Source: an uncultured virus (IMG/VR IMGVR_UViG_3300044701_002726) (lineage: Duplodnaviria; Heunggongvirae; Uroviricota; Caudoviricetes). Taken from it: 64,000 nt of DNA. The notes under the pieces were generated by a model that had not been told where the DNA came from, did no database searches, and was given only the letters and a program-made list of their open reading frames with translations. Positions within the stretch are counted from its first letter, which is position 1. Each line of letters starts with the position of its first letter. Location of the stretch: the IMG/VR virus record IMGVR_UViG_3300044701_002726, one strand, 5' to 3'. Of the stretch, positions 1 to 64,000 are shown in pieces. A program made the translations under genes and the position numbers.

Positions 1-1
1 A

Positions 2-184
2 AGAAACTTTCTCGCCGTTCACAATGCGGCTGTTCAGGTAGATTGCATGACCTTCATTGCGAAGATCATTAATGGTTGCGGAAGGATTTGCAACACCGAA
101 CATGCTCTGCATCTTTGCAGGGGTCAGGGTGTTGTAACCAGTGGACTTGGACAGATAGTTAAGAACTTTAGATTTAACAGACAT
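2..184 (-). CDS. small HTH DNA-binding protein, 3'-truncated by window edge
   Basis: Manual translation MSVKSKVLNYLSKSTGYNTLTPAKMQSMFGVANPSATINDLRNEGHAIYLNSRIVNGEKVS; GGAG SD upstream; winged-HTH-like pattern; absent from ORF track because incomplete. Confidence 0.75.
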   Translation of the reverse strand, partial: MSVKSKVLNYLSKSTGYNTLTPAKMQSMFGVANPSATINDLRNEGHAIYLNSRIVNGEKVS

Positions 185-208
185 TCAAAATACTCCATAA
201 AGTAAAAT

Positions 209-257
209 AGTCGCAGGTTAGAATCATGTCTGAGAGGCGACTGTTCTCTCAGACATG
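209..257 (-). promoter_or_regulatory. predicted H-type pseudoknot in 5' leader of HTH gene
   Basis: Perfect 12-bp stem (225-236/246-257); loop AGUCGC complementary to GCGACU at 209-214. Confidence 0.6.
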
Positions 258-262
258 TGTAC

Positions 263-291
263 ATCATACTACAAGATGAAACAAATGTCAA
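263..291 (-). promoter_or_regulatory. sigma70-type early promoter
   Basis: TTGACA-17 nt-TATGAT. Confidence 0.8.
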
Positions 292-307
292 CACTTTTTT
301 AGACAAA

Positions 308-1492
308 TTAGAAAGGAATATCTTCTTTGCCAATATCTTCAGGCACAGGTTGTGTCTGAGCCATCAGAGTTTCGGTGTTGGCACCAGCATCTACTTTAGT
401 GTAGAGATCAAGGAAAGAAATCTTTGTATCATCATCGAAACGATTCAAACAAAGCGTAATTGCTTTAATACGATCTCCGAACACAGAGTAGGTCTTGGCA
501 ATATGCACAAGACGGCGAGTGGAAATCACTTCGTCAACACCGCCTTCAACAAAGGTTTTGCGAATGACTTCTGCCCAAGTAACAAGTTTCTGAGCAAATT
601 CATCATCAGCACGACCAAGAGATTCAAGTTCTTTCTTGAGAATCTTTTGTTCGGTTTTGTTGGAAGGCCATTCTTGTTCGTAAGTATTGAGAAAACGCTC
701 AAGAAATGCTTCGTTCAGAACATTGGTGAACATGTAACGACCATCTTCTGAACCTTTACCTTTTGTGTTCGCAGTGGCAATCACTGTAAAACCAGGTGCA
801 GGTTGAATCAGTTCATTCTTCTTTTTAAGCAAGAATGGTTTGCCTTCAAGAACACGCTGCAAACTGGAAAGGTTTTGTGAACCGTAGTCAATCTCATCAA
901 TACATAGTACTGCACCTTGACGAGCAGCAACAGTCACAGGACCATCACGCCATTCCATTTGACCATTGATCAAAACGAAATTACCGAACAGATCACTTTC
1001 ATCAGTTTCAGGTGTCATAGAGACGCAAACGAATTTGCGTTTTAGTTTGGCACAAGCCTGTTCAACAGACATTGTTTTACCATTACCTGATTGACCAGTA
1101 ATGAAGATCGGATAGAATTGATTCGAACCGATGATCGAAACTAGGTCATCAAAATGACCGAAAGGTACATAATTTTTGTATACATTCGGTACAAGGTTTT
1201 CGACCTCAAGATCAGTCACAACCGAACTGATACGATTTTTAGAAGTTTGCATAGGAATAACCTGAGCTTGCATTTCAATAGTTATGGGAGCAGTTGTTGC
1301 AGGTTTTGCAACAGCAGTGGGTACTTTATATAGTCCACGCTTCAGACGATTTTGTTCGTCACTGGTAAACCATTGAATACTTCCAATTCCTACTTTTTTG
1401 GCAACTTCTTTGACTTCAGTACGAGTCAAAGAAGTTTTACCGGTTGCAACAAGGGCGTCAATGAAAAGTTGGCGATTAATAGTGCGAGGCAT
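308..1492 (-). CDS. cobS: CobS-like / MoxR-family AAA+ ATPase
   Basis: Walker A GQSGNGKT, Walker B LCIDEID, ATANTKGKG, NEAFLERF, STRRL; adjacent to vWA gene as in marine/freshwater T4-like phages. Confidence 0.9.
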   Translation of the reverse strand: MPRTINRQLFIDALVATGKTSLTRTEVKEVAKKVGIGSIQWFTSDEQNRLKRGLYKVPTAVAKPATTAPITIEMQAQVIPMQTSKNRISSVVTDLEVENLVPNVYKNYVPFGHFDDLVSIIGSNQFYPIFITGQSGNGKTMSVEQACAKLKRKFVCVSMTPETDESDLFGNFVLINGQMEWRDGPVTVAARQGAVLCIDEIDYGSQNLSSLQRVLEGKPFLLKKKNELIQPAPGFTVIATANTKGKGSEDGRYMFTNVLNEAFLERFLNTYEQEWPSNKTEQKILKKELESLGRADDEFAQKLVTWAEVIRKTFVEGGVDEVISTRRLVHIAKTYSVFGDRIKAITLCLNRFDDDTKISFLDLYTKVDAGANTETLMAQTQPVPEDIGKEDIPF

Positions 1493-1523
1493 AATATAGA
1501 ACTCCTATCAAAGTATATAAAAC

Positions 1524-1577
1524 ATTATAACGAAAAAAGGGGGAATTGTCAACCCCCTCTGTTGTATAAAAACAACA
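1524..1577 (-). promoter_or_regulatory. sigma70 early promoter with upstream palindrome
   Basis: TTGACA-17-TATAAT; TGTTGTTTTTATACAACA lies 7 nt upstream of the -35. Confidence 0.85.
1533..1558 (-). terminator. intrinsic terminator overlapping the promoter -35
   Basis: AGGGGG-TTGACAATT-CCCCCT followed by a T-run. Confidence 0.55.
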
Positions 1578-1579
1578 CT

Positions 1580-3829
1580 CTAGACCGCAATCCCATCAAT
1601 GAATTTCGAGACTAGTACACGGCTCACTTGGCGTTTTTGATTGTGTTTCAGAAACGCATTGGCAAGTTTTGATGCAGTAACTTTGCCTTCTACAGTAAAA
1701 TCTTCATCTTCAATCTTAAGGTCTTTGCCACCAGAAATCAGAAAGAACTTATTGTAACCAGGTTTGTACGAGATCAAAAGTTTTTCTTTCTTGAATTCTT
1801 TCACAAGAAGATTCACTTTCTCTTTAGATGATTCCCAATCTTTGTAAATTGAACGATTGTTCAGATCATTACCTTTTTCATCGACATAGTGGTCACGAAT
1901 CATATTCGGAATAGCAGAACGATTGGAAGTAGACACAAAGAAACCGAAAATCTTTGAACCAGTTTTATCAGAATACCAGTTCATGATCTGTGGTTGAATA
2001 TCTTCTGCTCGTTTAACTTGATATTCTTTCTTGGTAGACTTGTCAACGATAAAGACATTAGTGTACTGATAACTGATACCACTTACATGCCAAGACTTTT
2101 CGATGGTAGGGTTGTAGTAGTAATTGCAAAAATCAGAATCACCATCGTGAATCAAAACGGTGTTTACAATGTCAAGATTGTTCACTTTGCGAAACTCGTT
2201 AGTAAGATTGGCAAGAGCAATCATAGCCTGATTCATTGGTGTGTTACTCAATGATTCTGACATTGAAGCAGAAAACAAACGATCAGTACCATAAGAATTC
2301 ATCAATTGAACCATGTTACGGAGTACTTTAGTGTACTCTGAATTGGACATTTTAGAATTCATATACTCACGCAAAAACACGGTACCCATTTGAAGTTCTT
2401 TCGGGTTCGTACTAAAGCAAGCAATACGCTCAGTAATACGATCTTTAGCATTAGGCGAAAACTCATTCGGAAAGTCACAAGTATTACGAACGAGAACTTG
2501 ATCACCGAAACCGTAAACGACAAAAGGAATATTCACTTTGCGGCAAAACGATGTAAGCACAAGAATCTGTTCAATAGAACCAGCCATGTTATCATTCATA
2601 GAACCAGAACGATCAAGAAGAAGAACAAGACCGTGCGATTTACCTTTGGGTACACGCATTACTTTACGGAAGATATTGTCATCTACCTGATACTTGTAGA
2701 TGCGAGATACATCAATATCGCCAGTGTTCGCAACCTTTGCCTTTGCAAAACGAGATGCAGCTTTCTTCATCTCAAATTCTTTGACAAGAAGCGAAACATA
2801 TTTCTCATTGCGTTTCTTGAACTCTTGAATCAAAGACTCAAGTTTGCACTTTTGTGCATCAGAGAATCGTGAATTGCGATCTTGTTCGATCTGCTCATGA
2901 ACTCGTTTTGCAGGTGTGACAATCTGTTTCATAACAGGTTTTGGTAATGTTAGATACAGATAGTCTTTTGATTTTTCATCAAGAAGATCACTCTCACGAT
3001 TACGGAAGTTATTGTCAGTTTCGCAAACTGGTTCATCAAATGATTCACAAGGAGAAGAATCTTTGAAACGATTAATTTCATTACCTTCTTCATCGAAGTC
3101 ATCATCGCCATCGTCATCAGTATCACCTTCGGCCGAACCTTTACCTTCAACATTTTCTGATTCGTCATAATCATCACCAAAAGATTCGCCGTCATCAAAT
3201 TCTTGACCTTCAGAGAATTCAGCATCATCCATGGGAGAATCATAATTGAAATTGAATTGTTCTTCTTGTTCTTTCTTGGAATAATCCCAGACTTCACCAG
3301 TGATTTTGATTACATCATCCCAAGTTTCACAAGCACGAACACGGTCAACCAAATCTTTTTCTTCTGCACCGAAAGTAACAGACAGAGTATAATCAGATTT
3401 AGTGTAGAGATTCAAACGGTTAATGAAAGACAGATCATTGATATCTTTGTTTCCAATACCAAAGAAGTCTTGATCCATTAGAGTTTTGTATGCACGGACA
3501 AAAGAAGGACGCAAACCAGGATACTTGCGTTTGATTTTCTTCTCAATACGGGCATCTTCAATAACATTCAAAAATGCCTTGAAATTCTTACCATTGTCAC
3601 AAACGGCATCATGCCAACCTTGTGCAGGTGTATAAAGAGCGTGACCGACTTCGTGACCCATCAAAAGGTCATAAAGATCGCCACTCATATCTTTCCAAAT
3701 GGGACAGTATAGAACACGGTTTTTAGGATCAAATGCAGCCGTATTCATTTTACGGTGTTCAATACGAATATTCTCAGTCGCAAGCAATTTAGCTAGCTGA
3801 GATTTAGTTTGGGAAGTAAATGTAGTCAT
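1580..3829 (-). CDS. metallopeptidase (HEXXH) plus vWA domain protein, CobT-like MoxR partner
   Basis: HEVGH, NVIEDARIE, acidic linker, MIDAS DRSGSM, TP and DGD motifs. Confidence 0.85.
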   Translation of the reverse strand: MTTFTSQTKSQLAKLLATENIRIEHRKMNTAAFDPKNRVLYCPIWKDMSGDLYDLLMGHEVGHALYTPAQGWHDAVCDNGKNFKAFLNVIEDARIEKKIKRKYPGLRPSFVRAYKTLMDQDFFGIGNKDINDLSFINRLNLYTKSDYTLSVTFGAEEKDLVDRVRACETWDDVIKITGEVWDYSKKEQEEQFNFNYDSPMDDAEFSEGQEFDDGESFGDDYDESENVEGKGSAEGDTDDDGDDDFDEEGNEINRFKDSSPCESFDEPVCETDNNFRNRESDLLDEKSKDYLYLTLPKPVMKQIVTPAKRVHEQIEQDRNSRFSDAQKCKLESLIQEFKKRNEKYVSLLVKEFEMKKAASRFAKAKVANTGDIDVSRIYKYQVDDNIFRKVMRVPKGKSHGLVLLLDRSGSMNDNMAGSIEQILVLTSFCRKVNIPFVVYGFGDQVLVRNTCDFPNEFSPNAKDRITERIACFSTNPKELQMGTVFLREYMNSKMSNSEYTKVLRNMVQLMNSYGTDRLFSASMSESLSNTPMNQAMIALANLTNEFRKVNNLDIVNTVLIHDGDSDFCNYYYNPTIEKSWHVSGISYQYTNVFIVDKSTKKEYQVKRAEDIQPQIMNWYSDKTGSKIFGFFVSTSNRSAIPNMIRDHYVDEKGNDLNNRSIYKDWESSKEKVNLLVKEFKKEKLLISYKPGYNKFFLISGGKDLKIEDEDFTVEGKVTASKLANAFLKHNQKRQVSRVLVSKFIDGIAV

Positions 3830-3854
3830 AACAGTTCCTATCGAATATACGACT

Positions 3855-3907
3855 ATTATATCAGAAATGGGGGAATTGTCAATACGAGATGTTGTATAAA
3901 AACAACA
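3855..3907 (-). promoter_or_regulatory. sigma70 early promoter with upstream palindrome (second copy)
   Basis: TTGACA-16-TATAAT; identical TGTTGTTTTTATACAACA 7 nt upstream of -35; TTGACAATTCCCCC shared with the first copy. Confidence 0.85.
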
Positions 3908-3943
3908 GTACTGCTACTATATATTGTAGTAAGTTAGTACTCA

Positions 3944-5521
3944 CTAACCCTTGTAAAATACGAAAATCGGTTCATATTTGAGCCAAAGACCGTTTACTTT
4001 ACAGAAGTTTTTAGATTTTGGCAACCCTGTTTCGGCATCAACTCTGTTGCCACCAGGCATTTGTGCCAAACTCATTTTAAGTTTGCCTTTGTATTGCATA
4101 CCTAAAGATTCCAAAATATCGATAGAGTCTTGTTCAAGAGGCAACATTTCTCCACCAAATTCTGCATCGGCAATATTCCAAAGAAGATACCGATCTGATG
4201 CAAGCCATTCAACACAAGTTTCTAATGTCTTGCGAAGAAATCCTTCTTTCCACAATTCATACTGATTGAATTTCTTGTATGACTGTTCGGCATCTTGTGA
4301 GTATGCTTCTTTTGCAAAGTATGGTGGAGAAGTAAATATCAAATCAAGTTTACCTTTATACTTCTGAAAGTTTTTGTTCTTGTGTATTTCTTCTGAACCT
4401 AATTGGTAAATTTCATATGTGTGTGTCTTAGGAAATAAGCCTACTGCACGATATGTTTTTGTATTGAAGAAATCAGCAAACTCATGGTACTTAGTTCTAC
4501 CATTCTCTGTATTGTGATCTGTATTTGGATCAGTACCAATGTAGTGAATGTTTCTTGCATCATCTACAGATAAAGCTCCAAGTAAACGACCACCCCAACC
4601 AGAAGATGGATCATATATGTTTATTTGTTCTTGTGTCTTAATATGTTCAGTATATCTTTCATAGAGATATTTTGCAGTCAGTGGGGGAAAGTTTACTGCA
4701 TATTGACAAAAAGAAACACGAAAGGCTTTAAATCCTACAGGAAATATTTTACTTCCCTTTTTGAACAAACGAATACGAAATGTTTGAGCCTCTTTATGAT
4801 CAACATTTGTTTTGCATTGATCAGGTACATTTAGTTTGAGAAGATCGTTCTTTGAAATCAAAACATACTTTTGATTCTTTAGTTCTTCACAATAACCAGT
4901 GTACTCATTATCACCAGATGTTCCTTCAAACCAGTAATCATGTGTATCATACTTACGAGCTGTTGATTCAAACCACTCAACAAAACTTTCAACAGATGTT
5001 ACTTTGAATGGTACAGAACCTATGTTTGAAATTACTTGACCTTCTTTTACTGGTGTTGAATGACTGTAAAAAGAATCTCTTTTGAAATGTCGTGATGCAT
5101 ATGTAACAAATGTTTCAAGCAATTCATCTTTGGCAAAGTAATCATAGATTGATTTGCCTTTCTCTACATCTTTCGTATAGTTAATTTTTGTTTTCATCAT
5201 GGTTGGAAACCATTGATTAACAGCATTACCAGTAATACTAGTGTTACGAATTACATCTAACTCATTTGTCAATTCATCTTTCATAAGAAACTTATGTACA
5301 GGATATGTTGACATTTCATTGAACTGATCAATGATCTCATTCTCATTACAGCCAACTCTTGGTGGTTGTCCTTGTTCATCCCAAAGACGAACTACTTCCT
5401 TTCGCATATCAATTACCCATTGACGAAATTCATCCATAGACATCCATAGAATCTCTTCAAATGATTTGTTAAGGTTTGAATTTAGAAAGTCGGTATTTCG
5501 TTCGTAAAAATATTTCGTCAT
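3944..5521 (-). CDS. SAM-dependent DNA amino-methyltransferase (m4C/m6A type)
   Basis: Motif I YDPSSGWGGRL and motif IV FTSPPYF; long N-terminal extension. Confidence 0.8.
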   Translation of the reverse strand: MTKYFYERNTDFLNSNLNKSFEEILWMSMDEFRQWVIDMRKEVVRLWDEQGQPPRVGCNENEIIDQFNEMSTYPVHKFLMKDELTNELDVIRNTSITGNAVNQWFPTMMKTKINYTKDVEKGKSIYDYFAKDELLETFVTYASRHFKRDSFYSHSTPVKEGQVISNIGSVPFKVTSVESFVEWFESTARKYDTHDYWFEGTSGDNEYTGYCEELKNQKYVLISKNDLLKLNVPDQCKTNVDHKEAQTFRIRLFKKGSKIFPVGFKAFRVSFCQYAVNFPPLTAKYLYERYTEHIKTQEQINIYDPSSGWGGRLLGALSVDDARNIHYIGTDPNTDHNTENGRTKYHEFADFFNTKTYRAVGLFPKTHTYEIYQLGSEEIHKNKNFQKYKGKLDLIFTSPPYFAKEAYSQDAEQSYKKFNQYELWKEGFLRKTLETCVEWLASDRYLLWNIADAEFGGEMLPLEQDSIDILESLGMQYKGKLKMSLAQMPGGNRVDAETGLPKSKNFCKVNGLWLKYEPIFVFYKG

Positions 5522-5578
5522 ATCTATATCACTTCTGGTTGTGTCATTTTTTTATACATAATTATTTAGGAGGAACAA

Positions 5579-5692
5579 ATGAACTCACTCATTATAACAC
5601 TATTGTTGAACACAACGCAAGTACCACCACCGGTAATAATCAATCAACCAGTAGTTACCGAAGAAAAATCAGCATGTGCTGGAGATGAATAG
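5579..5692 (+). CDS. putative 37-aa antisense small protein
   Basis: AGGAGG at 5568-5573, 5 nt before ATG; MNSLIITLLLNTTQVPPPVIINQPVVTEEKSACAGDE. Confidence 0.4.
   Translation: MNSLIITLLLNTTQVPPPVIINQPVVTEEKSACAGDE
5591..5620 (-). promoter_or_regulatory. sigma70 promoter (extended -10) for the methyltransferase
   Basis: TTGCGT-18-TATAAT with TGn extension. Confidence 0.55.
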
Positions 5693-6108
5693 AGGTAGAC
5701 AACACCTGGTATCTTACCGTCAGACCAACTAATCGTGCCGACTTCTTTCATACCGTTTTTAACATAGAACGATCTTGCTCTAAGATTTTCGGCACGAACT
5801 GTAAGCCAAACATTTGTTTTCATTTCGGCAAAAAACTTTTGTAATACTTTAGACGCAACACCATTGCCTTGTTCTAAGGTAACAATTTGACCAATGTGTG
5901 CATCACCTTTTTGAGCTTCAGTGTTGCCTATCTTTTGTTTTCTTTTATACACACCAAAGATGATCACTACTCCATCTTCATAAACCACATTACCACTTTG
6001 AATCTTTCTTGCAATGTAATCAGAACGAATGTGTGGAAAATATGTTTTTTGATATGGTGCAAAAGTAAGTTTTACAGAATCTAAATTTTCAAGTGTTGCA
6101 ATTTTCAT
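5644..6108 (-). CDS. GNAT-family acetyltransferase
   Basis: QIVTLEQGNGVAS (motif A), LTVRAENLRARSFYVKNGM (motif B). Confidence 0.85.
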   Translation of the reverse strand: MKIATLENLDSVKLTFAPYQKTYFPHIRSDYIARKIQSGNVVYEDGVVIIFGVYKRKQKIGNTEAQKGDAHIGQIVTLEQGNGVASKVLQKFFAEMKTNVWLTVRAENLRARSFYVKNGMKEVGTISWSDGKIPGVVYLYSSPAHADFSSVTTG

Positions 6109-6713
6109 TCTAGAATTAATTTCCTAATTGTTGGGTTTGAATAGCAGTCGACTACTAAATGTAGTCGATCTTGATCCCATGTGTTATGTACTTCATGAGC
6201 TTTGGTCACATCTGCATAGTAGTAATGGCCTTTCTCAAAAAAGAAGTCGATCTTTTCTTTTCCTTCATACAAAGAGAAGATAACTTTGGGATCAGTTTTG
6301 ATTGGAATGTGTATACGAACAATTTGTCCATCATCAAATCCAATACTCTTATCTATCTTATCGGTATGTTTTTCTATCTTAGTACCTGCCTTCAAACGCA
6401 TCACACGAACTCGTTCAAAGGTTGCAGGTATTTTATATAGTATTTCATTTAAGGCTTGCATCTCTGGTAATCTTCTCAGAGAAGTATCTTGTAGTTCTGA
6501 TTCATCAATACCTGACTTTAATACACCAGGTTTTAAAATATTTTCTGGATCAGAACTATAACCTCTCAACGAGATAGCTTCCCAATTACCATCATTGTAT
6601 TTTGTCTTAACTAAAGACAGAGACATGTTTTCAATATACTTTACAGCAATATCAAGTTTATCATCACCTTCATACTTTGGTATATTTAATTTTTTAGCAA
6701 CTGGCCTTTTCAT
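6105..6713 (-). CDS. Asp/Asn beta-hydroxylase-type 2OG-Fe(II) oxygenase
   Basis: RVRVMRLKAG..HTD..RIHIPI..HEVHN..RLHLVVD (HxD...H triad). Confidence 0.85.
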   Translation of the reverse strand: MKRPVAKKLNIPKYEGDDKLDIAVKYIENMSLSLVKTKYNDGNWEAISLRGYSSDPENILKPGVLKSGIDESELQDTSLRRLPEMQALNEILYKIPATFERVRVMRLKAGTKIEKHTDKIDKSIGFDDGQIVRIHIPIKTDPKVIFSLYEGKEKIDFFFEKGHYYYADVTKAHEVHNTWDQDRLHLVVDCYSNPTIRKLILE

Positions 6714-7279
6714 TTGCGTCTCTGTGCCCTTTTAATTATCTTGGTTTGTTTCCTACGACCTTGAGAAAGAGAAACTTTACCTACTTTAGAAGTAAACTTA
6801 ACACCGTTCATATGATCTAGTTCATGAAGGTAACATCTTGCAGTCAAACCGTCAAGCCATTTCCTTTGTACTTGCCCTTGTTCATCAATATATTCTGCAT
6901 GTACAGACACAGGCCTCTCTACTTTCAAAAACAAACCTGGAAAAGAAAGACAACCTTCATTGTCCTTGGCAACTCCACCAGAAACTTCTAGTACTTTTGG
7001 ATTGATACACGCCATCTGAAACTGATCTGTACCAATTACAAACACTCTTTCATATACACCACATTGATTTGCAGAAAGACCAACACCACCATACAGTTTC
7101 ATCGTCATCTTCAATCGTGCAATCAATTTATTCATTACAGGATTAGGTAACTGATCTGTATACTCAGGTATCTCATCATCTAACATTACATAGTTTTCAC
7201 CATATAAAGGTAATGGTTCTATTGTCTCTTGTTTCTTAACTACTTCTTCAGAAGTATCAATTGTTAAAATTTCACTCAT
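6710..7279 (-). CDS. def: peptide deformylase
   Basis: GVGLSANQ, EGCLSFP, HELDH motifs. Confidence 0.95.
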   Translation of the reverse strand: MSEILTIDTSEEVVKKQETIEPLPLYGENYVMLDDEIPEYTDQLPNPVMNKLIARLKMTMKLYGGVGLSANQCGVYERVFVIGTDQFQMACINPKVLEVSGGVAKDNEGCLSFPGLFLKVERPVSVHAEYIDEQGQVQRKWLDGLTARCYLHELDHMNGVKFTSKVGKVSLSQGRRKQTKIIKRAQRRK

Positions 7280-8988
7280 TTTATTATCCTTGAAAAATTC
7301 TTTACCTTCTCAAAACGAATTACATTACTAAACTTATCTTGTAGTATATCACCTTTATGCGATATCACAAAGATATTTACACCTTCTAACATATGTAACA
7401 ACTTCATCAACTCTTCTGTGCCGTTTGCATCAAGTGAAGAATCAAATGTCTCATCTAGTATCAGTAGATTTGTATTTGCAGAATTCTTCAGTTTAGCTAC
7501 AGCACGCCAAGTCAACATCAATGCCATATCAATTCTTTGTTTCTCACCCTCAGAAAAGTTATGGTACGAAAAATCGTCACGATGTCTGGACTTAATTGAT
7601 TCTTTAAACGATTCATCAAGGTTAAAGTTTACAAAGAAATCTAGTGACGATAAATACTTGTTTACTAACTTATTGATTACTGGCAAGTACTGTTTTATGA
7701 TTTTGGTTTTGATACCAGTATCTTTTAACAAATTAGAGGATACCTCATAATATGTATTTTCTTGCAATAATTCTTTTAAGTGCGATTGCTGTTTTATCAA
7801 ACTCTCCCGTAGTTCTTGCAGCAGTTGTTCTTCTTGCGTGGACGATACTGACGTTGCTTTAAGATCAGCAATCATTTTTCTCAAACGATCAATCAATTTA
7901 TTCGTTTCAGTAATTGTGGTATTCGTCTTTGCAATCTCTACTTGTTTCTCAGTTATTTCTTTCTGAATATCAGCAATCTCGTTTAACTTAGCCTGTTCTT
8001 CATTCAGTTTCTTTTCGAGTTCTGTGAGGCCATGTTTGCAACTAGTGACTTTAGCTGAGAGATCATTAAGTTCTTCCTCTTTAAATTCACTGGCAATGGT
8101 TTGCCTACATGTTGGGCAATTATCATGTGTCTGAAAGAAACTGATATCTTTCTGAAATTTGGATAAGTTGCTTTCAATCTGCGATTCAAGCTTTGTAATT
8201 TTCTTGACCTTAGCCTCTGTGTCAATTTTACTAGCAGTAACCAGTTGCAATCCGGTTGTCTGTTGGGTAAGTGTCGCAACAGTTTCAAGTAAGGAGGATA
8301 CGGTATTGCTATGACATTCAATCTCACTTTCATATTCTTTCACCTTGTCTTCATTGTTTTGTTTCAATTGATCTAGATGTTTCTTCTGTAGATCATACTT
8401 CTGTTTGTTCAATTCAAGTTCATGCTTCAAATCACCAATCAAAGTTTTATTGGCAGACAGTCTTTCTTTCACCAAAGAATTCATCGTAGAAAAGATTTGA
8501 ATGTCTAACAAGTCTTCAATGATTGCACGACGATCTGATGCAGACAATTGCATGAAAGGTGTAAATGAGGCTGAACCAAGAATTACGATCTGTGTAAATG
8601 ATTTATAATTTAGTTTCAATACAAATCGTTCAAGGTATTCTTGATAGTCTCTAGATGCCGCATCTTGGTTCAGTAGTTCATTGTTGCAGTAGATTTCAAA
8701 AACATTTGGTTTAATACCACGAACAATTTTGTATGACTTGTTATTGGTATTAAACTCTAACTCTACAACACAATCTTTACCATTGATTGAATTAATCAGA
8801 TTAGGTTTGTTAATGTTGCGAAAGGCCTTACCAAACAATGCAAAACACAATGCATCAAGTAATGTTGACTTACCTGATCCATTAGAACCTACTATCAATG
8901 TATTGGCGTTGGTGTTAAGATTAACTTCTGTAAAGTGATTGCCTGTTGATAGTAAGTTTTTCCATTTGATACTTTTAAATTGTATCAA
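7276..8988 (-). CDS. gp46: recombination endonuclease ATPase subunit (Rad50/SbcC-like)
   Basis: GSNGSGKS, CPTC zinc hook, FSEGEK, LILDE, ISH. Confidence 0.95.
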   Translation of the reverse strand: MIQFKSIKWKNLLSTGNHFTEVNLNTNANTLIVGSNGSGKSTLLDALCFALFGKAFRNINKPNLINSINGKDCVVELEFNTNNKSYKIVRGIKPNVFEIYCNNELLNQDAASRDYQEYLERFVLKLNYKSFTQIVILGSASFTPFMQLSASDRRAIIEDLLDIQIFSTMNSLVKERLSANKTLIGDLKHELELNKQKYDLQKKHLDQLKQNNEDKVKEYESEIECHSNTVSSLLETVATLTQQTTGLQLVTASKIDTEAKVKKITKLESQIESNLSKFQKDISFFQTHDNCPTCRQTIASEFKEEELNDLSAKVTSCKHGLTELEKKLNEEQAKLNEIADIQKEITEKQVEIAKTNTTITETNKLIDRLRKMIADLKATSVSSTQEEQLLQELRESLIKQQSHLKELLQENTYYEVSSNLLKDTGIKTKIIKQYLPVINKLVNKYLSSLDFFVNFNLDESFKESIKSRHRDDFSYHNFSEGEKQRIDMALMLTWRAVAKLKNSANTNLLILDETFDSSLDANGTEELMKLLHMLEGVNIFVISHKGDILQDKFSNVIRFEKVKNFSRIIK

Positions 8989-10055
8989 TCAGCCACCTCA
9001 GTATTCAGAGCTTCAACATAAATTTCACGCATAATAGTTTTCAACTTTTCAGGTTCCACTTCAAGGGATAAGTTATCAATATACTTAGAAAGAATTGTCA
9101 TCGTATCTTCTGCCTGATCTATTAGTTCTTGATCGTCTTCTAGAATCAGATCATTAAAGTCTTCAACGATAGACAAGTCGGCCACACCAGTTTTGTAAAT
9201 TAAATCTACCACATGATCAAAGAGAAATGGGTTTTGTTTATTGACTACAACAACTTTCACATAGGTATCTTTGAGTGACGAGAAATCATAATTCTTCCAA
9301 GATTCAAAGTCTGTTTTAGTGTCATCATATACTACTTTATTAAACATAGTATTAGTATTCTTCACAAACTGCATCTCTCTTGTTGCCGTATCAAAGATAT
9401 GAAAACCTTTTGGATCATTGTGATCTGCCCATGTCATTTCATATGGTGTACCAACATAGGTAATATTACCGTCTGTAGATTTGTGGTGAAAATGCCCAGA
9501 CAGAACTATATCATACTTGGAAAGAACCTTTTTGTCAAGCCCATGATCACAAACATTGCCTTTATCCATTTCAAAGCCTGCAATCTCAAAGTGACCAAAA
9601 CATATCTCAGACTTTGTTTTTTTCATTTTCTGAAAGATTTCTTTTTCATTCTCGTCACATATCCAAGGTACGATATCAATCGGCACACCATCAAATTCTA
9701 CGGTATCAAAATCATCATAGTATTTGACACACTGGTATTCATTTAACAATAGACCAGTTGAGTTTACCTCAAGAGTATTTTTAAATGCAACATCGTGATT
9801 GCCAAGTAGTGTATGTAGTTTGATGCCAAGAATTTCACAACGATCAAAAAAGTATCTACGGCAGAGATGTAGTGTATTGAAGTTGATGAATTTTCTGCGA
9901 TCAAACAAATCACCCATTTGAAATATAACTTCAATATCATTTGCCTTTATATAAGGAAAAAATATCTCATCATAAAATTTCTTGAAGTAGTTGTGAAAGT
10001 CTAACGAATCGCCTCTAGCTCCAAAGTGACTATCACCGAGTATACAAAGTTTCAT
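8985..10055 (-). CDS. gp47: recombination endonuclease nuclease subunit (Mre11/SbcD-like)
   Basis: DSHFG, GDLFD, GNHD, SGHFH phosphoesterase motifs. Confidence 0.95.
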   Translation of the reverse strand: MKLCILGDSHFGARGDSLDFHNYFKKFYDEIFFPYIKANDIEVIFQMGDLFDRRKFINFNTLHLCRRYFFDRCEILGIKLHTLLGNHDVAFKNTLEVNSTGLLLNEYQCVKYYDDFDTVEFDGVPIDIVPWICDENEKEIFQKMKKTKSEICFGHFEIAGFEMDKGNVCDHGLDKKVLSKYDIVLSGHFHHKSTDGNITYVGTPYEMTWADHNDPKGFHIFDTATREMQFVKNTNTMFNKVVYDDTKTDFESWKNYDFSSLKDTYVKVVVVNKQNPFLFDHVVDLIYKTGVADLSIVEDFNDLILEDDQELIDQAEDTMTILSKYIDNLSLEVEPEKLKTIMREIYVEALNTEVAD

Positions 10056-10233
10056 GTTTTAATTGTGTCTTCAAATGTTCAATTTCTGTTTTTAACTGCA
10101 ACTTCTTTTTCTTCATTGAGGTAACAAGTGCATCATTACCATAATGTTTTTCTTCTTTAATTATTTCGGCATCTAGTTCACGATGTACTTTCTCTAAGTG
10201 TACCAGATGATGTTCAAGTTTTTCTTTATCCAT
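10033..10233 (-). CDS. small coiled-coil protein, DUF465/YdcH-like
   Basis: HRELDAEI...MKKKKLQLKTEI pattern. Confidence 0.6.
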   Translation of the reverse strand: MDKEKLEHHLVHLEKVHRELDAEIIKEEKHYGNDALVTSMKKKKLQLKTEIEHLKTQLKHETLYTR

Positions 10234-10246
10234 AATATTTTCCTAT

Positions 10247-10753
10247 TCATGCTTTTTGTTTCTTTTTGTTTTCTTTTGCTTCTTCAAAGTTATGAATGAA
10301 TTCAGAGATGTTGTCATAAAGTTGAAACTGTTGCATATGGCCATCTGCGTCTTCAAACATTTCCATTTCATCAAATATGCCAAATTGTTCTGTTGCCTTA
10401 TACTTGACATATAGTTGCTTTTTTTCTCTAACTATTCTTCTTAGAAAAGCATAATATATGATTTGAGTAAAATATGCAAATGGATTGTTACTCTTTGCCG
10501 GGTTAAAGTTACGAAAGTACATAAGGCAATTTTCTATACCATCTGAAATCATTTCATCTCTAAAAGAATAGGATACAAAATTTGGTTTACGAGAAAGGTG
10601 ATCAGCTATCTTTAGAAAACATTCACCAATATAATTTGGTATAGGTGGGTCTGGTCTATTCTCTTTTTCAGCTACAGTACATGCCTCTTTGTAATCTATA
10701 AGGGCTTTTAGGAAGTCTGGGTTGTTAATGTAATGATTTGTTTTTCTACTCAT
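10247..10753 (-). CDS. gp55: late transcription sigma factor
   Basis: HYINNPDF, YIGECFLKIA, NPFAYFTQIIYYAFLRRI; synteny with gp47/gp46. Confidence 0.95.
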   Translation of the reverse strand: MSRKTNHYINNPDFLKALIDYKEACTVAEKENRPDPPIPNYIGECFLKIADHLSRKPNFVSYSFRDEMISDGIENCLMYFRNFNPAKSNNPFAYFTQIIYYAFLRRIVREKKQLYVKYKATEQFGIFDEMEMFEDADGHMQQFQLYDNISEFIHNFEEAKENKKKQKA

Positions 10754-10780
10754 GATATAGGCAATCTTGGTTAAATGTTG

Positions 10781-10809
10781 TTGACATGGAGCTTGACAGG
10801 TGTTATAGT
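10781..10809 (+). promoter_or_regulatory. antisense-oriented sigma70 promoter
   Basis: TTGACA-17-TATAGT with TG extension; second TTGACA at 10793-10798. Confidence 0.6.
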
Positions 10810-10829
10810 CTGGGTGTCCCGTTTGAAAA

Positions 10830-11261
10830 TTAATGTAGCTTATTATTCTTTTGCTCTTTCATTATCTCTTGCATTTCTTCTAAAGTTAGTTGTTGTTCTT
10901 CCTCATCGTAGTACTCATCTTCATCTTCTTCATCAGACATCATTAAAGATTCACCAATCTGTTCATCCCCAAGTAGTTCTTCTGTTTGAAAAGCTGCATT
11001 GATATAATAAGAAACAAGTTCATCTCTTGGTTCTACAATAGTAAGAATGTCAGATGCATCAATAATTGCTGAATTCTCTTTAATGAGTTCAACAGGTAAC
11101 CAAGGCATCATCATCATAACAGTTTTACCAGTAGGTAATCTTTTAAAGACAACATGCATTGGCTTATCTAGTAGAACCATATCATTATCTTTATCATCAG
11201 AATAATTTGCAATGATATCTTCACCAGATTGTAGTCGAACTATTTTTATGTTATTTTCCAT
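10830..11261 (-). CDS. conserved T4-like phage protein (Sm-like N-terminus, acidic tail)
   Basis: IKIVRLQSGEDIIA...MMPWLP; located between uvsW and gp55. Confidence 0.65.
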   Translation of the reverse strand: MENNIKIVRLQSGEDIIANYSDDKDNDMVLLDKPMHVVFKRLPTGKTVMMMMPWLPVELIKENSAIIDASDILTIVEPRDELVSYYINAAFQTEELLGDEQIGESLMMSDEEDEDEYYDEEEQQLTLEEMQEIMKEQKNNKLH

Positions 11262-12720
11262 CTTTTAACTCTATGTTGTAAAATTTATAATTGAACTTCT
11301 CTTCATCATAGATTATACACCTAGCAATGAAATGTTTCAAGGTGTAATTGGCATATTTGCCTATACGAAAATCATCTGTGATATCAAATAAAGTTGCTTC
11401 TTCTTTGTTATCACCTTTACGAAGCCCACGACCTATGGACTGAAGATTACGGATACGAGACTTGGAAGGAGAAGCAAAAACAATGTTGTGAAGATTACGA
11501 ATGTTAATACCTGTGCTGAATGTTCCATAAGATGCCACAATGATTGCATTGTTTTCTTTTTCTGTGATTTCTCTGACTGATTCTCTGACTTCGACATCTG
11601 TGCCTCCAAACACAAAAAATACATGTCTTTTACTTGCGGCTTCTTTAATCAATGAGTGTAATTGTCTGCCATGTTTATCTACAAGATTAAACAACACAAG
11701 TGTATTGCCTTCTAAAGAAAGAGTTAAATTCTTAATGAATTCATTTCTTTTAGTGTTACTTACTATGTAGTTAATCTCTGTTTGATAGTCCCATTTCGTT
11801 GCTTGTTTGCAAATTTCTTCTGGGTACTTAAGTATTAAACACTTGATCTTAAAATCTGCCAAATGTTTTTGTTCAATCAATTCTGAAGTTGTTGTTGATT
11901 GATATACAGGCCCAAACAATCCTTCTAGTACGAGTCTATGTGTTTGTGTGCCATCAAGTGTACCTGTTGTGCCAATTCTATACTTGGCATTAGTACAACC
12001 TGTTAGAATAGTGGTAAGTGATTTTGCTTTGAACTGGTGTGCTTCATCACCAAGAACAAAATCGAACTGCTCAAAATAATCAGGATCATTTTTGTAGATA
12101 GATTGCCATGTAGATATAGTAAGAAACTTATCTATCGTGCGATCTTTACCTGAATACAATCTATGGCAATATTCATCTGAATCAAAACCGTATGATGAAA
12201 AATCTTTAAACATCTGTTCAACAAGAGAAGTTGTTGGTACAATCAACAGGCCTTTCTTGTAGTCAGCCTCTAATAGGTATCTTACAATTAGATATATGAT
12301 AAGTGATTTACCTGATGCCGTAGGAGATACGAGCAACATTCTTTTGTTTCTTACAGAATGTACAAAAGATTTTAATTGATAGTCACGAACTTCATGCGGT
12401 ATATTTAATGTATCGATAAATGCTTTTGCTTCAACTAAAGAATAATTTTCAGTAGTTGACACATCAGAATCTATTTCTAATGTGTATTCTCTTTCCTTAC
12501 AAAATTTTTCAACATACGGTACTAATCCAAAATACAAAGTCTGTTCTCGTAATGAAAACAGACGAATGTATCCATCCCACATTTTATTTTTGTATGCAGG
12601 TACAAATTGAAATCCTGGTACTCTAAAAGAAAAGTATTGATGTAACTCTTGAGCAAAATGTTTCTCACATTCTATGCGTATGTAAGACTCATTTATTTTA
12701 TGTAGAACTAAATCTGCCAA
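11251..12720 (-). CDS. uvsW: SF2 DNA helicase UvsW
   Basis: SPTASGKS, DEAH, TGT, QSIGRGLR. Confidence 0.95.
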   Translation of the reverse strand: MADLVLHKINESYIRIECEKHFAQELHQYFSFRVPGFQFVPAYKNKMWDGYIRLFSLREQTLYFGLVPYVEKFCKEREYTLEIDSDVSTTENYSLVEAKAFIDTLNIPHEVRDYQLKSFVHSVRNKRMLLVSPTASGKSLIIYLIVRYLLEADYKKGLLIVPTTSLVEQMFKDFSSYGFDSDEYCHRLYSGKDRTIDKFLTISTWQSIYKNDPDYFEQFDFVLGDEAHQFKAKSLTTILTGCTNAKYRIGTTGTLDGTQTHRLVLEGLFGPVYQSTTTSELIEQKHLADFKIKCLILKYPEEICKQATKWDYQTEINYIVSNTKRNEFIKNLTLSLEGNTLVLFNLVDKHGRQLHSLIKEAASKRHVFFVFGGTDVEVRESVREITEKENNAIIVASYGTFSTGINIRNLHNIVFASPSKSRIRNLQSIGRGLRKGDNKEEATLFDITDDFRIGKYANYTLKHFIARCIIYDEEKFNYKFYNIELKDGK

Positions 12721-13155
12721 TTAAACACCTTGTATAAATTTTTCATACTCTATGAATCCTCTCAATTGATATGTTCTACTATTTAGCTCTTTTATAATGC
12801 TGATGCAAACCTCAACGATTTCTTCATACATAATTTTTTGAGCTTTGTACTTGTTCATATCTTCATCACTATCTAAGTATGTAGTGATATCGGATTTAAG
12901 TACAAAAGGAAATGGTTCCCAACCATACTGTTTCAGTTGAGCATCATCTAATTTGCCAGTATAGTATTCCCACTTTAACTTCTTCATCTTGTTATACTTA
13001 AACTCAGAGTCACGAATTGCTAGACGATAATGAGAAAGTATGTTAAGATATTTACTGTGAAGTTTTGGAATGTCTAGAAGTGCTTTACCTGGTTCAGTAC
13101 GATCAATCTCACTATCTTTACCCCACATCTCTAAAAGTTCATTTAATTTAACCAT
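12721..13155 (-). CDS. uvsY: recombination mediator UvsY
   Basis: IPKLHSKYL, EYYTGK; position upstream of uvsW. Confidence 0.85.
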   Translation of the reverse strand: MVKLNELLEMWGKDSEIDRTEPGKALLDIPKLHSKYLNILSHYRLAIRDSEFKYNKMKKLKWEYYTGKLDDAQLKQYGWEPFPFVLKSDITTYLDSDEDMNKYKAQKIMYEEIVEVCISIIKELNSRTYQLRGFIEYEKFIQGV

Positions 13156-13173
13156 AGTTATCCTCCTATCTAT

Positions 13174-13202
13174 AGGATAACATAAACAATATTAGTTGTC
13201 AA
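13174..13202 (-). promoter_or_regulatory. sigma70 promoter for uvsY
   Basis: TTGACA-17-TATCCT; the -35 overlaps the gp3 stop codon. Confidence 0.6.
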
Positions 13203-13753
13203 GCAGTATTTGCAGTTTCTACTTTTTCTACATCAAACAATGTAAAACGGAATGTTGCATCTGCCGTTATGATAGAATCTGGACTTTCGGTAGTTGAAAC
13301 AACAAATGATGATACCGAAATGGGGAATACATCATAGAATTTGAAACGAATACTTGGCTGATTAGAAGAAGTCAATAAGGTAAGTGTTGCGTCAGAATAT
13401 TGAGGCAATCTTGTGTTGATTGATCTGGCATATGAATTTAATTGAGGCAATGCTTTATATTCATCATAGTTAAATGGGAATGTCATTGCACGAATCCAAT
13501 CGTGTATTTCTTTCCAAGCTGTTAGTTCTTCGTCAACATAGAATGTAATATTCAATACATCGTATACTGGTTTTTCTCCAGGTAAATATATTTCAACAAA
13601 TGGATTTGTTTGAGGCACTTCAGATGTTGCTATACCTGGTACATTTATTGTTTGGCAAAAGAATTGTAAATTTGGCGCTCTTGCGAACGACAAAAGAAAT
13701 TTGTTTGATTGATATAGATTTGGATTTTTTGGATTTCTAACTATTGCTGTCAT
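13199..13753 (-). CDS. gp3: tail completion / tube terminator
   Basis: FFCQTINVPG, F.VDEEL..W.EIHDW, SDATL, FPIS; synteny. Confidence 0.85.
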   Translation of the reverse strand: MTAIVRNPKNPNLYQSNKFLLSFARAPNLQFFCQTINVPGIATSEVPQTNPFVEIYLPGEKPVYDVLNITFYVDEELTAWKEIHDWIRAMTFPFNYDEYKALPQLNSYARSINTRLPQYSDATLTLLTSSNQPSIRFKFYDVFPISVSSFVVSTTESPDSIITADATFRFTLFDVEKVETANTA

Positions 13754-13956
13754 GTAGTTTTCTTTATATGAAGTGCTATGTCTATGATTTGTTCTTGCTC
13801 TATCATAGTTATAATCTTACTTGTTAAACTTATTTCTTGTTGAATGAACAACATCTTCAACTGAAGTTCTTTCAATTGTTGATTATAGAATTCTAGCTCT
13901 TGTTGTTTCCTTGCTCGCATGTCGAGCAAATCTGTTATCATTAGTATCTCGCTCAT
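13750..13956 (-). CDS. hypothetical coiled-coil protein
   Basis: ORF directly after late promoter; ATGA overlap with gp3. Confidence 0.6.
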   Translation of the reverse strand: MSEILMITDLLDMRARKQQELEFYNQQLKELQLKMLFIQQEISLTSKIITMIEQEQIIDIALHIKKTT

Positions 13957-13961
13957 ACCAT

Positions 13962-13969
13962 TATTTATA
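13962..13969 (-). promoter_or_regulatory. T4-type late promoter
   Basis: TATAAATA. Confidence 0.75.
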
Positions 13970-13971
13970 AT

Positions 13972-14002
13972 AAAAAAAGGGAACTATTTCTAGTTCCCTT
14001 TT
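13972..14002 (-). terminator. intrinsic terminator after gp23
   Basis: GGGAACTA-GAAA-TAGTTCCC-TTTTTTT. Confidence 0.9.
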
Positions 14003-14040
14003 AAAGTCTCTTATTGTTATAAGAATAATTTGAGACTGAA

Positions 14041-15396
14041 TTACATTAAGTTTGCAATCTTGAAGCCACGGTAATATACGTTGCTCATAGCACCAAGAGC
14101 GCCAAGACCTTGTGTAGTACCTTCTGCAAATGGGTTGGCAACGAGACCGTAACGAGTCTTGAAACCAATCTTTGGTTGGAAAGTACCTGTATCAACTGCA
14201 CGAACCATTTGCAATGGTACGTATGGGCAGTAGAACATACCAGCGTCATAGGCATTAGAACCTTTGTAACCAACAACTGCGAACTCAGATGTTGCACCAA
14301 CTGGGAAATATGGGTCGATATAAACTTTGATACGACCAAACAATGTACCAGCGTATGTGTTACCTGTATCGTCAACTGTTAGATTAACTTGACCTTGTAG
14401 AGCAGACTGATAATCAAGAATACCAGCCATTGCAAATGCGGAAGCAACATCAGAAGAACAAATCATGATGTTACCTTTCCCTCTACGAGTAAGTTTTGCA
14501 ATTGTGTTTGCTTCTCTTTCGATTTGGAAAGCAAGACCTTTAACTTTTTCAACCATCCAGCGACCATTTGAATCTGTGTCAAGGTTGAAAGTACCGGCAG
14601 TTGTTGTACCTACTTGAGCACCAACTTTGGCAATCTTGTAGATTGTACGAATAACTTCACGGTTGATCTCTGCAAGAATTTCAGAAGAAAGAATATTTGC
14701 GAGTTCTGTTTCAGCGTCAAGACCATGAACTGCCTTAAGGTCTTGTGCGAGTTCCATAGAATACTCAGCCTTAAGAGCACGGGTCTTAGCAGTAACAGTT
14801 ACCTTCTCGATAGAGAAAGCCATCTCATTGAAGTCTGCGGAACCACCAGCAACATCTCCAAGAGATTCAGCAACAGAAGTTGCCATACCAGCACCAGCAG
14901 CAACAGATGCAGATGTAAATGTGTTACCAGAACCTAATGCAGTATTAGCAGCAAGTGCGAGATCAGTCTGTGATGTACCTGCACCAGAGAATACTGTATT
15001 TGCTTCATTGTAGAAGGCTTCAGTATTAGTATTTGCCTGACCGTCGTAACGAGTTCTCATTGCAAAAATAAGTCCTGTTGGACCTGTCATTGGCTGAACG
15101 CCGCAAACATCATAAGCAATAAGATTTGGTAAAGAACGGCGAACTAAAGAAATAAGAATTGGGTCGAAACCTGCAACTGGGCCGTATGCATCAGCAGAAC
15201 CACCAAAACCGCCTGTGCCTACTTGTGATGTTGGACCTGCTTCTGTAAGAATATTAGAAGCTTTCTTCATTTCTACAGCTTGGTTCTCAAGAATAACAGC
15301 TGTAACTGCCTTACGATAAGGGTCAGAAATTTTTGGAAGGTCTGGGTGCTCTAATACACCTTCCCATTTCTTTTGAAGTTGTTCTGAAAGATACAT
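14041..15396 (-). CDS. gp23: major capsid protein
   Basis: GVQPMTGPTGLIFAMR, KAEYSMELAQDLKAVHGLDAETELANILS, FQPKIGFKTRYG. Confidence 0.98.
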   Translation of the reverse strand: MYLSEQLQKKWEGVLEHPDLPKISDPYRKAVTAVILENQAVEMKKASNILTEAGPTSQVGTGGFGGSADAYGPVAGFDPILISLVRRSLPNLIAYDVCGVQPMTGPTGLIFAMRTRYDGQANTNTEAFYNEANTVFSGAGTSQTDLALAANTALGSGNTFTSASVAAGAGMATSVAESLGDVAGGSADFNEMAFSIEKVTVTAKTRALKAEYSMELAQDLKAVHGLDAETELANILSSEILAEINREVIRTIYKIAKVGAQVGTTTAGTFNLDTDSNGRWMVEKVKGLAFQIEREANTIAKLTRRGKGNIMICSSDVASAFAMAGILDYQSALQGQVNLTVDDTGNTYAGTLFGRIKVYIDPYFPVGATSEFAVVGYKGSNAYDAGMFYCPYVPLQMVRAVDTGTFQPKIGFKTRYGLVANPFAEGTTQGLGALGAMSNVYYRGFKIANLM

Positions 15397-15410
15397 AAAA
15401 TACTCCTTAA

Positions 15411-16448
15411 TTAAATTTTAGTTTTAGAAATTGCTTTTGATACTGCGGCAACAAAAGGATCATTGATATTTTTGTTTGCATCTTCAGTATCTTCTACTTG
15501 TTCATGAAGTTGTTCTGCATCTGCTTTTTTAACGCCAGATGGGAAATAGTTTTCACGGATTGTTTCAAGTTTTTCTGCGTACTCTTCCTCTGTGGAAAAC
15601 TCTACACTCTCTGCGAGTGATTTGATTTTTTCAACTTGAGTTGCCGTTAAACCATCACATACTTCATAAGTAATTTGGGATTTGACAGACTCGACAAGAG
15701 CCTTTTTATACTCAACTGCACGCTCAATCTCTTCATTAAGTTTACCTTCAAGTTCTTCAACTTTACCAGCAAGTTCATCAACGAGATCGACTTTTTCAGC
15801 AGGAACATCAATATAATGTTCTGCAAATAGATTACGAAGACCAGCAATAAATTCCTCAGAGAGTTCTGCACGAAGACCTGATTCAATTGCCAATTCGTTT
15901 TCTTTTAACCACTGCTCAACAACATAGTTGAGATAGTCATCAACTTTTTCGGTCAATTCTGTTTTAATTGTTTCTACTGCTTCTTCAAGCATAGAAGCAT
16001 AATCAACTTCTAATTGTTCTTGAATCTGAAGAACTCTGTCATTAACACGAGCTTCAAAAATTGTAGAAACTTTTGATCTGAAATCTTCAGAGATTGTAGA
16101 ATCATCACCAAAGATTGCATCTACATCTTCTTTAATAGAGTTTTGAAACTCTTCTTCAGAATCAATTAATTCTTGATCTTCATCAGTCTCTTCTTCTTCT
16201 TTTCTCAAGTTAGTAGAAGGCATTGCTGAAGATGCATCAGAAGGTTTTGTTGTTGGTGCAGTTGCACTCTTAGCTGCCTTTGTTGTATGAATCTTGTTAG
16301 AATCATCATCAGGTTTGCTATTTTGTGGAGTTGGACCGCCAAGGTCTACAACACCACCTTCTAATTTTTGTGGAGGCATTGCTGTAGCTTTACTCTTGCT
16401 TCCTGCAAGAATTTCTGCTGCTGCTTCCATTAGTTGATTTGTTGCCAT
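15411..16448 (-). CDS. gp22: prohead core scaffold protein
   Basis: Acidic coiled coil, KVDDYLNYVVEQW; synteny. Confidence 0.9.
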   Translation of the reverse strand: MATNQLMEAAAEILAGSKSKATAMPPQKLEGGVVDLGGPTPQNSKPDDDSNKIHTTKAAKSATAPTTKPSDASSAMPSTNLRKEEEETDEDQELIDSEEEFQNSIKEDVDAIFGDDSTISEDFRSKVSTIFEARVNDRVLQIQEQLEVDYASMLEEAVETIKTELTEKVDDYLNYVVEQWLKENELAIESGLRAELSEEFIAGLRNLFAEHYIDVPAEKVDLVDELAGKVEELEGKLNEEIERAVEYKKALVESVKSQITYEVCDGLTATQVEKIKSLAESVEFSTEEEYAEKLETIRENYFPSGVKKADAEQLHEQVEDTEDANKNINDPFVAAVSKAISKTKI

Positions 16449-16470
16449 TAGGATTCTCCTTATGATTTCT

Positions 16471-16478
16471 TATTTATA
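16471..16478 (-). promoter_or_regulatory. T4-type late promoter
   Basis: TATAAATA upstream of gp22. Confidence 0.75.
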
Positions 16479-16481
16479 AAA

Positions 16482-17132
16482 TTAAAGTTTTCTGAGGTAA
16501 TTTTCAAACAGTTTTAGAGCAACTTCTTCGATTTGTTTCTTAGAAGCTCTCTGAATAGTTTTCTTTGCACGGTCATGGTTTGCCTCTACAAATTTACCGT
16601 CAATTAACATCCATTCTTTATTTTCCATGATGCCGTTAACAAAAGCACCAGGTGCAGATGGATCAGCCACAATATCAGCAGCAGTTGCAAGTCTAAGGTC
16701 ATCTTGTACCAAATTATAACCTTCTTTAGTTTGAACAAGAGAACCTAGTGCTCTGGATGAAACACCCACACTTATGTCGTTCTCAATAAAGTTTCTGACA
16801 ATTTGACCATAAGGTGTTTCAAGAATAAGTGCCTTACCAAAAAATGTATTACCATTTTCAGTAAGTGATAGAATTTTGTGTGATACTCTTTCTAGATTGA
16901 GTGAAGGTGTATCTGGGTGACCAAGTTCACCTAATGCACGACCTTCTTTGATATACTCTTCGGTATATCTAGCAACTTCGTTACGCAATGTATCCATTTT
17001 GTACATGCGATTATTCTTGTTGACTCTATCACCAACAAGAAAAGTTCCTTCAATGTAAAGTTTTTTCTTACCGTCTTCTGCTTCTTCGGTAAGATATTTT
17101 ACATTCTCTACTGATTCTCTAATTAGTTTCAT
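16482..17132 (-). CDS. gp21: prohead protease
   Basis: GELGHP, GVSSRALGS, DIVADPSAPGA. Confidence 0.95.
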   Translation of the reverse strand: MKLIRESVENVKYLTEEAEDGKKKLYIEGTFLVGDRVNKNNRMYKMDTLRNEVARYTEEYIKEGRALGELGHPDTPSLNLERVSHKILSLTENGNTFFGKALILETPYGQIVRNFIENDISVGVSSRALGSLVQTKEGYNLVQDDLRLATAADIVADPSAPGAFVNGIMENKEWMLIDGKFVEANHDRAKKTIQRASKKQIEEVALKLFENYLRKL

Positions 17133-17133
17133 T

Positions 17134-17499
17134 TTACATTCCTGTTAGTGATGGGCTGTATGTTGCTGTTTTTGCCAATTGTATAATTAATGTTCCACCT
17201 GAACCAGAATTGGTAATATGAACATTTGATGTAGCACTATTGGCAAAAGAAATATCATATTCATAAAGAACAAAATGTGTTGTGTTCAATAATTCTAAGA
17301 TCAATTCTCCACTAGTGTTATCGCCTCTGTATACTCTCCAAACACCATCTGTTGTTGCAGAGACTTGTGCGATAGCAGCTTCAGTTACAGTTTCAGCTGG
17401 ACTTGCTGCCAATTGTGAGAGTGTAATAGTAGTTGCAGAATTACCTGTAACTCTAATTGTAGATTTAGCTCTAAGAGCATTTAAAATTTCGTATGCCAT
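17134..17499 (-). CDS. hypothetical head-cluster protein
   Basis: Tightly packed ORF between prohead core genes. Confidence 0.6.
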   Translation of the reverse strand: MAYEILNALRAKSTIRVTGNSATTITLSQLAASPAETVTEAAIAQVSATTDGVWRVYRGDNTSGELILELLNTTHFVLYEYDISFANSATSNVHITNSGSGGTLIIQLAKTATYSPSLTGM

Positions 17500-17500
17500 T

Positions 17501-17956
17501 TTACCTTAATCCTATCGAGGCTCTTCTACGCATAGACATCTTTCTCTTCATTAATGTCCTGCGTATTTTTGCTCTCCTTGTTGTTTTCCATGATCGTTTT
17601 AACAGTCTTGCTTTTCTTAATCTTTCAATAGTAGGTATTCTTTTAATTGTATTACCTTTACCTGCTATTCTAAAACCTTTAATACTTGATCTTCTAGCAT
17701 TTTTTTGTACAACAATTCTACCTTTAGCATTCCTACGAATTCTTCTACGAATTCTTTGCACTCTACCCATTTTAACAATGTTTGGATTTCTTTTTGGTGC
17801 AGCTTCAACTATAGTTTCAACTTCTTCAAAGATATCAGCTGCAATATATCTTTTTGCTTCTGCTAATCTTTTTTTCAATATTTCATTTAGATGATTTCTA
17901 ATATCATCTTTTGCTTCTTGTAATTTATTATTTAAAATAAAATCTATAAATTTCAT
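17501..17956 (-). CDS. basic prohead core protein (gp68-like)
   Basis: Arg/Lys-rich C-terminal half; position in head cluster. Confidence 0.6.
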   Translation of the reverse strand: MKFIDFILNNKLQEAKDDIRNHLNEILKKRLAEAKRYIAADIFEEVETIVEAAPKRNPNIVKMGRVQRIRRRIRRNAKGRIVVQKNARRSSIKGFRIAGKGNTIKRIPTIERLRKARLLKRSWKTTRRAKIRRTLMKRKMSMRRRASIGLR

Positions 17957-18801
17957 TTTTTAACTTTACTAAATGCAAAGTCTGCTGCTTTTGCCAAATG
18001 TGCAGGTGATTTATGAACCATATCTGCAAACTTCTTTTTGTTATCATCGTTCAATGCTTTATGAACTTGTGTAATTGCCGATGCAGTATAGTGATCAACT
18101 GATTGAGATTGACCATTACCAAATTTAACTCTTTGTTTTTGTTTATCTGCAACTATCTTATGCAATTGATCCATTACTGCTTCTTCTAACTCAACATTTT
18201 CTACACTTTCAGCCTGAACTGGTGCATCAAGATTTTTATCTGTAGAATAAGGAACACTAAAATACTTATTAATTTTATCACTGTAGTATAATGCTATTCT
18301 TGTATCATTTGGAAACAATCTAATTGCTTTTCTTTTGAGAACTAAAACAAAAGGTGGTTCTATTTGAGATAGTGACTCATCTAGTTCTACTTTATGTAAA
18401 ACTTCTACTTCTTCTTTTTGTTGTTCGTCTTCTTCTCTACCATACTGTTCATCACCAATTTTAATTCTATGTGCTTTATATTTTTTACCTGACTTAGTTG
18501 TTTTATAATCAGAAGTATCTAGCATACTTTCTTCTAATTCTTCACGAACAGCACGGCGAGTTTGTTGAAATATTTGTTTATTATTAGAAATTAAATCAAC
18601 CATTTTATTAAAAAGATTTTGAAGAATCATTCTATCTGCATTGTTGAATACAGGTCTATCTTCTTTCATTTTGTCAAGAATCTTATGAATTCTTTGTAAC
18701 TGTGCTTTGTTTGCAAGCCCAGCACGAACAAGCATATCAAACTTTGCGTAGTCTGATTCTTCTTCTATAATTGGTTGTTTAAATTCTGTTAATGATTTCA
18801 T
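17953..18801 (-). CDS. putative internal head / prohead core protein
   Basis: Several L/I-x-E motifs (LEES, LDES, LEEA); head cluster. Confidence 0.55.
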   Translation of the reverse strand: MKSLTEFKQPIIEEESDYAKFDMLVRAGLANKAQLQRIHKILDKMKEDRPVFNNADRMILQNLFNKMVDLISNNKQIFQQTRRAVREELEESMLDTSDYKTTKSGKKYKAHRIKIGDEQYGREEDEQQKEEVEVLHKVELDESLSQIEPPFVLVLKRKAIRLFPNDTRIALYYSDKINKYFSVPYSTDKNLDAPVQAESVENVELEEAVMDQLHKIVADKQKQRVKFGNGQSQSVDHYTASAITQVHKALNDDNKKKFADMVHKSPAHLAKAADFAFSKVKK

Positions 18802-18810
18802 GTTATTTCT

Positions 18811-19209
18811 TTAAGGCATACGATCAAGGTCTCTGTGTAAACGACCTTGCATCTTATCCATTGCTTTTCCAAAACCAGCTAAATGTTTTTGTTTCTTTGC
18901 ACCTTGTGGCATTGTTCTAGTTTTGTCAACTACTTTTCCAGCATAAGATTTTAAAGTTTCATTTGAAAGTTCATCAATCTGTTCTACTTCTTCTTGAGTA
19001 ACAGTCTCTTCATCTTCAATAGGAGTATCAGCAGTATCTTGTACTTCTACTTTTTCTTGACCGTTGTTGAATAATGTTGATGCAATTTCTTTTTTAAATG
19101 CATCTAATGATTCAAATGCTTTTGTTGAAAGAGCATTATTAATTGATTCTTTAGCTGCAACATTGTCTCCTGCTGCTAACTGTTCAATAAAATCTTTAAT
19201 TTGAGACAT
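18811..19209 (-). CDS. prohead core protein (gp67-like)
   Basis: Acidic, directly after the portal gene; IDELS.ETL.SY motif. Confidence 0.55.
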   Translation of the reverse strand: MSQIKDFIEQLAAGDNVAAKESINNALSTKAFESLDAFKKEIASTLFNNGQEKVEVQDTADTPIEDEETVTQEEVEQIDELSNETLKSYAGKVVDKTRTMPQGAKKQKHLAGFGKAMDKMQGRLHRDLDRMP

Positions 19210-19225
19210 GTTAAACTCCTTTAAA

Positions 19226-20875
19226 TTATTTTCTATTTATATTAGTATACTTGTCAACTTGAGCATCTAATTCTGGTGTCATAGATTCTTGTTGTTGATC
19301 TTGTTCTGTTACATTATCTACTGGTGGTTGAGGTATCATACCACCATTTTGTTGTTGTTGCATTTGTTCATATTGTTCAGCAGAGCCATCTTCTTGTATT
19401 TCTTTTTCCATCTCATCAACTTCTTCTTGTGTCATACGAAGAACATTCTTTTTAATCCATGTTTGTGAAAAATATTTACCAACAAATGGTTCTAACATGG
19501 TAAGTGTCTGTACTCTTTCACGAAGAAGTTCTGCTTCTCTTAATTCTGTAAAATTATTATCTTTCTTGAAGTCATAATAAATGTCTTCTTTAAATTTTTC
19601 CCATTCTTCTTTAGTACAAATGCCTTTTAAAACTAATTGTGTTTTTAAAGCATTATCAAAAATCTGTGAGAACTTATTACGAAGTCTATTGATAAATTTG
19701 GCAAATTTTAATTCATCTCTAGTTACTTCTGTTGATCTGCCAAGTGATGCAAAACCACCACCTTGTGTTTGATCCATTCTAGAATAAGGTACATTTAAAG
19801 ACTGCAATAATTTTTTACGGAAGTAATCTACATCTTCTATTTGGCCAAGATTTTGTCCTGCTGGAAGTGTAGTAATCTCTGTACCTTTACCACCTTCTCT
19901 TCGTGGCAACCAAAAGTCTTCAAGCATTGACATGTGTTTACGATCATCACGCAACTCACCAGTGTTGGCATCATATACCATCTTGTTACGATATTTGATC
20001 ATAATATCACGAAGGTACTGTTCTGCTTTACCTTTTGGTAAATTACCTACATCAATATAGAATACACGGCGTTCTGGTGCTCTTGAAAGTCTGTAGATTA
20101 CAACTGCATCTTCAATCATTCGTAACTGATTGAGTGGTTTAATAGCCTTGTGCAAATAAGAAATAACAAAAGTATTCTTTGCATCCATCAACCCAGAGTT
20201 CACATTAATAATTGAATCTGGTGCAATTCTTACACCAGCATTTACTTGTGCGGTATAAGTTTGTGTTGTTGTACCACGATCATTGTATACATAGTATTCT
20301 GCTATAGATTTAATTACCATAGCACCAGTTTTAGGATCTTTTTCTTTTTGAATCTCACGAACTTTTCTGATCTTTCGTGGATCAATATATCTTAATTCTT
20401 GTATGCCTTCTTTTGGATTAGTATCATCAACTAGAACATGATAGTATATTCTACCGTCAATGTACCATCTCTTGAAAAGATCATCTGCCAAATTATTGAA
20501 ATTTAAAAGAGTTAAAATATTTTCAAACTCTTCTTCAATTTTCTTTTTAATTGTCTGTGGTTGTTTTAGTTTGTCCATGTTAATAGACACAACTTCACCT
20601 GATTCATCATGTGTTATAGATTCATTTACAATATCATCAATGGCCTGTTCCAATTCTGGATGATTTGCCATCTCACGATAACGAGTGATCAATTCTAATT
20701 CATTACGAACTGCGCCTTCTAAATCTACATATGTGCCATAGTAAGCATTTTGAGTGATAGTAACTGCACCATCATCAAGTGCAGATGTTGGAAGTGCAAA
20801 AGTTTTTTGCTCAGGTGGTTGTTCCTGAACAACATCTTTTTTGCCTATATTGAAACCAAAAAGCCGAATTGCCAT
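19226..20875 (-). CDS. gp20: portal vertex protein
   Basis: WYIDGR, RAPERRVFYIDVGNLPK, EDFWLPRREGGKGTEI; true start probably MAIRLFG at 20875. Confidence 0.97.
   Translation of the reverse strand: MAIRLFGFNIGKKDVVQEQPPEQKTFALPTSALDDGAVTITQNAYYGTYVDLEGAVRNELELITRYREMANHPELEQAIDDIVNESITHDESGEVVSINMDKLKQPQTIKKKIEEEFENILTLLNFNNLADDLFKRWYIDGRIYYHVLVDDTNPKEGIQELRYIDPRKIRKVREIQKEKDPKTGAMVIKSIAEYYVYNDRGTTTQTYTAQVNAGVRIAPDSIINVNSGLMDAKNTFVISYLHKAIKPLNQLRMIEDAVVIYRLSRAPERRVFYIDVGNLPKGKAEQYLRDIMIKYRNKMVYDANTGELRDDRKHMSMLEDFWLPRREGGKGTEITTLPAGQNLGQIEDVDYFRKKLLQSLNVPYSRMDQTQGGGFASLGRSTEVTRDELKFAKFINRLRNKFSQIFDNALKTQLVLKGICTKEEWEKFKEDIYYDFKKDNNFTELREAELLRERVQTLTMLEPFVGKYFSQTWIKKNVLRMTQEEVDEMEKEIQEDGSAEQYEQMQQQQNGGMIPQPPVDNVTEQDQQQESMTPELDAQVDKYTNINRK
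19234..19241 (-). promoter_or_regulatory. T4-type late promoter
   Basis: TATAAATA inside the 3' end of gp20. Confidence 0.7.
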
Positions 20876-21519
20876 CAGATGTATCTCCATTCTTTATTAT
20901 TTTGCAATCTACACCATATCATCATATATGTATAACCTTCAATTTGGCGTGAGGCTTCACTAATACTACCAAAAATACCAAATGGAGTTTCTATTTTTTT
21001 AGAATTATTGTTTTTACTACCAGATTGATTTACATGAGGTCTTTTACCACGCATTTTTTGTTTGTGTTCTTCTGTTTTAAGAACACCTGTTAATTTTTCT
21101 TTTGCGGCTTGTGCAGCTAAAGGTTGAGTCCAAAATCTAATATCATCTAAATGTTTTTTAACTTTTTGTTTGACTTCTGTTTTTTTATGGATTTGTTCCA
21201 TTAATTTACCATGTTTTTCTTTATCAATAACAGTATGTCCACCTTGTCCTTCTTCATCACATAAATTTGCCCATTCTTTAGATTGTGTAACATTAAATTT
21301 TAAAGAATATTTTTTGGCAATTTCACGAAATTCTTTTTCATTTTCAGTTACAAAAAGACAAGTGGTTTTAACATTATTACCATGTTGCTTTAAATGTCTT
21401 TTCCAATATATTCCAGAACCAGTATATTTTTCACATTCAGAAAATGAAGATGCAACATGTTTACACAAGTATTTCATACCTGTATCTACATGTTCTTTGA
21501 CTAGTAAATATAATGCCAT
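20875..21519 (-). mobile_element. free-standing GIY-YIG-like homing endonuclease gene
   Basis: LYLLVKEH..TGMKYLCK..YTGSGIYWKRHL; NUMOD3-like KTEEHKQKM; C-terminal FGSISEASR; interrupts the gp19-gp20 adjacency. Confidence 0.75.
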
Positions 21520-21538
21520 ACGGTGTCTTTCATCCTAT

Positions 21539-21573
21539 AAAAAAATAATAGGTGGGGTTACCCCCACCTATTA
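21539..21573 (-). terminator. intrinsic terminator after gp19
   Basis: 12-bp stem TAATAGGTGGGG/CCCCACCTATTA, GTAA loop, T-run. Confidence 0.85.
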
Positions 21574-22116
21574 CACTACACCAGTCTCTACAGATTCCCA
21601 CCACTGATAAGACAGAGTTACAGAGAACTCTTCAATTGTATCATTTGCACCCCAATCAACATCAATTGGAGTGATATCTGATGGGAATAGACCTATAAAT
21701 TTATACTTCTTCAGAACATTACCAGCTTTACCAAACTGAGTAACATCTCCATCAACACTATAACCTAATGGTGTTAATGCAATTGGACTTCTTACATTAG
21801 TACTATGAGTATTTAGGGCGTTCATCCATCTTTCAAAAGCGTTACGAATGATAAAATCTTCGTCGTTAATAATTGTAATTGTCCAATCTACAAATGATCT
21901 ATTACCTACAAACTTTAATTCTCTACCAAAGTATTGAACTGGCACAACACCAAGAGTTGATCCTGGTAGTTGTGCTGTCTTACACATGAATGTTAGTTTT
22001 TGTTGTGCGTTTCCTGGTAGTGAGAATACAGGAAACGGCATGGATACTTCAAATAGATTGGGACGGGCTCCGTCTCCAGTCATTTGTGATCTAAATTCGT
22101 TTACTGAAAATGCCAT
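21571..22116 (-). CDS. gp19: tail tube protein
   Basis: GARPNLFEV, CKTAQLPGS, WTITIINDEDF, IEEFSVT. Confidence 0.95.
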   Translation of the reverse strand: MAFSVNEFRSQMTGDGARPNLFEVSMPFPVFSLPGNAQQKLTFMCKTAQLPGSTLGVVPVQYFGRELKFVGNRSFVDWTITIINDEDFIIRNAFERWMNALNTHSTNVRSPIALTPLGYSVDGDVTQFGKAGNVLKKYKFIGLFPSDITPIDVDWGANDTIEEFSVTLSYQWWESVETGVV

Positions 22117-22142
22117 TTAATTATCTCCTGTTTTTCTATTTA

Positions 22143-24068
22143 TTAACCAAAACGACCAACTATTTCTTCAAATCTTACTCCAGTTCTTACTGCAATAAAG
22201 TTAAGTTGAATAAAGTTGATTGAACGAGCAGGTTTAATGTAAATGTCGCCAATAAATTCATTGCGATCAATTACTTCGGCTGTATTATTTGTTTCATCGC
22301 ATACAACTCTGAAGTCACTAATACCACGACGTCCTTGAACATCACGAAGATATGGTTCAACTAAGTTTACAAATTGTGCTCTTGTGAATTGATCATTAAA
22401 TTCAAACAATGAAGAACGAGCAGCTCTTGCAATTGCTTTTTCAAGTACAATAAAGAGTCTACGAACATTGATACGATCAAATGCACTTGGTCTGGCAAGA
22501 AGAGTTTTGTCTCCAAATAACATTGTGCCTTCGCCTGGGAAACTAACTACAGGATTAATACCTTTGACATATAGATCATCTCTTTCAGCCTTAGTTGGAT
22601 TCCAAGAAAGTTTAATGATATTTTTAATTATGCCTCTATTTGAACCTGCAGGTGAATACCAAGGATCTCTTTCTAAATCTGTTCTTGCACACAGACCTGC
22701 AATGTCAGCATTAAGTGGAACCCAACGATAAGTATCATTGTACTTGTCGTACTGATATTTCCAACCAGAATCCATCACTGCAAATGAAGAAGATTTGTTT
22801 AATGTTGTATTACGATATAATAATACATCAGTTGATTCTGATCCGTAATTATCTACAACATCAGCTTTTAATGGTGATATAAATGCAACACAATCTTTGC
22901 GATCTTCTGCAATATCAATAATCTGAGATGCGACAGTATTTCCAGCAGGACCAGCAATAATTAAAGATATGTCTACAGAGTCAGGATTGGAAACTTGTGA
23001 GTATGAATTTGCTATATAACTTTCATTTACATCTCCATCTGCACCACCTCTAAGTGAAACTGTAATTGCATCTTCTAACAAATTAAAATCTGTTGTGGCA
23101 TTTTCACCCCAATTTGTTGTAGATAATGGGTGCGATAACCACCAAACATATTTTGAACGATTATTTAAAACATCTTTGTAATAATTTGAAGTTCCATCTG
23201 GGTTTTTAGCATCAGCTGCTTTAGATACAAACGCAAATCTTTCTAGTACAGCATTTGCTGTTCCACTAAATGAACCTCCTGTATCAACTACTACAATATG
23301 TAATTCATCGTTAGCACCACTTAAATTTGAAACATAATCTGATGTAGCTGGTTCATCTGTGAATAAAGATGCATATGCCCAACCAGTAAATGTGTTTGAA
23401 TCTGCCATCTCTATAGTAATAGAATTTCCCAAAACACCTGGATATTTTGCGGCAAATTCACCATAAGTATTTGCGCCAGATGTATGATTTAATTGATAAT
23501 CAATTTCATTTTCAATTTGTATATTATCGAATTCTAAATCAATAAGGCCTCCTACACCATTTGCACCTAAAGCAGCAGTTAAAGTAGCAGCATTTATTGT
23601 AGGTAATTCAAAAAATGAACCGCCTTGTATAACAGTAGCTGTATTAATAGTACCATTTGCATCAGTTGTAATTCTTATTGCTGCATTAGATTCTCCTTCA
23701 CCACCTACTATTGTTATAATTGTATTGACATTAACTTCATAATCTATGCCATTAACTTGAATAATTGTATTACCAATTGGATTTTTTGAAGTTGAATTAT
23801 AAGAATCTGATGCGACTGAACGAACTACTTTGAGATTGTTTGAGTATGCTAGAAAATTTGCGGCTGAAAACCAGTATTCATAATTATCATTTGTAGGTTT
23901 ACCAAATCTTTCGACTAAACGAATCTCGTCAGAAATAGTAACTACTTCATTAGCTGGACCCCAAGCAAACTTCCCGGCAAATGCGCCAATAGAACTGGCA
24001 ATTGAAGGCACAACTGTACTCAGATCAATTTCTGATACATTTACGCCAGCTGATAATTGAAATGCCAT
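22143..24068 (-). CDS. gp18: tail sheath protein
   Basis: GVNVSEIDL, FAWGP, FDRINVRRLF, IKPARSINFI. Confidence 0.97.
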   Translation of the reverse strand: MAFQLSAGVNVSEIDLSTVVPSIASSIGAFAGKFAWGPANEVVTISDEIRLVERFGKPTNDNYEYWFSAANFLAYSNNLKVVRSVASDSYNSTSKNPIGNTIIQVNGIDYEVNVNTIITIVGGEGESNAAIRITTDANGTINTATVIQGGSFFELPTINAATLTAALGANGVGGLIDLEFDNIQIENEIDYQLNHTSGANTYGEFAAKYPGVLGNSITIEMADSNTFTGWAYASLFTDEPATSDYVSNLSGANDELHIVVVDTGGSFSGTANAVLERFAFVSKAADAKNPDGTSNYYKDVLNNRSKYVWWLSHPLSTTNWGENATTDFNLLEDAITVSLRGGADGDVNESYIANSYSQVSNPDSVDISLIIAGPAGNTVASQIIDIAEDRKDCVAFISPLKADVVDNYGSESTDVLLYRNTTLNKSSSFAVMDSGWKYQYDKYNDTYRWVPLNADIAGLCARTDLERDPWYSPAGSNRGIIKNIIKLSWNPTKAERDDLYVKGINPVVSFPGEGTMLFGDKTLLARPSAFDRINVRRLFIVLEKAIARAARSSLFEFNDQFTRAQFVNLVEPYLRDVQGRRGISDFRVVCDETNNTAEVIDRNEFIGDIYIKPARSINFIQLNFIAVRTGVRFEEIVGRFG

Positions 24069-24122
24069 GGATTTCTCCTTATATTGTTTGGATCAATTTT
24101 CTTTATTGTGTATTTAGTGTTT

Positions 24123-25817
24123 TTACAATCTAGACGATAAATACCCTGGAGGCAAAGCAGTTTTCTCTTCTGCCATATTGTAATTGCCCCAAACATCTCC
24201 ACCTTCTACAATCAACTCTTCTTGTTGTCCATCATTTAAAAATCCTATAGGTAACATCTCTTCTTCGATCTGTTTAATTTTTTCTTCATAGATTGCTTGT
24301 CTTAAATTAACATCAGTTATTTCTTTAAAGTATGGATTAGTAGTTAACCATCCAAAAAGAACTAGACACATAACTAAATCGTCATGATATCCTTCGTCGG
24401 CCTCATATGAATCTCGTTTTTCAATAAAAGTTGACATCTCTGATATAACATCAGAGTCAAAAACTAATAGTTTTTTCTCTTCAATTAAAGACTTGAAGTT
24501 AAAACATCCTATACGTTTTATCTTTCTGTCTGTATGAACTCCAAGTCTTGTCTTACCTGAACCACCAAAACCACCAGTTATTTGTTGCCCTCTTGAAGTT
24601 TTTGATACAAAGAATATATTTTCATACTCATATTCTGTATATAAAATGTGTGCAACTTGTTCAGACATATTTACTTCAAGTAAAACATAAGCTTGATTAT
24701 ATTGAGATGCAACTTTATAAATGACAGATGGATATACGAGTGGAGCTATACTATTGTTTCTATATTTGGCAACTAATTTATATGGTATTTCTGTAACATC
24801 TATCACAACAAATGCAGAATAATCTCCACCTACTCCTTGTGCAGTATCAACAACAAGAACATATGATCTAGGTTTAACTAAAACTTTACCGTGTTGATCT
24901 TTTTGACCTACGACAGGATACTCATATACATCTAGGCCATCATCTTGTAATATTGGAGTGTTATACGACATTTGTTCAATTGCATCTGCACGAATAAGTG
25001 TAAGTGCAGAACCAAGAAACTTACATAAAACTTCTTGATTATATTTTACTTCTCCAAGAACACCTCGTTGTTCTGCTGCCCATTTATCATCACGACCTGG
25101 TATTTCCCAATATGGAATGAACAAAGGTACAAAACCATTTCTGCCATTTTCTGCATCATTCCAAAACTTCCAAAAGTGATTATAACCAAGAGGTGTAGAA
25201 GTAATTAGAATTTTTGTTGTCTTACCAGCAGAAACTACAGGGTAAACAGAAGTAAAGAACTGGTCTGCAATATTGTTTGGAATGATTGCAGCCTCGTCAA
25301 TATACAGAAGGTTGACTGACTTGGAACGAATACCTGCCGCAGTAGTTGCAGCAGTAAATACTTTAGAACCATTCTCTAGTTCTATGTCTCCTTTGTTCCA
25401 TGTCTTAATACCTTGTTGCATCCATATAGGTAAATTCTCGTACATCAACTGATAACGAGAAAGAATCTCTCTGGCTGTCTTGTCTTTGTTTGCTAGAATC
25501 GCAACATTCTTATCTGCTTGAAACAAAGTATACCATAAAATGTATGCGGCAGATGTTGTAGTTTTTCCTGCCTGACGAGATTCCATAATGATAACTCGAC
25601 GGTTATCATGAATGGTTTGTATTTTTTTCTTTTGACAATCGTAGAGTTTGAACTGTTGTATACCGTGATCAAGTGTAACGATGTAACAGTAGTTATCAAT
25701 AAAGTAAATAGGATCTTCAGAACACTTTTGGTATTCTATAATTTGTTCTTCACTAAATGATATTGGAATACCAACTTTTTTAAGGTTGGCATTTCCTAAG
25801 TAACTTGTATCAGACAT
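24123..25817 (-). CDS. gp17: terminase large subunit
   Basis: SRQAGKTT, LYIDEAA, STPLG.NHF, HDDLVM; no intein apparent. Confidence 0.97.
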   Translation of the reverse strand: MSDTSYLGNANLKKVGIPISFSEEQIIEYQKCSEDPIYFIDNYCYIVTLDHGIQQFKLYDCQKKKIQTIHDNRRVIIMESRQAGKTTTSAAYILWYTLFQADKNVAILANKDKTAREILSRYQLMYENLPIWMQQGIKTWNKGDIELENGSKVFTAATTAAGIRSKSVNLLYIDEAAIIPNNIADQFFTSVYPVVSAGKTTKILITSTPLGYNHFWKFWNDAENGRNGFVPLFIPYWEIPGRDDKWAAEQRGVLGEVKYNQEVLCKFLGSALTLIRADAIEQMSYNTPILQDDGLDVYEYPVVGQKDQHGKVLVKPRSYVLVVDTAQGVGGDYSAFVVIDVTEIPYKLVAKYRNNSIAPLVYPSVIYKVASQYNQAYVLLEVNMSEQVAHILYTEYEYENIFFVSKTSRGQQITGGFGGSGKTRLGVHTDRKIKRIGCFNFKSLIEEKKLLVFDSDVISEMSTFIEKRDSYEADEGYHDDLVMCLVLFGWLTTNPYFKEITDVNLRQAIYEEKIKQIEEEMLPIGFLNDGQQEELIVEGGDVWGNYNMAEEKTALPPGYLSSRL

Positions 25818-26218
25818 TATTTCTTAAGTAGTTTCATTAACTCTGCTGTAGAACCAACAAATAAAGCTTTCTCAACATTTACATCTCCAGCTTTGTTTTG
25901 TGATGTTACCATCAAATCTTTTTTGCGTTTCTGTATCTCTAACAAGTCTTTATTTAGATCAGACATATTCTTAATCAAAGTTGCCATAACTTCATATGCA
26001 CGAGGATGTTGACTGTCACGGGCAACAACTGCCAATTCATCTACAGCCTTACTTCCTTTTTGAAGTAACTCTTTAATATTTTGTCTTGCGATCTCTGTGT
26101 CTGACTCTATAGGATTAGAAGACGCAATTGGAACAATTTCTTTTTGTGGTTCTTGAACTTCTAAAGGAATAGGTTCTACATCAAATATTTCAGAAAGTTT
26201 TTCATTTATTTTTTTCAT
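25817..26218 (-). CDS. gp16: terminase small subunit
   Basis: HPRAYEV, ALFVGSTAEL. Confidence 0.9.
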   Translation of the reverse strand: MKKINEKLSEIFDVEPIPLEVQEPQKEIVPIASSNPIESDTEIARQNIKELLQKGSKAVDELAVVARDSQHPRAYEVMATLIKNMSDLNKDLLEIQKRKKDLMVTSQNKAGDVNVEKALFVGSTAELMKLLKK

Positions 26219-27351
26219 ACTGATCCATAATTAGCAATAGCAGTTTTAAAATCTTCAAAAGTTGATGTATTAGCAACTAATGACTTTAAATCTGTTAGTG
26301 ATATTGAAACTTCAGCATTTGCAACAATTAAGTACCAAATGTTTTCTTCTATTTTAATCAATCGAGCAAAACTTCTGGCAGGTATAAACCATGATGCTCT
26401 TGCTTCTCCAAATCCAACACCATAAATTTGAGCTTCAACTTCTTCGATATGCTGAACTCTTTCAACTGTTATTCCAATACTTTCAGTTATAATTCCAACT
26501 TCTGAACCTATTGGAAAATTTAAGTCACTGTCTCTTGGTACTGATATTGTCATATCATAACCACGAAGAATTCTCTTAGCATCAATTGATCTTATTGTAT
26601 AGTTATCATTATCAAGCCAAACAACAGGCCAATCTAATGGAATTGATGCAGTGATTTGATTTGTGCCATCTTCAAAAACAACACCAACTTCAGTAGAGGT
26701 ATCAATTAACTCTCTTGTGTAGGCAAAAGAACCATTTGCACCTCCAACACCACCTAAATCCCATTGTGTAAATTTTACTTTATAATACTTATCATTTGTA
26801 ATATCGTGCATAACCAATTCTGCACCAACAATGTTACTTCCTACTTTTTTTCTTAATGCTTCTGTAAAAGTTCTATAATGTCTAAATTTAACATTGTCGA
26901 GATTGTTCCAACCAGACCAATTCCATTCTGTATTTGCTGGACTTACATCTCTATTAAAACTAACTTCTACGGCAGAGTTATAAATTCCTTGTCCGTTGTT
27001 TGCTCTTGCAAGAGAAAGACCAGTATCTATAACATCAGAAATATCTGTATTTGCTGCTCGTGTAAAAGTAATTACATTAGATGTAGGTTCATGTCTTTCC
27101 GTAAGTTCTATATGTGTGTATATTACTGTATTTGCAGCTGCTTGAGCTGTTGTATATGCTAAATTTGCTTTTTCTCGAGCTACAGGATCTACTTGCGTAT
27201 CTGAAACAATACTATTGGCATAATTATAAGATGCTTGTGCAATATTATAAACTTCAGTAAAATTATCATTTACTTTAATAAATGCTGTACGCAGAGGATC
27301 ACCTGTACCAGTATTTGGCCCTGTGCCTATGTTAATTGTTTGTTTTGCCAT
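26215..27351 (-). CDS. virion fibre/appendage protein with gp9/gp10-like N-terminal domain
   Basis: MAKQTINIGTGPNTGTGDPLRTAFIKVNDNFTEVY resembles the T4 gp10 N-terminus. Confidence 0.65.
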   Translation of the reverse strand: MAKQTINIGTGPNTGTGDPLRTAFIKVNDNFTEVYNIAQASYNYANSIVSDTQVDPVAREKANLAYTTAQAAANTVIYTHIELTERHEPTSNVITFTRAANTDISDVIDTGLSLARANNGQGIYNSAVEVSFNRDVSPANTEWNWSGWNNLDNVKFRHYRTFTEALRKKVGSNIVGAELVMHDITNDKYYKVKFTQWDLGGVGGANGSFAYTRELIDTSTEVGVVFEDGTNQITASIPLDWPVVWLDNDNYTIRSIDAKRILRGYDMTISVPRDSDLNFPIGSEVGIITESIGITVERVQHIEEVEAQIYGVGFGEARASWFIPARSFARLIKIEENIWYLIVANAEVSISLTDLKSLVANTSTFEDFKTAIANYGSV

Positions 27352-28247
27352 TATTGTTTATCCGTAGTTATAATAATTGAATCTGTAGAAAAAATTGTAG
27401 AATCTGTTGTAAATAAAGAAATAATATTATTTGAATATTGTTGAGCATTAAAATATTCAGTTATTGTTTCAGTAAAACCAAATCCATCATCTGGTTCAGC
27501 ATCTAATGGATTAGCTTGAACTTCAACTTTTGCAGTTTTAGTATTCAAAGTAGGATCAACATATACATTACCTATAACTCCACCAAATCCGCCTGTACCA
27601 TCTGGCCCACCAACATCACTATATTGACCAATTAAACCACCACCAATTTTAACTGGTGGCCATATATATCCTTTTGCTGTAAATGAAAGATCCCAAATAA
27701 TAAGTCTTGTTGTTGACATATCACCTTCATAATCAACATTTGATGTTACAGAATTCAATATGATTGGCATATCATATTTTTGTTCAAATGCATTTATAAA
27801 ATCGACTGTTACAGTAAAATCTGGTGTGAAAAATGGAAGTATTTGTTCAAGTATTTGTGTACCGTCTTCTGTGTGTCTAACAAATATAGACAAAGAAAAT
27901 TCAAAATTATATGGTACAGGAACAAACTGTGTACTTAAACCACTCTCAGAATTATATGCAAAATTTTGTAAAAGACTTTGTTGTTTTCTAGATATGTCAT
28001 ATGATAGACTGTCAAGATTAAAAGACATTCTTGGCACTACTGTGTTTACAGATTTTGTTAAATTTGGATCAGAAATTATTCTTGTTAAATATTTTTCTTT
28101 AGCACCATAAGATAATGGTACAGTCATTTTCAATTGTGGTTGATTTGCTTTATTAAAACGAATGATTTCTAAATCATTAAAAAGTGTGCCAAATGCTACA
28201 ACAACTTTTCTTATAGTTCGATTATAAAAATGTGGGTTACCTAACAT
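27351..28247 (-). CDS. gp15: tail sheath stabiliser / terminator
   Basis: FYNRTIRKVVVAFGTLFN, QILEQILPFFTP. Confidence 0.93.
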   Translation of the reverse strand: MLGNPHFYNRTIRKVVVAFGTLFNDLEIIRFNKANQPQLKMTVPLSYGAKEKYLTRIISDPNLTKSVNTVVPRMSFNLDSLSYDISRKQQSLLQNFAYNSESGLSTQFVPVPYNFEFSLSIFVRHTEDGTQILEQILPFFTPDFTVTVDFINAFEQKYDMPIILNSVTSNVDYEGDMSTTRLIIWDLSFTAKGYIWPPVKIGGGLIGQYSDVGGPDGTGGFGGVIGNVYVDPTLNTKTAKVEVQANPLDAEPDDGFGFTETITEYFNAQQYSNNIISLFTTDSTIFSTDSIIITTDKQ

Positions 28248-29149
28248 TAACCTTCTCCAAATGGATTTTTCTCAGACCAATCTAAAATTTCATCACTCTC
28301 AGTTTGTATACGATTGTTGTCTATAATATCTTCAAATGCATTATCTAAAGTAGCAAAGTCTGAAATTATATTTGAAGTGTAAATTGAACCAGAAGTATTG
28401 CCAATTAAACTACCTGATCCAAAAGTACCGTTTACTCTATAAAGTTCAACAAATTTATTTGGGCCATTTGTTACAGAACTATAAACTAAAGCTTGTGCTG
28501 TTGCATTTGCTAAATCTGTTCCTTGGTAAACAATTTCATCATTTATATATTGACCAGAACCGCTTGATAATGTAATTTTTGTTCTTGCATAACTATCTCT
28601 AATTTGACTATCAATTTCTTCTATGCCAGTTTCTACAATTTCATTAGAGAAAACAAATTGTTTTAATTTAAGAGCATAAACATATACATTACCACCACGA
28701 CCTCTACCTAAAGTATAGAACATAGCCTGATCATTTTCATGTTCTACAAATGTAATCTCAAAAAAATTCTCTACTAAAGGTATGTAAACTAAATCGCCTT
28801 CTCTTGGTCGTATTAGATTAGACCCTGCTGTAGAAAATTTAAATCTTCTTCTAGATACTAATAATTGAACTTCATCACGAATCTCTAAACCAAATTTAGA
28901 AATAAAATCACCTTCACCATCCATGCCAGAGACATTCTCTAGATACATTTCGATTGAATGAGCTCTAGTAAATTGTTTTAGTGGTTCATCTCCAAACAAA
29001 TAATCTGTCTCTGATTCATTAGATTTAGGTAAATAATATACATCCATTCCATGTATCTGCATGGCCTCAATTACAAGGTCTTCAACAAGAAGTTGCTCTT
29101 GTGTTATTTGATTTGCAGGAAAATTATTGAAGTAAAAATTTGTTGCCAC
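28247..29149 (-). CDS. gp14: neck protein
   Basis: EQLLVEDLVIE, SKFGLEIRDE, RPREGDLVY, EKNPFG; GTG start. Confidence 0.93.
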   Translation of the reverse strand: MATNFYFNNFPANQITQEQLLVEDLVIEAMQIHGMDVYYLPKSNESETDYLFGDEPLKQFTRAHSIEMYLENVSGMDGEGDFISKFGLEIRDEVQLLVSRRRFKFSTAGSNLIRPREGDLVYIPLVENFFEITFVEHENDQAMFYTLGRGRGGNVYVYALKLKQFVFSNEIVETGIEEIDSQIRDSYARTKITLSSGSGQYINDEIVYQGTDLANATAQALVYSSVTNGPNKFVELYRVNGTFGSGSLIGNTSGSIYTSNIISDFATLDNAFEDIIDNNRIQTESDEILDWSEKNPFGEG

Positions 29150-29152
29150 AAT

Positions 29153-30106
29153 TTATCCAATAAAGATTTCAGAAGGAAGAGAACCCATCTGATACATTTC
29201 TTCTTCTATTTTACTCAGTTCTTCTTGTGCTTCTTGCATTATACGAGGACCATCTAATGTAACTCCACCAGGTAATTGTATACCTGCAAACTTACTTAAA
29301 TTAGTTCCCCATTGATATTTAATTTTTGCAGTTGCATATCTTTTTAGAAATCTATCATTCCAAACATCTGTGTTTCCAGCAACTGTCATAGATACATTTG
29401 AACCAGATTGTGTTGGTTCATATACTAATTCTATTTCTGTTGGAGATTTTATTTTACGAACTTGAAGGCTTTGATTTCCAAAACTTACAAAATCATTTTC
29501 AACAATTTCTTGATCAAATATTGTGTTAGTTCCAATTACAGTTTTAGATGTGTTGTCTAATGTAACTGTACCTGTAAGGTTTATAACATCTGGTATTAAC
29601 TTACGATAACATTCTACAATTACATATTCACCAACATCTAAATCTCTTGTCCAATCTATGTCAAGAAACAATTTGTTTTGTTTACGATTGAATCTAAATT
29701 GTGGTGTGCCAGAAAAAAGAAGATTGAGTGTTGTGATATGTTGCATTGTTATTTCATAAGATACATAAGATACCGATGTAAAGTCATACAGATCATGAAG
29801 TCTTAATTGATAACGTAAATCAAACATATTAATTGATGAATTAGAATCATCAAATCTTAATACACCAGTAACAAAAGATACTGGTTCTGGGCAATAAATC
29901 CAACGACGGTCAATATCTGCTTGAGTAATTTGATGTTTCATGTACAATTTTTCTGTACCATCATAGTGATAGTCTTGAAAAAATTGTAATGCATCATCTA
30001 TACGATCATCAATTTGATCGTCATCAACATTTATATCAATTACTGGCCATCCTAATCTGCGAAGACAATAATCTTTAAACTGCGCTCTAGTTGTAGGTGT
30101 AGACAT
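29153..30106 (-). CDS. gp13: neck protein
   Basis: YCLRRLG.PVI.INV, QWGTNLSKF.G.QLPGGVTLDG. Confidence 0.93.
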   Translation of the reverse strand: MSTPTTRAQFKDYCLRRLGWPVIDINVDDDQIDDRIDDALQFFQDYHYDGTEKLYMKHQITQADIDRRWIYCPEPVSFVTGVLRFDDSNSSINMFDLRYQLRLHDLYDFTSVSYVSYEITMQHITTLNLLFSGTPQFRFNRKQNKLFLDIDWTRDLDVGEYVIVECYRKLIPDVINLTGTVTLDNTSKTVIGTNTIFDQEIVENDFVSFGNQSLQVRKIKSPTEIELVYEPTQSGSNVSMTVAGNTDVWNDRFLKRYATAKIKYQWGTNLSKFAGIQLPGGVTLDGPRIMQEAQEELSKIEEEMYQMGSLPSEIFIG

Positions 30107-30129
30107 ATAAAACCCTTTGTTTTATAGTC

Positions 30130-30137
30130 TATTTATA
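30130..30137 (-). promoter_or_regulatory. T4-type late promoter
   Basis: TATAAATA upstream of gp13. Confidence 0.75.
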
Positions 30138-30141
30138 TTAA

Positions 30142-33100
30142 TTAAGCCTGACTCTCTGACCAACTAATTCTACCACCAACTATAAATTGATTTGATGCTG
30201 TCACTGTTGATGGATCTTCAATTAGTCGTACTACTACAGTTAAAATATCTGGACCGTCCGGAAAGACATTATCTCCACCAAGTATGCTATTTCCTAATGT
30301 AACAATATCACCTAAATCTGCCACAGTATTAAGTTGAACACGACCTGTAGTTCCTGTAGAACCTGAAGCTCTAAAAGTGTATACGGTTGTTCCACCAGTT
30401 ATTCTATCACTAGTATCATGATAAATTAACTGACTTAAACTAGGATTAGTAACTCTTTTCCAAGCATAATTGTTCAATTGCCCATTTAATTTTAATGTTA
30501 CCTCGCAAGTATGTGTGGATTGTATACCAACACTATTTAAAATTAATTGCATCCTGTTTATAATTTCTCTTTCTCCTAAAAGACCTGGTGTACCATTATC
30601 GACACTAGGAGATAATCTAATACTAATCAGAGGTTGTTCATATACTACAGAAGAAACTGCTGAACTTAAAGTAACAGTATAATTACTACCAACTGTTGTT
30701 GTAGCTGTTGGAGAATTAGAAATTAACAATAAATTTCTTGTTGCTTGAGATGATGTATTAAATGGATTAGTATGCCTTGTTGTGACACCAGGCAAATAAA
30801 CTTGATATGGAGTTATCTGTGTTGATATTGGAACTCTAGTTAATGTACCAGCTGGCACATTAGAACCTGTTATTGACACACCAGGAGGAATACTATTAAA
30901 TGAGGCTGATGGAGTAACTACAGATAATGCTCTTCCTGCTTCTCTATATTGATTACCAACTAACACATAAAATGTTGATGTAGAATCAATTATACAATTG
31001 GCTATAACTGATGCTGAACCGGTAATTGATATTTGATTTGATGTCGCACTAAAAATATATGCTTTATCATCATCAAAACGACCATCCATAATTACTGATG
31101 TACCCCAGTGAGCTAAAGCTGGTACATAAGATGGTTCTCCTATGTTTTCTATTTCGTATCTAGCAGGAATATTACCAGAACGCATGTATGCTTCAGTAAA
31201 TTTATTATTGTGTATAAATTCATGAACATATACTACTTTACCTCTTTGATCTTTAAAACCAAATCGAACTTTACCAGCACCGTACCAAGAGTAGTCCATA
31301 TATGCCATTTGAATTTTATGAATATCTAAATAAAATCCTGTTGGTCCTGTTCCATCACAAACATCTATATTCCATTGCGATTGAGGAATTTTAGTGTCTA
31401 CTGTTTTCGTTATAATTACATTTGTAGAATCTACCCCTCTATAACTTGGTAAAATATACAATAATGTATTGCTTTCTATCTTAGAAATTACATATGTTTG
31501 GCCTTTTATAACTATTTTTTCACCAACATCTAATTGACTTAAAAATTTAGTATTTGTTCCAACAACAACTGCATCTTTAAAAGAAACTGAAGCAGTTCCA
31601 CTAATTTGTTGTGTGCTACTTCTTCTAACGCAATTTAAAACAGAACCATTATATTCAAAAAATAAACCATTTTGATCATCAAACAAACCACAACGAGTTT
31701 CACTATTTGTCCATCCGTCAACATAAAATTCAATAATACCGTCAGCAACACTATTCACAGGAGTTCCAAGTAATGTTACGGTAAATGTATATTGATCTAC
31801 TATACTAGCAACTTCAAAAGTTCCGTTCCAATAATTTGTTCCACTAGATGTTGTAGCGCCAAAAATTGTTATATCTAATCCTTGTGTTAATCTATGTGGA
31901 TATCTTGTAACAATTGTAGCTGTAGTTCCAACTCTAGACATCGTATCAATTGTTGTTGTTGGACTAAAATTTATAGCAAATGATACTTGTATACCTTTAC
32001 CAGATTGGTAACGGAAATATTTACGAGTCTGTCTAACCATAGATGAATCTGGATTAGTACTTGGTATTAATTCTACACCACCATCATAAGGACGATGTAA
32101 AGCAAAACCATCTGATCGTAAAAGTAAACTTGTACTAACAGCATAATTGACATTTGTAAAATCTTCTGTTACTGCATTTAATAATTCTAATTCGTTGGTA
32201 CTATTAATTAGTTTTATTTGAGCTAATGTTGTAGAATAAGCTTCATTTTGAACTTGAACATATGTTAAATTAGTACCAGTACCTACAAAATCTATTCTGT
32301 TTGTATTATTTGTTGCATCTAATGGCGTTGCGTGTAAAGTAAATTGTTGAGTAGTTAAAACTCTAACATAATATATTTTATTCAATTCAATATTTTGTGG
32401 AACTACATCAGCAGAATTAAAATATAAACTGTTACCTGTTGTAAAATTATGTACTATTGGAGTTGTAAATGTATCATTAGCTGCATCATAACCTGAAATT
32501 GAACCAGTTAATTGTGATGGATTTTTGTATAATTTTATAGTATTTCCACTAGTAAAAACTGCTGGAAAATTGGTACCAACACCAACAATTTTTGTGGTAG
32601 TATTTGATATACTAACTGTTCCAGAACCTAAAACTTCTCCTGAAACTATTGAAGTGGTTAATCTATGAATCCCAGTACCATTAGATGTAATAGATACATT
32701 AATAGAACTTTCAGCATCTGCTAATGACGATGCTAATTTAAACCAATTGTTATTATATCTTATAACATAATATGTGGTGTCATTTGTTAATCCAGACATA
32801 ACAGTAGAAGTTGATGTATATGTTACTGGAGTGCCAGTTATAAGACCATGATTAGGTACAAAAAAAGCATTTCTATTTAAATCTAAAGATGATGTTATTG
32901 TAATTTTTCTTAATGGCAATTCATTATTGGCTGTTATTTTAAATGAAGTATCTGTTATTTTTTCTGTAAGTTTATAAACACCATCTGCTGCGTTATTACT
33001 TACAGCTTCTAAACTTTGTGTTCCTGAACCAGTTGAAGTTATATCTACTAAATTTGCTGTTCTAGCAAAACCAGTTCCTGTACCAAATTCAACATTCACT

Positions 33101-35307
33101 CTATCTGTGTTGTTTATAGCTCCATCTTTAGTCCAATGAAATGAAAATGCACTTGAACTTAAAACTCTAACCCAATACCAAGCACCATTAATTAAACCTG
33201 GTAAAGGAGTACTTGAAGAGTAACGAACAGCTTGTCCTGTTGTAAAACCATGAGCTATTACAGTAGTACCAATAGTAGCTGTAAATACGTCAGTACCAAA
33301 ATTTGTAAAACCATGATTTATAGAAATTGATGACGTTATCCAACCAAGTGGTGTTGTTGCTAATTTTATTGTATTGAGAGTGGATTGGAATACATAATAT
33401 GTAGTTCCATTTGTTAGTCCACCAATTGCAGTATTAGAATCATTGTTATATATGACAGCAGTACCATCACTTAGATTATGATTTTGTATTGTAATTGACT
33501 CATTGTTTGCATTTGAAACTCTTGAAGAAACTGTATATATACCATCTGACGAACCTATAGATGTTAAATTAATAGATCCTCCAGCAGTTGTTCTAAATCT
33601 AAGTCTATTAGCACTTACAGCTTCTACATTATATAACGCACCACTAGATAAACCACCAGGAGTAACACCTGAAACTGTTGTAAATGTAGCTAAAGAACCA
33701 GTTGTGTAACCATGATTTGGAAAATAAATGCTATTATTATCAGTCAAATTTCGCATTTTTATCATAAACGCACCAACATTAGTCAAACCAACATTATTCC
33801 ATTGAACTACTGACCCATTAAAAGTATATCTAAATCTTGCCCACCTTGTTACATCACTAGTATTTGATGAATCTGGAAGGAAATAATATGCAGTAACAGA
33901 AGCTAAAGTAGTATTTACTGTTACAGCACTACCAGTGCTACCATCAAAAAAAGCAACAGGTAAATTGTTATCTGTTGAAAAATTGAAATCGTGATTTTGA
34001 TCAAATAATACAGCATCACCATTAAATCCAGATGAATCTGTAGCTAAAATTCTCCATGCTCTAATAAGGGCCGATCGCATTACTCCGCCATTTGAACCAG
34101 ATCCACTTATTTGGATTCTTGTTGTACCTCCAAAATTATCTGTAAAATAAACTGTTGTTGAATTTAAAACACGAACATAATAACCATTAAAAGTTGCTAA
34201 TCCAGTTATTCCAGTATTTCCTTCACCAACAACATAAAGATATGGTGTATTGTCTGTTATTCCGTGATTGAAATTAAATGTAACAGTATCTTGTGCCGAA
34301 TCTACTGTTATGTCACTTGCAGTAAAATAAAATGCACCCAATGGATCAAAATCATATGGATTAACAGCACCTATCATAAAACCAGTGTTAGATTCATTAG
34401 TTGCTGTATTATTATTTACTGTTGTTGATAACTCTATATAAGTATTTGGTTGAACATTTGCTGTATCAAAATTTAATGCTACTGTTCCTTTACTGTTTGA
34501 TAAAAAGAAACTAGTATTTACTGAAAATTCTGTTGGATAAGCTGTTGTTACAGTTAATGAAGATGAAGAATTACCGTCAGTTACAATTCCTTCAATACCA
34601 GAAATATCAAATTCTGTTCCAGTATAAAGTGATCCTGGAAAAACTTGAGTGTAAGTATCTTTAATACTTCCAGTAAATGATTGAATTCCTTTTGCTTTAT
34701 ACAATATTGTTGTGTCATTTGGAACAGAAACAACCACAAATCCACCATCACAAGTAATATTTTTAGAACCTAAAATAATTACTGGGCTTCCTGGTGATAA
34801 TGTGTGAACTTCACTTAATGTTACTGTCACAACATCACTGCCAGAAACAGTTTGAATATCACTAACTACTAAATCTGCATCTCCATTCCTTGCAAAAAAT
34901 GTAGGAATGTTTTTTACTTTTTCAAGAGTTTCCCATTTTGTACTTTGTAATCCATATTCAAAGTCTGTATCAATTAAGTTTGATGGCTGACTAACTCGTA
35001 ATTTACTAACCGGATCTACAAAAGTATCACTAGGTTCAAAATTACCAAAATCTTGTTCTGCAAATATTTGTAATTTATCTGTAGAACTCATTGCTGAGCA
35101 ATTATAATCTAATATTAAAGTAGTTTTTTCATTTGGATAATCATATGTAATACTGTTTAGTCCTGCTGTGGTACTATTAAATGTAAAAATAGTTTGATTA
35201 GCAGTTACATTAGTAATTAATAAAAATCTTTCTGGTTTGTAAATACCATCAATTACAATTTTGTTTTGTGATGGAGTAAATTCGTAGTAATGTAAAAGTT
35301 TTTTCAT
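30142..35307 (-). CDS. large virion structural / fibre-associated protein (1721 aa)
   Basis: Repeated HG(F/L).TG..V.Y...GL.NG..YYV modules; LIDTDFEYGLQ.TKWE and RQTRKYFRYQSGKG blocks. Confidence 0.7.
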   Translation of the reverse strand: MKKLLHYYEFTPSQNKIVIDGIYKPERFLLITNVTANQTIFTFNSTTAGLNSITYDYPNEKTTLILDYNCSAMSSTDKLQIFAEQDFGNFEPSDTFVDPVSKLRVSQPSNLIDTDFEYGLQSTKWETLEKVKNIPTFFARNGDADLVVSDIQTVSGSDVVTVTLSEVHTLSPGSPVIILGSKNITCDGGFVVVSVPNDTTILYKAKGIQSFTGSIKDTYTQVFPGSLYTGTEFDISGIEGIVTDGNSSSSLTVTTAYPTEFSVNTSFFLSNSKGTVALNFDTANVQPNTYIELSTTVNNNTATNESNTGFMIGAVNPYDFDPLGAFYFTASDITVDSAQDTVTFNFNHGITDNTPYLYVVGEGNTGITGLATFNGYYVRVLNSTTVYFTDNFGGTTRIQISGSGSNGGVMRSALIRAWRILATDSSGFNGDAVLFDQNHDFNFSTDNNLPVAFFDGSTGSAVTVNTTLASVTAYYFLPDSSNTSDVTRWARFRYTFNGSVVQWNNVGLTNVGAFMIKMRNLTDNNSIYFPNHGYTTGSLATFTTVSGVTPGGLSSGALYNVEAVSANRLRFRTTAGGSINLTSIGSSDGIYTVSSRVSNANNESITIQNHNLSDGTAVIYNNDSNTAIGGLTNGTTYYVFQSTLNTIKLATTPLGWITSSISINHGFTNFGTDVFTATIGTTVIAHGFTTGQAVRYSSSTPLPGLINGAWYWVRVLSSSAFSFHWTKDGAINNTDRVNVEFGTGTGFARTANLVDITSTGSGTQSLEAVSNNAADGVYKLTEKITDTSFKITANNELPLRKITITSSLDLNRNAFFVPNHGLITGTPVTYTSTSTVMSGLTNDTTYYVIRYNNNWFKLASSLADAESSINVSITSNGTGIHRLTTSIVSGEVLGSGTVSISNTTTKIVGVGTNFPAVFTSGNTIKLYKNPSQLTGSISGYDAANDTFTTPIVHNFTTGNSLYFNSADVVPQNIELNKIYYVRVLTTQQFTLHATPLDATNNTNRIDFVGTGTNLTYVQVQNEAYSTTLAQIKLINSTNELELLNAVTEDFTNVNYAVSTSLLLRSDGFALHRPYDGGVELIPSTNPDSSMVRQTRKYFRYQSGKGIQVSFAINFSPTTTIDTMSRVGTTATIVTRYPHRLTQGLDITIFGATTSSGTNYWNGTFEVASIVDQYTFTVTLLGTPVNSVADGIIEFYVDGWTNSETRCGLFDDQNGLFFEYNGSVLNCVRRSSTQQISGTASVSFKDAVVVGTNTKFLSQLDVGEKIVIKGQTYVISKIESNTLLYILPSYRGVDSTNVIITKTVDTKIPQSQWNIDVCDGTGPTGFYLDIHKIQMAYMDYSWYGAGKVRFGFKDQRGKVVYVHEFIHNNKFTEAYMRSGNIPARYEIENIGEPSYVPALAHWGTSVIMDGRFDDDKAYIFSATSNQISITGSASVIANCIIDSTSTFYVLVGNQYREAGRALSVVTPSASFNSIPPGVSITGSNVPAGTLTRVPISTQITPYQVYLPGVTTRHTNPFNTSSQATRNLLLISNSPTATTTVGSNYTVTLSSAVSSVVYEQPLISIRLSPSVDNGTPGLLGEREIINRMQLILNSVGIQSTHTCEVTLKLNGQLNNYAWKRVTNPSLSQLIYHDTSDRITGGTTVYTFRASGSTGTTGRVQLNTVADLGDIVTLGNSILGGDNVFPDGPDILTVVVRLIEDPSTVTASNQFIVGGRISWSESQA

Positions 35308-35326
35308 TATTGAAATACCTTATTGA

Positions 35327-35866
35327 TTATAATGCAATTGCAAATGCTATGGCTTGTTCTAATGTAACACCACCAGTTCCAGAGTAACCTGAATACCCTG
35401 ATCTTCCAGAATAACCAGAATAACCTGATGTTCCAGATATGCCTGAATAGCCAGAATAACCTGATCTACCTGAATAACCTGAAATACCAGAATAACCTGA
35501 TGTACCTATACCAGAATAACCTGATGTACCTATACCTGAATAACCTGATATACCTGAGTAACCTGATGTACCTATACCAGAATAACCTGATACGCCTGAA
35601 CCAGAATATCCTGATGTACCTATACCTGAATAACCAGACCATCCTGATCTACCAGAATAACCAGATATACCAGAATGGCCAGAAATTCCTGAGTAACCTG
35701 ATGTACCTGATGTTCCAGATATGCCTGAATAACCAGAGTAACCTGATATACCTGATCCAGAGTAACCTGATATACCTGATCCAGAGTATCCTGATAGCCC
35801 TGAGTATCCAGAGTAACCAGATTCGCCAATAAAATTATTACTTAAAAAATTACTTAGTGTTATCAT
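35327..35866 (-). CDS. short Gly-X-Ser collagen-like fibre protein
   Basis: About 150 aa of SGYSG repeats; C-terminal AIAFAIAL. Confidence 0.75.
   Translation of the reverse strand: MITLSNFLSNNFIGESGYSGYSGLSGYSGSGISGYSGSGISGYSGYSGISGTSGTSGYSGISGHSGISGYSGRSGWSGYSGIGTSGYSGSGVSGYSGIGTSGYSGISGYSGIGTSGYSGIGTSGYSGISGYSGRSGYSGYSGISGTSGYSGYSGRSGYSGYSGTGGVTLEQAIAFAIAL
35375..35826 (-). repeat. (Gly-X-Ser)n coding repeat
   Basis: 9-nt periodic CCAGAATAA/CCTGATATA units on the + strand. Confidence 0.9.
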
Positions 35867-35905
35867 TTTTTATTTTTTATTTTTTATATGGTATTTATGT
35901 GTTTT

Positions 35906-36355
35906 TTAAATCTCTAGTGTTGGCCATATAATATTAGTTGGGTCAGTTTGTTGAGTTATGTTTCTTAAATCTTCAATATACTCATCAATTATATGAATTT
36001 TTTCTTCACTATCAGCTGTTGGTACTCCTAATCTAGTTTGAGACTGATATCTAAATATTCTCCATTCAACTTCCTTTATCTTTTCATCTCTTTTGAATCT
36101 TATTGTTTGCCATTCTTTTTCAACTATTTCTGCTATTTCTTCTTCTGAAAAATCTACAATTTGCCAAGTTGTACCTGTCCATAAAAGTCTTTGTCTTTGA
36201 TTATGAACTGGAGGGTCTTCTACTAAAACATAACCAGCATCAGAAATTTCTTCTTCTGTGAAAGTGTCTTTTCCTGTACGAGTCAAACCATTAGACAATC
36301 TAATTCTGTCTGGTAAAGAACTTGGATAATTACCTATATGACTATATAAACTCAT
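35906..36355 (-). CDS. tail-fibre assembly chaperone-like protein
   Basis: W..IR.KRD....EW...Y..DLRNITQQTDP.NI.WP. Confidence 0.7.
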   Translation of the reverse strand: MSLYSHIGNYPSSLPDRIRLSNGLTRTGKDTFTEEEISDAGYVLVEDPPVHNQRQRLLWTGTTWQIVDFSEEEIAEIVEKEWQTIRFKRDEKIKEVEWRIFRYQSQTRLGVPTADSEEKIHIIDEYIEDLRNITQQTDPTNIIWPTLEI

Positions 36356-36370
36356 TTTTTTAAAACTCCT

Positions 36371-38122
36371 TTAATAACCAGTGCCTGACATATAACTACC
36401 AGAATATACCGTCCATGATGTTCCAGTTGAATTGCCAACAAATACATAACTTTGGTTTGCAGTCAAAGTATATATTGCGTAAGCTGTACTTGTTGAAGCT
36501 ATCATAGCTTGGCCAGTTGTTCGATTATGATTTCCAACTAAAATTTCTACAACAGGAACATTTCCAGTTGAAGCTTGATTAAAAAATGTAGCTTCATACA
36601 CAATTCCTGGTGAACCTACTGTACCACTAGTACTTCCATTTCCTTCGTATCTTATACGGGTATAATTTGACCCAGAAGATATTGTCGATACCCTTTGATA
36701 TGAATTGTCGGCAGCTCCAATATGTATTTTGTTAAGATTTGGATTACTTGCACTTAAACTGCTGTATGCAGTTGAACCATTACCAAAAGTTAAATAAGTA
36801 TTTGAACCAACAAAAACAGTTAAGTAATTAGTAGAACTAATAGTGAATGTTGGTATATTTACGGATCTATTAGCATCATCAGCAGAAGCATTTTGTAATC
36901 CTGTCCAACCAGAAGGAGGATATGTGGCAGCTCCACCAGCACCTAATGTTGGAGCTTTTGTTCCAGATACTCTTGTGTATATTGGTGTAGCTGGAGTTTG
37001 TGATGTGTCATTGATAGTTACTGAACTTGAAGTTGCTATTATAGCTCCACTAGTGCTTCCACTTCTCAAACGAAATTGAAAAGATTCTGCTGCACTTTCG
37101 GTAGTTAAATCTGAATTTAATGTAAATGTTACTGAACCAGCACTACCGGATATAGAAACACTACCTCCACTAGATATTGCACTAGATGGAGAACTAAAAT
37201 CACCATCAGTAACCGTTCCAGAAGGAACTAATGTCCAATATAATGTTCCACTAGAAAAATTACCACTAGTGATGCTTATATTAAATGTAACAGAACTGCC
37301 TTCATTGACTGAACTTGTAGTTGGAGTAATTGTGGCTGTAATTGGAGTAGAACTATCCGTAATGGTTAAAGTAGCACTACCTAAAATACTATTGGAGTAT
37401 GAAAAGTAACTTACTTCAGCAGTTAATGTTTCTGTTCCTTCAAGAACTCCGTCTGCAATTGTAGTAACTCCTACTTGATTTGTTCCAAATCCTATGGTTA
37501 TTCCAGTACTAATACTAGAAAAATCTATGTCTTTTGTTGAAGAAGCAGTACCAGAATAGGTAATTGATGCTGTACCGGTAGTATAAGTTCCTATATTTCC
37601 TAAAGTAACTTGTAAAAAAGAACTCTGAGAATTTTCATTTATCGTAGAAGAAGACCAAGATACAGTACAAGTACAAGCAGGAATGCTATATGTACCAGAA
37701 GTATATACAACTGGACCACTAGTGCTACCTGTTCTAATTTGAATTTGAAATGTTTTAGCTACTTTTGAGGGGTTTGCTATTATACTGGTACGTGCAATAA
37801 AAGTTCCCAACTGTGCCAGAGAATTTATAGTAAAACTACCAGAAGTAACAGAAGAGAAAAAATCGCCAGCAACTGTTGTTCCATGTAATATGGTCCAATA
37901 TAAAGTAGTATTGCTCAATATGTTTTCGGTCGACAATGTAAATGTTGTTTGCGAGTTTTCTAAAATTGTACCACTATTTGGTTCAAGATTAACATATTTA
38001 AATGTTGGAGGCCAAATATTAAGGCGTCTAGCATTATATGCATCAAATGTATCATGTACACCTGATGCTGTTGTTATTGAAGTAGTTCTTTTTGCGCCAA
38101 TATTTCCAGAATTTCTTTTCAT
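36371..38122 (-). CDS. Ser/Thr-rich fibre tip / adhesin with Calx-beta/Ig-like repeats
   Basis: Repeated SSVNEGSSVTF...TLYWT...RTGSTSG modules. Confidence 0.6.
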   Translation of the reverse strand: MKRNSGNIGAKRTTSITTASGVHDTFDAYNARRLNIWPPTFKYVNLEPNSGTILENSQTTFTLSTENILSNTTLYWTILHGTTVAGDFFSSVTSGSFTINSLAQLGTFIARTSIIANPSKVAKTFQIQIRTGSTSGPVVYTSGTYSIPACTCTVSWSSSTINENSQSSFLQVTLGNIGTYTTGTASITYSGTASSTKDIDFSSISTGITIGFGTNQVGVTTIADGVLEGTETLTAEVSYFSYSNSILGSATLTITDSSTPITATITPTTSSVNEGSSVTFNISITSGNFSSGTLYWTLVPSGTVTDGDFSSPSSAISSGGSVSISGSAGSVTFTLNSDLTTESAAESFQFRLRSGSTSGAIIATSSSVTINDTSQTPATPIYTRVSGTKAPTLGAGGAATYPPSGWTGLQNASADDANRSVNIPTFTISSTNYLTVFVGSNTYLTFGNGSTAYSSLSASNPNLNKIHIGAADNSYQRVSTISSGSNYTRIRYEGNGSTSGTVGSPGIVYEATFFNQASTGNVPVVEILVGNHNRTTGQAMIASTSTAYAIYTLTANQSYVFVGNSTGTSWTVYSGSYMSGTGY

Positions 38123-38123
38123 C

Positions 38124-39302
38124 TTAAACTTTTATCCTAATAATTCTTGGATAACTAGATCCATTATAAGTTGTAAAGTCACCACAAATCAATGCTGTAC
38201 TAGGTGATGCAAGAAGAATATGACGAACAATATTATTAAAACCACTTCCAGCTGTAGTTAAAAAAGTTGTGTCTACACTTCCATCAGTATTAAGTAAAGC
38301 AATCGAACCTGTAATATAACCATTTATTGTAGTAAAACTACCACCAATTAAATATCTACCATCTGGCAACTGAATTCCAGCAAAAACATGTCCGCCAGAG
38401 TAAGTAGGAGACGCAAAACTCGTATCAGTTGTTCCGTCAGAATTTAATCTTGCTATTCCAAAATAACCAGCATAGAAAATTTTACCATCTGATTGTGGTA
38501 TAATTACTCTTGGAAAACTAGCGCCAATGTTTGCTTCAAAACCAAATGGATCTATTGTACCATAAGATCCTTGAAATGGAGATTCATTTCCTGAAAGAAC
38601 TTTTATAAGGTATTGATCCGGACTTGTAAAATCTCCGCCGACGTAAAAACTATAATCTGGAGCTACACCTATAACATAAACACCACCTCCAGTGAGATTA
38701 ACATTACCTAAATATTGGCACTCACCATTTATATACACTAATCCATTTCTATTAGATACACCGTTAAATGTAGAAAATTGTCCTCCAATATGAAAAGTAC
38801 TTTTAGTAGAATTAGCTGCTTTAATAACTTCTACAGTAGAATTAAATCCTTGAACTAATCCAGACATGTTGGTATAATTTCCAGAAGTATTTATTTTTGC
38901 AATCCTAGTGCTAGTTATACCTTGAAATGTTGTAAAATCTCCCCCGCATAGATATGAACCATCTCCAGTAATTTCTATAGTTTTAACATTATTATCAAAA
39001 CCACTGCTAGGGTTGAAAGCAGTATCTAAACTACCATCTGAGTTAAGTCTAAGAATTCTATTTCTTGTTGTAGCATTGAAAGAAGTAAAAGTGCCAACAC
39101 ACATTATTTTACCATCACTCTGTAATGCCATTTGATATACAATACTTCCAGTATTAAAACCAGTCCCAAAACCATTAAATGTTAAATCTAAATCTCCAGG
39201 CAAAGACTTATTATGTTTAGAGAAATCTAAATTGTGAATTCCTCTTACTGTGCTTATTTTACCAGGTCCAATTAGACCAGCATTATAAGTATAAAACCCC
39301 AT
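38124..39302 (-). CDS. delta-60-repeat beta-propeller protein, putative receptor-binding tip
   Basis: Repeated QSDGKI...GG.FT..N...RLNSDG..DT.F. Confidence 0.75.
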   Translation of the reverse strand: MGFYTYNAGLIGPGKISTVRGIHNLDFSKHNKSLPGDLDLTFNGFGTGFNTGSIVYQMALQSDGKIMCVGTFTSFNATTRNRILRLNSDGSLDTAFNPSSGFDNNVKTIEITGDGSYLCGGDFTTFQGITSTRIAKINTSGNYTNMSGLVQGFNSTVEVIKAANSTKSTFHIGGQFSTFNGVSNRNGLVYINGECQYLGNVNLTGGGVYVIGVAPDYSFYVGGDFTSPDQYLIKVLSGNESPFQGSYGTIDPFGFEANIGASFPRVIIPQSDGKIFYAGYFGIARLNSDGTTDTSFASPTYSGGHVFAGIQLPDGRYLIGGSFTTINGYITGSIALLNTDGSVDTTFLTTAGSGFNNIVRHILLASPSTALICGDFTTYNGSSYPRIIRIKV

Positions 39303-39308
39303 TTATTT

Positions 39309-39671
39309 TTAACTCAATTCTTCATAAGAACAAACTGCTTCTAAATCACCAGTAGCACTAGCTGTAAGTCTAATACTATCATTTTCTTCTAGATAAATTG
39401 ATGTATCTTTAGAAATTAAAACTAAAGTAGAATCTGCTGGAACAGAAATCGTAAATGCTAATCTAAATGAAGTAGCACCATTTTTCAAAACATCAGCAGT
39501 AATATCTGCTGCAGCACTTCCATCAACATTAGCTATTGTAAGAGAATTAATTTTAAATACTTTATTTGATCCAGAAGAATTTGTAACAATTGCTTGAGCT
39601 GATGTAGTAACAGCTAAACCAACTGTTTTTCCTGTTATTGTTGCAACATTAAATATGTTTGGCGCTGCCAT
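39309..39671 (-). CDS. small virion adaptor protein (paralog A1)
   Basis: IANVDG..VPADSTLVLI..LEENDSI...S.EE. Confidence 0.6.
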   Translation of the reverse strand: MAAPNIFNVATITGKTVGLAVTTSAQAIVTNSSGSNKVFKINSLTIANVDGSAAADITADVLKNGATSFRLAFTISVPADSTLVLISKDTSIYLEENDSIRLTASATGDLEAVCSYEELS

Positions 39672-39684
39672 TTTATTTTTGTCC

Positions 39685-42636
39685 TTATCCGAATACGAGT
39701 GTCATCGTTATAGCTTTACCAGCACTTACTCCACCCCCACCGCCACCAGAAGCAGCAACAGGTATATTAATACTAAATGTTCCAGCTGAAGATGCTGTTG
39801 TCCAAGTTGTTTGTGTTATATTTGTTCTAACAAATACTACAGTTAAATCTACCCAATTTGTATTAACAGTCATAGCAGTAACTTTAAAATCTATAAATTT
39901 AAACTGAGAATCTGTAGTTGATGGTTCAAAAAATCTTAATATCCAATTTGAAGTGCCAGATAGGTTAGTAAATGCAGATTTGATATCTACAGCCCCTCCA
40001 TCTGAAGTATTTAATTTAATATTAGTTGCAGAAGCAAATGTGTTGTTATTGGCAACATAAAGGCCAGCAAAAGTGTAGTCTGATCCAGTTCCTTGAGAGT
40101 AACCCTCACCATATACTCCACCAGCACCAACTACGCCATTGATTCCAGAATAACCTGATGTGCCTATACCAGAATAACCTGATCTACCTGAGTAGCCAGA
40201 ATAACCTGATATGCCTGAACCAGAATAACCTGATATACCTGAACCAGAATAACCTGATATACCTGAACCAGAATAACCTGATATACCTGAACCAGAATAA
40301 CCTGATCTACCTGAGTAGCCAGAATAACCTGATATACCTGAGTAGCCAGAATAACCTGATATACCAGAATAACCTGATATACCTGAATACCCTGATATAC
40401 CTGAATAACCTGATATACCTGAATAACCTGATGTGCCTATGCCAGAATAACCTGATGTACCTATACCAGAATATCCTGATATACCAGAATAACCTGATGT
40501 ACCTATACCTGAATAACCAGACCATCCTGATCTACCAGAATAACCAGATATACCAGAATGGCCAGATATACCTGAATAACCTGATATGCCAGAATACCCT
40601 GATGTACCTGAACCAGAATATCCAGATATGCCTAAACCAGAGTAACCTGATATACCTGAACCAGAATAACCAGACTGGCCAGAATATCCAGATTTACCAG
40701 AAGTTCCTATAGAACTAACTATTTCCCACGTTGAACCATCATATACTAAAGTCACAAATATACCAGTTACATCTATTAATAAATCTTCTGGTAAATTCTC
40801 AATAGTCGAACCATTTCTAGATACTGTTAAATTATTATTAGACCAACTATCACCATCTAAAATTTCTATAGAATCTCCAACTACAGGAGATGATGGTAAT
40901 GTTATTGTAAAAGCACCATTAGATGTATCTGCTATTATTCTTTCACCAGATGTTGAAGTATAATTATCAGTTTTTCTAATCCATTTTACTAATTTACCTG
41001 AATAACCAGAATCGCCAGATTGACCAGAATAACCTGAGAATCCTGATATACCTGATCCAGAATAACCTGAGAATCCAGAAATGCCAGAGTAACCTGAGGG
41101 ACCTGAAAGTCCAGAATAACCAGAAATTCCTGAGAAGCCAGATATACCTGAGTATCCTGAAGTTGAGTTACCACTAAAACCAGAAAGTCCTGAAATACCT
41201 TGAGGGCCTTGTGTTGTAAGACCAATAGTAACAAAGTCTATTTCTACATTAATATTAGCAAAACCTTCAGAATAATGATATATTCTTGTGTTGACATATC
41301 CATTATTGATATATGGTACATCACTAATTACATCAAATATATGTGAAGCAAAAACTAAATTTGTTCCTGTGAATGTTCCTATTATATCCCAAGATGAAGA
41401 GTTATTGTTATAAATTTCAAAATAAATTATATGACTGGTATGTGTATATTTTAATGCTAATTCTACTCTATTAAAATTAGCAACACCTGTAAAATCAATT
41501 TCGATAGAATAACCTGGAGATCCACTAACTTCAGAAACAACATAGTAGTTGTTATCGCCAAAAGTTTGAATATCTGTTACATCACCAGAAACATATGTTC
41601 CTGTAACTGTTGTTATAGAATTGGCATCATAAAAAATTGATTCTGGTGCAACACCACTGAATCCAGAATAACCTGAGTATCCTGATTCACCAGAGAATCC
41701 AGAAATACCAGAGTAACCAGAAATTCCCGAGAAGCCAGATTCACCAGAATAACCTGAGAATCCTGATGTGCCAGAGTATCCAGAAATTCCTGACTCACCA
41801 GAGAATCCAGAAATGCCAGAATAACCTGAGTATCCTGAGATACCAGAAAAACCCGATAAACCTAAACCAGAATAACCTGAGTATCCTGATTCACCAGAGA
41901 ATCCAGAAATACCAGAGTAACCAGAAATTCCTGAGAGGCCAGATTCACCAGAGTAACCTGAGAACCCTGATTCGCCAGAAAATCCAGAATAACCTGAGTA
42001 TCCTGATTCACCTGAGAAGCCAGATTCACCAGAATAACCTGAGAATCCTGATTCGCCAGAAAATCCAGAATAACCTGAGTATCCTGATTCACCAGAGAAT
42101 CCAGAAATACCAGAGTAACCAGAAATTCCTGAGAGGCCAGATTCACCAGAATATCCAGACCATCCTGATCTACCAGAATAACCAGATATACCAGAATGAC
42201 CAGAAATTCCTGAGTAGCCAGAATAACCAGATATACCTGAAGACCCTTTAATTTCACCTATTAAATCCCATGATGAGCCATTCCAAACATATAAATTGCC
42301 TTCATCAACAACATAATAAACATCGCCAAGTGTATTATTTTGTGTTGGTAAACTTACAAAATCTGCAACAGAACCTTTAATTGATATCGATGAACCTGGG
42401 GTTCCACTAAAACCAGAATAACCTGAAATACCAGAATAACCAGATATACCTTGAACTTCCGATGGATTTACCCACAATCTAGTACCATCTGTATTTGATA
42501 TTAATACATACGAATTTGATTGAGGTAAACCTAAATCTGGCTCAGCTTCACCTAAACTTATGAATTCATATCTACCTGGAGATACATTAGCTGATGGTAT
42601 CTTTTTTACTTTACCACTGTGTATTCTATTATTCAT
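39685..42636 (-). CDS. long Gly-X-Ser collagen-like fibre protein
   Basis: Four SGYSG tracts separated by globular domains, including gp9/10-like DTSNGAFTITLPSSPVVGD. Confidence 0.8.
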   Translation of the reverse strand: MNNRIHSGKVKKIPSANVSPGRYEFISLGEAEPDLGLPQSNSYVLISNTDGTRLWVNPSEVQGISGYSGISGYSGFSGTPGSSISIKGSVADFVSLPTQNNTLGDVYYVVDEGNLYVWNGSSWDLIGEIKGSSGISGYSGYSGISGHSGISGYSGRSGWSGYSGESGLSGISGYSGISGFSGESGYSGYSGFSGESGFSGYSGESGFSGESGYSGYSGFSGESGFSGYSGESGLSGISGYSGISGFSGESGYSGYSGLGLSGFSGISGYSGYSGISGFSGESGISGYSGTSGFSGYSGESGFSGISGYSGISGFSGESGYSGYSGFSGVAPESIFYDANSITTVTGTYVSGDVTDIQTFGDNNYYVVSEVSGSPGYSIEIDFTGVANFNRVELALKYTHTSHIIYFEIYNNNSSSWDIIGTFTGTNLVFASHIFDVISDVPYINNGYVNTRIYHYSEGFANINVEIDFVTIGLTTQGPQGISGLSGFSGNSTSGYSGISGFSGISGYSGLSGPSGYSGISGFSGYSGSGISGFSGYSGQSGDSGYSGKLVKWIRKTDNYTSTSGERIIADTSNGAFTITLPSSPVVGDSIEILDGDSWSNNNLTVSRNGSTIENLPEDLLIDVTGIFVTLVYDGSTWEIVSSIGTSGKSGYSGQSGYSGSGISGYSGLGISGYSGSGTSGYSGISGYSGISGHSGISGYSGRSGWSGYSGIGTSGYSGISGYSGIGTSGYSGIGTSGYSGISGYSGISGYSGISGYSGISGYSGYSGISGYSGYSGRSGYSGSGISGYSGSGISGYSGSGISGYSGSGISGYSGYSGRSGYSGIGTSGYSGINGVVGAGGVYGEGYSQGTGSDYTFAGLYVANNNTFASATNIKLNTSDGGAVDIKSAFTNLSGTSNWILRFFEPSTTDSQFKFIDFKVTAMTVNTNWVDLTVVFVRTNITQTTWTTASSAGTFSINIPVAASGGGGGGVSAGKAITMTLVFG
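40140..42452 (-). repeat. (Gly-X-Ser)n tracts with internal tandem duplications
   Basis: Tracts at about 40140-40705, 40995-41215, 41650-42245 and 42400-42452. Confidence 0.9.
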
Positions 42637-42961
42637 TTGCTGATTCTAATATACTTAAGACTATTTTTAATTCATTATTTGCAGATGCAGAAATCTTAAC
42701 TGAACTACCTGTTTCCAAAACTAATTTACCTACTGTTCCAGATATAGCATCAGTTTTAGGAACATCAAACTGTTTTAATAACTCATAATCTGCAACTCCA
42801 TCATTTAATACAAATGTTACATTCGATGTATTTTCTGATACATTACTTATTTGAGCCATCAAAACAATACCTGTGTAACCAGATGGAGAAGTATATATTG
42901 TTTCTAAATTTGTTGTTACATTTGCAGTAATTGTTTTGAAACTATTTAAAGCTGTTGCCAT
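42629..42961 (-). CDS. small virion adaptor protein (paralog A2)
   Basis: TIYTSP..ISNV..VPKTD..KLVLETGSSV...SILE. Confidence 0.6.
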   Translation of the reverse strand: MATALNSFKTITANVTTNLETIYTSPSGYTGIVLMAQISNVSENTSNVTFVLNDGVADYELLKQFDVPKTDAISGTVGKLVLETGSSVKISASANNELKIVLSILESANE

Positions 42962-42964
42962 TTT

Positions 42965-44368
42965 CTATCCCTCTAACGCCAATATATATGGCGTCATTAC
43001 TGTGAATAAACTTCGGTTGAATGTTCTACCTTCAATAGTACCTTTTGCATTTATAAATGACAATTCTCCACCTATTTGAAAATTACCATATTGATCTGTG
43101 CTTGAATAAAATACTTTACCACCATTTAATTGAACTGCTTCATTTGCAGGTATAGGTTCTCCACCTGCTATAGGTATTGCATTAGCTAATGTTGTTCCTG
43201 CACCAACATATTCAAAAGTATGCCCAGATGCACTAATAAAACTTCTACGATAAAAATCCACCTGTGTATCATTAGGGATTGATGTTGGTAATGTTTCTGC
43301 TACTGTAATAGTTGTTTGACCAGATACTAAGCCAGTTGTTGAAATAATTGTATAAAAAGTATTTCCTCCATCAAAAGTTGCAACATCATTCACGGCAGGT
43401 TTAGTTGAAAGACCATCAATAACTACATTTGCACGGTTAGTATCTGGGTTTACGCCGTTTGTTGAACCAGAAAATAATAATGAACTTTTGCCATTTGCAA
43501 CGAGACCTCTGTCTCCAAAAGAACTATTTGAGTTTGTAATTGAACATTGGCCACCTGATTCACAAAGAACAGATTCGGTGCAGCAAATAGTAAACAAACT
43601 AACAAGTTGTGCATACCCAGAATTTAAAATATGAACGCCTATTCCACCTTGATTAAATTGTGTGTATGCATCCAATACCATAGATTTTAAATTACCAGTT
43701 ACATGAGAACCATCAATTCTCATGCCTGTTCCAGTAGTGGTTATTGAAGAGCAATCTTGGACATAAGGACTTGTAGTTATATTTCCAGCAGAGCCATTAG
43801 GATTAAATGCTACTGCTGCTGCAGGAGAAACATGATCTCTGAATGTCATACCTGAAAGATAACATCCATTATTCACATAAAATAAATCTTGATTTGTTGT
43901 TTGTGGTCTTACTGTTACTGTTCTTAAATTATCACCAATAATTGCAACACCCTCTGGAACTGTAACTGGATTTATCTCAGTATAATCTCCAGATTTTACG
44001 AAAACAGTAGTTCCAGTATTTGCAACTGCAAGTGCAGCTTTAATTGTTAGGAAAGGTTTATCTAAACTTTTGCCATCATTTGAATCATTTCCAGACTTTG
44101 AAACATAGAGAACATTATCTACGCCAATTAGGGAAGAAGGAATTTGCCATTTAATACCTTCTGTTGTAGCAAATAGAGATTCACCAACATTACCTTTTGA
44201 TTTTGTAAAATCATAAAGTGCATTAGAAAGCTTTATGTCTCCATCGACAAAAATTAAACCATTTTCATTTATGGAAATTGTTGCTGTGTTAGATTCTGCA
44301 TCATATACAAAATCTATATTTTGAGTTTGTAGTCCGTTTTTGACTACAAATTTTTTATCATTTGCCAT
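42965..44368 (-). CDS. pectin-lyase-like beta-helix fibre protein
   Basis: YVSKSGNDSNDG, IIGDNLRT, SPYVQDCSS, SNSSFG, SGHTFEYVGAG. Confidence 0.7.
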   Translation of the reverse strand: MANDKKFVVKNGLQTQNIDFVYDAESNTATISINENGLIFVDGDIKLSNALYDFTKSKGNVGESLFATTEGIKWQIPSSLIGVDNVLYVSKSGNDSNDGKSLDKPFLTIKAALAVANTGTTVFVKSGDYTEINPVTVPEGVAIIGDNLRTVTVRPQTTNQDLFYVNNGCYLSGMTFRDHVSPAAAVAFNPNGSAGNITTSPYVQDCSSITTTGTGMRIDGSHVTGNLKSMVLDAYTQFNQGGIGVHILNSGYAQLVSLFTICCTESVLCESGGQCSITNSNSSFGDRGLVANGKSSLLFSGSTNGVNPDTNRANVVIDGLSTKPAVNDVATFDGGNTFYTIISTTGLVSGQTTITVAETLPTSIPNDTQVDFYRRSFISASGHTFEYVGAGTTLANAIPIAGGEPIPANEAVQLNGGKVFYSSTDQYGNFQIGGELSFINAKGTIEGRTFNRSLFTVMTPYILALEG

Positions 44369-44410
44369 TTATGTTCCTTGGTTCCCTATCCCCAATGGAT
44401 GTTATTATTA

Positions 44411-44418
44411 TATTTATA
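44411..44418 (-). promoter_or_regulatory. T4-type late promoter
   Basis: TATAAATA overlapping the upstream stop codon. Confidence 0.7.
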
Positions 44419-45007
44419 TTAGCAATAGATTGCCAGATACTTTATATACGGTGTTATTTGAAGAAGTGCTTGTAGTCATTAATCGAACTGTGTTAGAATC
44501 TATGTCTACTTCCAAATCAAATAGATTGCCATTTGTTCTTATGATGGCATATTCCGTAGCATAGGCAGTAACAGAATCATGTACAACTAGAAGTTCAGTA
44601 ACTTGCCTTTTATTTGAATCTGATGCTTGAATAACAAATTTGCCAGAACCATATTTGTTTGTGGAAAAAGAATATAAAACTGTGGAAGTATTACTGGTTG
44701 TAGTTAATTCAGTACCAACTATATCAAAGGCAGAATTAACATTTGTCTTTACTACATTTAATGTTGAATTTGCTTTGTCATATGTGAAATTAGAATTTGC
44801 ACCAAGAACGCCAGAATCATTAAATTGTATTTCAGTATCTAATCCAGAAGGGCCTGGATAGTTTTCAATTGAACTGATTGTGTTTAGATGGTTTCTATAA
44901 AATATCTTACCATCGTATGAATTTATTGCTAATTCACCAAATTCTAATTGACTTGGTGTATTTCCGCTGGCTGTAGAATACTTTAGTTGGATTACTGTAT
45001 TTGACAT
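44414..45007 (-). CDS. fibre connector with Mtd-N-like N-terminal domain
   Basis: IQLKYS...P..LEFGELAIN..DGKIFY; IQFNDSG; TEYA C-terminal domain. Confidence 0.6.
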   Translation of the reverse strand: MSNTVIQLKYSTASGNTPSQLEFGELAINSYDGKIFYRNHLNTISSIENYPGPSGLDTEIQFNDSGVLGANSNFTYDKANSTLNVVKTNVNSAFDIVGTELTTTSNTSTVLYSFSTNKYGSGKFVIQASDSNKRQVTELLVVHDSVTAYATEYAIIRTNGNLFDLEVDIDSNTVRLMTTSTSSNNTVYKVSGNLLLI

Positions 45008-45519
45008 TAAAATGAACTACCATCTAAAACCTTCTGTAGATTATTTTCAATAACTTTAATTTCATTCTCTGCTGCAACTTTTTCTGGGTTAATTTTTTTC
45101 AATTTAGTAATTGAGATATTCTCTTCTAGTTTTGTGATGTATGCTTTTAGATTATTTATTTCTTCTTTTAATTCTTCTAACTCTTTATTTTTTTCTATCT
45201 TTATTGAATCTATTTCTTTCTGTAAAGAAGAGTTTTTCTTCATAGAATCATTTAATGCTGCTTGTATTCTATTTTTTTCTTCATGTGCAGAACTATTTTG
45301 TTCAGCCTTTACTTTGTAAGTTTGTAACTGATTAACTTCATTTTTAGTAGAATTGTAAAGAGAATTTATTTCTTCAAATTTTTTTTGAAGTTCTTCTTTC
45401 TCTTTACCTGTTTTATCTACTAACTTAAGTTGCGTTTGAAATACAAAATTTTGTTTAATAACTGAAATCAAATTATCAAGTAAAATTTCTTGATAAGCAT
45501 TACTAAATTCAACACTCAT
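45007..45519 (-). CDS. coiled-coil protein, possible fibre chaperone
   Basis: Heptad-rich; ends DGSSF. Confidence 0.6.
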   Translation of the reverse strand: MSVEFSNAYQEILLDNLISVIKQNFVFQTQLKLVDKTGKEKEELQKKFEEINSLYNSTKNEVNQLQTYKVKAEQNSSAHEEKNRIQAALNDSMKKNSSLQKEIDSIKIEKNKELEELKEEINNLKAYITKLEENISITKLKKINPEKVAAENEIKVIENNLQKVLDGSSF

Positions 45520-45539
45520 AAACTCTCCTATTAAATAAT

Positions 45540-46955
45540 TTAAAATGTACCGCCAGATATCATTTCAAATGTTGGAACACCTGAAGAATTGATTGTTAAT
45601 ACATGACCTTCTGTAGAAGAAGAAACTGTAGTTATTGCACTAGTTCCTTGGCCTAAAAGGACTCCATTTGTTGTAAATGTGTTTGCACCAGTACCACCTC
45701 TTGGAACCCCAAGTATACCAGTTGTTACTTGAGATGTGTCGATATCAATTAATGTGTTTACTACATTTGATACTCTACCATATTCGTCTACAGTAATTAC
45801 TGGAACATGTGACGCATTAGCATATGTTCCTGTTGATGTTGTATTTGCAAGTTCTAATAAACCACCAGTTCCATTACCAATTATAATTGAACCTGTTGTG
45901 AATGTATTTTGGCCTGTACCACCATCTGAAACTACAATGACTTCAGTTAGTCCCGATACTTTACCACCAGTAATATTTGCTACAAGATTTGCAGTAACAA
46001 ATGTTGGGTCAGCAATATTAATCGTATTAAAATCATGTATAAAATGTTCTGTGTAGTTTTCAAACAGATACCATTTTCCATCTGCTGCATGACGAACAAG
46101 ACCTGTATGATTATTTCCACCAACACCATAATGTGCTGTCATACCAATGTCAAGTAAATCTCCTTGATCATTGTTTGCAGCTAATAACATTATAGAGTCG
46201 TTTACTCTTATTGTTTCCGTATCGAGAGTAATTGTATTGCCAGAAACAATTAAGTTACCAGTAATTCCTAAATCACCAGTAATACTTTGATTACCAGTTG
46301 TTCGAATAACTGTATTATCAACATCAACAACGATTGTGTTTGTTGTATCATTTGCAGTTGTTGTGATACCATCACCACCTTCAAGTGTGAAGGTGTCAGT
46401 AAGTAAATCTAAAGAACCTGTTGTGGGACCATCTGCTGAAAATGCAAGTGTTGTTGCAACATTGACTGTGTTTGCATCAGTAAGTCTACCGTCTTCATCG
46501 ACAGTAAAGACAGGTATCTGTGTTGTTGAACCATATGATCCTGCATTTACTCCAGTATTGACAAGTTCTACTGTGAGTGTTACATTAGCAGCTCCATCGA
46601 TTGAAACATTACCAGTTACATCTCCATCTAATCCCAAATCAAATGGTTCTTTTAATTGTGTAGCAGAATTTGAATTACCATCAATTTCTGCAATAATAAG
46701 ATTACCAGTAATAACATTGAACGATGCTGAACCTTGAGCATCACGAAGAACTAATGTTCCTGGTGTAGAAGCATCAGTTGCATCATCGATTGTTTTGGTA
46801 TAAAAATAACCACCAATGTTTAGAGTTCCATTGCCAGCAGGATTTCCAATAAACAGAGTGTTACTACTATATGAATATGCCGGTTCAGCTGTATTAAGAG
46901 AAACAGGAATATCCGTTACTGTCGAGTATTTTAGTTGTATGAGTGTATTAGCCAT
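45540..46955 (-). CDS. tail fibre-like protein
   Basis: N-terminal IQLKYS; PV.TVDE.GR repeats; GGTG repeats; ends GGTF. Confidence 0.7.
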   Translation of the reverse strand: MANTLIQLKYSTVTDIPVSLNTAEPAYSYSSNTLFIGNPAGNGTLNIGGYFYTKTIDDATDASTPGTLVLRDAQGSASFNVITGNLIIAEIDGNSNSATQLKEPFDLGLDGDVTGNVSIDGAANVTLTVELVNTGVNAGSYGSTTQIPVFTVDEDGRLTDANTVNVATTLAFSADGPTTGSLDLLTDTFTLEGGDGITTTANDTTNTIVVDVDNTVIRTTGNQSITGDLGITGNLIVSGNTITLDTETIRVNDSIMLLAANNDQGDLLDIGMTAHYGVGGNNHTGLVRHAADGKWYLFENYTEHFIHDFNTINIADPTFVTANLVANITGGKVSGLTEVIVVSDGGTGQNTFTTGSIIIGNGTGGLLELANTTSTGTYANASHVPVITVDEYGRVSNVVNTLIDIDTSQVTTGILGVPRGGTGANTFTTNGVLLGQGTSAITTVSSSTEGHVLTINSSGVPTFEMISGGTF

Positions 46956-46958
46956 TTT

Positions 46959-47159
46959 TTAAAACGAGCCTCCGGCAATGAATGGTATTGTTTTTACTGT
47001 ATAAGAATTCGTATTCGCATCATAAACTAAAATCTCACCATTATCTGGATTTGTAGCATCAACATTTGTTATTTGTCCTAGAGAAATACTAGGTTTAGGA
47101 CCAATATTAACAGATGAAACAGAAGACTTATTTGGTTTAATTGTTACTTTTATTGACAT
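46959..47159 (-). CDS. small fibre linker protein
   Basis: L..ITNVD...NGEILVYDA; ends GGSF. Confidence 0.6.
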   Translation of the reverse strand: MSIKVTIKPNKSSVSSVNIGPKPSISLGQITNVDATNPDNGEILVYDANTNSYTVKTIPFIAGGSF

Positions 47160-47169
47160 ATTTATGTTT

Positions 47170-47505
47170 TTATCTAGTTACATTAGGCAATATTGTAGCT
47201 ATACCTTCAAATATTCTTGTTACCGTACCAGTACTTATTTCTTCAATTTCTACATCATAAACATATCTGCCTGCACGAATACTTGATGTGGTATTTGCAT
47301 CCAATTTTAATTCTATAGAACCGTTTGGAGCATCTATCATAGTTATTATGAAATTTACTGCATTTGTAGAATAATAAGATTTTCTTAATTGAGACCTAAC
47401 AGTATAACCATTTAAATTTTTTGGTAAACCAGATGCATCACTCACATCAACTTGTGTGACAAATGTAGAACCTGCTTCTATTTGTAGTTCAACAAAATCT
47501 GCCAA
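47170..47505 (-). CDS. conserved virion structural protein
   Basis: LQIEAGSTF..SQLRKSYYS..GRYVYDVEI..RIFEG..P.VTR; TTG start with AGGAG SD. Confidence 0.7.
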   Translation of the reverse strand: MADFVELQIEAGSTFVTQVDVSDASGLPKNLNGYTVRSQLRKSYYSTNAVNFIITMIDAPNGSIELKLDANTTSSIRAGRYVYDVEIEEISTGTVTRIFEGIATILPNVTR

Positions 47506-47538
47506 AATACTCTCCTTTAATTCTATTTATGCTATTAA

Positions 47539-47913
47539 TTAAGGTGTACCTAAAGCAGTGATGTTGTTGGCAGTAATGAACCTTCCGTATTGATCTAATG
47601 ATGCTATTTTTGTTGTTCCATAATAAAAAGATAATTTTCCATCAGCTTCTTTGATTGAAAATGTAGTTGGACTTGTCACTAATTCTTTAGCAGTATTAGC
47701 AGTATTAGCAGTATTGGCAGAATCAGCATCTCCTCCTCCACCACCTATTGGGCCCCATTCAATACCATTATAACCTTCAAATGTATCATCATCCGTATTG
47801 AATCGAAGCATACCAACAATTGGCTGAGCAGGCCTATTTTGTGTGGTATTGGCAGATACTCTTACGACTTCACTATCGTAAACTACATCACTGCCGTTAA
47901 TTCTAAATGCCAT
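47539..47913 (-). CDS. small fibre protein
   Basis: TTQNRP...GMLRFNT....FEGYNG.EW motif typical of T4-like fibres. Confidence 0.6.
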   Translation of the reverse strand: MAFRINGSDVVYDSEVVRVSANTTQNRPAQPIVGMLRFNTDDDTFEGYNGIEWGPIGGGGGDADSANTANTANTAKELVTSPTTFSIKEADGKLSFYYGTTKIASLDQYGRFITANNITALGTP

Positions 47914-47937
47914 TAATGCTCTCCTTTATCCGTATTA

Positions 47938-48186
47938 TTACCAAGAATCAGTAGAAGAAATTCTACTCCAAATATTAGAAACTCCAGTATAATCTTCTGA
48001 ACAATAATATAGATAATTATTTGCCAAATAAACTGAACCTTTAATATCTCCAATTGTACCAACAGGACTAGTAGGAGCAGTATCTACATAAAATATAGTA
48101 TTGTTCGCAAGGTCTACTAATGATTGAGTGGTTGTTAGCCAATCTAAAAAAGTATTTGATGTATTTATCTGATTAACTATTGGCAT
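47938..48186 (-). CDS. small virion protein
   Basis: NTFLDW N-terminus; P.S..G..GD...YLYYC...W module. Confidence 0.55.
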   Translation of the reverse strand: MPIVNQINTSNTFLDWLTTTQSLVDLANNTIFYVDTAPTSPVGTIGDIKGSVYLANNYLYYCSEDYTGVSNIWSRISSTDSW

Positions 48187-48415
48187 TATTTTTTACCTCT
48201 GCGATATCTAATAACAAAGATTTGATTATCTGCATATCTTTTTCCATCTGTTCCATTCTTAATTTCATTTCTTCTTTTTCTTCGTTTTGTTTTCTACTTA
48301 ATTCTTTTTTCATAAGATATTCATTTAACCCATTTTTATCTGTACTTAAAACAGCCTTAGAATGAATATCTCTGACTAAACCTCTGTTATCTTTTATCTT
48401 CACTAAAGTTGACAT
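48173..48415 (-). CDS. conserved hypothetical protein
   Basis: LVRDIHSKAVL plus coiled coil; follows the DUF4815-type gene. Confidence 0.6.
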   Translation of the reverse strand: MSTLVKIKDNRGLVRDIHSKAVLSTDKNGLNEYLMKKELSRKQNEEKEEMKLRMEQMEKDMQIIKSLLLDIAEVKNNANS

Positions 48416-48417
48416 GA

Positions 48418-51400
48418 TTAACCTCCAGGTAATGCGATTGCACGAAGTTCTTTAATTCTTGGCACATTTACAGAATCATTACTTGCCATAACAATCTTAA
48501 TTGCAAAAGTTTTAAATGTATTGTATGTAATGTTGTTTGAAGTGTATGTTATTGAATTACTTGCAACACCATTTGTACCTGGAGCATAAATCATTTCTCT
48601 AAAATCATTCTTATTAGTTGATACAAAGTTTGTACTTGTAATTGGTGTTAATAATTGCCATTCTACATCTTCAAAAATATTTGGGTCAGAAGCAGATAAC
48701 ATTTTGGCATAAACATATACTTCAGACTGTGCCGGTTTATACACATTGAGATAAACACGCAAGTCACTGGAATCAAATCCATCGTTTAGTGTGACTCTTC
48801 TAGTTATGTATCTTGCTTTTGCTGGCCCACCTCGTTTACTTGTTTCACCTAAAATTATTGCTTGAGCACCAGAACCACTGGCCAAAGATATGTTTATCGT
48901 TGGTGTTGTAGTGTAACCAGAACCAGCATCAACAATATTAATTGCATCTATTGAACCATTAACAACATTTGCTTCAGCGGTTGCACCACTACCATTTCCA
49001 CCACTAATTGTTATAGTAACATCTTCAGGACCAACTATGCCAGTACCACCATTTAATATGACGATGTTATTATTTGACAGCCCTAAATCATTAATTTGAT
49101 TGTGTACTGCCAAGAAACCCATTCTAGAAATATCAATGAACGGAGAAATGTCTGGGTTTGATGATTGTAATTGAGCACTTAATATAAATGATGCATCACC
49201 TTTTTCTACAGATAATTGTCTAGTTCCACCACCATCATTCATATCATAATCACTGAATGGATTGATTGCTTTGTATCCAACATAATCACCAGTTAATGTT
49301 TCGGAGTTAAACTCATACTTTAATGCTGTATTACCCATTGTGACATCTGCGGTAATCAAATGCGTGAGATCGTAAGGAACGGCTGATGTTTCTGGAAAAT
49401 CTACTAAGAATTGTGCGTTTACTGGACTTGTAGAGAAAGTATATCTAAACAGTCTAAACATCATATCAGAGTTTTGATCTGCTGTCCATGTTGAACCATT
49501 CTGAGATAAGAATAGTGAACCACCATATGGTTGTTCAGATATTAAACGATTTGTTGTTAAATCTGTTTTACCAATCTCAGCACTATAAATTTCATACTTG
49601 TTAGAATTTGCCAAAAGAACAAAGCAGTGTTCACCAGGTTGCATGTATAGTGGTGAATTGAAAATAAAATCTGTGTATTTTGTTGGATCATCTAAACTTG
49701 GTGTGTCAGTAACTTTAACTTTATCTGGAGTCAATGTTACTGTTCCAAATGGATATATAACAGAGCTTGATGGATATCCATTTACAGCAGGTCTTATTTG
49801 TAATGTTACTGGGATACTATCATCTTTCGATTTAAAGCAAACACGAATTTTATTTAAGAAAATTCCCTGTGGAAATTGAACTGGGCTCACTAAGAAAGTT
49901 TGTGCTAATGGGTCAGTCCATACAACTGCACGACTAGTAGTTGTTGTTACTGGCACAACTCTATCATCTTGTACATTAGTTCTTTGAATCTGTGGAACTC
50001 TAGTAGAAACAATCGTTTCTTCTACAGTATTTAATTGACCTTGAGCAAAAAATGATGCATCTCCACTTGTAGAAGATGATGACAAATCACCACTTGGACT
50101 ATCCATTAATCTGAACAGTTTCTCACCAGTTCTAAATTTACCTTCTGGAATTGTAAATATTCCGGCAACAGAACCATAAGCGTCAACTTTCATATCACCA
50201 ATAGAATAAATTGATGGATTATTAGGATCAGAGTTATATGGTAAAGTTGTCCAATTTGAATTTACTGTTGCAACTCTAGTGGTTGAGTTATAATTTGTTA
50301 TTGTTCGTACTTGTCCTACTCCAGTTCCTTGTACAATTCGTATTTCTTTACCAACAAATGTACTAGAATTAATAGCTCCAGCAGCATCTTGTCTAAGTGT
50401 AATAGAATTAGATGTAGCACCTTGAGATGCAGCTCCGTTATGTTCGTAACCAGTAACTTGATAAATTTTACCAGTGCTTTGACCTTCAATTGTAAATGAT
50501 GTGCTAGAGTTGGCAAATGATTGTGTTGGGACAACATTAGTTACATAAATTATATTATTAGATGCATGTACAACAAAAGCAGTACCAACTACTGTAGAGC
50601 CATCTTTAATTGTTATTGTTTCTGGGTCATCTAAGTTTACTCTCAATTCAACATTATTGGTATTCAAGAAAAATTTATTAGTACGATTACCAACATTTTC
50701 TCTAACTGAAATATTATCAAAGAATGGATAAACTGTAGAATTTGGTTTAAAATCTGTTCCAATGAAAAGAATATTTTTACTTCTCATGTAAGGTATGATC
50801 GTAGAATCTACAATTCTATTACCTAAAGATTGAGTTATTGTCTCTGGAATAATTTGATTTGCTGTACCAAATCTGCGTTGGCTCTGATCTACTGTTTGAG
50901 TAGTATGACGAACAATATCGTTTGCTCCACCAACACCAGCATTTAGATTTTGCCAATCTGCTGATCTATTATTTTGTACATCAAAACTACCATTTCTTGC
51001 TTCACCAGTACCAATAACTTGCCAACTACCCCAATCTGCTTCTGAAGCAAGAAGTTCGTTTGCAGATGCAGCAAGTAATTCCCAAGCATCTCTGTCACCA
51101 GTCAAATTGACTAATACATCTGCTTTTTGATTTATATCATACCAAATGTCACTAGAAGGATTTAAAGTAATTTTACCTAAGAAATTAGTAATGTTGAATG
51201 GATTGACATTAATGAATCTAGAAGCTTTAGGTTGGTCTATTAATATTACACTTGAAGCTTGAGATGTAACTAAAGCACCATTTTGTAAATAACCAGTAGA
51301 ATTAGCAGTATCAAATTTTAAAGAGTAATTATAAATTTTGAAAGATGGTCTTAATTCTTTATTTCTACCATCAATAGATGCTTTATAATCTATATCTGTA

Positions 51401-54400
51401 ACATCAGCAACAGAAGAGCCAGTAAATGGGTCAACTAATATACCATTTTTAAATCTAGGAATATTTTCAGAATCAATAATTGTTAAGTCTTGTTTTGTTA
51501 CAGTTTCTTGTTCTAATAATGACAATGAAGTATAATACTCTAAATTCTCTATTCGTTTTTCTAGAGAACCAATATCACGCATAGTATATCGTTTATTATT
51601 TACATATTGAACTTGTACTTGTGATGGATTAGAAACATAAGGTTGATATCTTAAAATGTATAAAGTCATTGATGTATCAGTATCATTTGGTACAGCTGGA
51701 GAAAGAGATGATACACCTTGTATTACTTCAAATTTTTTGTTTTTATCTAAAACAACTCTGTCTATTCTTGGTAAAAAGTATGAATAGTCTACTATGAAAT
51801 CATCGTTTGTGAATGGAATTTTTGGACCAGTAGAACTTGGTTCAACATCAAAAAACACATTATTACCAGAACCAGTAATTGCATCAAAACGAACAGGTCT
51901 AAAGTCTAAACAGTCTCTTAATAGAAATGCATTATTTGTTCTTGGAGATACATAAGAAGGTATTCTACCATAATCAATTTCATTATAAGAGTCTACAGTA
52001 AAGAAACCAGAACCAGAAGATTTAAATCTATTATAGAAAACAACTATTGGCCCAACTGGTGGTCTTGCTGAAGGCTTTAAACGAATAGAAGCATGATCAT
52101 AATAAGAATCTCTTTGACCATTGTCTAATGTATATTTTGTAGTTACATCAACTGACGATGCCAAATTAGCTTGACTAATAGATTGCCCAAGAAAATCTCT
52201 AATCTCTACAATTTCTAAAACATCTGATACAAACAAAGATTGTGATTCATTTGGATTTTTATTTAAATAATCTTGTTGGATGTGTGTTTGACCTAAATCT
52301 GTAAATACTTGAACTATAGTATTTGAAGAACCAAATACATTTACAGGACTTACAGTTCCAATTGTATTTACATTTGTCTCAACATACTCTTTTGCTTTTC
52401 GTGTTGGATTAGATACATTTATTGTTACTGTGATATCAGCTTCCATATTAAAAGCACCTTCAACAGTAATTCTTCTTGTTGTTGGATCTACTGTAAATTT
52501 ATCTGATGGAATAACTTGACCAACAGCATACGTTGAATCATTAGGTTGTTTTACCGTTATGTAATAATTTTCTGATCTTCTATTTGATGTTGTTGCAGAA
52601 GGTATACTTTCTCCTGCGCCTAATGATAAAGCAGAAGAAGTGTTGGCAGAAAAACTTTGATTCAAATACATTCTCTTATATGAATACGACATGTCAGAGA
52701 AAGTACTTGGTGTTATATAACTTTGACCTAATGGATAAATTAATGGTTCATTTTCAGCTTCAGAAATAAAAACATTTTCAGAAAAATCTTTTGAAAAATT
52801 ACTAATATTAGCACCATGTTCTAATGTAGTACTAGAAAATGAAGCAAAAGATTCAATATCTTTAATTTCAAATTCAATATTCCAAACAGAAGATGATGTT
52901 GGTGTATTAATAAAAGGTTGATTTAAAGTTACTACTTTAGTTGCACCATTATAACCAACAATAGTTTTTACTGGTTCACCACTTCCTGGACCAGTAACAA
53001 TTCTAAATTTAGCTCCAACATAAGCATCACTAAAATCTGAATAATTTGAACCACTGGCTCCCAATCCAAGTTCGGTACTAGTACTAACATTATCAAGATT
53101 CACATTTCCAGAAATACGATTGTTAATTTTTACATCAAAAACAAAAGTTCTATATGTATATGTTGAAGAATCTGAGATATCAGTAGAAGAATCAAACTCT
53201 ACAGATTTAACTCTTACAGTTCCAATTTTAGTGTTTGCTATGGTTGCAGTACTTGATGTTTTAATATTTGCTAAAGGAACACAATGCACATCTACAGTAT
53301 CTAAATTATAAATTGGAAATGAACCATAGTGTTCTGTTGTGTAAATAAAATTACCATATTCAGCAGAAATTCTTCTATTTTGTGTGTTACTTGTGATTCT
53401 TGGCTTGTCAACTGTTAAAGTAGTTGGAGAATTTGTTTCAAATTCATAGCCATAAACATATGCTTTACCTGGAGACAATGTAATATCTAATTGTGCAGAA
53501 TTTGCTTCATTATTGTCTAAAGATATTTGAAACTGTTTTACTGTATAGTTACCAGACTCATCGAATGTTCTTCTGGCTAATGATTCTTCTAATACAGAAT
53601 AAATTGGATATTTGTATTCTTTTGTAATGTCGGATTCTTCAATACGAACTAATTCAATAAACAACTCATCGTCTTCAGAATCAATTGATCTGGTGTTTAG
53701 TATTAAATCTACTTTTACTCTATCTGCACCTGGTGCTTGATAATTAGAAGAACCTAAAGCAGGGTCTAATAATGATGTATCAGAGCTTGAAGAAACAACA
53801 CTCTCTACAACATCAAATCCTACACGAAGAGAAACATTAGCAGAAGTATACTTTGATAACGCTATAGTTTGTGGTAGTGTTTTAACAAACAAACCTTCAT
53901 AATAAAAAACACCTTCATTAACAGAAAATATTTTAGCTTGGTTTATACCACCAGTAGCAAATATTTGTGCGAAGTATGGACTAGCATCCGTTGTTTTTAC
54001 AACTTCTTCATTAGTAAACGGCTCACCGTAGATTTGTTTTATAATAAGAGTTTTTGGATCACCAGTACCTTGATCTGCCTCATATACCCTAATAACTTCT
54101 GCTCTTTTTGTAGCATCTAAAGAAGTAATAGTTTTGCCAACAAAATTGTCAACAATAACTGTGACACCAGAATACTCAGAATTAATTTTTAATGATGTTG
54201 CATCTTGGAAAAATGTTTGACCGCCAGTAACAAGTGAACCATTTTTGAAAACATGATTACCAAATCTTTCAACTTGTTTTTGTAATATGGATTGTATTTG
54301 AGTTAATTCTCTTGCCTGAACAGCAAAAGATGGTTTAAACAACATACGATAGAAGTTTTTATCTTCATTGTAATCGTCAAAATATGGATTTATATTATAT

Positions 54401-54411
54401 TTGTCTAACAT
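48418..54411 (-). CDS. large baseplate/virion structural protein (DUF4815-type)
   Basis: PYFDDY..KNFYRMLFKP..VQARELTQ.Q, RYTMRDIG.LEKRIENLEYYTSLSLLE, DPLAQTF. Confidence 0.85.
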   Translation of the reverse strand: MLDKYNINPYFDDYNEDKNFYRMLFKPSFAVQARELTQIQSILQKQVERFGNHVFKNGSLVTGGQTFFQDATSLKINSEYSGVTVIVDNFVGKTITSLDATKRAEVIRVYEADQGTGDPKTLIIKQIYGEPFTNEEVVKTTDASPYFAQIFATGGINQAKIFSVNEGVFYYEGLFVKTLPQTIALSKYTSANVSLRVGFDVVESVVSSSSDTSLLDPALGSSNYQAPGADRVKVDLILNTRSIDSEDDELFIELVRIEESDITKEYKYPIYSVLEESLARRTFDESGNYTVKQFQISLDNNEANSAQLDITLSPGKAYVYGYEFETNSPTTLTVDKPRITSNTQNRRISAEYGNFIYTTEHYGSFPIYNLDTVDVHCVPLANIKTSSTATIANTKIGTVRVKSVEFDSSTDISDSSTYTYRTFVFDVKINNRISGNVNLDNVSTSTELGLGASGSNYSDFSDAYVGAKFRIVTGPGSGEPVKTIVGYNGATKVVTLNQPFINTPTSSSVWNIEFEIKDIESFASFSSTTLEHGANISNFSKDFSENVFISEAENEPLIYPLGQSYITPSTFSDMSYSYKRMYLNQSFSANTSSALSLGAGESIPSATTSNRRSENYYITVKQPNDSTYAVGQVIPSDKFTVDPTTRRITVEGAFNMEADITVTINVSNPTRKAKEYVETNVNTIGTVSPVNVFGSSNTIVQVFTDLGQTHIQQDYLNKNPNESQSLFVSDVLEIVEIRDFLGQSISQANLASSVDVTTKYTLDNGQRDSYYDHASIRLKPSARPPVGPIVVFYNRFKSSGSGFFTVDSYNEIDYGRIPSYVSPRTNNAFLLRDCLDFRPVRFDAITGSGNNVFFDVEPSSTGPKIPFTNDDFIVDYSYFLPRIDRVVLDKNKKFEVIQGVSSLSPAVPNDTDTSMTLYILRYQPYVSNPSQVQVQYVNNKRYTMRDIGSLEKRIENLEYYTSLSLLEQETVTKQDLTIIDSENIPRFKNGILVDPFTGSSVADVTDIDYKASIDGRNKELRPSFKIYNYSLKFDTANSTGYLQNGALVTSQASSVILIDQPKASRFINVNPFNITNFLGKITLNPSSDIWYDINQKADVLVNLTGDRDAWELLAASANELLASEADWGSWQVIGTGEARNGSFDVQNNRSADWQNLNAGVGGANDIVRHTTQTVDQSQRRFGTANQIIPETITQSLGNRIVDSTIIPYMRSKNILFIGTDFKPNSTVYPFFDNISVRENVGNRTNKFFLNTNNVELRVNLDDPETITIKDGSTVVGTAFVVHASNNIIYVTNVVPTQSFANSSTSFTIEGQSTGKIYQVTGYEHNGAASQGATSNSITLRQDAAGAINSSTFVGKEIRIVQGTGVGQVRTITNYNSTTRVATVNSNWTTLPYNSDPNNPSIYSIGDMKVDAYGSVAGIFTIPEGKFRTGEKLFRLMDSPSGDLSSSSTSGDASFFAQGQLNTVEETIVSTRVPQIQRTNVQDDRVVPVTTTTSRAVVWTDPLAQTFLVSPVQFPQGIFLNKIRVCFKSKDDSIPVTLQIRPAVNGYPSSSVIYPFGTVTLTPDKVKVTDTPSLDDPTKYTDFIFNSPLYMQPGEHCFVLLANSNKYEIYSAEIGKTDLTTNRLISEQPYGGSLFLSQNGSTWTADQNSDMMFRLFRYTFSTSPVNAQFLVDFPETSAVPYDLTHLITADVTMGNTALKYEFNSETLTGDYVGYKAINPFSDYDMNDGGGTRQLSVEKGDASFILSAQLQSSNPDISPFIDISRMGFLAVHNQINDLGLSNNNIVILNGGTGIVGPEDVTITISGGNGSGATAEANVVNGSIDAINIVDAGSGYTTTPTINISLASGSGAQAIILGETSKRGGPAKARYITRRVTLNDGFDSSDLRVYLNVYKPAQSEVYVYAKMLSASDPNIFEDVEWQLLTPITSTNFVSTNKNDFREMIYAPGTNGVASNSITYTSNNITYNTFKTFAIKIVMASNDSVNVPRIKELRAIALPGG

Positions 54412-54420
54412 TTATTAACC

Positions 54421-56028
54421 TTAAAATTGAAATACTAATTTGACTTCTTCTGCTTGTGCCTGCGATCTCTGAATCTTATTAAAATTTCTAGCATATAAAA
54501 TATGGCCAGAAAAAGGTTGTAAATCAGGATTTATAACTTCTAAAATTCTATATTGTCTACCAGAATCTAAGCCTCTCAACAATGCATTTTTGTCTGGAGT
54601 TTTATATACATTATTTAATCTAACTACATTTATTTCTTGAGAAACAACATAACCAACAAATGTTGGATCATTTATATTTCCTTGATACACCATCTCACCA
54701 ACTACAAAATTAGAGGTTCCTAACAATTCTAAATTTAAAGTCAAACTTACTGAATTTGGAGCTGTCAATTCTGTAACTCTGTCTATCTCACCATATTTAT
54801 GGGGATTTATAAGAATACCATATTGTCTAAAAAATATATCGTCTGGTATTTTACCATTTTCTGTAGAATCTATTTCTCCAACTCTACTTATGATCATAAT
54901 ATTTGTTGCACCAAGTTCCATAGCAGGGTTGTGACCATGGCCATATTTTGGTGGTAAAACTGCTCTTGCTTCAGCACCAGTACCAGAACCATAAATCGTA
55001 ACATTAGCTCTAGTGTAGTTTATTCCAGCATTTATAACATCTATTTTATTAATTTGATTTTGATTATTCAAACGAACAGAAGTAATTGTCTGAGTTCCAT
55101 CACCCTCAACAACAACTCTTGTTGATAAAGTAATTATATTACCCAATACACTTCCACCACCTGAACCTATTGTTGGTCTTGAAAGAAATAATTTTTTAGG
55201 TTGAGCAGAACTAATACTAGTTATATGTGTATCATTTGCAAAAATTCCATTGCCAGAAACCGCCATATTAACTGCTATAAAAAGACTAGTAGAAATATCT
55301 ATCTCGTCTGTGATATCTAACTCTTTAACTCCAGCAACAAATGGTGCAACATTTACTGTTGGATGATAATAATCTGACCCACCGTTTTCTACAACTATTT
55401 TGTTTAAAGTTCCATCTAATAAATTTTGAGTATTGTAATTATAATCTGTATAGTTTGTACTTGGTTGAATGTATGGAACTGGCATCCAATCTGGAGTCAA
55501 AAATTTATTTGAAAATTTTATGTTATACATGTACTTCCAAAGATAACCATTTTCATCACTAAATTCTGTCTGTATGAAACCAGAATTTTCTACATAGTTG
55601 CCAGTAGGTTCTACTTGAGATAAAGTAGAAACATTATTACAAAGACACTTGTAGACATTACCTTCAGATGTCATAGCATACATTGGATAAACAGTTTCAC
55701 CATCAATGATAGAGATACTTGTTAAATCTTCCAATGGGAGAGTGTCATCATATTGCTTATATCTAGTATTTGGTTGCCAAAGAACTCTTGGTATTACAAA
55801 TTCAATATCTTTTGGAGATACTCTTTTGGCCCCAACCATATTTTGCCAATTGTTTCTTTCATCTGGTGGTAAATCTACCATATCAACAGGTGTATCATTG
55901 TCTGGAAATTCTGTAGTCTTTCCAATGTACATATAACCGATAGATTTTAAAGCAGACTCTTTGAAAGAGTCCCTAAATGCTTTAGCAGTTAATACTTTTG
56001 TTTTATATGAAGTGTAACTTGTTGTCAT
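54421..56028 (-). CDS. gp8: baseplate wedge subunit
   Basis: VYKCLCNN, GYLWKYMY, WMPV, GHGHNP..ELGA, FRQYGIL.NP. Confidence 0.9.
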   Translation of the reverse strand: MTTSYTSYKTKVLTAKAFRDSFKESALKSIGYMYIGKTTEFPDNDTPVDMVDLPPDERNNWQNMVGAKRVSPKDIEFVIPRVLWQPNTRYKQYDDTLPLEDLTSISIIDGETVYPMYAMTSEGNVYKCLCNNVSTLSQVEPTGNYVENSGFIQTEFSDENGYLWKYMYNIKFSNKFLTPDWMPVPYIQPSTNYTDYNYNTQNLLDGTLNKIVVENGGSDYYHPTVNVAPFVAGVKELDITDEIDISTSLFIAVNMAVSGNGIFANDTHITSISSAQPKKLFLSRPTIGSGGGSVLGNIITLSTRVVVEGDGTQTITSVRLNNQNQINKIDVINAGINYTRANVTIYGSGTGAEARAVLPPKYGHGHNPAMELGATNIMIISRVGEIDSTENGKIPDDIFFRQYGILINPHKYGEIDRVTELTAPNSVSLTLNLELLGTSNFVVGEMVYQGNINDPTFVGYVVSQEINVVRLNNVYKTPDKNALLRGLDSGRQYRILEVINPDLQPFSGHILYARNFNKIQRSQAQAEEVKLVFQF

Positions 56029-58220
56029 TTTTTAATTTCTTTTTTCAGTTCTTTTATTGCCTGAACTAAGATTGGGATTAATTGTACATAAGATACTGAT
56101 TTTAAATCTCCAGATGTTTTAACAATCTCAGGTAAAACTTCTTCTATTTGTTGTGCTATAAAACCAAAAGATTTCTCGTCATTGGTTTTCCAATTAAAAC
56201 TAAATGGATTTATTTTATCTAAGACATCTAAAGCATTATCTATGTTATTGAAATTATATTTTAAACTCACATCAGATAAACTATTAAAATTTAAAGCATG
56301 AAACTCAGTGGCATGTAAATTACCATCATAATTTAGACGAGTTGAATTTGATGGAGCTGCTGTTCCATTGTATAAAGCACCATTTTGTTTTGTTGAACCA
56401 TTATATCTAAATGCACCAGATAATGTATCACTAGCAGTTCTTAGATCAACTGATGTGCCAGACCATCCTGATATGCCAGAATAACCGGATGGACCAGAAT
56501 ATCCAGAGAAACTTGAGTACCCAGAATATCCAGAATAACCAGAATCGCCTTGTATACCCGAACCAGAAAAACCAGACCATCCTGATCTACCAGAATAACC
56601 AGAAGTTCCAGAATAACCTGAAGGACCTGGTAAATTACCAGAGTAACCAGAAGTGCCGGAATATCCAGAATAACCAGAAAGACCTGATTGGCCAGACCAT
56701 CCTGATCTACCAGAATAACCAGAATAACCAGATATGCCAGAATAACCAGACCATCCAGAGTATCCTGATGGCCCAGGAGAAACAGCAGAGTAACCAGAAT
56801 ATCCTGAAGTGCCTGAATAACCAGATGTTCCTATTGTCGCAAAAGAAAAGCCATAAATTGTTCCAGACCAATCAGTACCTAAAGTTGGAGATTTTGCGAG
56901 CATATTAACTGTCAGCTCAAAATAACCTCCTTGATTGGTCATATTTGTTACTTCATATAATACATAATTTGAGTAAATTGCACTATATCTTTCATTAGAC
57001 TCTGTTGTTTCGTATACTATTATATTTGTTGTTTTACCAACATAATATTGTAATAAATTGTTATAGTCAAAAAGTGAAGAGTAATCTAAATTATCTAATT
57101 TAATGGTTGTTGTACCAACAAATCCTAAATTGTTTGTCGAAAAATCTGCACCGTCAATTGGTGTTCCACCATTAGTATCAAGTAAACTTGAGAGTATATA
57201 CATTCCACTTGGTACACCATTGATTGCAGAATAACCAGAATAACCCGATCTGCCTGAATACCCTGAAAGGCCAGAGTATCCAGATGCTCCAGGATTTTGT
57301 CCAGAATAACCAGAAATACCTGAGTAACCAGAATATCCTGAAGGGCCAGACCAACCAGAAACTCCAGAGAAACCAGATTTACCAGAATGGCCAGAATAAC
57401 CAGAAAGGCCAGAATAACCTGAGTAACCAGAAAGACCTGAATAACCAGATGTGCCAGGTAAATCTCCAGAATAACCAGAAATACCTGAGTAACCAGAATA
57501 ACCAGAATCTCCAGAATAGCCAGAGAAACCAGAATAACCCGAGATGCCAGAATAACCTGAGTAACCTGATACTCCAGAAACTCCAGCAAAGTCACCAAGT
57601 TCTATCCAATTTGATCCATCCCAAAAATATAATAGATTAGTATCTAGTACATAATATACATCACCAGTATTTGGTGTTTCTAATGCCAAATCTGTATAAA
57701 GATCAACTACACCAGCAAGTTCTAGTCCTGGTCCTGGATAACCAGAGTATCCTGAATAACCGGATATACCAGAACCAGAGTAACCAGAATAACCTGATTG
57801 ACCAGAGTAACCAGAATACCCAGAAAGTCCTGAGTATCCAGATTCTCCAGAAAACCCAGACTCACCAGAAAATCCAGAAAAACCAGAAGTACCAGATTCA
57901 CCAGACCATCCAGAAATTCCAGACCATCCAGAATAACCAGAAATGCCAGAAAAACCTGAATAACCTGATACACCTGAACCAGAGTAACCTGAATAACCAG
58001 ATATACCTGAATAACCAGAGTAACCTGATGGACCAGAGAATCCTGAGTAACCAGATAGTCCCCTAATTAATAACCATGCAGTACCATCTGAATACCACAA
58101 TTCTCCATCACTACCATAAACTAGTGAACCAATATATGGTTCTGGGTCTAGTTGTATAGGAACAGGAACTACTATTCCTTGGCCAAGTGTTTGCTCTTTT
58201 CCAGATATAAGCTTATTCAT
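56025..58220 (-). CDS. Gly-X-Ser collagen-like fibre with C-terminal peptidase S74 intramolecular chaperone
   Basis: Three SGYSG tracts; LSDVSLK..GFIAQQIEEVLPE..VSY..LIPILVQAIKEL. Confidence 0.85.
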   Translation of the reverse strand: MNKLISGKEQTLGQGIVVPVPIQLDPEPYIGSLVYGSDGELWYSDGTAWLLIRGLSGYSGFSGPSGYSGYSGISGYSGYSGSGVSGYSGFSGISGYSGWSGISGWSGESGTSGFSGFSGESGFSGESGYSGLSGYSGYSGQSGYSGYSGSGISGYSGYSGYPGPGLELAGVVDLYTDLALETPNTGDVYYVLDTNLLYFWDGSNWIELGDFAGVSGVSGYSGYSGISGYSGFSGYSGDSGYSGYSGISGYSGDLPGTSGYSGLSGYSGYSGLSGYSGHSGKSGFSGVSGWSGPSGYSGYSGISGYSGQNPGASGYSGLSGYSGRSGYSGYSAINGVPSGMYILSSLLDTNGGTPIDGADFSTNNLGFVGTTTIKLDNLDYSSLFDYNNLLQYYVGKTTNIIVYETTESNERYSAIYSNYVLYEVTNMTNQGGYFELTVNMLAKSPTLGTDWSGTIYGFSFATIGTSGYSGTSGYSGYSAVSPGPSGYSGWSGYSGISGYSGYSGRSGWSGQSGLSGYSGYSGTSGYSGNLPGPSGYSGTSGYSGRSGWSGFSGSGIQGDSGYSGYSGYSSFSGYSGPSGYSGISGWSGTSVDLRTASDTLSGAFRYNGSTKQNGALYNGTAAPSNSTRLNYDGNLHATEFHALNFNSLSDVSLKYNFNNIDNALDVLDKINPFSFNWKTNDEKSFGFIAQQIEEVLPEIVKTSGDLKSVSYVQLIPILVQAIKELKKEIKK
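56452..58062 (-). repeat. (Gly-X-Ser)n tracts
   Basis: Tracts at about 56452-56830, 57228-57590 and 57735-58062. Confidence 0.9.
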
Positions 58221-58223
58221 TAG

Positions 58224-58694
58224 TTATGACTCCACTCCAATGTGTTCACTGGATAATTTCTCTTCAGCAGAAACCCAAACATCTATTGAATTTGATTCTT
58301 GTGCTTTAATTAAGATCATGTCTCCATTTGCAGAATCAGGATCTCTTTTAAGTAAACTTCTTCCTTGTAATGGAACTAAAGTTGTTTCACCTTTAGGAAT
58401 ATTCACTAAAGTAATTTCTATATTAGCACCCTCTTCGGATTGAAACATAACTTCTATACTGACTGTATTTGAAGCATTTTTATTTTTAGCATACATTGGT
58501 GTCAGTAAGAAAACTTCACCAGGTCTTATTGCTCTAGAATCATCTAACGGATCTCTGTTTGTTAAAGAATTAGATGGATCAGGAACAGAAAAATCTGGAG
58601 CTTCAATTAAAGTAGTAAATGTAGTTGGAACATTCTCATATATTGCATTTATTGGTTTACCTGTTGAAGGTGTACGGCATGTTATTCTAGGCAT
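58224..58694 (-). CDS. small virion adaptor protein (paralog A3)
   Basis: TT..TLIEAP..KN..IPKGETTLV..GDMI.IKA...VSAEE. Confidence 0.55.
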   Translation of the reverse strand: MPRITCRTPSTGKPINAIYENVPTTFTTLIEAPDFSVPDPSNSLTNRDPLDDSRAIRPGEVFLLTPMYAKNKNASNTVSIEVMFQSEEGANIEITLVNIPKGETTLVPLQGRSLLKRDPDSANGDMILIKAQESNSIDVWVSAEEKLSSEHIGVES

Positions 58695-58696
58695 TA

Positions 58697-60361
58697 TTAA
58701 AAACTCCTTGATATGACTGTTTTTGTTGCGATTCTATTTACCGCAGAAATAAATGGTGGTCCAGAAAGTTCACCAGTGTCAGCGTTAATTTCTAATCCCC
58801 CAACAAATATTGCAGAACCTTGATCGTCTTGACCACTTGCTATAACCAATCCTCTTTCCAATTCAAGTATACTATCTTGTATTTTAGCAGAGTTTTTAGC
58901 AGGAGGTATTTTGGTTAATGCTACACCTGCCATTACTCCACTCCAAGTATGTCCTATAGCAGTTATAGTAGAAGGTTCAAGTATTCTTTTTGGATTTTGT
59001 AATGTATTATTTATTGCAGCCACAGTATTGATAACTATAGTTTGTGCATTTCCGCTTATACCAGGCAAAGCATTTATTTCGTCTCTTAAATAATCGAAAG
59101 AATACTCAAATGCTGCTTGCTTATCTTGTGTAAAAACTGGTTTTGTGTTTGCATCCCAAGGTGTAGGATCACTTGGATCAGCTTCTGTTGTAAATAATGA
59201 TTTAGTAAAATCTAATATTGGTTGTTCATTCTTAGTCAATAAGACCCATCTAAGTGATTGTAAAAATGTTGCAGCATCTCTTCTCGTAAATTCTTCATCT
59301 TCGGCGTTCCAAGTTGCAGTATAACCTTCTGATACTAAAGAGGTCCACAGACTGTCAATTAAAGCTTCAGTATATTCATCGATTAGTTGATCTGCTTCTG
59401 CACTTTGTGCTTCAGTTATGGAAATTGTTCCTATTTTATATGGGTCAATTATTTGACGAACACCTTTGGCAACCATTGTGTAATCACCAAATTGTGTACT
59501 ACAGCTTGATAGAATTATTTGACCCCCACTAAGAGCATAAAAGTGTCTATGTGCCCACAAACAAACAGCATTAACAGCGTTAATTAAACCACCATTTTTT
59601 GCACAATATCCAATACCGTTATGTGAAACTGGAGTAGCACCCCATGTCATAATATTAGGAAATATACTATACGGTGAACATACTGAACCATCTGCTAATG
59701 CGACTCCAGCACCTCTACCAACATAAGGATTTGGTTCACCTTCTTCTGGGTCTCTGTCTAGAGGAGGAGCTACAAATGACCATGTTGGTGTAGTTCTAAC
59801 TGCTATCTTGTGTGCATATGGTACTCTTCGTATTACAGCACCAGGCCTAAATGAAACAGCAAATCCTTCAGTTGGATTATCCATATCATCTAAACGCCAA
59901 TCTTCAAATATTGGCCCCTCTAAGAAACAACCAGAACCTAAACGAAACACATTTCTTTCTTCAAATCCTGGTTTTGGACGAAAGACAGCACTTCTATGTG
60001 CAGCTCTTATAATCGTATCATCTGGAACATCTAAATGACCTTCAGTTAAATATACTCCAGCTCCTAATTCAATAAGGGTCAACATCTCTAATTCTTCTAC
60101 AACTTCTAAAGCCTTTTCAATCGTTTGAAATGCTCTGTCCCAAGATTTGCCGTCAAAATTATCATTACCATATGGTGAAACATAAAAAACATTTGGTGCT
60201 TGACCATACTCTCTTAAGTCTTTAAGAAAGTTTTCTAGTGTTATCTTTTTTGTTTTTAAGTAATCGTCTTCTTCTTCAAGATCAACCATCACTAAAAGAT
60301 TATTCGCAGTATTAGAACTTACTGTTTGTAGTTCTGGCAGTTGCGTAATTTTAATAGGCAT
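58697..60361 (-). CDS. pectin-lyase-like beta-helix fibre protein, paralog of 42965-44368
   Basis: YVSPYGNDNFDG, SGGQ..LSSCSTQFG, STITAIGHTW..V.AG; N-terminal KITQLP..TKKIT. Confidence 0.7.
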   Translation of the reverse strand: MPIKITQLPELQTVSSNTANNLLVMVDLEEEDDYLKTKKITLENFLKDLREYGQAPNVFYVSPYGNDNFDGKSWDRAFQTIEKALEVVEELEMLTLIELGAGVYLTEGHLDVPDDTIIRAAHRSAVFRPKPGFEERNVFRLGSGCFLEGPIFEDWRLDDMDNPTEGFAVSFRPGAVIRRVPYAHKIAVRTTPTWSFVAPPLDRDPEEGEPNPYVGRGAGVALADGSVCSPYSIFPNIMTWGATPVSHNGIGYCAKNGGLINAVNAVCLWAHRHFYALSGGQIILSSCSTQFGDYTMVAKGVRQIIDPYKIGTISITEAQSAEADQLIDEYTEALIDSLWTSLVSEGYTATWNAEDEEFTRRDAATFLQSLRWVLLTKNEQPILDFTKSLFTTEADPSDPTPWDANTKPVFTQDKQAAFEYSFDYLRDEINALPGISGNAQTIVINTVAAINNTLQNPKRILEPSTITAIGHTWSGVMAGVALTKIPPAKNSAKIQDSILELERGLVIASGQDDQGSAIFVGGLEINADTGELSGPPFISAVNRIATKTVISRSF

Positions 60362-62762
60362 TTGAATCCTCTGTTGATATTACATTAGGTTTGTTATTCT
60401 GAGTAGTCGCAGCCAATTCTCTCCAATACTCAGTGACAACACCTCTGTAGTATGGATATGGCACATAAATCGTCAAACCAACATTAGTTGATGTGAATTC
60501 AAAAGGTTCAGAAACAGTTATCGTTGTATTATTTATAATAGTATTTACAATTCTTATTTCAGAATTGACTACTATGTAAGTTCCTTCTCCAATTAATCCT
60601 AAAGTATTTGCCAAAACAAAATAAGTGTTGGTTCCAGTAATTGTGTAAGAACCAGCAGTAACATTAACAGAACCAGTTCCAGCAAGTTCTTTTGATACAT
60701 TTTCATATACTGATTCTGTAGTTAAAACTTCAACATTATCTTCAAAATTATATCTAGCATAGTTTATAAAACCAGTTGGATTTAAAAGATCATTTGCTAA
60801 TTTTCTGTAACGATTAAACTCTATTTTTGAAGTTATAACATAAGAAAAATCAATGTAGTAATTTTCTCCCTGTATTCGCATCTCATCTGATGACAAAAGG
60901 CCATCTGCACTTGTCCATTTTCCAGGTAAAGAAATATACGAAGAAGATATTGTCGATGTTAATTGAGCATCACCATTTCCACTAGTTGTCAAATCTGGAA
61001 GTGGACTTGATTCATAACCACTACCCTTATCAACTATTTCTATATTTAAAATTTTCCCAGCTATTCCGTCATCAACATCATACTGAAATTCAGCACCTTC
61101 GTGCATAAACAAATCAACTTCTAAGTTCGCACCATTTCCTTCACTATTAACTTTTATTGTTGGTAAAAAATCTTTTCTATAATTTATGCCACCATCTAAA
61201 ACTCTAACGCTTGTTATTACTCCATTTGAACTCACAGTATTAACTTCTGCTCTAGCTCCTCTGCCAAAATAATGATTTTTATGTACAAACAATATTTCAT
61301 CACCAACACTATAACCTTGTCCACCATTGTTTATTTTAATTGATGCTATGGAACCAATATCTATTATTGTCACATCATCGTTAGTTATTGGATTTGTATA
61401 TAGAACAATATCATCAATTACAAAAGTTGTATTTGGCGTATTTGGTATTTCACTTGTTAAAATAAAAATATCTAATAGAGGTCCTAATCCATCAAGAGTA
61501 AATAAATTTAATGATTCAGAAATAACAGAATTTAAATTTATAGTTTCCCCATCTTTAAATCCATAATCTGAAGAATCTATGTTGCTAGATGCATATTCAT
61601 CAATAACATCAATATTATAACGAATGAAATTTGGCCCACTTAAAGAAGTGTCATCTACACTACTAATTAATGCTTTAAATTGAGTTGTTGTGTAATTATT
61701 AGCATATATTTCTGATCCTGCTCTATAACCTTGACCAGTTTTATCAACCTTTACAAATAATTGTTCAATTTTTCCAGAACTAACTTCAGAAACAAAACCT
61801 GTTGCTTTCCTAGCACTTTTTCCTAAAAAATTAATAGAATCACCAACATTATAATTACTGCCAGGTCTAACTATCTGTATATCTTGAACTTCAGACAAAG
61901 ATTGAAAACTAAATGGTATAATTTTATCATCTACAATAACATTACAATCTATAATTTCTCCGTTTATAAAATTGCCAACTTTAGTTTTTTCATCTATAAA
62001 AAATTGAAAAAAATCTTCTCCAGCAATTCGCCGTCTTCCAACATTTTCTACTAAAGCTTTAGCACCAGATTTTTGTCCAACTAATTGTCTATTATTAAAA
62101 ATATCTAAATTAAAATTCGTTAAATATCTAACTTCTACTTTTTCATAAACAGATGGATCTTCAAGTAAAATAATTTTTTTTAATTCTTTTCTAAAAGCAT
62201 ATTGTTCAATCAAATTTCCGTCAAATCTAACTTCTACTTGATTTTCATTTAATTCATATGGTAAATATAAAACATCTGTAATTGAATTTGCAGTATATAC
62301 ACTAGTTACTACAGGTTCAGTTCTTAGTATATTTTCAATTATCCATTTGCCATCTGAAGCTCTAAGAATATTATTCCTTGGATACTCTACTTTTATTTCT
62401 TCTTGAAATAAAAGTCTAAACAATAATTCAAATGATTTAAGTGTTCCTTTTGATCTATACAAAGGTAAAACATTCTTCATAAAAAATGTTTTATCAAACA
62501 CACTCTCACTAGGAATTAATGAAGCAAATGTGTTAAAAAAGTTTTCTTCAAATCTCTCTAAAGATTCATCTAAATCAAAAGCATTTTTAATATTTTTTGC
62601 TTCTTCTATTAAATTATTTTTTTGACTAGTAGAATTAGAATAAAATTGTTCTTTCTCTAAAAACTCATAGTATGCTTCTAAAAATGAAATAAAAAGAGGA
62701 TATTCTTCTCTTACATATTCTGGTACTTGTCTATTGACTAATAATGATGTTCTTAAATCCAT
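60351..62762 (-). CDS. gp7: baseplate wedge initiator
   Basis: QVPEYVREEYPLF..FLEAYYEFL, YRSKGT..SF.LLFR, YYIDFSYVI, PTGF. Confidence 0.85.
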   Translation of the reverse strand: MDLRTSLLVNRQVPEYVREEYPLFISFLEAYYEFLEKEQFYSNSTSQKNNLIEEAKNIKNAFDLDESLERFEENFFNTFASLIPSESVFDKTFFMKNVLPLYRSKGTLKSFELLFRLLFQEEIKVEYPRNNILRASDGKWIIENILRTEPVVTSVYTANSITDVLYLPYELNENQVEVRFDGNLIEQYAFRKELKKIILLEDPSVYEKVEVRYLTNFNLDIFNNRQLVGQKSGAKALVENVGRRRIAGEDFFQFFIDEKTKVGNFINGEIIDCNVIVDDKIIPFSFQSLSEVQDIQIVRPGSNYNVGDSINFLGKSARKATGFVSEVSSGKIEQLFVKVDKTGQGYRAGSEIYANNYTTTQFKALISSVDDTSLSGPNFIRYNIDVIDEYASSNIDSSDYGFKDGETINLNSVISESLNLFTLDGLGPLLDIFILTSEIPNTPNTTFVIDDIVLYTNPITNDDVTIIDIGSIASIKINNGGQGYSVGDEILFVHKNHYFGRGARAEVNTVSSNGVITSVRVLDGGINYRKDFLPTIKVNSEGNGANLEVDLFMHEGAEFQYDVDDGIAGKILNIEIVDKGSGYESSPLPDLTTSGNGDAQLTSTISSSYISLPGKWTSADGLLSSDEMRIQGENYYIDFSYVITSKIEFNRYRKLANDLLNPTGFINYARYNFEDNVEVLTTESVYENVSKELAGTGSVNVTAGSYTITGTNTYFVLANTLGLIGEGTYIVVNSEIRIVNTIINNTTITVSEPFEFTSTNVGLTIYVPYPYYRGVVTEYWRELAATTQNNKPNVISTEDSNAY

Positions 62763-62763
62763 T

Positions 62764-63999
62764 TTATGTTACTAGTGTAGTAGATATAGAAGATGGGTCA
62801 TTTGGATCTATAGTTATGATAGTATTTTTGTTAGATTCAATTATAGAATTTCCAGCACCAACATCTAATTTTATAAAATTGTCTGTTGCATAAGTAGAGA
62901 GGACATTAAGATTGAATAAATTTATTTCTCCAGTATCATAGTCTATGGTACCAACTTCTGGATTAACAATTTGTCTTTCTGTATTTTCATTAAAATATAT
63001 TAAACGCAAAATACCAAATTTGTTGTTAATTATAGATACAGCAGAAGCACCAAAACCACCACCACCACTAATTGTAACTGTGGCTTTTGTATAATTTTCA
63101 CCAGGACTTGTTATTCTTATAGACTCAATTCTACCATTTACTATTTTAGCTCTAGCAGTAGCACCACTACCATCACCAGTAATTATGACTGTTGGCTCTG
63201 TTACATAACCTGAACCAGGATTTAAAACAAGAATATTATAAATTCCAGAGAAAGAATCTAGAACTTCCTCAATTTGAACTTTTCTTCTAACACCAAAATT
63301 ATCAAACACATCAAACTCGTCTGAAATAAGTCTGTTTAAAATATTACCTTGTATCAAAGGTTGATTGAATCGAATATTATAATTTGTAGATACATTCAAC
63401 TGTGGTAAAAATCTTTTTTCTAATCTCAAAACAGAATCTACACCAATTATAGAAGGATCAATCTTGTTCATCTCTTCTTGTAACTTAGAAAGAACAAATG
63501 TCTTATTAAAATTATTTACATTTGTTTCAAAAAAGTTTAAGATCAATGTTCTTAGATTATTCTTAAATGTTTCTATGCTTATGAGATTTTTTTGTGGATC
63601 ATATTTTACAGTATTAAATATTTTAACAAAAACAAATTCAGGATCTCTAATTATACTTTCTATAGATATTACAGATTTTGGTTTAAGTATCTCTTCTACA
63701 ATTCTTCTTTTTTCGGTTTCAGAAATAAAATAATTGTCTTTAGTTTTCAAAGAAATAAATATTTTTCCAAAAATTGGTGGACTCTCTTCATTACCACCCC
63801 AAACAGATACAGCCTCTAAACCTGGATAATTTTGCATCAAATACTTTTCATAATCTTTATTTGTTATTAATCTGTTCTGTGAAGCATAATGTAAAGGTGC
63901 ATAAAACTTAATAGAATCAATAGATTCTCTTTCTAAACCACCAGTAGAAGATTGAACTACTGTAATTGACGATCTTATTAATTCATCATTTATACTATC
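62764..63999 (-). CDS. gp6: baseplate wedge subunit, 5'-truncated
   Basis: Frame stays open to the window edge: GGLERESIDSIKFYAP..SQNRLIT..DY, VWGG.E..PP.FGKIFIS, G.IDYDTG. Confidence 0.92.
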   Translation of the reverse strand, partial: DSINDELIRSSITVVQSSTGGLERESIDSIKFYAPLHYASQNRLITNKDYEKYLMQNYPGLEAVSVWGGNEESPPIFGKIFISLKTKDNYFISETEKRRIVEEILKPKSVISIESIIRDPEFVFVKIFNTVKYDPQKNLISIETFKNNLRTLILNFFETNVNNFNKTFVLSKLQEEMNKIDPSIIGVDSVLRLEKRFLPQLNVSTNYNIRFNQPLIQGNILNRLISDEFDVFDNFGVRRKVQIEEVLDSFSGIYNILVLNPGSGYVTEPTVIITGDGSGATARAKIVNGRIESIRITSPGENYTKATVTISGGGGFGASAVSIINNKFGILRLIYFNENTERQIVNPEVGTIDYDTGEINLFNLNVLSTYATDNFIKLDVGAGNSIIESNKNTIITIDPNDPSSISTTLVT

Positions 64000-64000
64000 T

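What the first reader, a model, noticed from the sequence alone, without database searches (positions are those of the whole stretch)
26215..62762. Apparent plug-and-socket grammar: C-terminal tags matched to the N-terminal domain of the next gene
Seen, three tag types. (a) GGSF (46959), GGTF (45540) and DGSSF (45007) ends sit next to genes starting M.NT.IQLKYS (45540, 44414). (b) Terminal mostly hydrophobic helices KAITMTLVFG, MTPYILALEG and IATKTVISRSF each precede a small adaptor (39309, 42629, 58224), and AIAFAIAL precedes the 30142 N-domain. (c) The two genes after adaptor 39309 share an N.G.IG......G.H N-terminus. Also, the gp7 tail precedes KITQLP..TKKIT and the gp15 tail precedes MAKQTINIG. 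Inference: gene order encodes a daisy-chained, branched fibre, which would make receptor-binding tips exchangeable modules.
Basis: inference. Interest (0 to 1): 0.8.

Follow-up and report, generated by a model that had tools for sequence, protein, structure and literature searches.

The report
Docking tags chain phage fibre proteins
In this marine T4-like phage and in hundreds of related phage contigs, fibre genes end in short conserved tags that are reliably followed by a gene with a matching start or by a small adaptor gene, so gene order may spell out how a multi-part tail fibre is clipped together.

Summary
Only the literal pattern in (c) fails.

Comparative data show most adjacencies are conserved rules.
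- All 65 of 65 genes with the "NT.IQLK.S…GELAIN..DGKLFY" N-domain (N1) that have an upstream ORF follow an ORF ending G[GS][STNA]F.
- In an independent locus set, all 8 ORFs with this ending precede such a gene. None of 578 other gene pairs shows it.
- The tag "GKAIAMAIVFG" precedes the 120-aa protein p120 in 47 of 62 loci and in four isolated phages.
- An AIAFAIAL-type ending precedes homologues of the 1721-aa protein in 63 of 79 loci.
- The tagged proteins are otherwise very diverse.

p197 has a T4 gp9-like fold. p120 is a jelly roll.

No conserved tag supports the gp7→KITQLP or gp15→MAKQTINIG pairs.

Physical docking is inferred, not shown. The closest known systems are the T4 long fibre and the branched receptor-binding complexes of Klebsiella phages. 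I rate this a new variant of a known kind.

The parts
47170..47505 (-). p111, a small protein that opens the cassette in many relatives
   Evidence: It matches phrog_1084 (E 1e-25) and phrog_3304 'L-shaped tail fiber protein assembly' (E 9e-20). Homologues stand just upstream of the tagged genes in L017, L023, L070, L171 and in Limnohabitans phage DC31.
46959..47159 (-). p66, a 66-aa protein ending ..IAGGSF (tag codons 46962-46973)
   Evidence: Relatives of 64-369 aa ending GG[STN]F precede N1' genes (24 'other→N1p' cases).
45540..46955 (-). p471, a fibre protein with the N1' start MANTLIQLKYS…AEPAYS and the end ..SGVPTFEMISGGTF (tag codons 45543-45554)
   Evidence: Relatives end SGVPTF.HL.GG[ST]F and are followed by the coiled-coil gene (22 'N1p→CC' cases plus 13 'N1p→other', most of the latter coiled-coil variants by eye).
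45007..45519 (-). p170, a coiled-coil protein with a variable linker and the terminal tag ..DGSSF (tag codons 45010-45024)
   Evidence: See for the sequence. In alignment A3 of 39 C-terminal ends only the last F is invariant. The coiled-coil end is followed by a 15-40 aa variable linker, then GG[ST]F.
44414..45007 (-). p197, with the N1 docking domain (about residues 1-48, 44864-45007) and a T4 gp9-like C-terminal beta-sandwich
   Evidence: The AF2 model has pLDDT 85. The best PDB fold match is T4 gp9, 1qex_A, E 2.2e-6. Homologue P0053 hits PF23618 T4_gp9_10_C at 26.4 bits against a cut-off of 25. All 65 of 65 N1 genes with an upstream ORF follow a GG[ST]F-type end.
42965..44368 (-). p467, a beta-helix fibre protein starting MANDKKFVVKNGL and ending ..MTPYILALEG (tag codons 42968-42997)
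   Evidence: It matches phrog_17885 tail fiber (E 5e-91) and PF07602. The same tag in L069 and L070 sits on proteins with a different N-domain and is again followed by the p110 subfamily.
42629..42961 (-). p110, a small protein of the p120 family (subfamily S2)
   Evidence: It matches phrog_1276 (E 1e-12) and is 30% identical to p120 (E 6e-5). S2 follows a ..LALE[GS] end in 3 of 3 cases.
39685..42636 (-). p983, a collagen-repeat fibre with the N-terminus MNNRIHSGK…RYEFISLGEAEPDLGLP and the tag ..GKAITMTLVFG (tag codons 39688-39717)
   Evidence: Pfam Collagen, E 8e-46. The N-terminal type recurs after S2 and p156-like small genes in L070, L169 and L171.
39309..39671 (-). p120, a 120-aa jelly-roll protein (subfamily S1) and the proposed connector
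   Evidence: It has 7410 homologues at E<=1e-3. The AF2 model has pLDDT 91. Foldseek finds jelly-roll folds: Ena subunit 7a02 (E 1e-4), nucleoplasmin core, Sf6/HS1 needle knob. In 47 of 62 loci the upstream ORF ends in an IVFG-type tag. The same arrangement holds in 4 isolated phages.
38124..39302 (-). p392, a DUF5122 beta-propeller protein and candidate tip, starting ..YNAGLIGPGK..RGIH
   Evidence: PF17164, E 2e-41. The N-terminal class '..GG.IG..' is found in 41 of 56 genes downstream of p120 homologues, against 62 of 340 other ORFs with the same loose pattern.
36371..38122 (-). p583, a second candidate tip, starting ..RNSGNIGAK..ASGVHD…IWP
   Evidence: Paired paralogues with this kind of start also follow p120 homologues in S-SKS1, L062 and L092.
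35906..36355 (-). p149, a tail-fibre assembly chaperone
   Evidence: PF16778 Phage_tail_APC, 27.4 bits against a cut-off of 26.6. It also matches PHROG tail fiber assembly families. Homologues close the p120 cassette in S-SKS1, HTVC033P and many loci.
35327..35866 (-). p179, a collagen-like G-Y-S repeat protein ending ..EQAIAFAIAL (tag codons 35330-35353)
   Evidence: Pfam Collagen, E 1e-12. See for the sequence.
30142..35307 (-). p1721, a large virion structural protein whose homologues follow AIAL-tagged genes
   Evidence: It matches phrog_5838 (E 1.5e-175). In 63 of 79 loci the upstream ORF ends in an AIAL-type tag, against 5 of 586 other ORFs. The narrower first pattern gave 23 of 79.
58697..60361 (-). 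p554, a baseplate-associated protein with an ITQLP-type N-terminus and the end ..NRIATKTVISRSF (codons 58700-58732)
   Evidence: It matches PHROG baseplate wedge families (E 4e-16). It is 53% identical from residue 34 on to the L169 538-aa protein, which carries an N1-type N-terminus instead.
58224..58694 (-). p156, a small protein after p554 and possibly a remote member of the p120 family
   Evidence: hhalign against A5 gives probability 31%, E 5e-4, over 83 columns in register. In 4 of 4 relatives it follows a p554 homologue ending PPF.SAV.RI.T…[SN]F.
56025..58220 (-). p731, a collagen fibre with a C-terminal intramolecular chaperone domain
   Evidence: Pfam Collagen (E 3e-39) and Peptidase_S74 (E 5e-14).
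26215..27351 (-). p378, with a T4 gp9/10-type N-terminus (MAKQTINIG…), lying between gp15 and gp16
   Evidence: PF07880 T4_gp9_10_N, 29 bits against a cut-off of 25. tblastn finds no relative in the phage collection.
60351..62762 (-). gp7-like baseplate wedge protein, with no conserved C-terminal tag
   Evidence: PF23786 (E 3e-9) and phrog_17744. The C-termini upstream of ITQLP genes elsewhere are unrelated to it.

Best explanation
The stretch is the host-recognition gene cluster of a T4-like marine myophage. It encodes many separate fibre pieces rather than a few long fibres.

Each piece has three parts:
- a conserved N-terminal docking element;
- a variable body (collagen repeats, beta-helix, beta-propeller or coiled coil);
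- often a short conserved tag at the very C-terminus.

I propose that the tag of one protein docks non-covalently either onto the N-terminal domain of the next gene's product or onto a small jelly-roll connector protein. The connector in turn holds the N-terminus of the following protein.

Proposed pairs:
- GG[ST]F with the N1, N1' or coiled-coil head;
- AIAL-type tags with the p1721 N-region;
- IVFG with p120;
- YILALEG with p110;
- ..SRSF with p156.

On this reading gene order mirrors assembly order, as in the T4 long fibre (genes 34-35-36-37-38). Pieces can be exchanged as long as tag and partner match.

Shown here: the conserved, body-independent adjacency; the folds of p197 and p120; and the strictly terminal position of the elements. 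Inferred: the physical contacts, the stoichiometry, where the chain is anchored, and whether it branches.
For: 1. Tag to N1.
- All 65 of 65 N1 genes with an upstream ORF follow an ORF ending [GSI][GSN][STNA]F. The count covers 81 sources and 1195 ORFs.
- In an independent set chosen by p120 (788 ORFs), all 8 ORFs ending G[GS][STNA][FY] precede an N-class gene. One of the 8 was recognised by eye. None of 578 other pairs shows the end.

2. The tag sits on unrelated bodies.
- The bodies fall into 9 BLAST-unlinked clusters, 64-1000 aa long.
- Some mini-proteins are little more than an N-domain plus a tag (64-89 aa).

3. Position and context of the tag.
- In the coiled-coil family the tag follows a variable 15-40 aa linker, and only the last F is invariant. 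That is the pattern of a tethered docking peptide.
- Codons vary: all four Gly codons occur, 14 codons occur at position -2, and GGAGG is present in only 20 of 133. Selection therefore acts on the protein.

4. N1 is strictly N-terminal.
- 37 of 62 longer homologues match the N1 pattern, all at residues 5-6 and none internally.
- In 119 of the best 150 of 17,189 library matches, profile position 1-2 aligns to protein residue 1-5.
- Of the 31 internal matches, 30 were checked. None has the N1 core internally; in P0411 it sits near the N-terminus, at residue 27.

5. Covalent counterpart. In long continuous fibre proteins a 'G.vL…G..W' unit plus a Gly-rich linker precedes an 'ANTQ[IV]QFN' unit. 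This holds for 29 of 192 units against 4 of 192 random windows. It is the same order as tag-end followed by the N1 start.

6. Natural swap. The p554 body carries an ITQLP-type start in the window and an N1-type start in L169-171. In L169 and L170 an unrelated upstream gene ending ..INGGTF appears with the N1 version.

7. Small proteins.
- 47 of 62 p120 loci have an upstream IVFG tag. Those upstream proteins are 66-1266 aa long, with 42 distinct N-terminal 6-mers among the 47.
- The same triad occurs in a podophage, a siphophage and a myophage isolate.
- Subfamily and tag never cross-pair: S2-LALEG 3 of 3, S3-LLMGA 3 of 3, S4-AIAL 7 of 7.
- A separate Tfa-like chaperone gene closes the cassette.

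8. AIAL-type tags precede p1721 homologues in 63 of 79 loci, against 5 of 586 other ORFs.

9. p197 has a T4 gp9-like fold. The title of PDB entry 1qex calls gp9 'the long tail fibers connector'.
Against: - No direct evidence of binding exists here: no structure of a complex, no virion proteomics, no genetics.
- GG[ST]F precedes at least three kinds of N-terminus (N1, N1' and the helical head of the coiled-coil protein). A single socket is therefore not defined.
- In the independent set, 9 of 16 N-class genes with an upstream ORF lack the exact tag. Two of them follow ..DYGSIA, two follow ..DGGTYTT, one follows ..NSGSF, and four follow no recognisable tag.
- In 15 of 62 p120 loci the upstream ORF ends differently.
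- In loci that lack a p1721 homologue, AIAL-tagged genes are followed by gp13 (22), a small S4 protein (9), something else (2) or nothing (2), out of 35. One tag type therefore has several successors.
- The loci are related and partly redundant, and they were picked by one partner of each pair. The Fisher p-value (2e-62) is not a probability of independent events.
- The patterns were written after looking at the data. The AIAL pattern was widened after a first count of 23 of 79.
- Genes were called by a crude longest-ORF rule.
- p156 belongs to the p120 family only weakly (probability 31%).
Confidence: 0.55

Rival explanations
1. This is conserved synteny only. The tags are intrinsic folding elements of trimeric fibres, acting as C-terminal registration or trimerisation nuclei (for example for collagen triple helices), or they are signals for a shared assembly factor. 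They travel with neighbouring genes because the cassette is inherited as a block, not because tag and next protein touch.
For: - Fibre trimers often need a C-terminal nucleus (established knowledge).
- Two hydrophobic tags end collagen-repeat proteins.
- The four-gene GG[ST]F cassette is syntenic in most loci.
- GG[ST]F precedes several kinds of N-terminus.
- AIAL tags are followed by different genes in different genomes.
Against: - In the coiled-coil family the tag is separated from the folded part by a variable 15-40 aa linker. That does not suit a folding nucleus.
- The tags occur on at least 9 unrelated bodies and on mini-proteins of 61-89 aa, and they still keep the same successor.
- The p554 N-domain swap goes together with the appearance of an upstream tagged gene.
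- Small-protein subfamilies never cross-pair with tags.
Confidence: 0.25
2. The small proteins p110, p120 and p156 are fibre-specific assembly chaperones or distal adhesins of the upstream fibre, like Tfa or gp38. They are not connectors to the following genes.
For: - They lie immediately downstream of a fibre gene and co-vary with its C-terminus. This is the classical arrangement of fibre and chaperone (established knowledge of Mu, P2, lambda and T4).
- The jelly-roll fold also resembles the distal knobs of Sf6 and HS1 needles.
- One GenBank record annotates the homologue as 'putative lectin'.
Against: - No match to any chaperone family. Pfam gives nothing and PHROG 1276 has unknown function.
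- A separate Tfa-like chaperone gene (PF16778) is present in the same cassette.
- The genes after the small protein share conserved N-terminal motifs specific to the small-protein subfamily: '..GG.IG..' after S1, 'L[LI]SG[KR]…AEP.LG' after S2 and p156-like. A pure chaperone or tip role does not explain this.
Confidence: 0.15
3. The conservation at gene junctions acts at the nucleotide level. It provides either Shine-Dalgarno and translational-coupling signals for the next gene or homologous boundary sequences that promote cassette recombination.
For: - In the window the GGSF codons read GGAGGC…TAA 6 bases before the next ATG.
- 66 of 128 tagged genes lie 12 nt or less from the next start.
- GGA is enriched at the second Gly codon, 73 of 120 against 22% of Gly codons overall.
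- Recombination at conserved motifs is known for T-even fibre genes (recalled, not looked up).
Against: - GGAGG is present in only 20 of 133 tags, and equally often when the next start is 13-100 nt away (9 of 59) as when it is close (11 of 66).
- All four Gly codons, 14 codons at position -2, and both Phe codons are used.
- The N-domains are only 40-60% identical at the protein level. That is too divergent for homologous recombination.
Confidence: 0.05

Closest known systems
T4 long tail fibre (genes 34-35-36-37-38) and its socket gp9
   Same: - Consecutive genes encode consecutive fibre segments that join end to end without covalent bonds.
- A small joint protein lies between shafts.
- A chaperone gene ends the cluster.
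- A gp9-like beta-sandwich protein is present: p197 against 1qex_A, E 2.2e-6.
- A gp9/10_N start is present on p378.
The T4 facts are established knowledge, recalled.
   Different: - No sequence similarity to gp34-37 was found.
- Here the joints are marked by 4-10 residue C-terminal tags shared by unrelated bodies, and several distinct tag/partner pairs coexist.
- The shafts are partly collagen-like.
- The connector is a 110-125 aa jelly roll.
- The cassettes also occur in podophage and siphophage genomes.
Branched receptor-binding complexes with a branching domain and a conserved docking peptide (Klebsiella phages KP32/K11/KP34; Ackermannviridae CBA120 TSP1-4)
   Same: - Modular receptor-binding proteins are held together by a short conserved peptide and a gp10-like domain, and tips are exchangeable.
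- Sources: PMC6872550, PMC13352976, PMC11414711, PMC8825819. For these I saw only the search listing and the start of each abstract.
   Different: - In those systems the peptide is at the N-terminus of the second protein and docks on an internal domain of the first.
- Here the conserved short peptide is the extreme C-terminus of the upstream protein. Its partner is the N-terminal domain of the next protein or a separate small protein.
- The sequence families differ, and the hosts are marine or freshwater bacteria.
Tail-fibre assembly chaperones and adhesins encoded downstream of fibre genes (Tfa of Mu/P2/lambda, gp38 of T-even phages)
   Same: A small gene directly follows the fibre gene and co-varies with the fibre C-terminus.
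   Different: - The p120 family matches no chaperone family and is predicted to be a jelly roll.
- A true Tfa-like gene (PF16778) is encoded separately.
- The small gene is also followed by genes with a matching N-terminal motif.
Host recognition cluster (hypervariable island between VrlC and the neck genes) of pelagimyophages and cyanomyophages
   Same: - The genomic position is the same. In the window it runs from VrlC at 48418-54411 to gp13 at 29153-30106.
- The content is the same: collagen repeats, tropism-determinant-like domains and fibre-like genes.
- Source: PMC7029224, passages read.
   Different: In the passages read, that paper describes the island as variable and says tail-fibre proteins could not be identified. 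No rule linking gene ends to the next gene appears in those passages.

Membership tests
T4 gp9 (long-tail-fibre connector), tested for p197 | C-terminal beta-sandwich of the gp9/gp10 type | tested here: met
   In the Foldseek PDB search the top hit is 1qex_A, E 2.2e-6, probability 1.00, TM 0.41. Homologue P0053 passes PF23618 at 26.4 bits against a cut-off of 25, but the window's own protein gives no PF23618 hit.
T4 gp9 (long-tail-fibre connector), tested for p197 | N-terminal coiled coil and middle domain as in gp9 | tested here: not met
   In the model, residues 1-48 are beta strands (the N1 domain) and residues 50-64 are disordered. The coiled coil is a separate upstream protein, p170.
T4 gp9 (long-tail-fibre connector), tested for p197 | Sits on the baseplate and holds the proximal fibre | not testable with these tools
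   This needs a virion structure.
T4-type segmented fibre (gene order equals assembly order) | A chaperone gene closes the fibre cluster | tested here: met
   p149 matches PF16778 at 27.4 bits against a cut-off of 26.6, and matches PHROG tail fiber assembly families.
T4-type segmented fibre (gene order equals assembly order) | Sequence homology to gp34, gp35, gp36 or gp37 | tested here: not met
   No such Pfam or PHROG assignment appears for any gene of the cluster, and no PDB sequence match.
T4-type segmented fibre (gene order equals assembly order) | Physical end-to-end contact of consecutive gene products | not testable with these tools
   Only adjacency statistics are available.
Branched receptor-binding complexes with a docking peptide | gp10-like branching domain in the first protein | tested here: inconclusive
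   A gp9/10-like domain is present in p197, and fold hits include the N-terminal regions of Acinetobacter tailspikes. Whether it branches is unknown.
Branched receptor-binding complexes with a docking peptide | Conserved N-terminal docking peptide on the secondary protein | tested here: inconclusive
   Conserved N-terminal motifs exist ('..GG.IG..', 'L[LI]SG[KR]', N1). They are unrelated in sequence to the Klebsiella peptides, which I did not compare directly.
Tail-fibre assembly chaperone, tested for p110, p120 and p156 | Membership of a known chaperone family | tested here: not met
   Pfam gives nothing at E<=10. PHROG 1276 has unknown function. The atlas clusters are unnamed.
Tail-fibre assembly chaperone, tested for p110, p120 and p156 | Gene directly downstream of the client fibre gene | tested here: met
   
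Collagen-like phage fibres (p983, p731, p179) | G-X-Y repeats recognised by Pfam Collagen | tested here: met
   PF01391 gives E 8e-46, 3e-39 and 1e-12 respectively.

The most novel reading that the evidence does not exclude
Marine and freshwater tailed phages of all three morphotypes share a combinatorial docking code. The code consists of at least five mutually exclusive pairs of short C-terminal tags and cognate N-terminal domains or jelly-roll connectors. Tiny 'converter' proteins made only of an N-domain plus a tag translate one code into another. Long, jointed and possibly branched fibres are then assembled from separately encoded, freely exchangeable pieces, and their architecture can be read directly from gene order.
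Probability: 0.35. Interest if true: 0.85.

Novelty: new variant of a known kind. Interest (0 to 1): 0.68.

Why it matters
The host-recognition islands of pelagimyophages and cyanomyophages are among the least understood parts of very abundant ocean viruses. The one paper I read on them says the tail-fibre proteins could not be identified (PMC7029224).

A set of simple terminal signatures that tells which gene products belong to one fibre, and in what order, would help in three ways:
- These islands could be annotated from sequence alone.
- The part that touches the host could be predicted.
- It would explain how tips are exchanged between unrelated phages.

It also yields clear, cheap experiments, namely tag deletions and pull-downs. 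It adds a C-terminal-tag variant to the known docking-peptide principle of branched receptor-binding complexes.

Tried and rejected
- **Complex prediction.** I submitted three copies of the N1 domain (95 aa, alignment A2) with three copies of the coiled-coil tail (60 aa, alignment A3). The scores were 0.34, 0.30 and 0.29 against a mark of 0.32. The verdict was 'no answer' and the controls were not run. This is no evidence either way.
- **Fused 'Rosetta stone' forms of tag plus N1.** No internal junction was found in 81 sources and none in 62 longer homologues. The only candidate is L043, where a coiled-coil protein runs directly into N1 without the tag.
- **Sequence search of the PDB.** Searches with A1, p471 and A5 found nothing significant.
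- **Megablast of 24 kb of the window against isolated phages.** No match.
- **tblastn of p378 against the phage collection.** No match.
- **hhalign of the p1721 N-terminal 200 aa against the p120 family.** Probability 0.2%, so p1721 does not start with a fused connector.
- **Shine-Dalgarno explanation of the GG codons.** Rejected on codon counts.
- **Word search of the paper library for the tag strings.** Only 7 unrelated papers.
- **Locus search with divergent alignments A4 and A5.** The narrower alignment A6 worked.
- **A failed script.** A first script to locate p1721 starts failed and was replaced.

Full report
**What the window is**

All genes of the region lie on the minus strand. PHROG and Pfam scans give the order of a T4-like structural module:
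- gp6 (62764-63840);
- a gp7-like wedge protein (60351-62762);
- three fibre-related genes;
- gp8 (54421-56028);
- VrlC/DUF4815 (48418-54411);
- about twenty small and fibre-like genes;
- gp13 (29153-30106), gp14, gp15 (27351-28247);
- an extra gene with a gp9/10-type N-terminus (26215-27351);
- gp16, gp17 and gp18.

GC content is 29-39%. No isolated phage is close at the DNA level. VrlC is 31-40% identical to proteins of cyanomyophages, pelagimyophages and rhizobiophages. A near-identical IMG/VR contig exists, with p471 100% and p156 96% identical.

The stretch between VrlC and the neck genes corresponds to the 'host recognition cluster' described for pelagimyophages and cyanomyophages. That paper states that tail-fibre proteins could not be identified (PMC7029224, passages read).

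**Check of the observation**

- The three G[GS][ST]F ends are the only 3 among 252 ORFs of 40 aa or more in the window, and they are consecutive.
- The literal pattern in (c) does not fit: the spacings are 8 and 11 residues, not 6. The two proteins are not significantly similar by BLAST (E 1.3).
- Whether the hydrophobic ends are helices was not tested.

**The GG[ST]F tag and the N1 domain**

p197 (44414-45007) has 153 relatives at E<=0.001 among 348 candidates. Its first ~50 residues also head proteins with quite different bodies.

A scan of IMG/VR with this alignment matched 602 stretches. Of these, 447 were confirmed and the best 80 were kept. I called ORFs with a simple longest-ORF rule in these 80 loci plus the window, 1195 ORFs in all. 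L001, a near-copy of the window, and L002, a partial hit, were left out.
- 67 genes carry the N1 pattern.
- 65 of them have an upstream ORF within 300 nt, and all 65 upstream ORFs end in [GSI][GSN][STNA]F.
- The other two lie at contig ends.

The other 77 ORFs with this end precede, with few exceptions, one of two gene types. One is a related start, N1' (MANT.IQLK.S..T..P..LN.AEPAYS). The other is the conserved head of a coiled-coil protein (MSVEFSNAYQEILL…).

The usual cassette has four genes:
1. a small or variable protein ending ..GGSF;
2. an N1' fibre ending ..SGVPTF.HL.GGTF;
3. a coiled-coil protein ending ..GG[ST]F;
4. an N1 protein.

This is exactly the window's p66, p471, p170 and p197.

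The tag is not tied to one family.
- Bodies fall into 9 BLAST-unlinked clusters, 64-1000 aa long. Two terminase false positives of the loose pattern were dropped first.
- They include 738-1000 aa fibres with an ITQLP-type start and 574-819 aa 'IRIKRR' fibres.
- They also include 64-78 aa mini-proteins made of an N1'-like start plus the tag.

In the coiled-coil family only the last F is invariant, and the tag follows a variable 15-40 aa linker.

Codon use shows selection on the protein. All four Gly codons are used, 14 different codons occur at position -2, and GGAGG is present in only 20 of 133 tags, independent of the distance to the next start. A bias to GGA at the second Gly (73 of 120, against 22% overall) remains unexplained.

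In an independent set of 80 loci chosen by p120 (788 ORFs), 8 ORFs end G[GS][STNA][FY]. All 8 precede an N-class gene; one of these was missed by my pattern and recognised by eye. None of 578 other pairs shows the end.

The converse is weaker. In that set, 9 of 16 N-class genes with an upstream ORF lack the exact tag:
- two follow ..DYGSIA;
- two follow ..DGGTYTT;
- one follows ..NSGSF;
- four follow nothing recognisable.

**N1 is strictly N-terminal**

- Of 62 longer homologues, 37 match the N1 pattern, all at residues 5-6.
- A profile search of 1.84 billion representatives found 17,189 proteins at E<=0.001.
- In 119 of the best 150, profile position 1-2 aligns to protein residue 1-5.
- The other 31 are long proteins that match only the second half of the profile, a generic fibre repeat.
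- I checked 30 of those 31. None has the N1 core internally; in P0411 it sits near the N-terminus, at residue 27.

In these long continuous proteins a 'G.vL…G..W' unit plus a Gly-rich linker precedes an 'ANTQ[IV]QFN' unit. This holds for 29 of 192 units, against 4 of 192 random windows. It is the same order as 'tag end' followed by 'M[AS]NT.IQLK' in the split genes.

I read this as a hint that the split proteins are collinear pieces of what elsewhere is one chain. This is inference. One locus, L043, has the coiled-coil protein fused in frame to N1 without the tag.

**A natural swap**

- p554 (58697-60361) is 53% identical from residue 34 onwards to a 538-aa protein in L169.
- The window protein starts with the ITQLP-type motif and follows gp7.
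- The L169, L170 and L171 proteins start with an N1-type motif.
- In L169 and L170 they follow an unrelated 720-aa protein ending ..INGGTF.

ITQLP genes elsewhere are the first fibre gene, and their upstream genes have no common end.

**Small proteins**

p120 (39309-39671) and p110 (42629-42961) are homologous (30% identity, E 6e-5; both match phrog_1276). The family is very large, with 7410 proteins at E<=0.001, and is unnamed.

The model (pLDDT 91) is a jelly roll. The best fold matches, at TM 0.4-0.6, are Ena spore-appendage subunits, the nucleoplasmin core, the Sf6 and HS1 needle knobs, and a lambda tip domain.

In 80 loci found with alignment A6, my pattern recognised the small gene in 64.
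- 62 of these have an upstream ORF, and 47 of those end in an IVFG-type tag (..GKAIAMAIVFG).
- Those upstream proteins are 66-1266 aa long, with 42 distinct N-terminal 6-mers among the 47.
- The other 15 mostly end ..LFEDAT or ..WWGN.

Four isolated phages show the same triad: Pelagibacter podophage HTVC033P, Synechococcus phages S-SKS1 and Bellamy, and freshwater phage DSL-LC04. In each, a fibre gene ending in an IVFG-type tag (in S-SKS1 the variant ..MMGMIF) is followed by p120, then by one or two genes starting '..GG.IG..'. In S-SKS1 and HTVC033P a Tfa-like chaperone gene follows.

A family HMM run over all ORFs of 161 sources gave 96 unique cases and no cross-pairing:
- S1 with IVFG: 48, plus about 9 with alternative starts;
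- S2 with ..LALE[GS]: 3 of 3;
- S3 with ..LLMGA: 3 of 3;
- S4 with AIAL-type: 7 of 7.

The numbers for S2-S4 are small and the loci are related.

Genes after S2 and after p156-like proteins start 'L[LI]SG[KR]…RY.F..L..AEP.LG.P'. This holds for window p983 and for proteins in L070, L169 and L171. p731 shares only the first ten residues.

p156 is at best a remote family member (hhalign probability 31%, E 5e-4). Its position after a p554 homologue ending PPF.SAV.RI.T…[SN]F holds in 4 of 4 relatives.

**AIAL-type tags**

In the first locus set, 35 genes end in this tag. They are followed by gp13 (22), an S4 small protein (9), something else (2) or nothing (2).

A scan with the first 300 residues of p1721 shows that where a p1721 homologue exists, the gene before it ends in an AIAL-type tag.
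- The narrow pattern gave 23 of 79.
- A pattern widened after inspection gave 63 of 79, against 5 of 586 other ORFs.
- The upstream proteins are 59-820 aa long, with 46 distinct N-terminal 5-mers among 56 unique sequences.
- Several of the 16 'negatives' look like further variants.

The p1721 N-terminus is not a fused p120-like domain.

A further pair not present in the window is ..DYGTL or ..DLGYLA followed by a 'QxRRG…TVDTD' start. It holds in 19 of 19 cases that have a downstream gene.

**Other points**

- p197's C-terminal domain has the fold of T4 gp9. The next gene, p467, has a 'F.VKNGL' start. I could not test this junction comparatively.
- p378 (26215-27351) has a gp9/10_N start. In T4 this domain sits in the baseplate (established knowledge), so 'gp15 tail → MAKQTINIG' is most likely plain adjacency. 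No relatives were found to test it.

**Interpretation**

The best-supported reading is a set of non-covalent joints marked by terminal elements, with gene order following assembly order. This is the T4 long-fibre principle combined with the docking-peptide principle of branched receptor-binding complexes (PMC6872550, PMC13352976, PMC11414711, PMC8825819; listing and abstract starts only).

Against it:
- there is no direct evidence of contact;
- one tag has several successors;
- the loci are related and were chosen by one partner;
- the patterns were written after seeing the data.

The rivals are synteny with folding nuclei, chaperones, and nucleotide-level signals. They explain parts of the data but not the body-independent, subfamily-specific pairing.

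**Novelty**

I found no description of these tags or of the p120 family's role in four literature searches. That does not prove absence, because subscription journals are not covered.

Noticed in passing
L043:9566-10978: A 470-aa ORF in which the coiled-coil protein runs in frame into the N1 domain, with the linker and the GG[ST]F tag missing. It is either a natural fusion of the two proposed partners or an assembly artefact.
   Followed up: partly
L083 (Limnohabitans phage DC31, PQ492658) 5350-8173; L094:1657-3994: The tag has a variant ending in Tyr (..ESGQY, ..DGGTY, ..DGGSY). It is followed by N1-type genes. In DC31 the cassette lies directly after the terminase, portal and head genes rather than in a tail module.
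   Followed up: partly
tag codons of 133 genes in L003-L082 and the window (e.g. window 46962-46973): The second Gly codon of the tag is GGA in 73 of 120 cases, against 22% of Gly codons overall. The first is GGC in 53 of 133, against 19%. This bias is not explained by a Shine-Dalgarno role.
   Followed up: partly
window 35327-35866: p179 is almost entirely G-Y-S / G-x-S collagen-like repeats. Its start (..LSNNFIGESG) resembles the '..GG.IG..' class that follows p120, so it could be a third protein docking on the same connector.
   Followed up: no
L062:10865-11425; L006:6121-6819 and 7768-8295: Genes that look like homing endonucleases by their N-terminal motifs are inserted between members of the fibre cassettes or between neck genes. 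I did not check them against Pfam.
   Followed up: no
L205-L213, L219, L222, L241-L242 (genes upstream of p1721 homologues); L004:2953-3222; L094:3794-3994: Mini-proteins of 61-89 aa consist only of a 'QxRRG…' or 'IKLKRG' N-domain followed by a hydrophobic tag (AIAL-type or ..ITLVFG). They look like adaptors that convert one docking type into another.
   Followed up: partly
window 47539-48415: Three small genes lie after VrlC. p80 matches phrog_473, a virion structural protein. p82 has a start (..NTFLDWLTTT) that resembles the start of a 667-aa protein at the same position in L070. p124 carries a 'GMLRFN…EGYNG..W' motif shared with PHROG 1325.
   Followed up: no
window 26215-27351: An extra 378-aa gene with a T4 gp9/10-type N-terminus lies between gp15 and gp16, outside the baseplate module. 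It has no relative in the isolated-phage collection at E<=1e-5.
   Followed up: partly
L001 and L168 (IMGVR_UViG_3300035670_000050): The closest public contig is 100% identical to the window in p471 but only 96% identical in p156. The two genomes are therefore very close but not the same.
   Followed up: no
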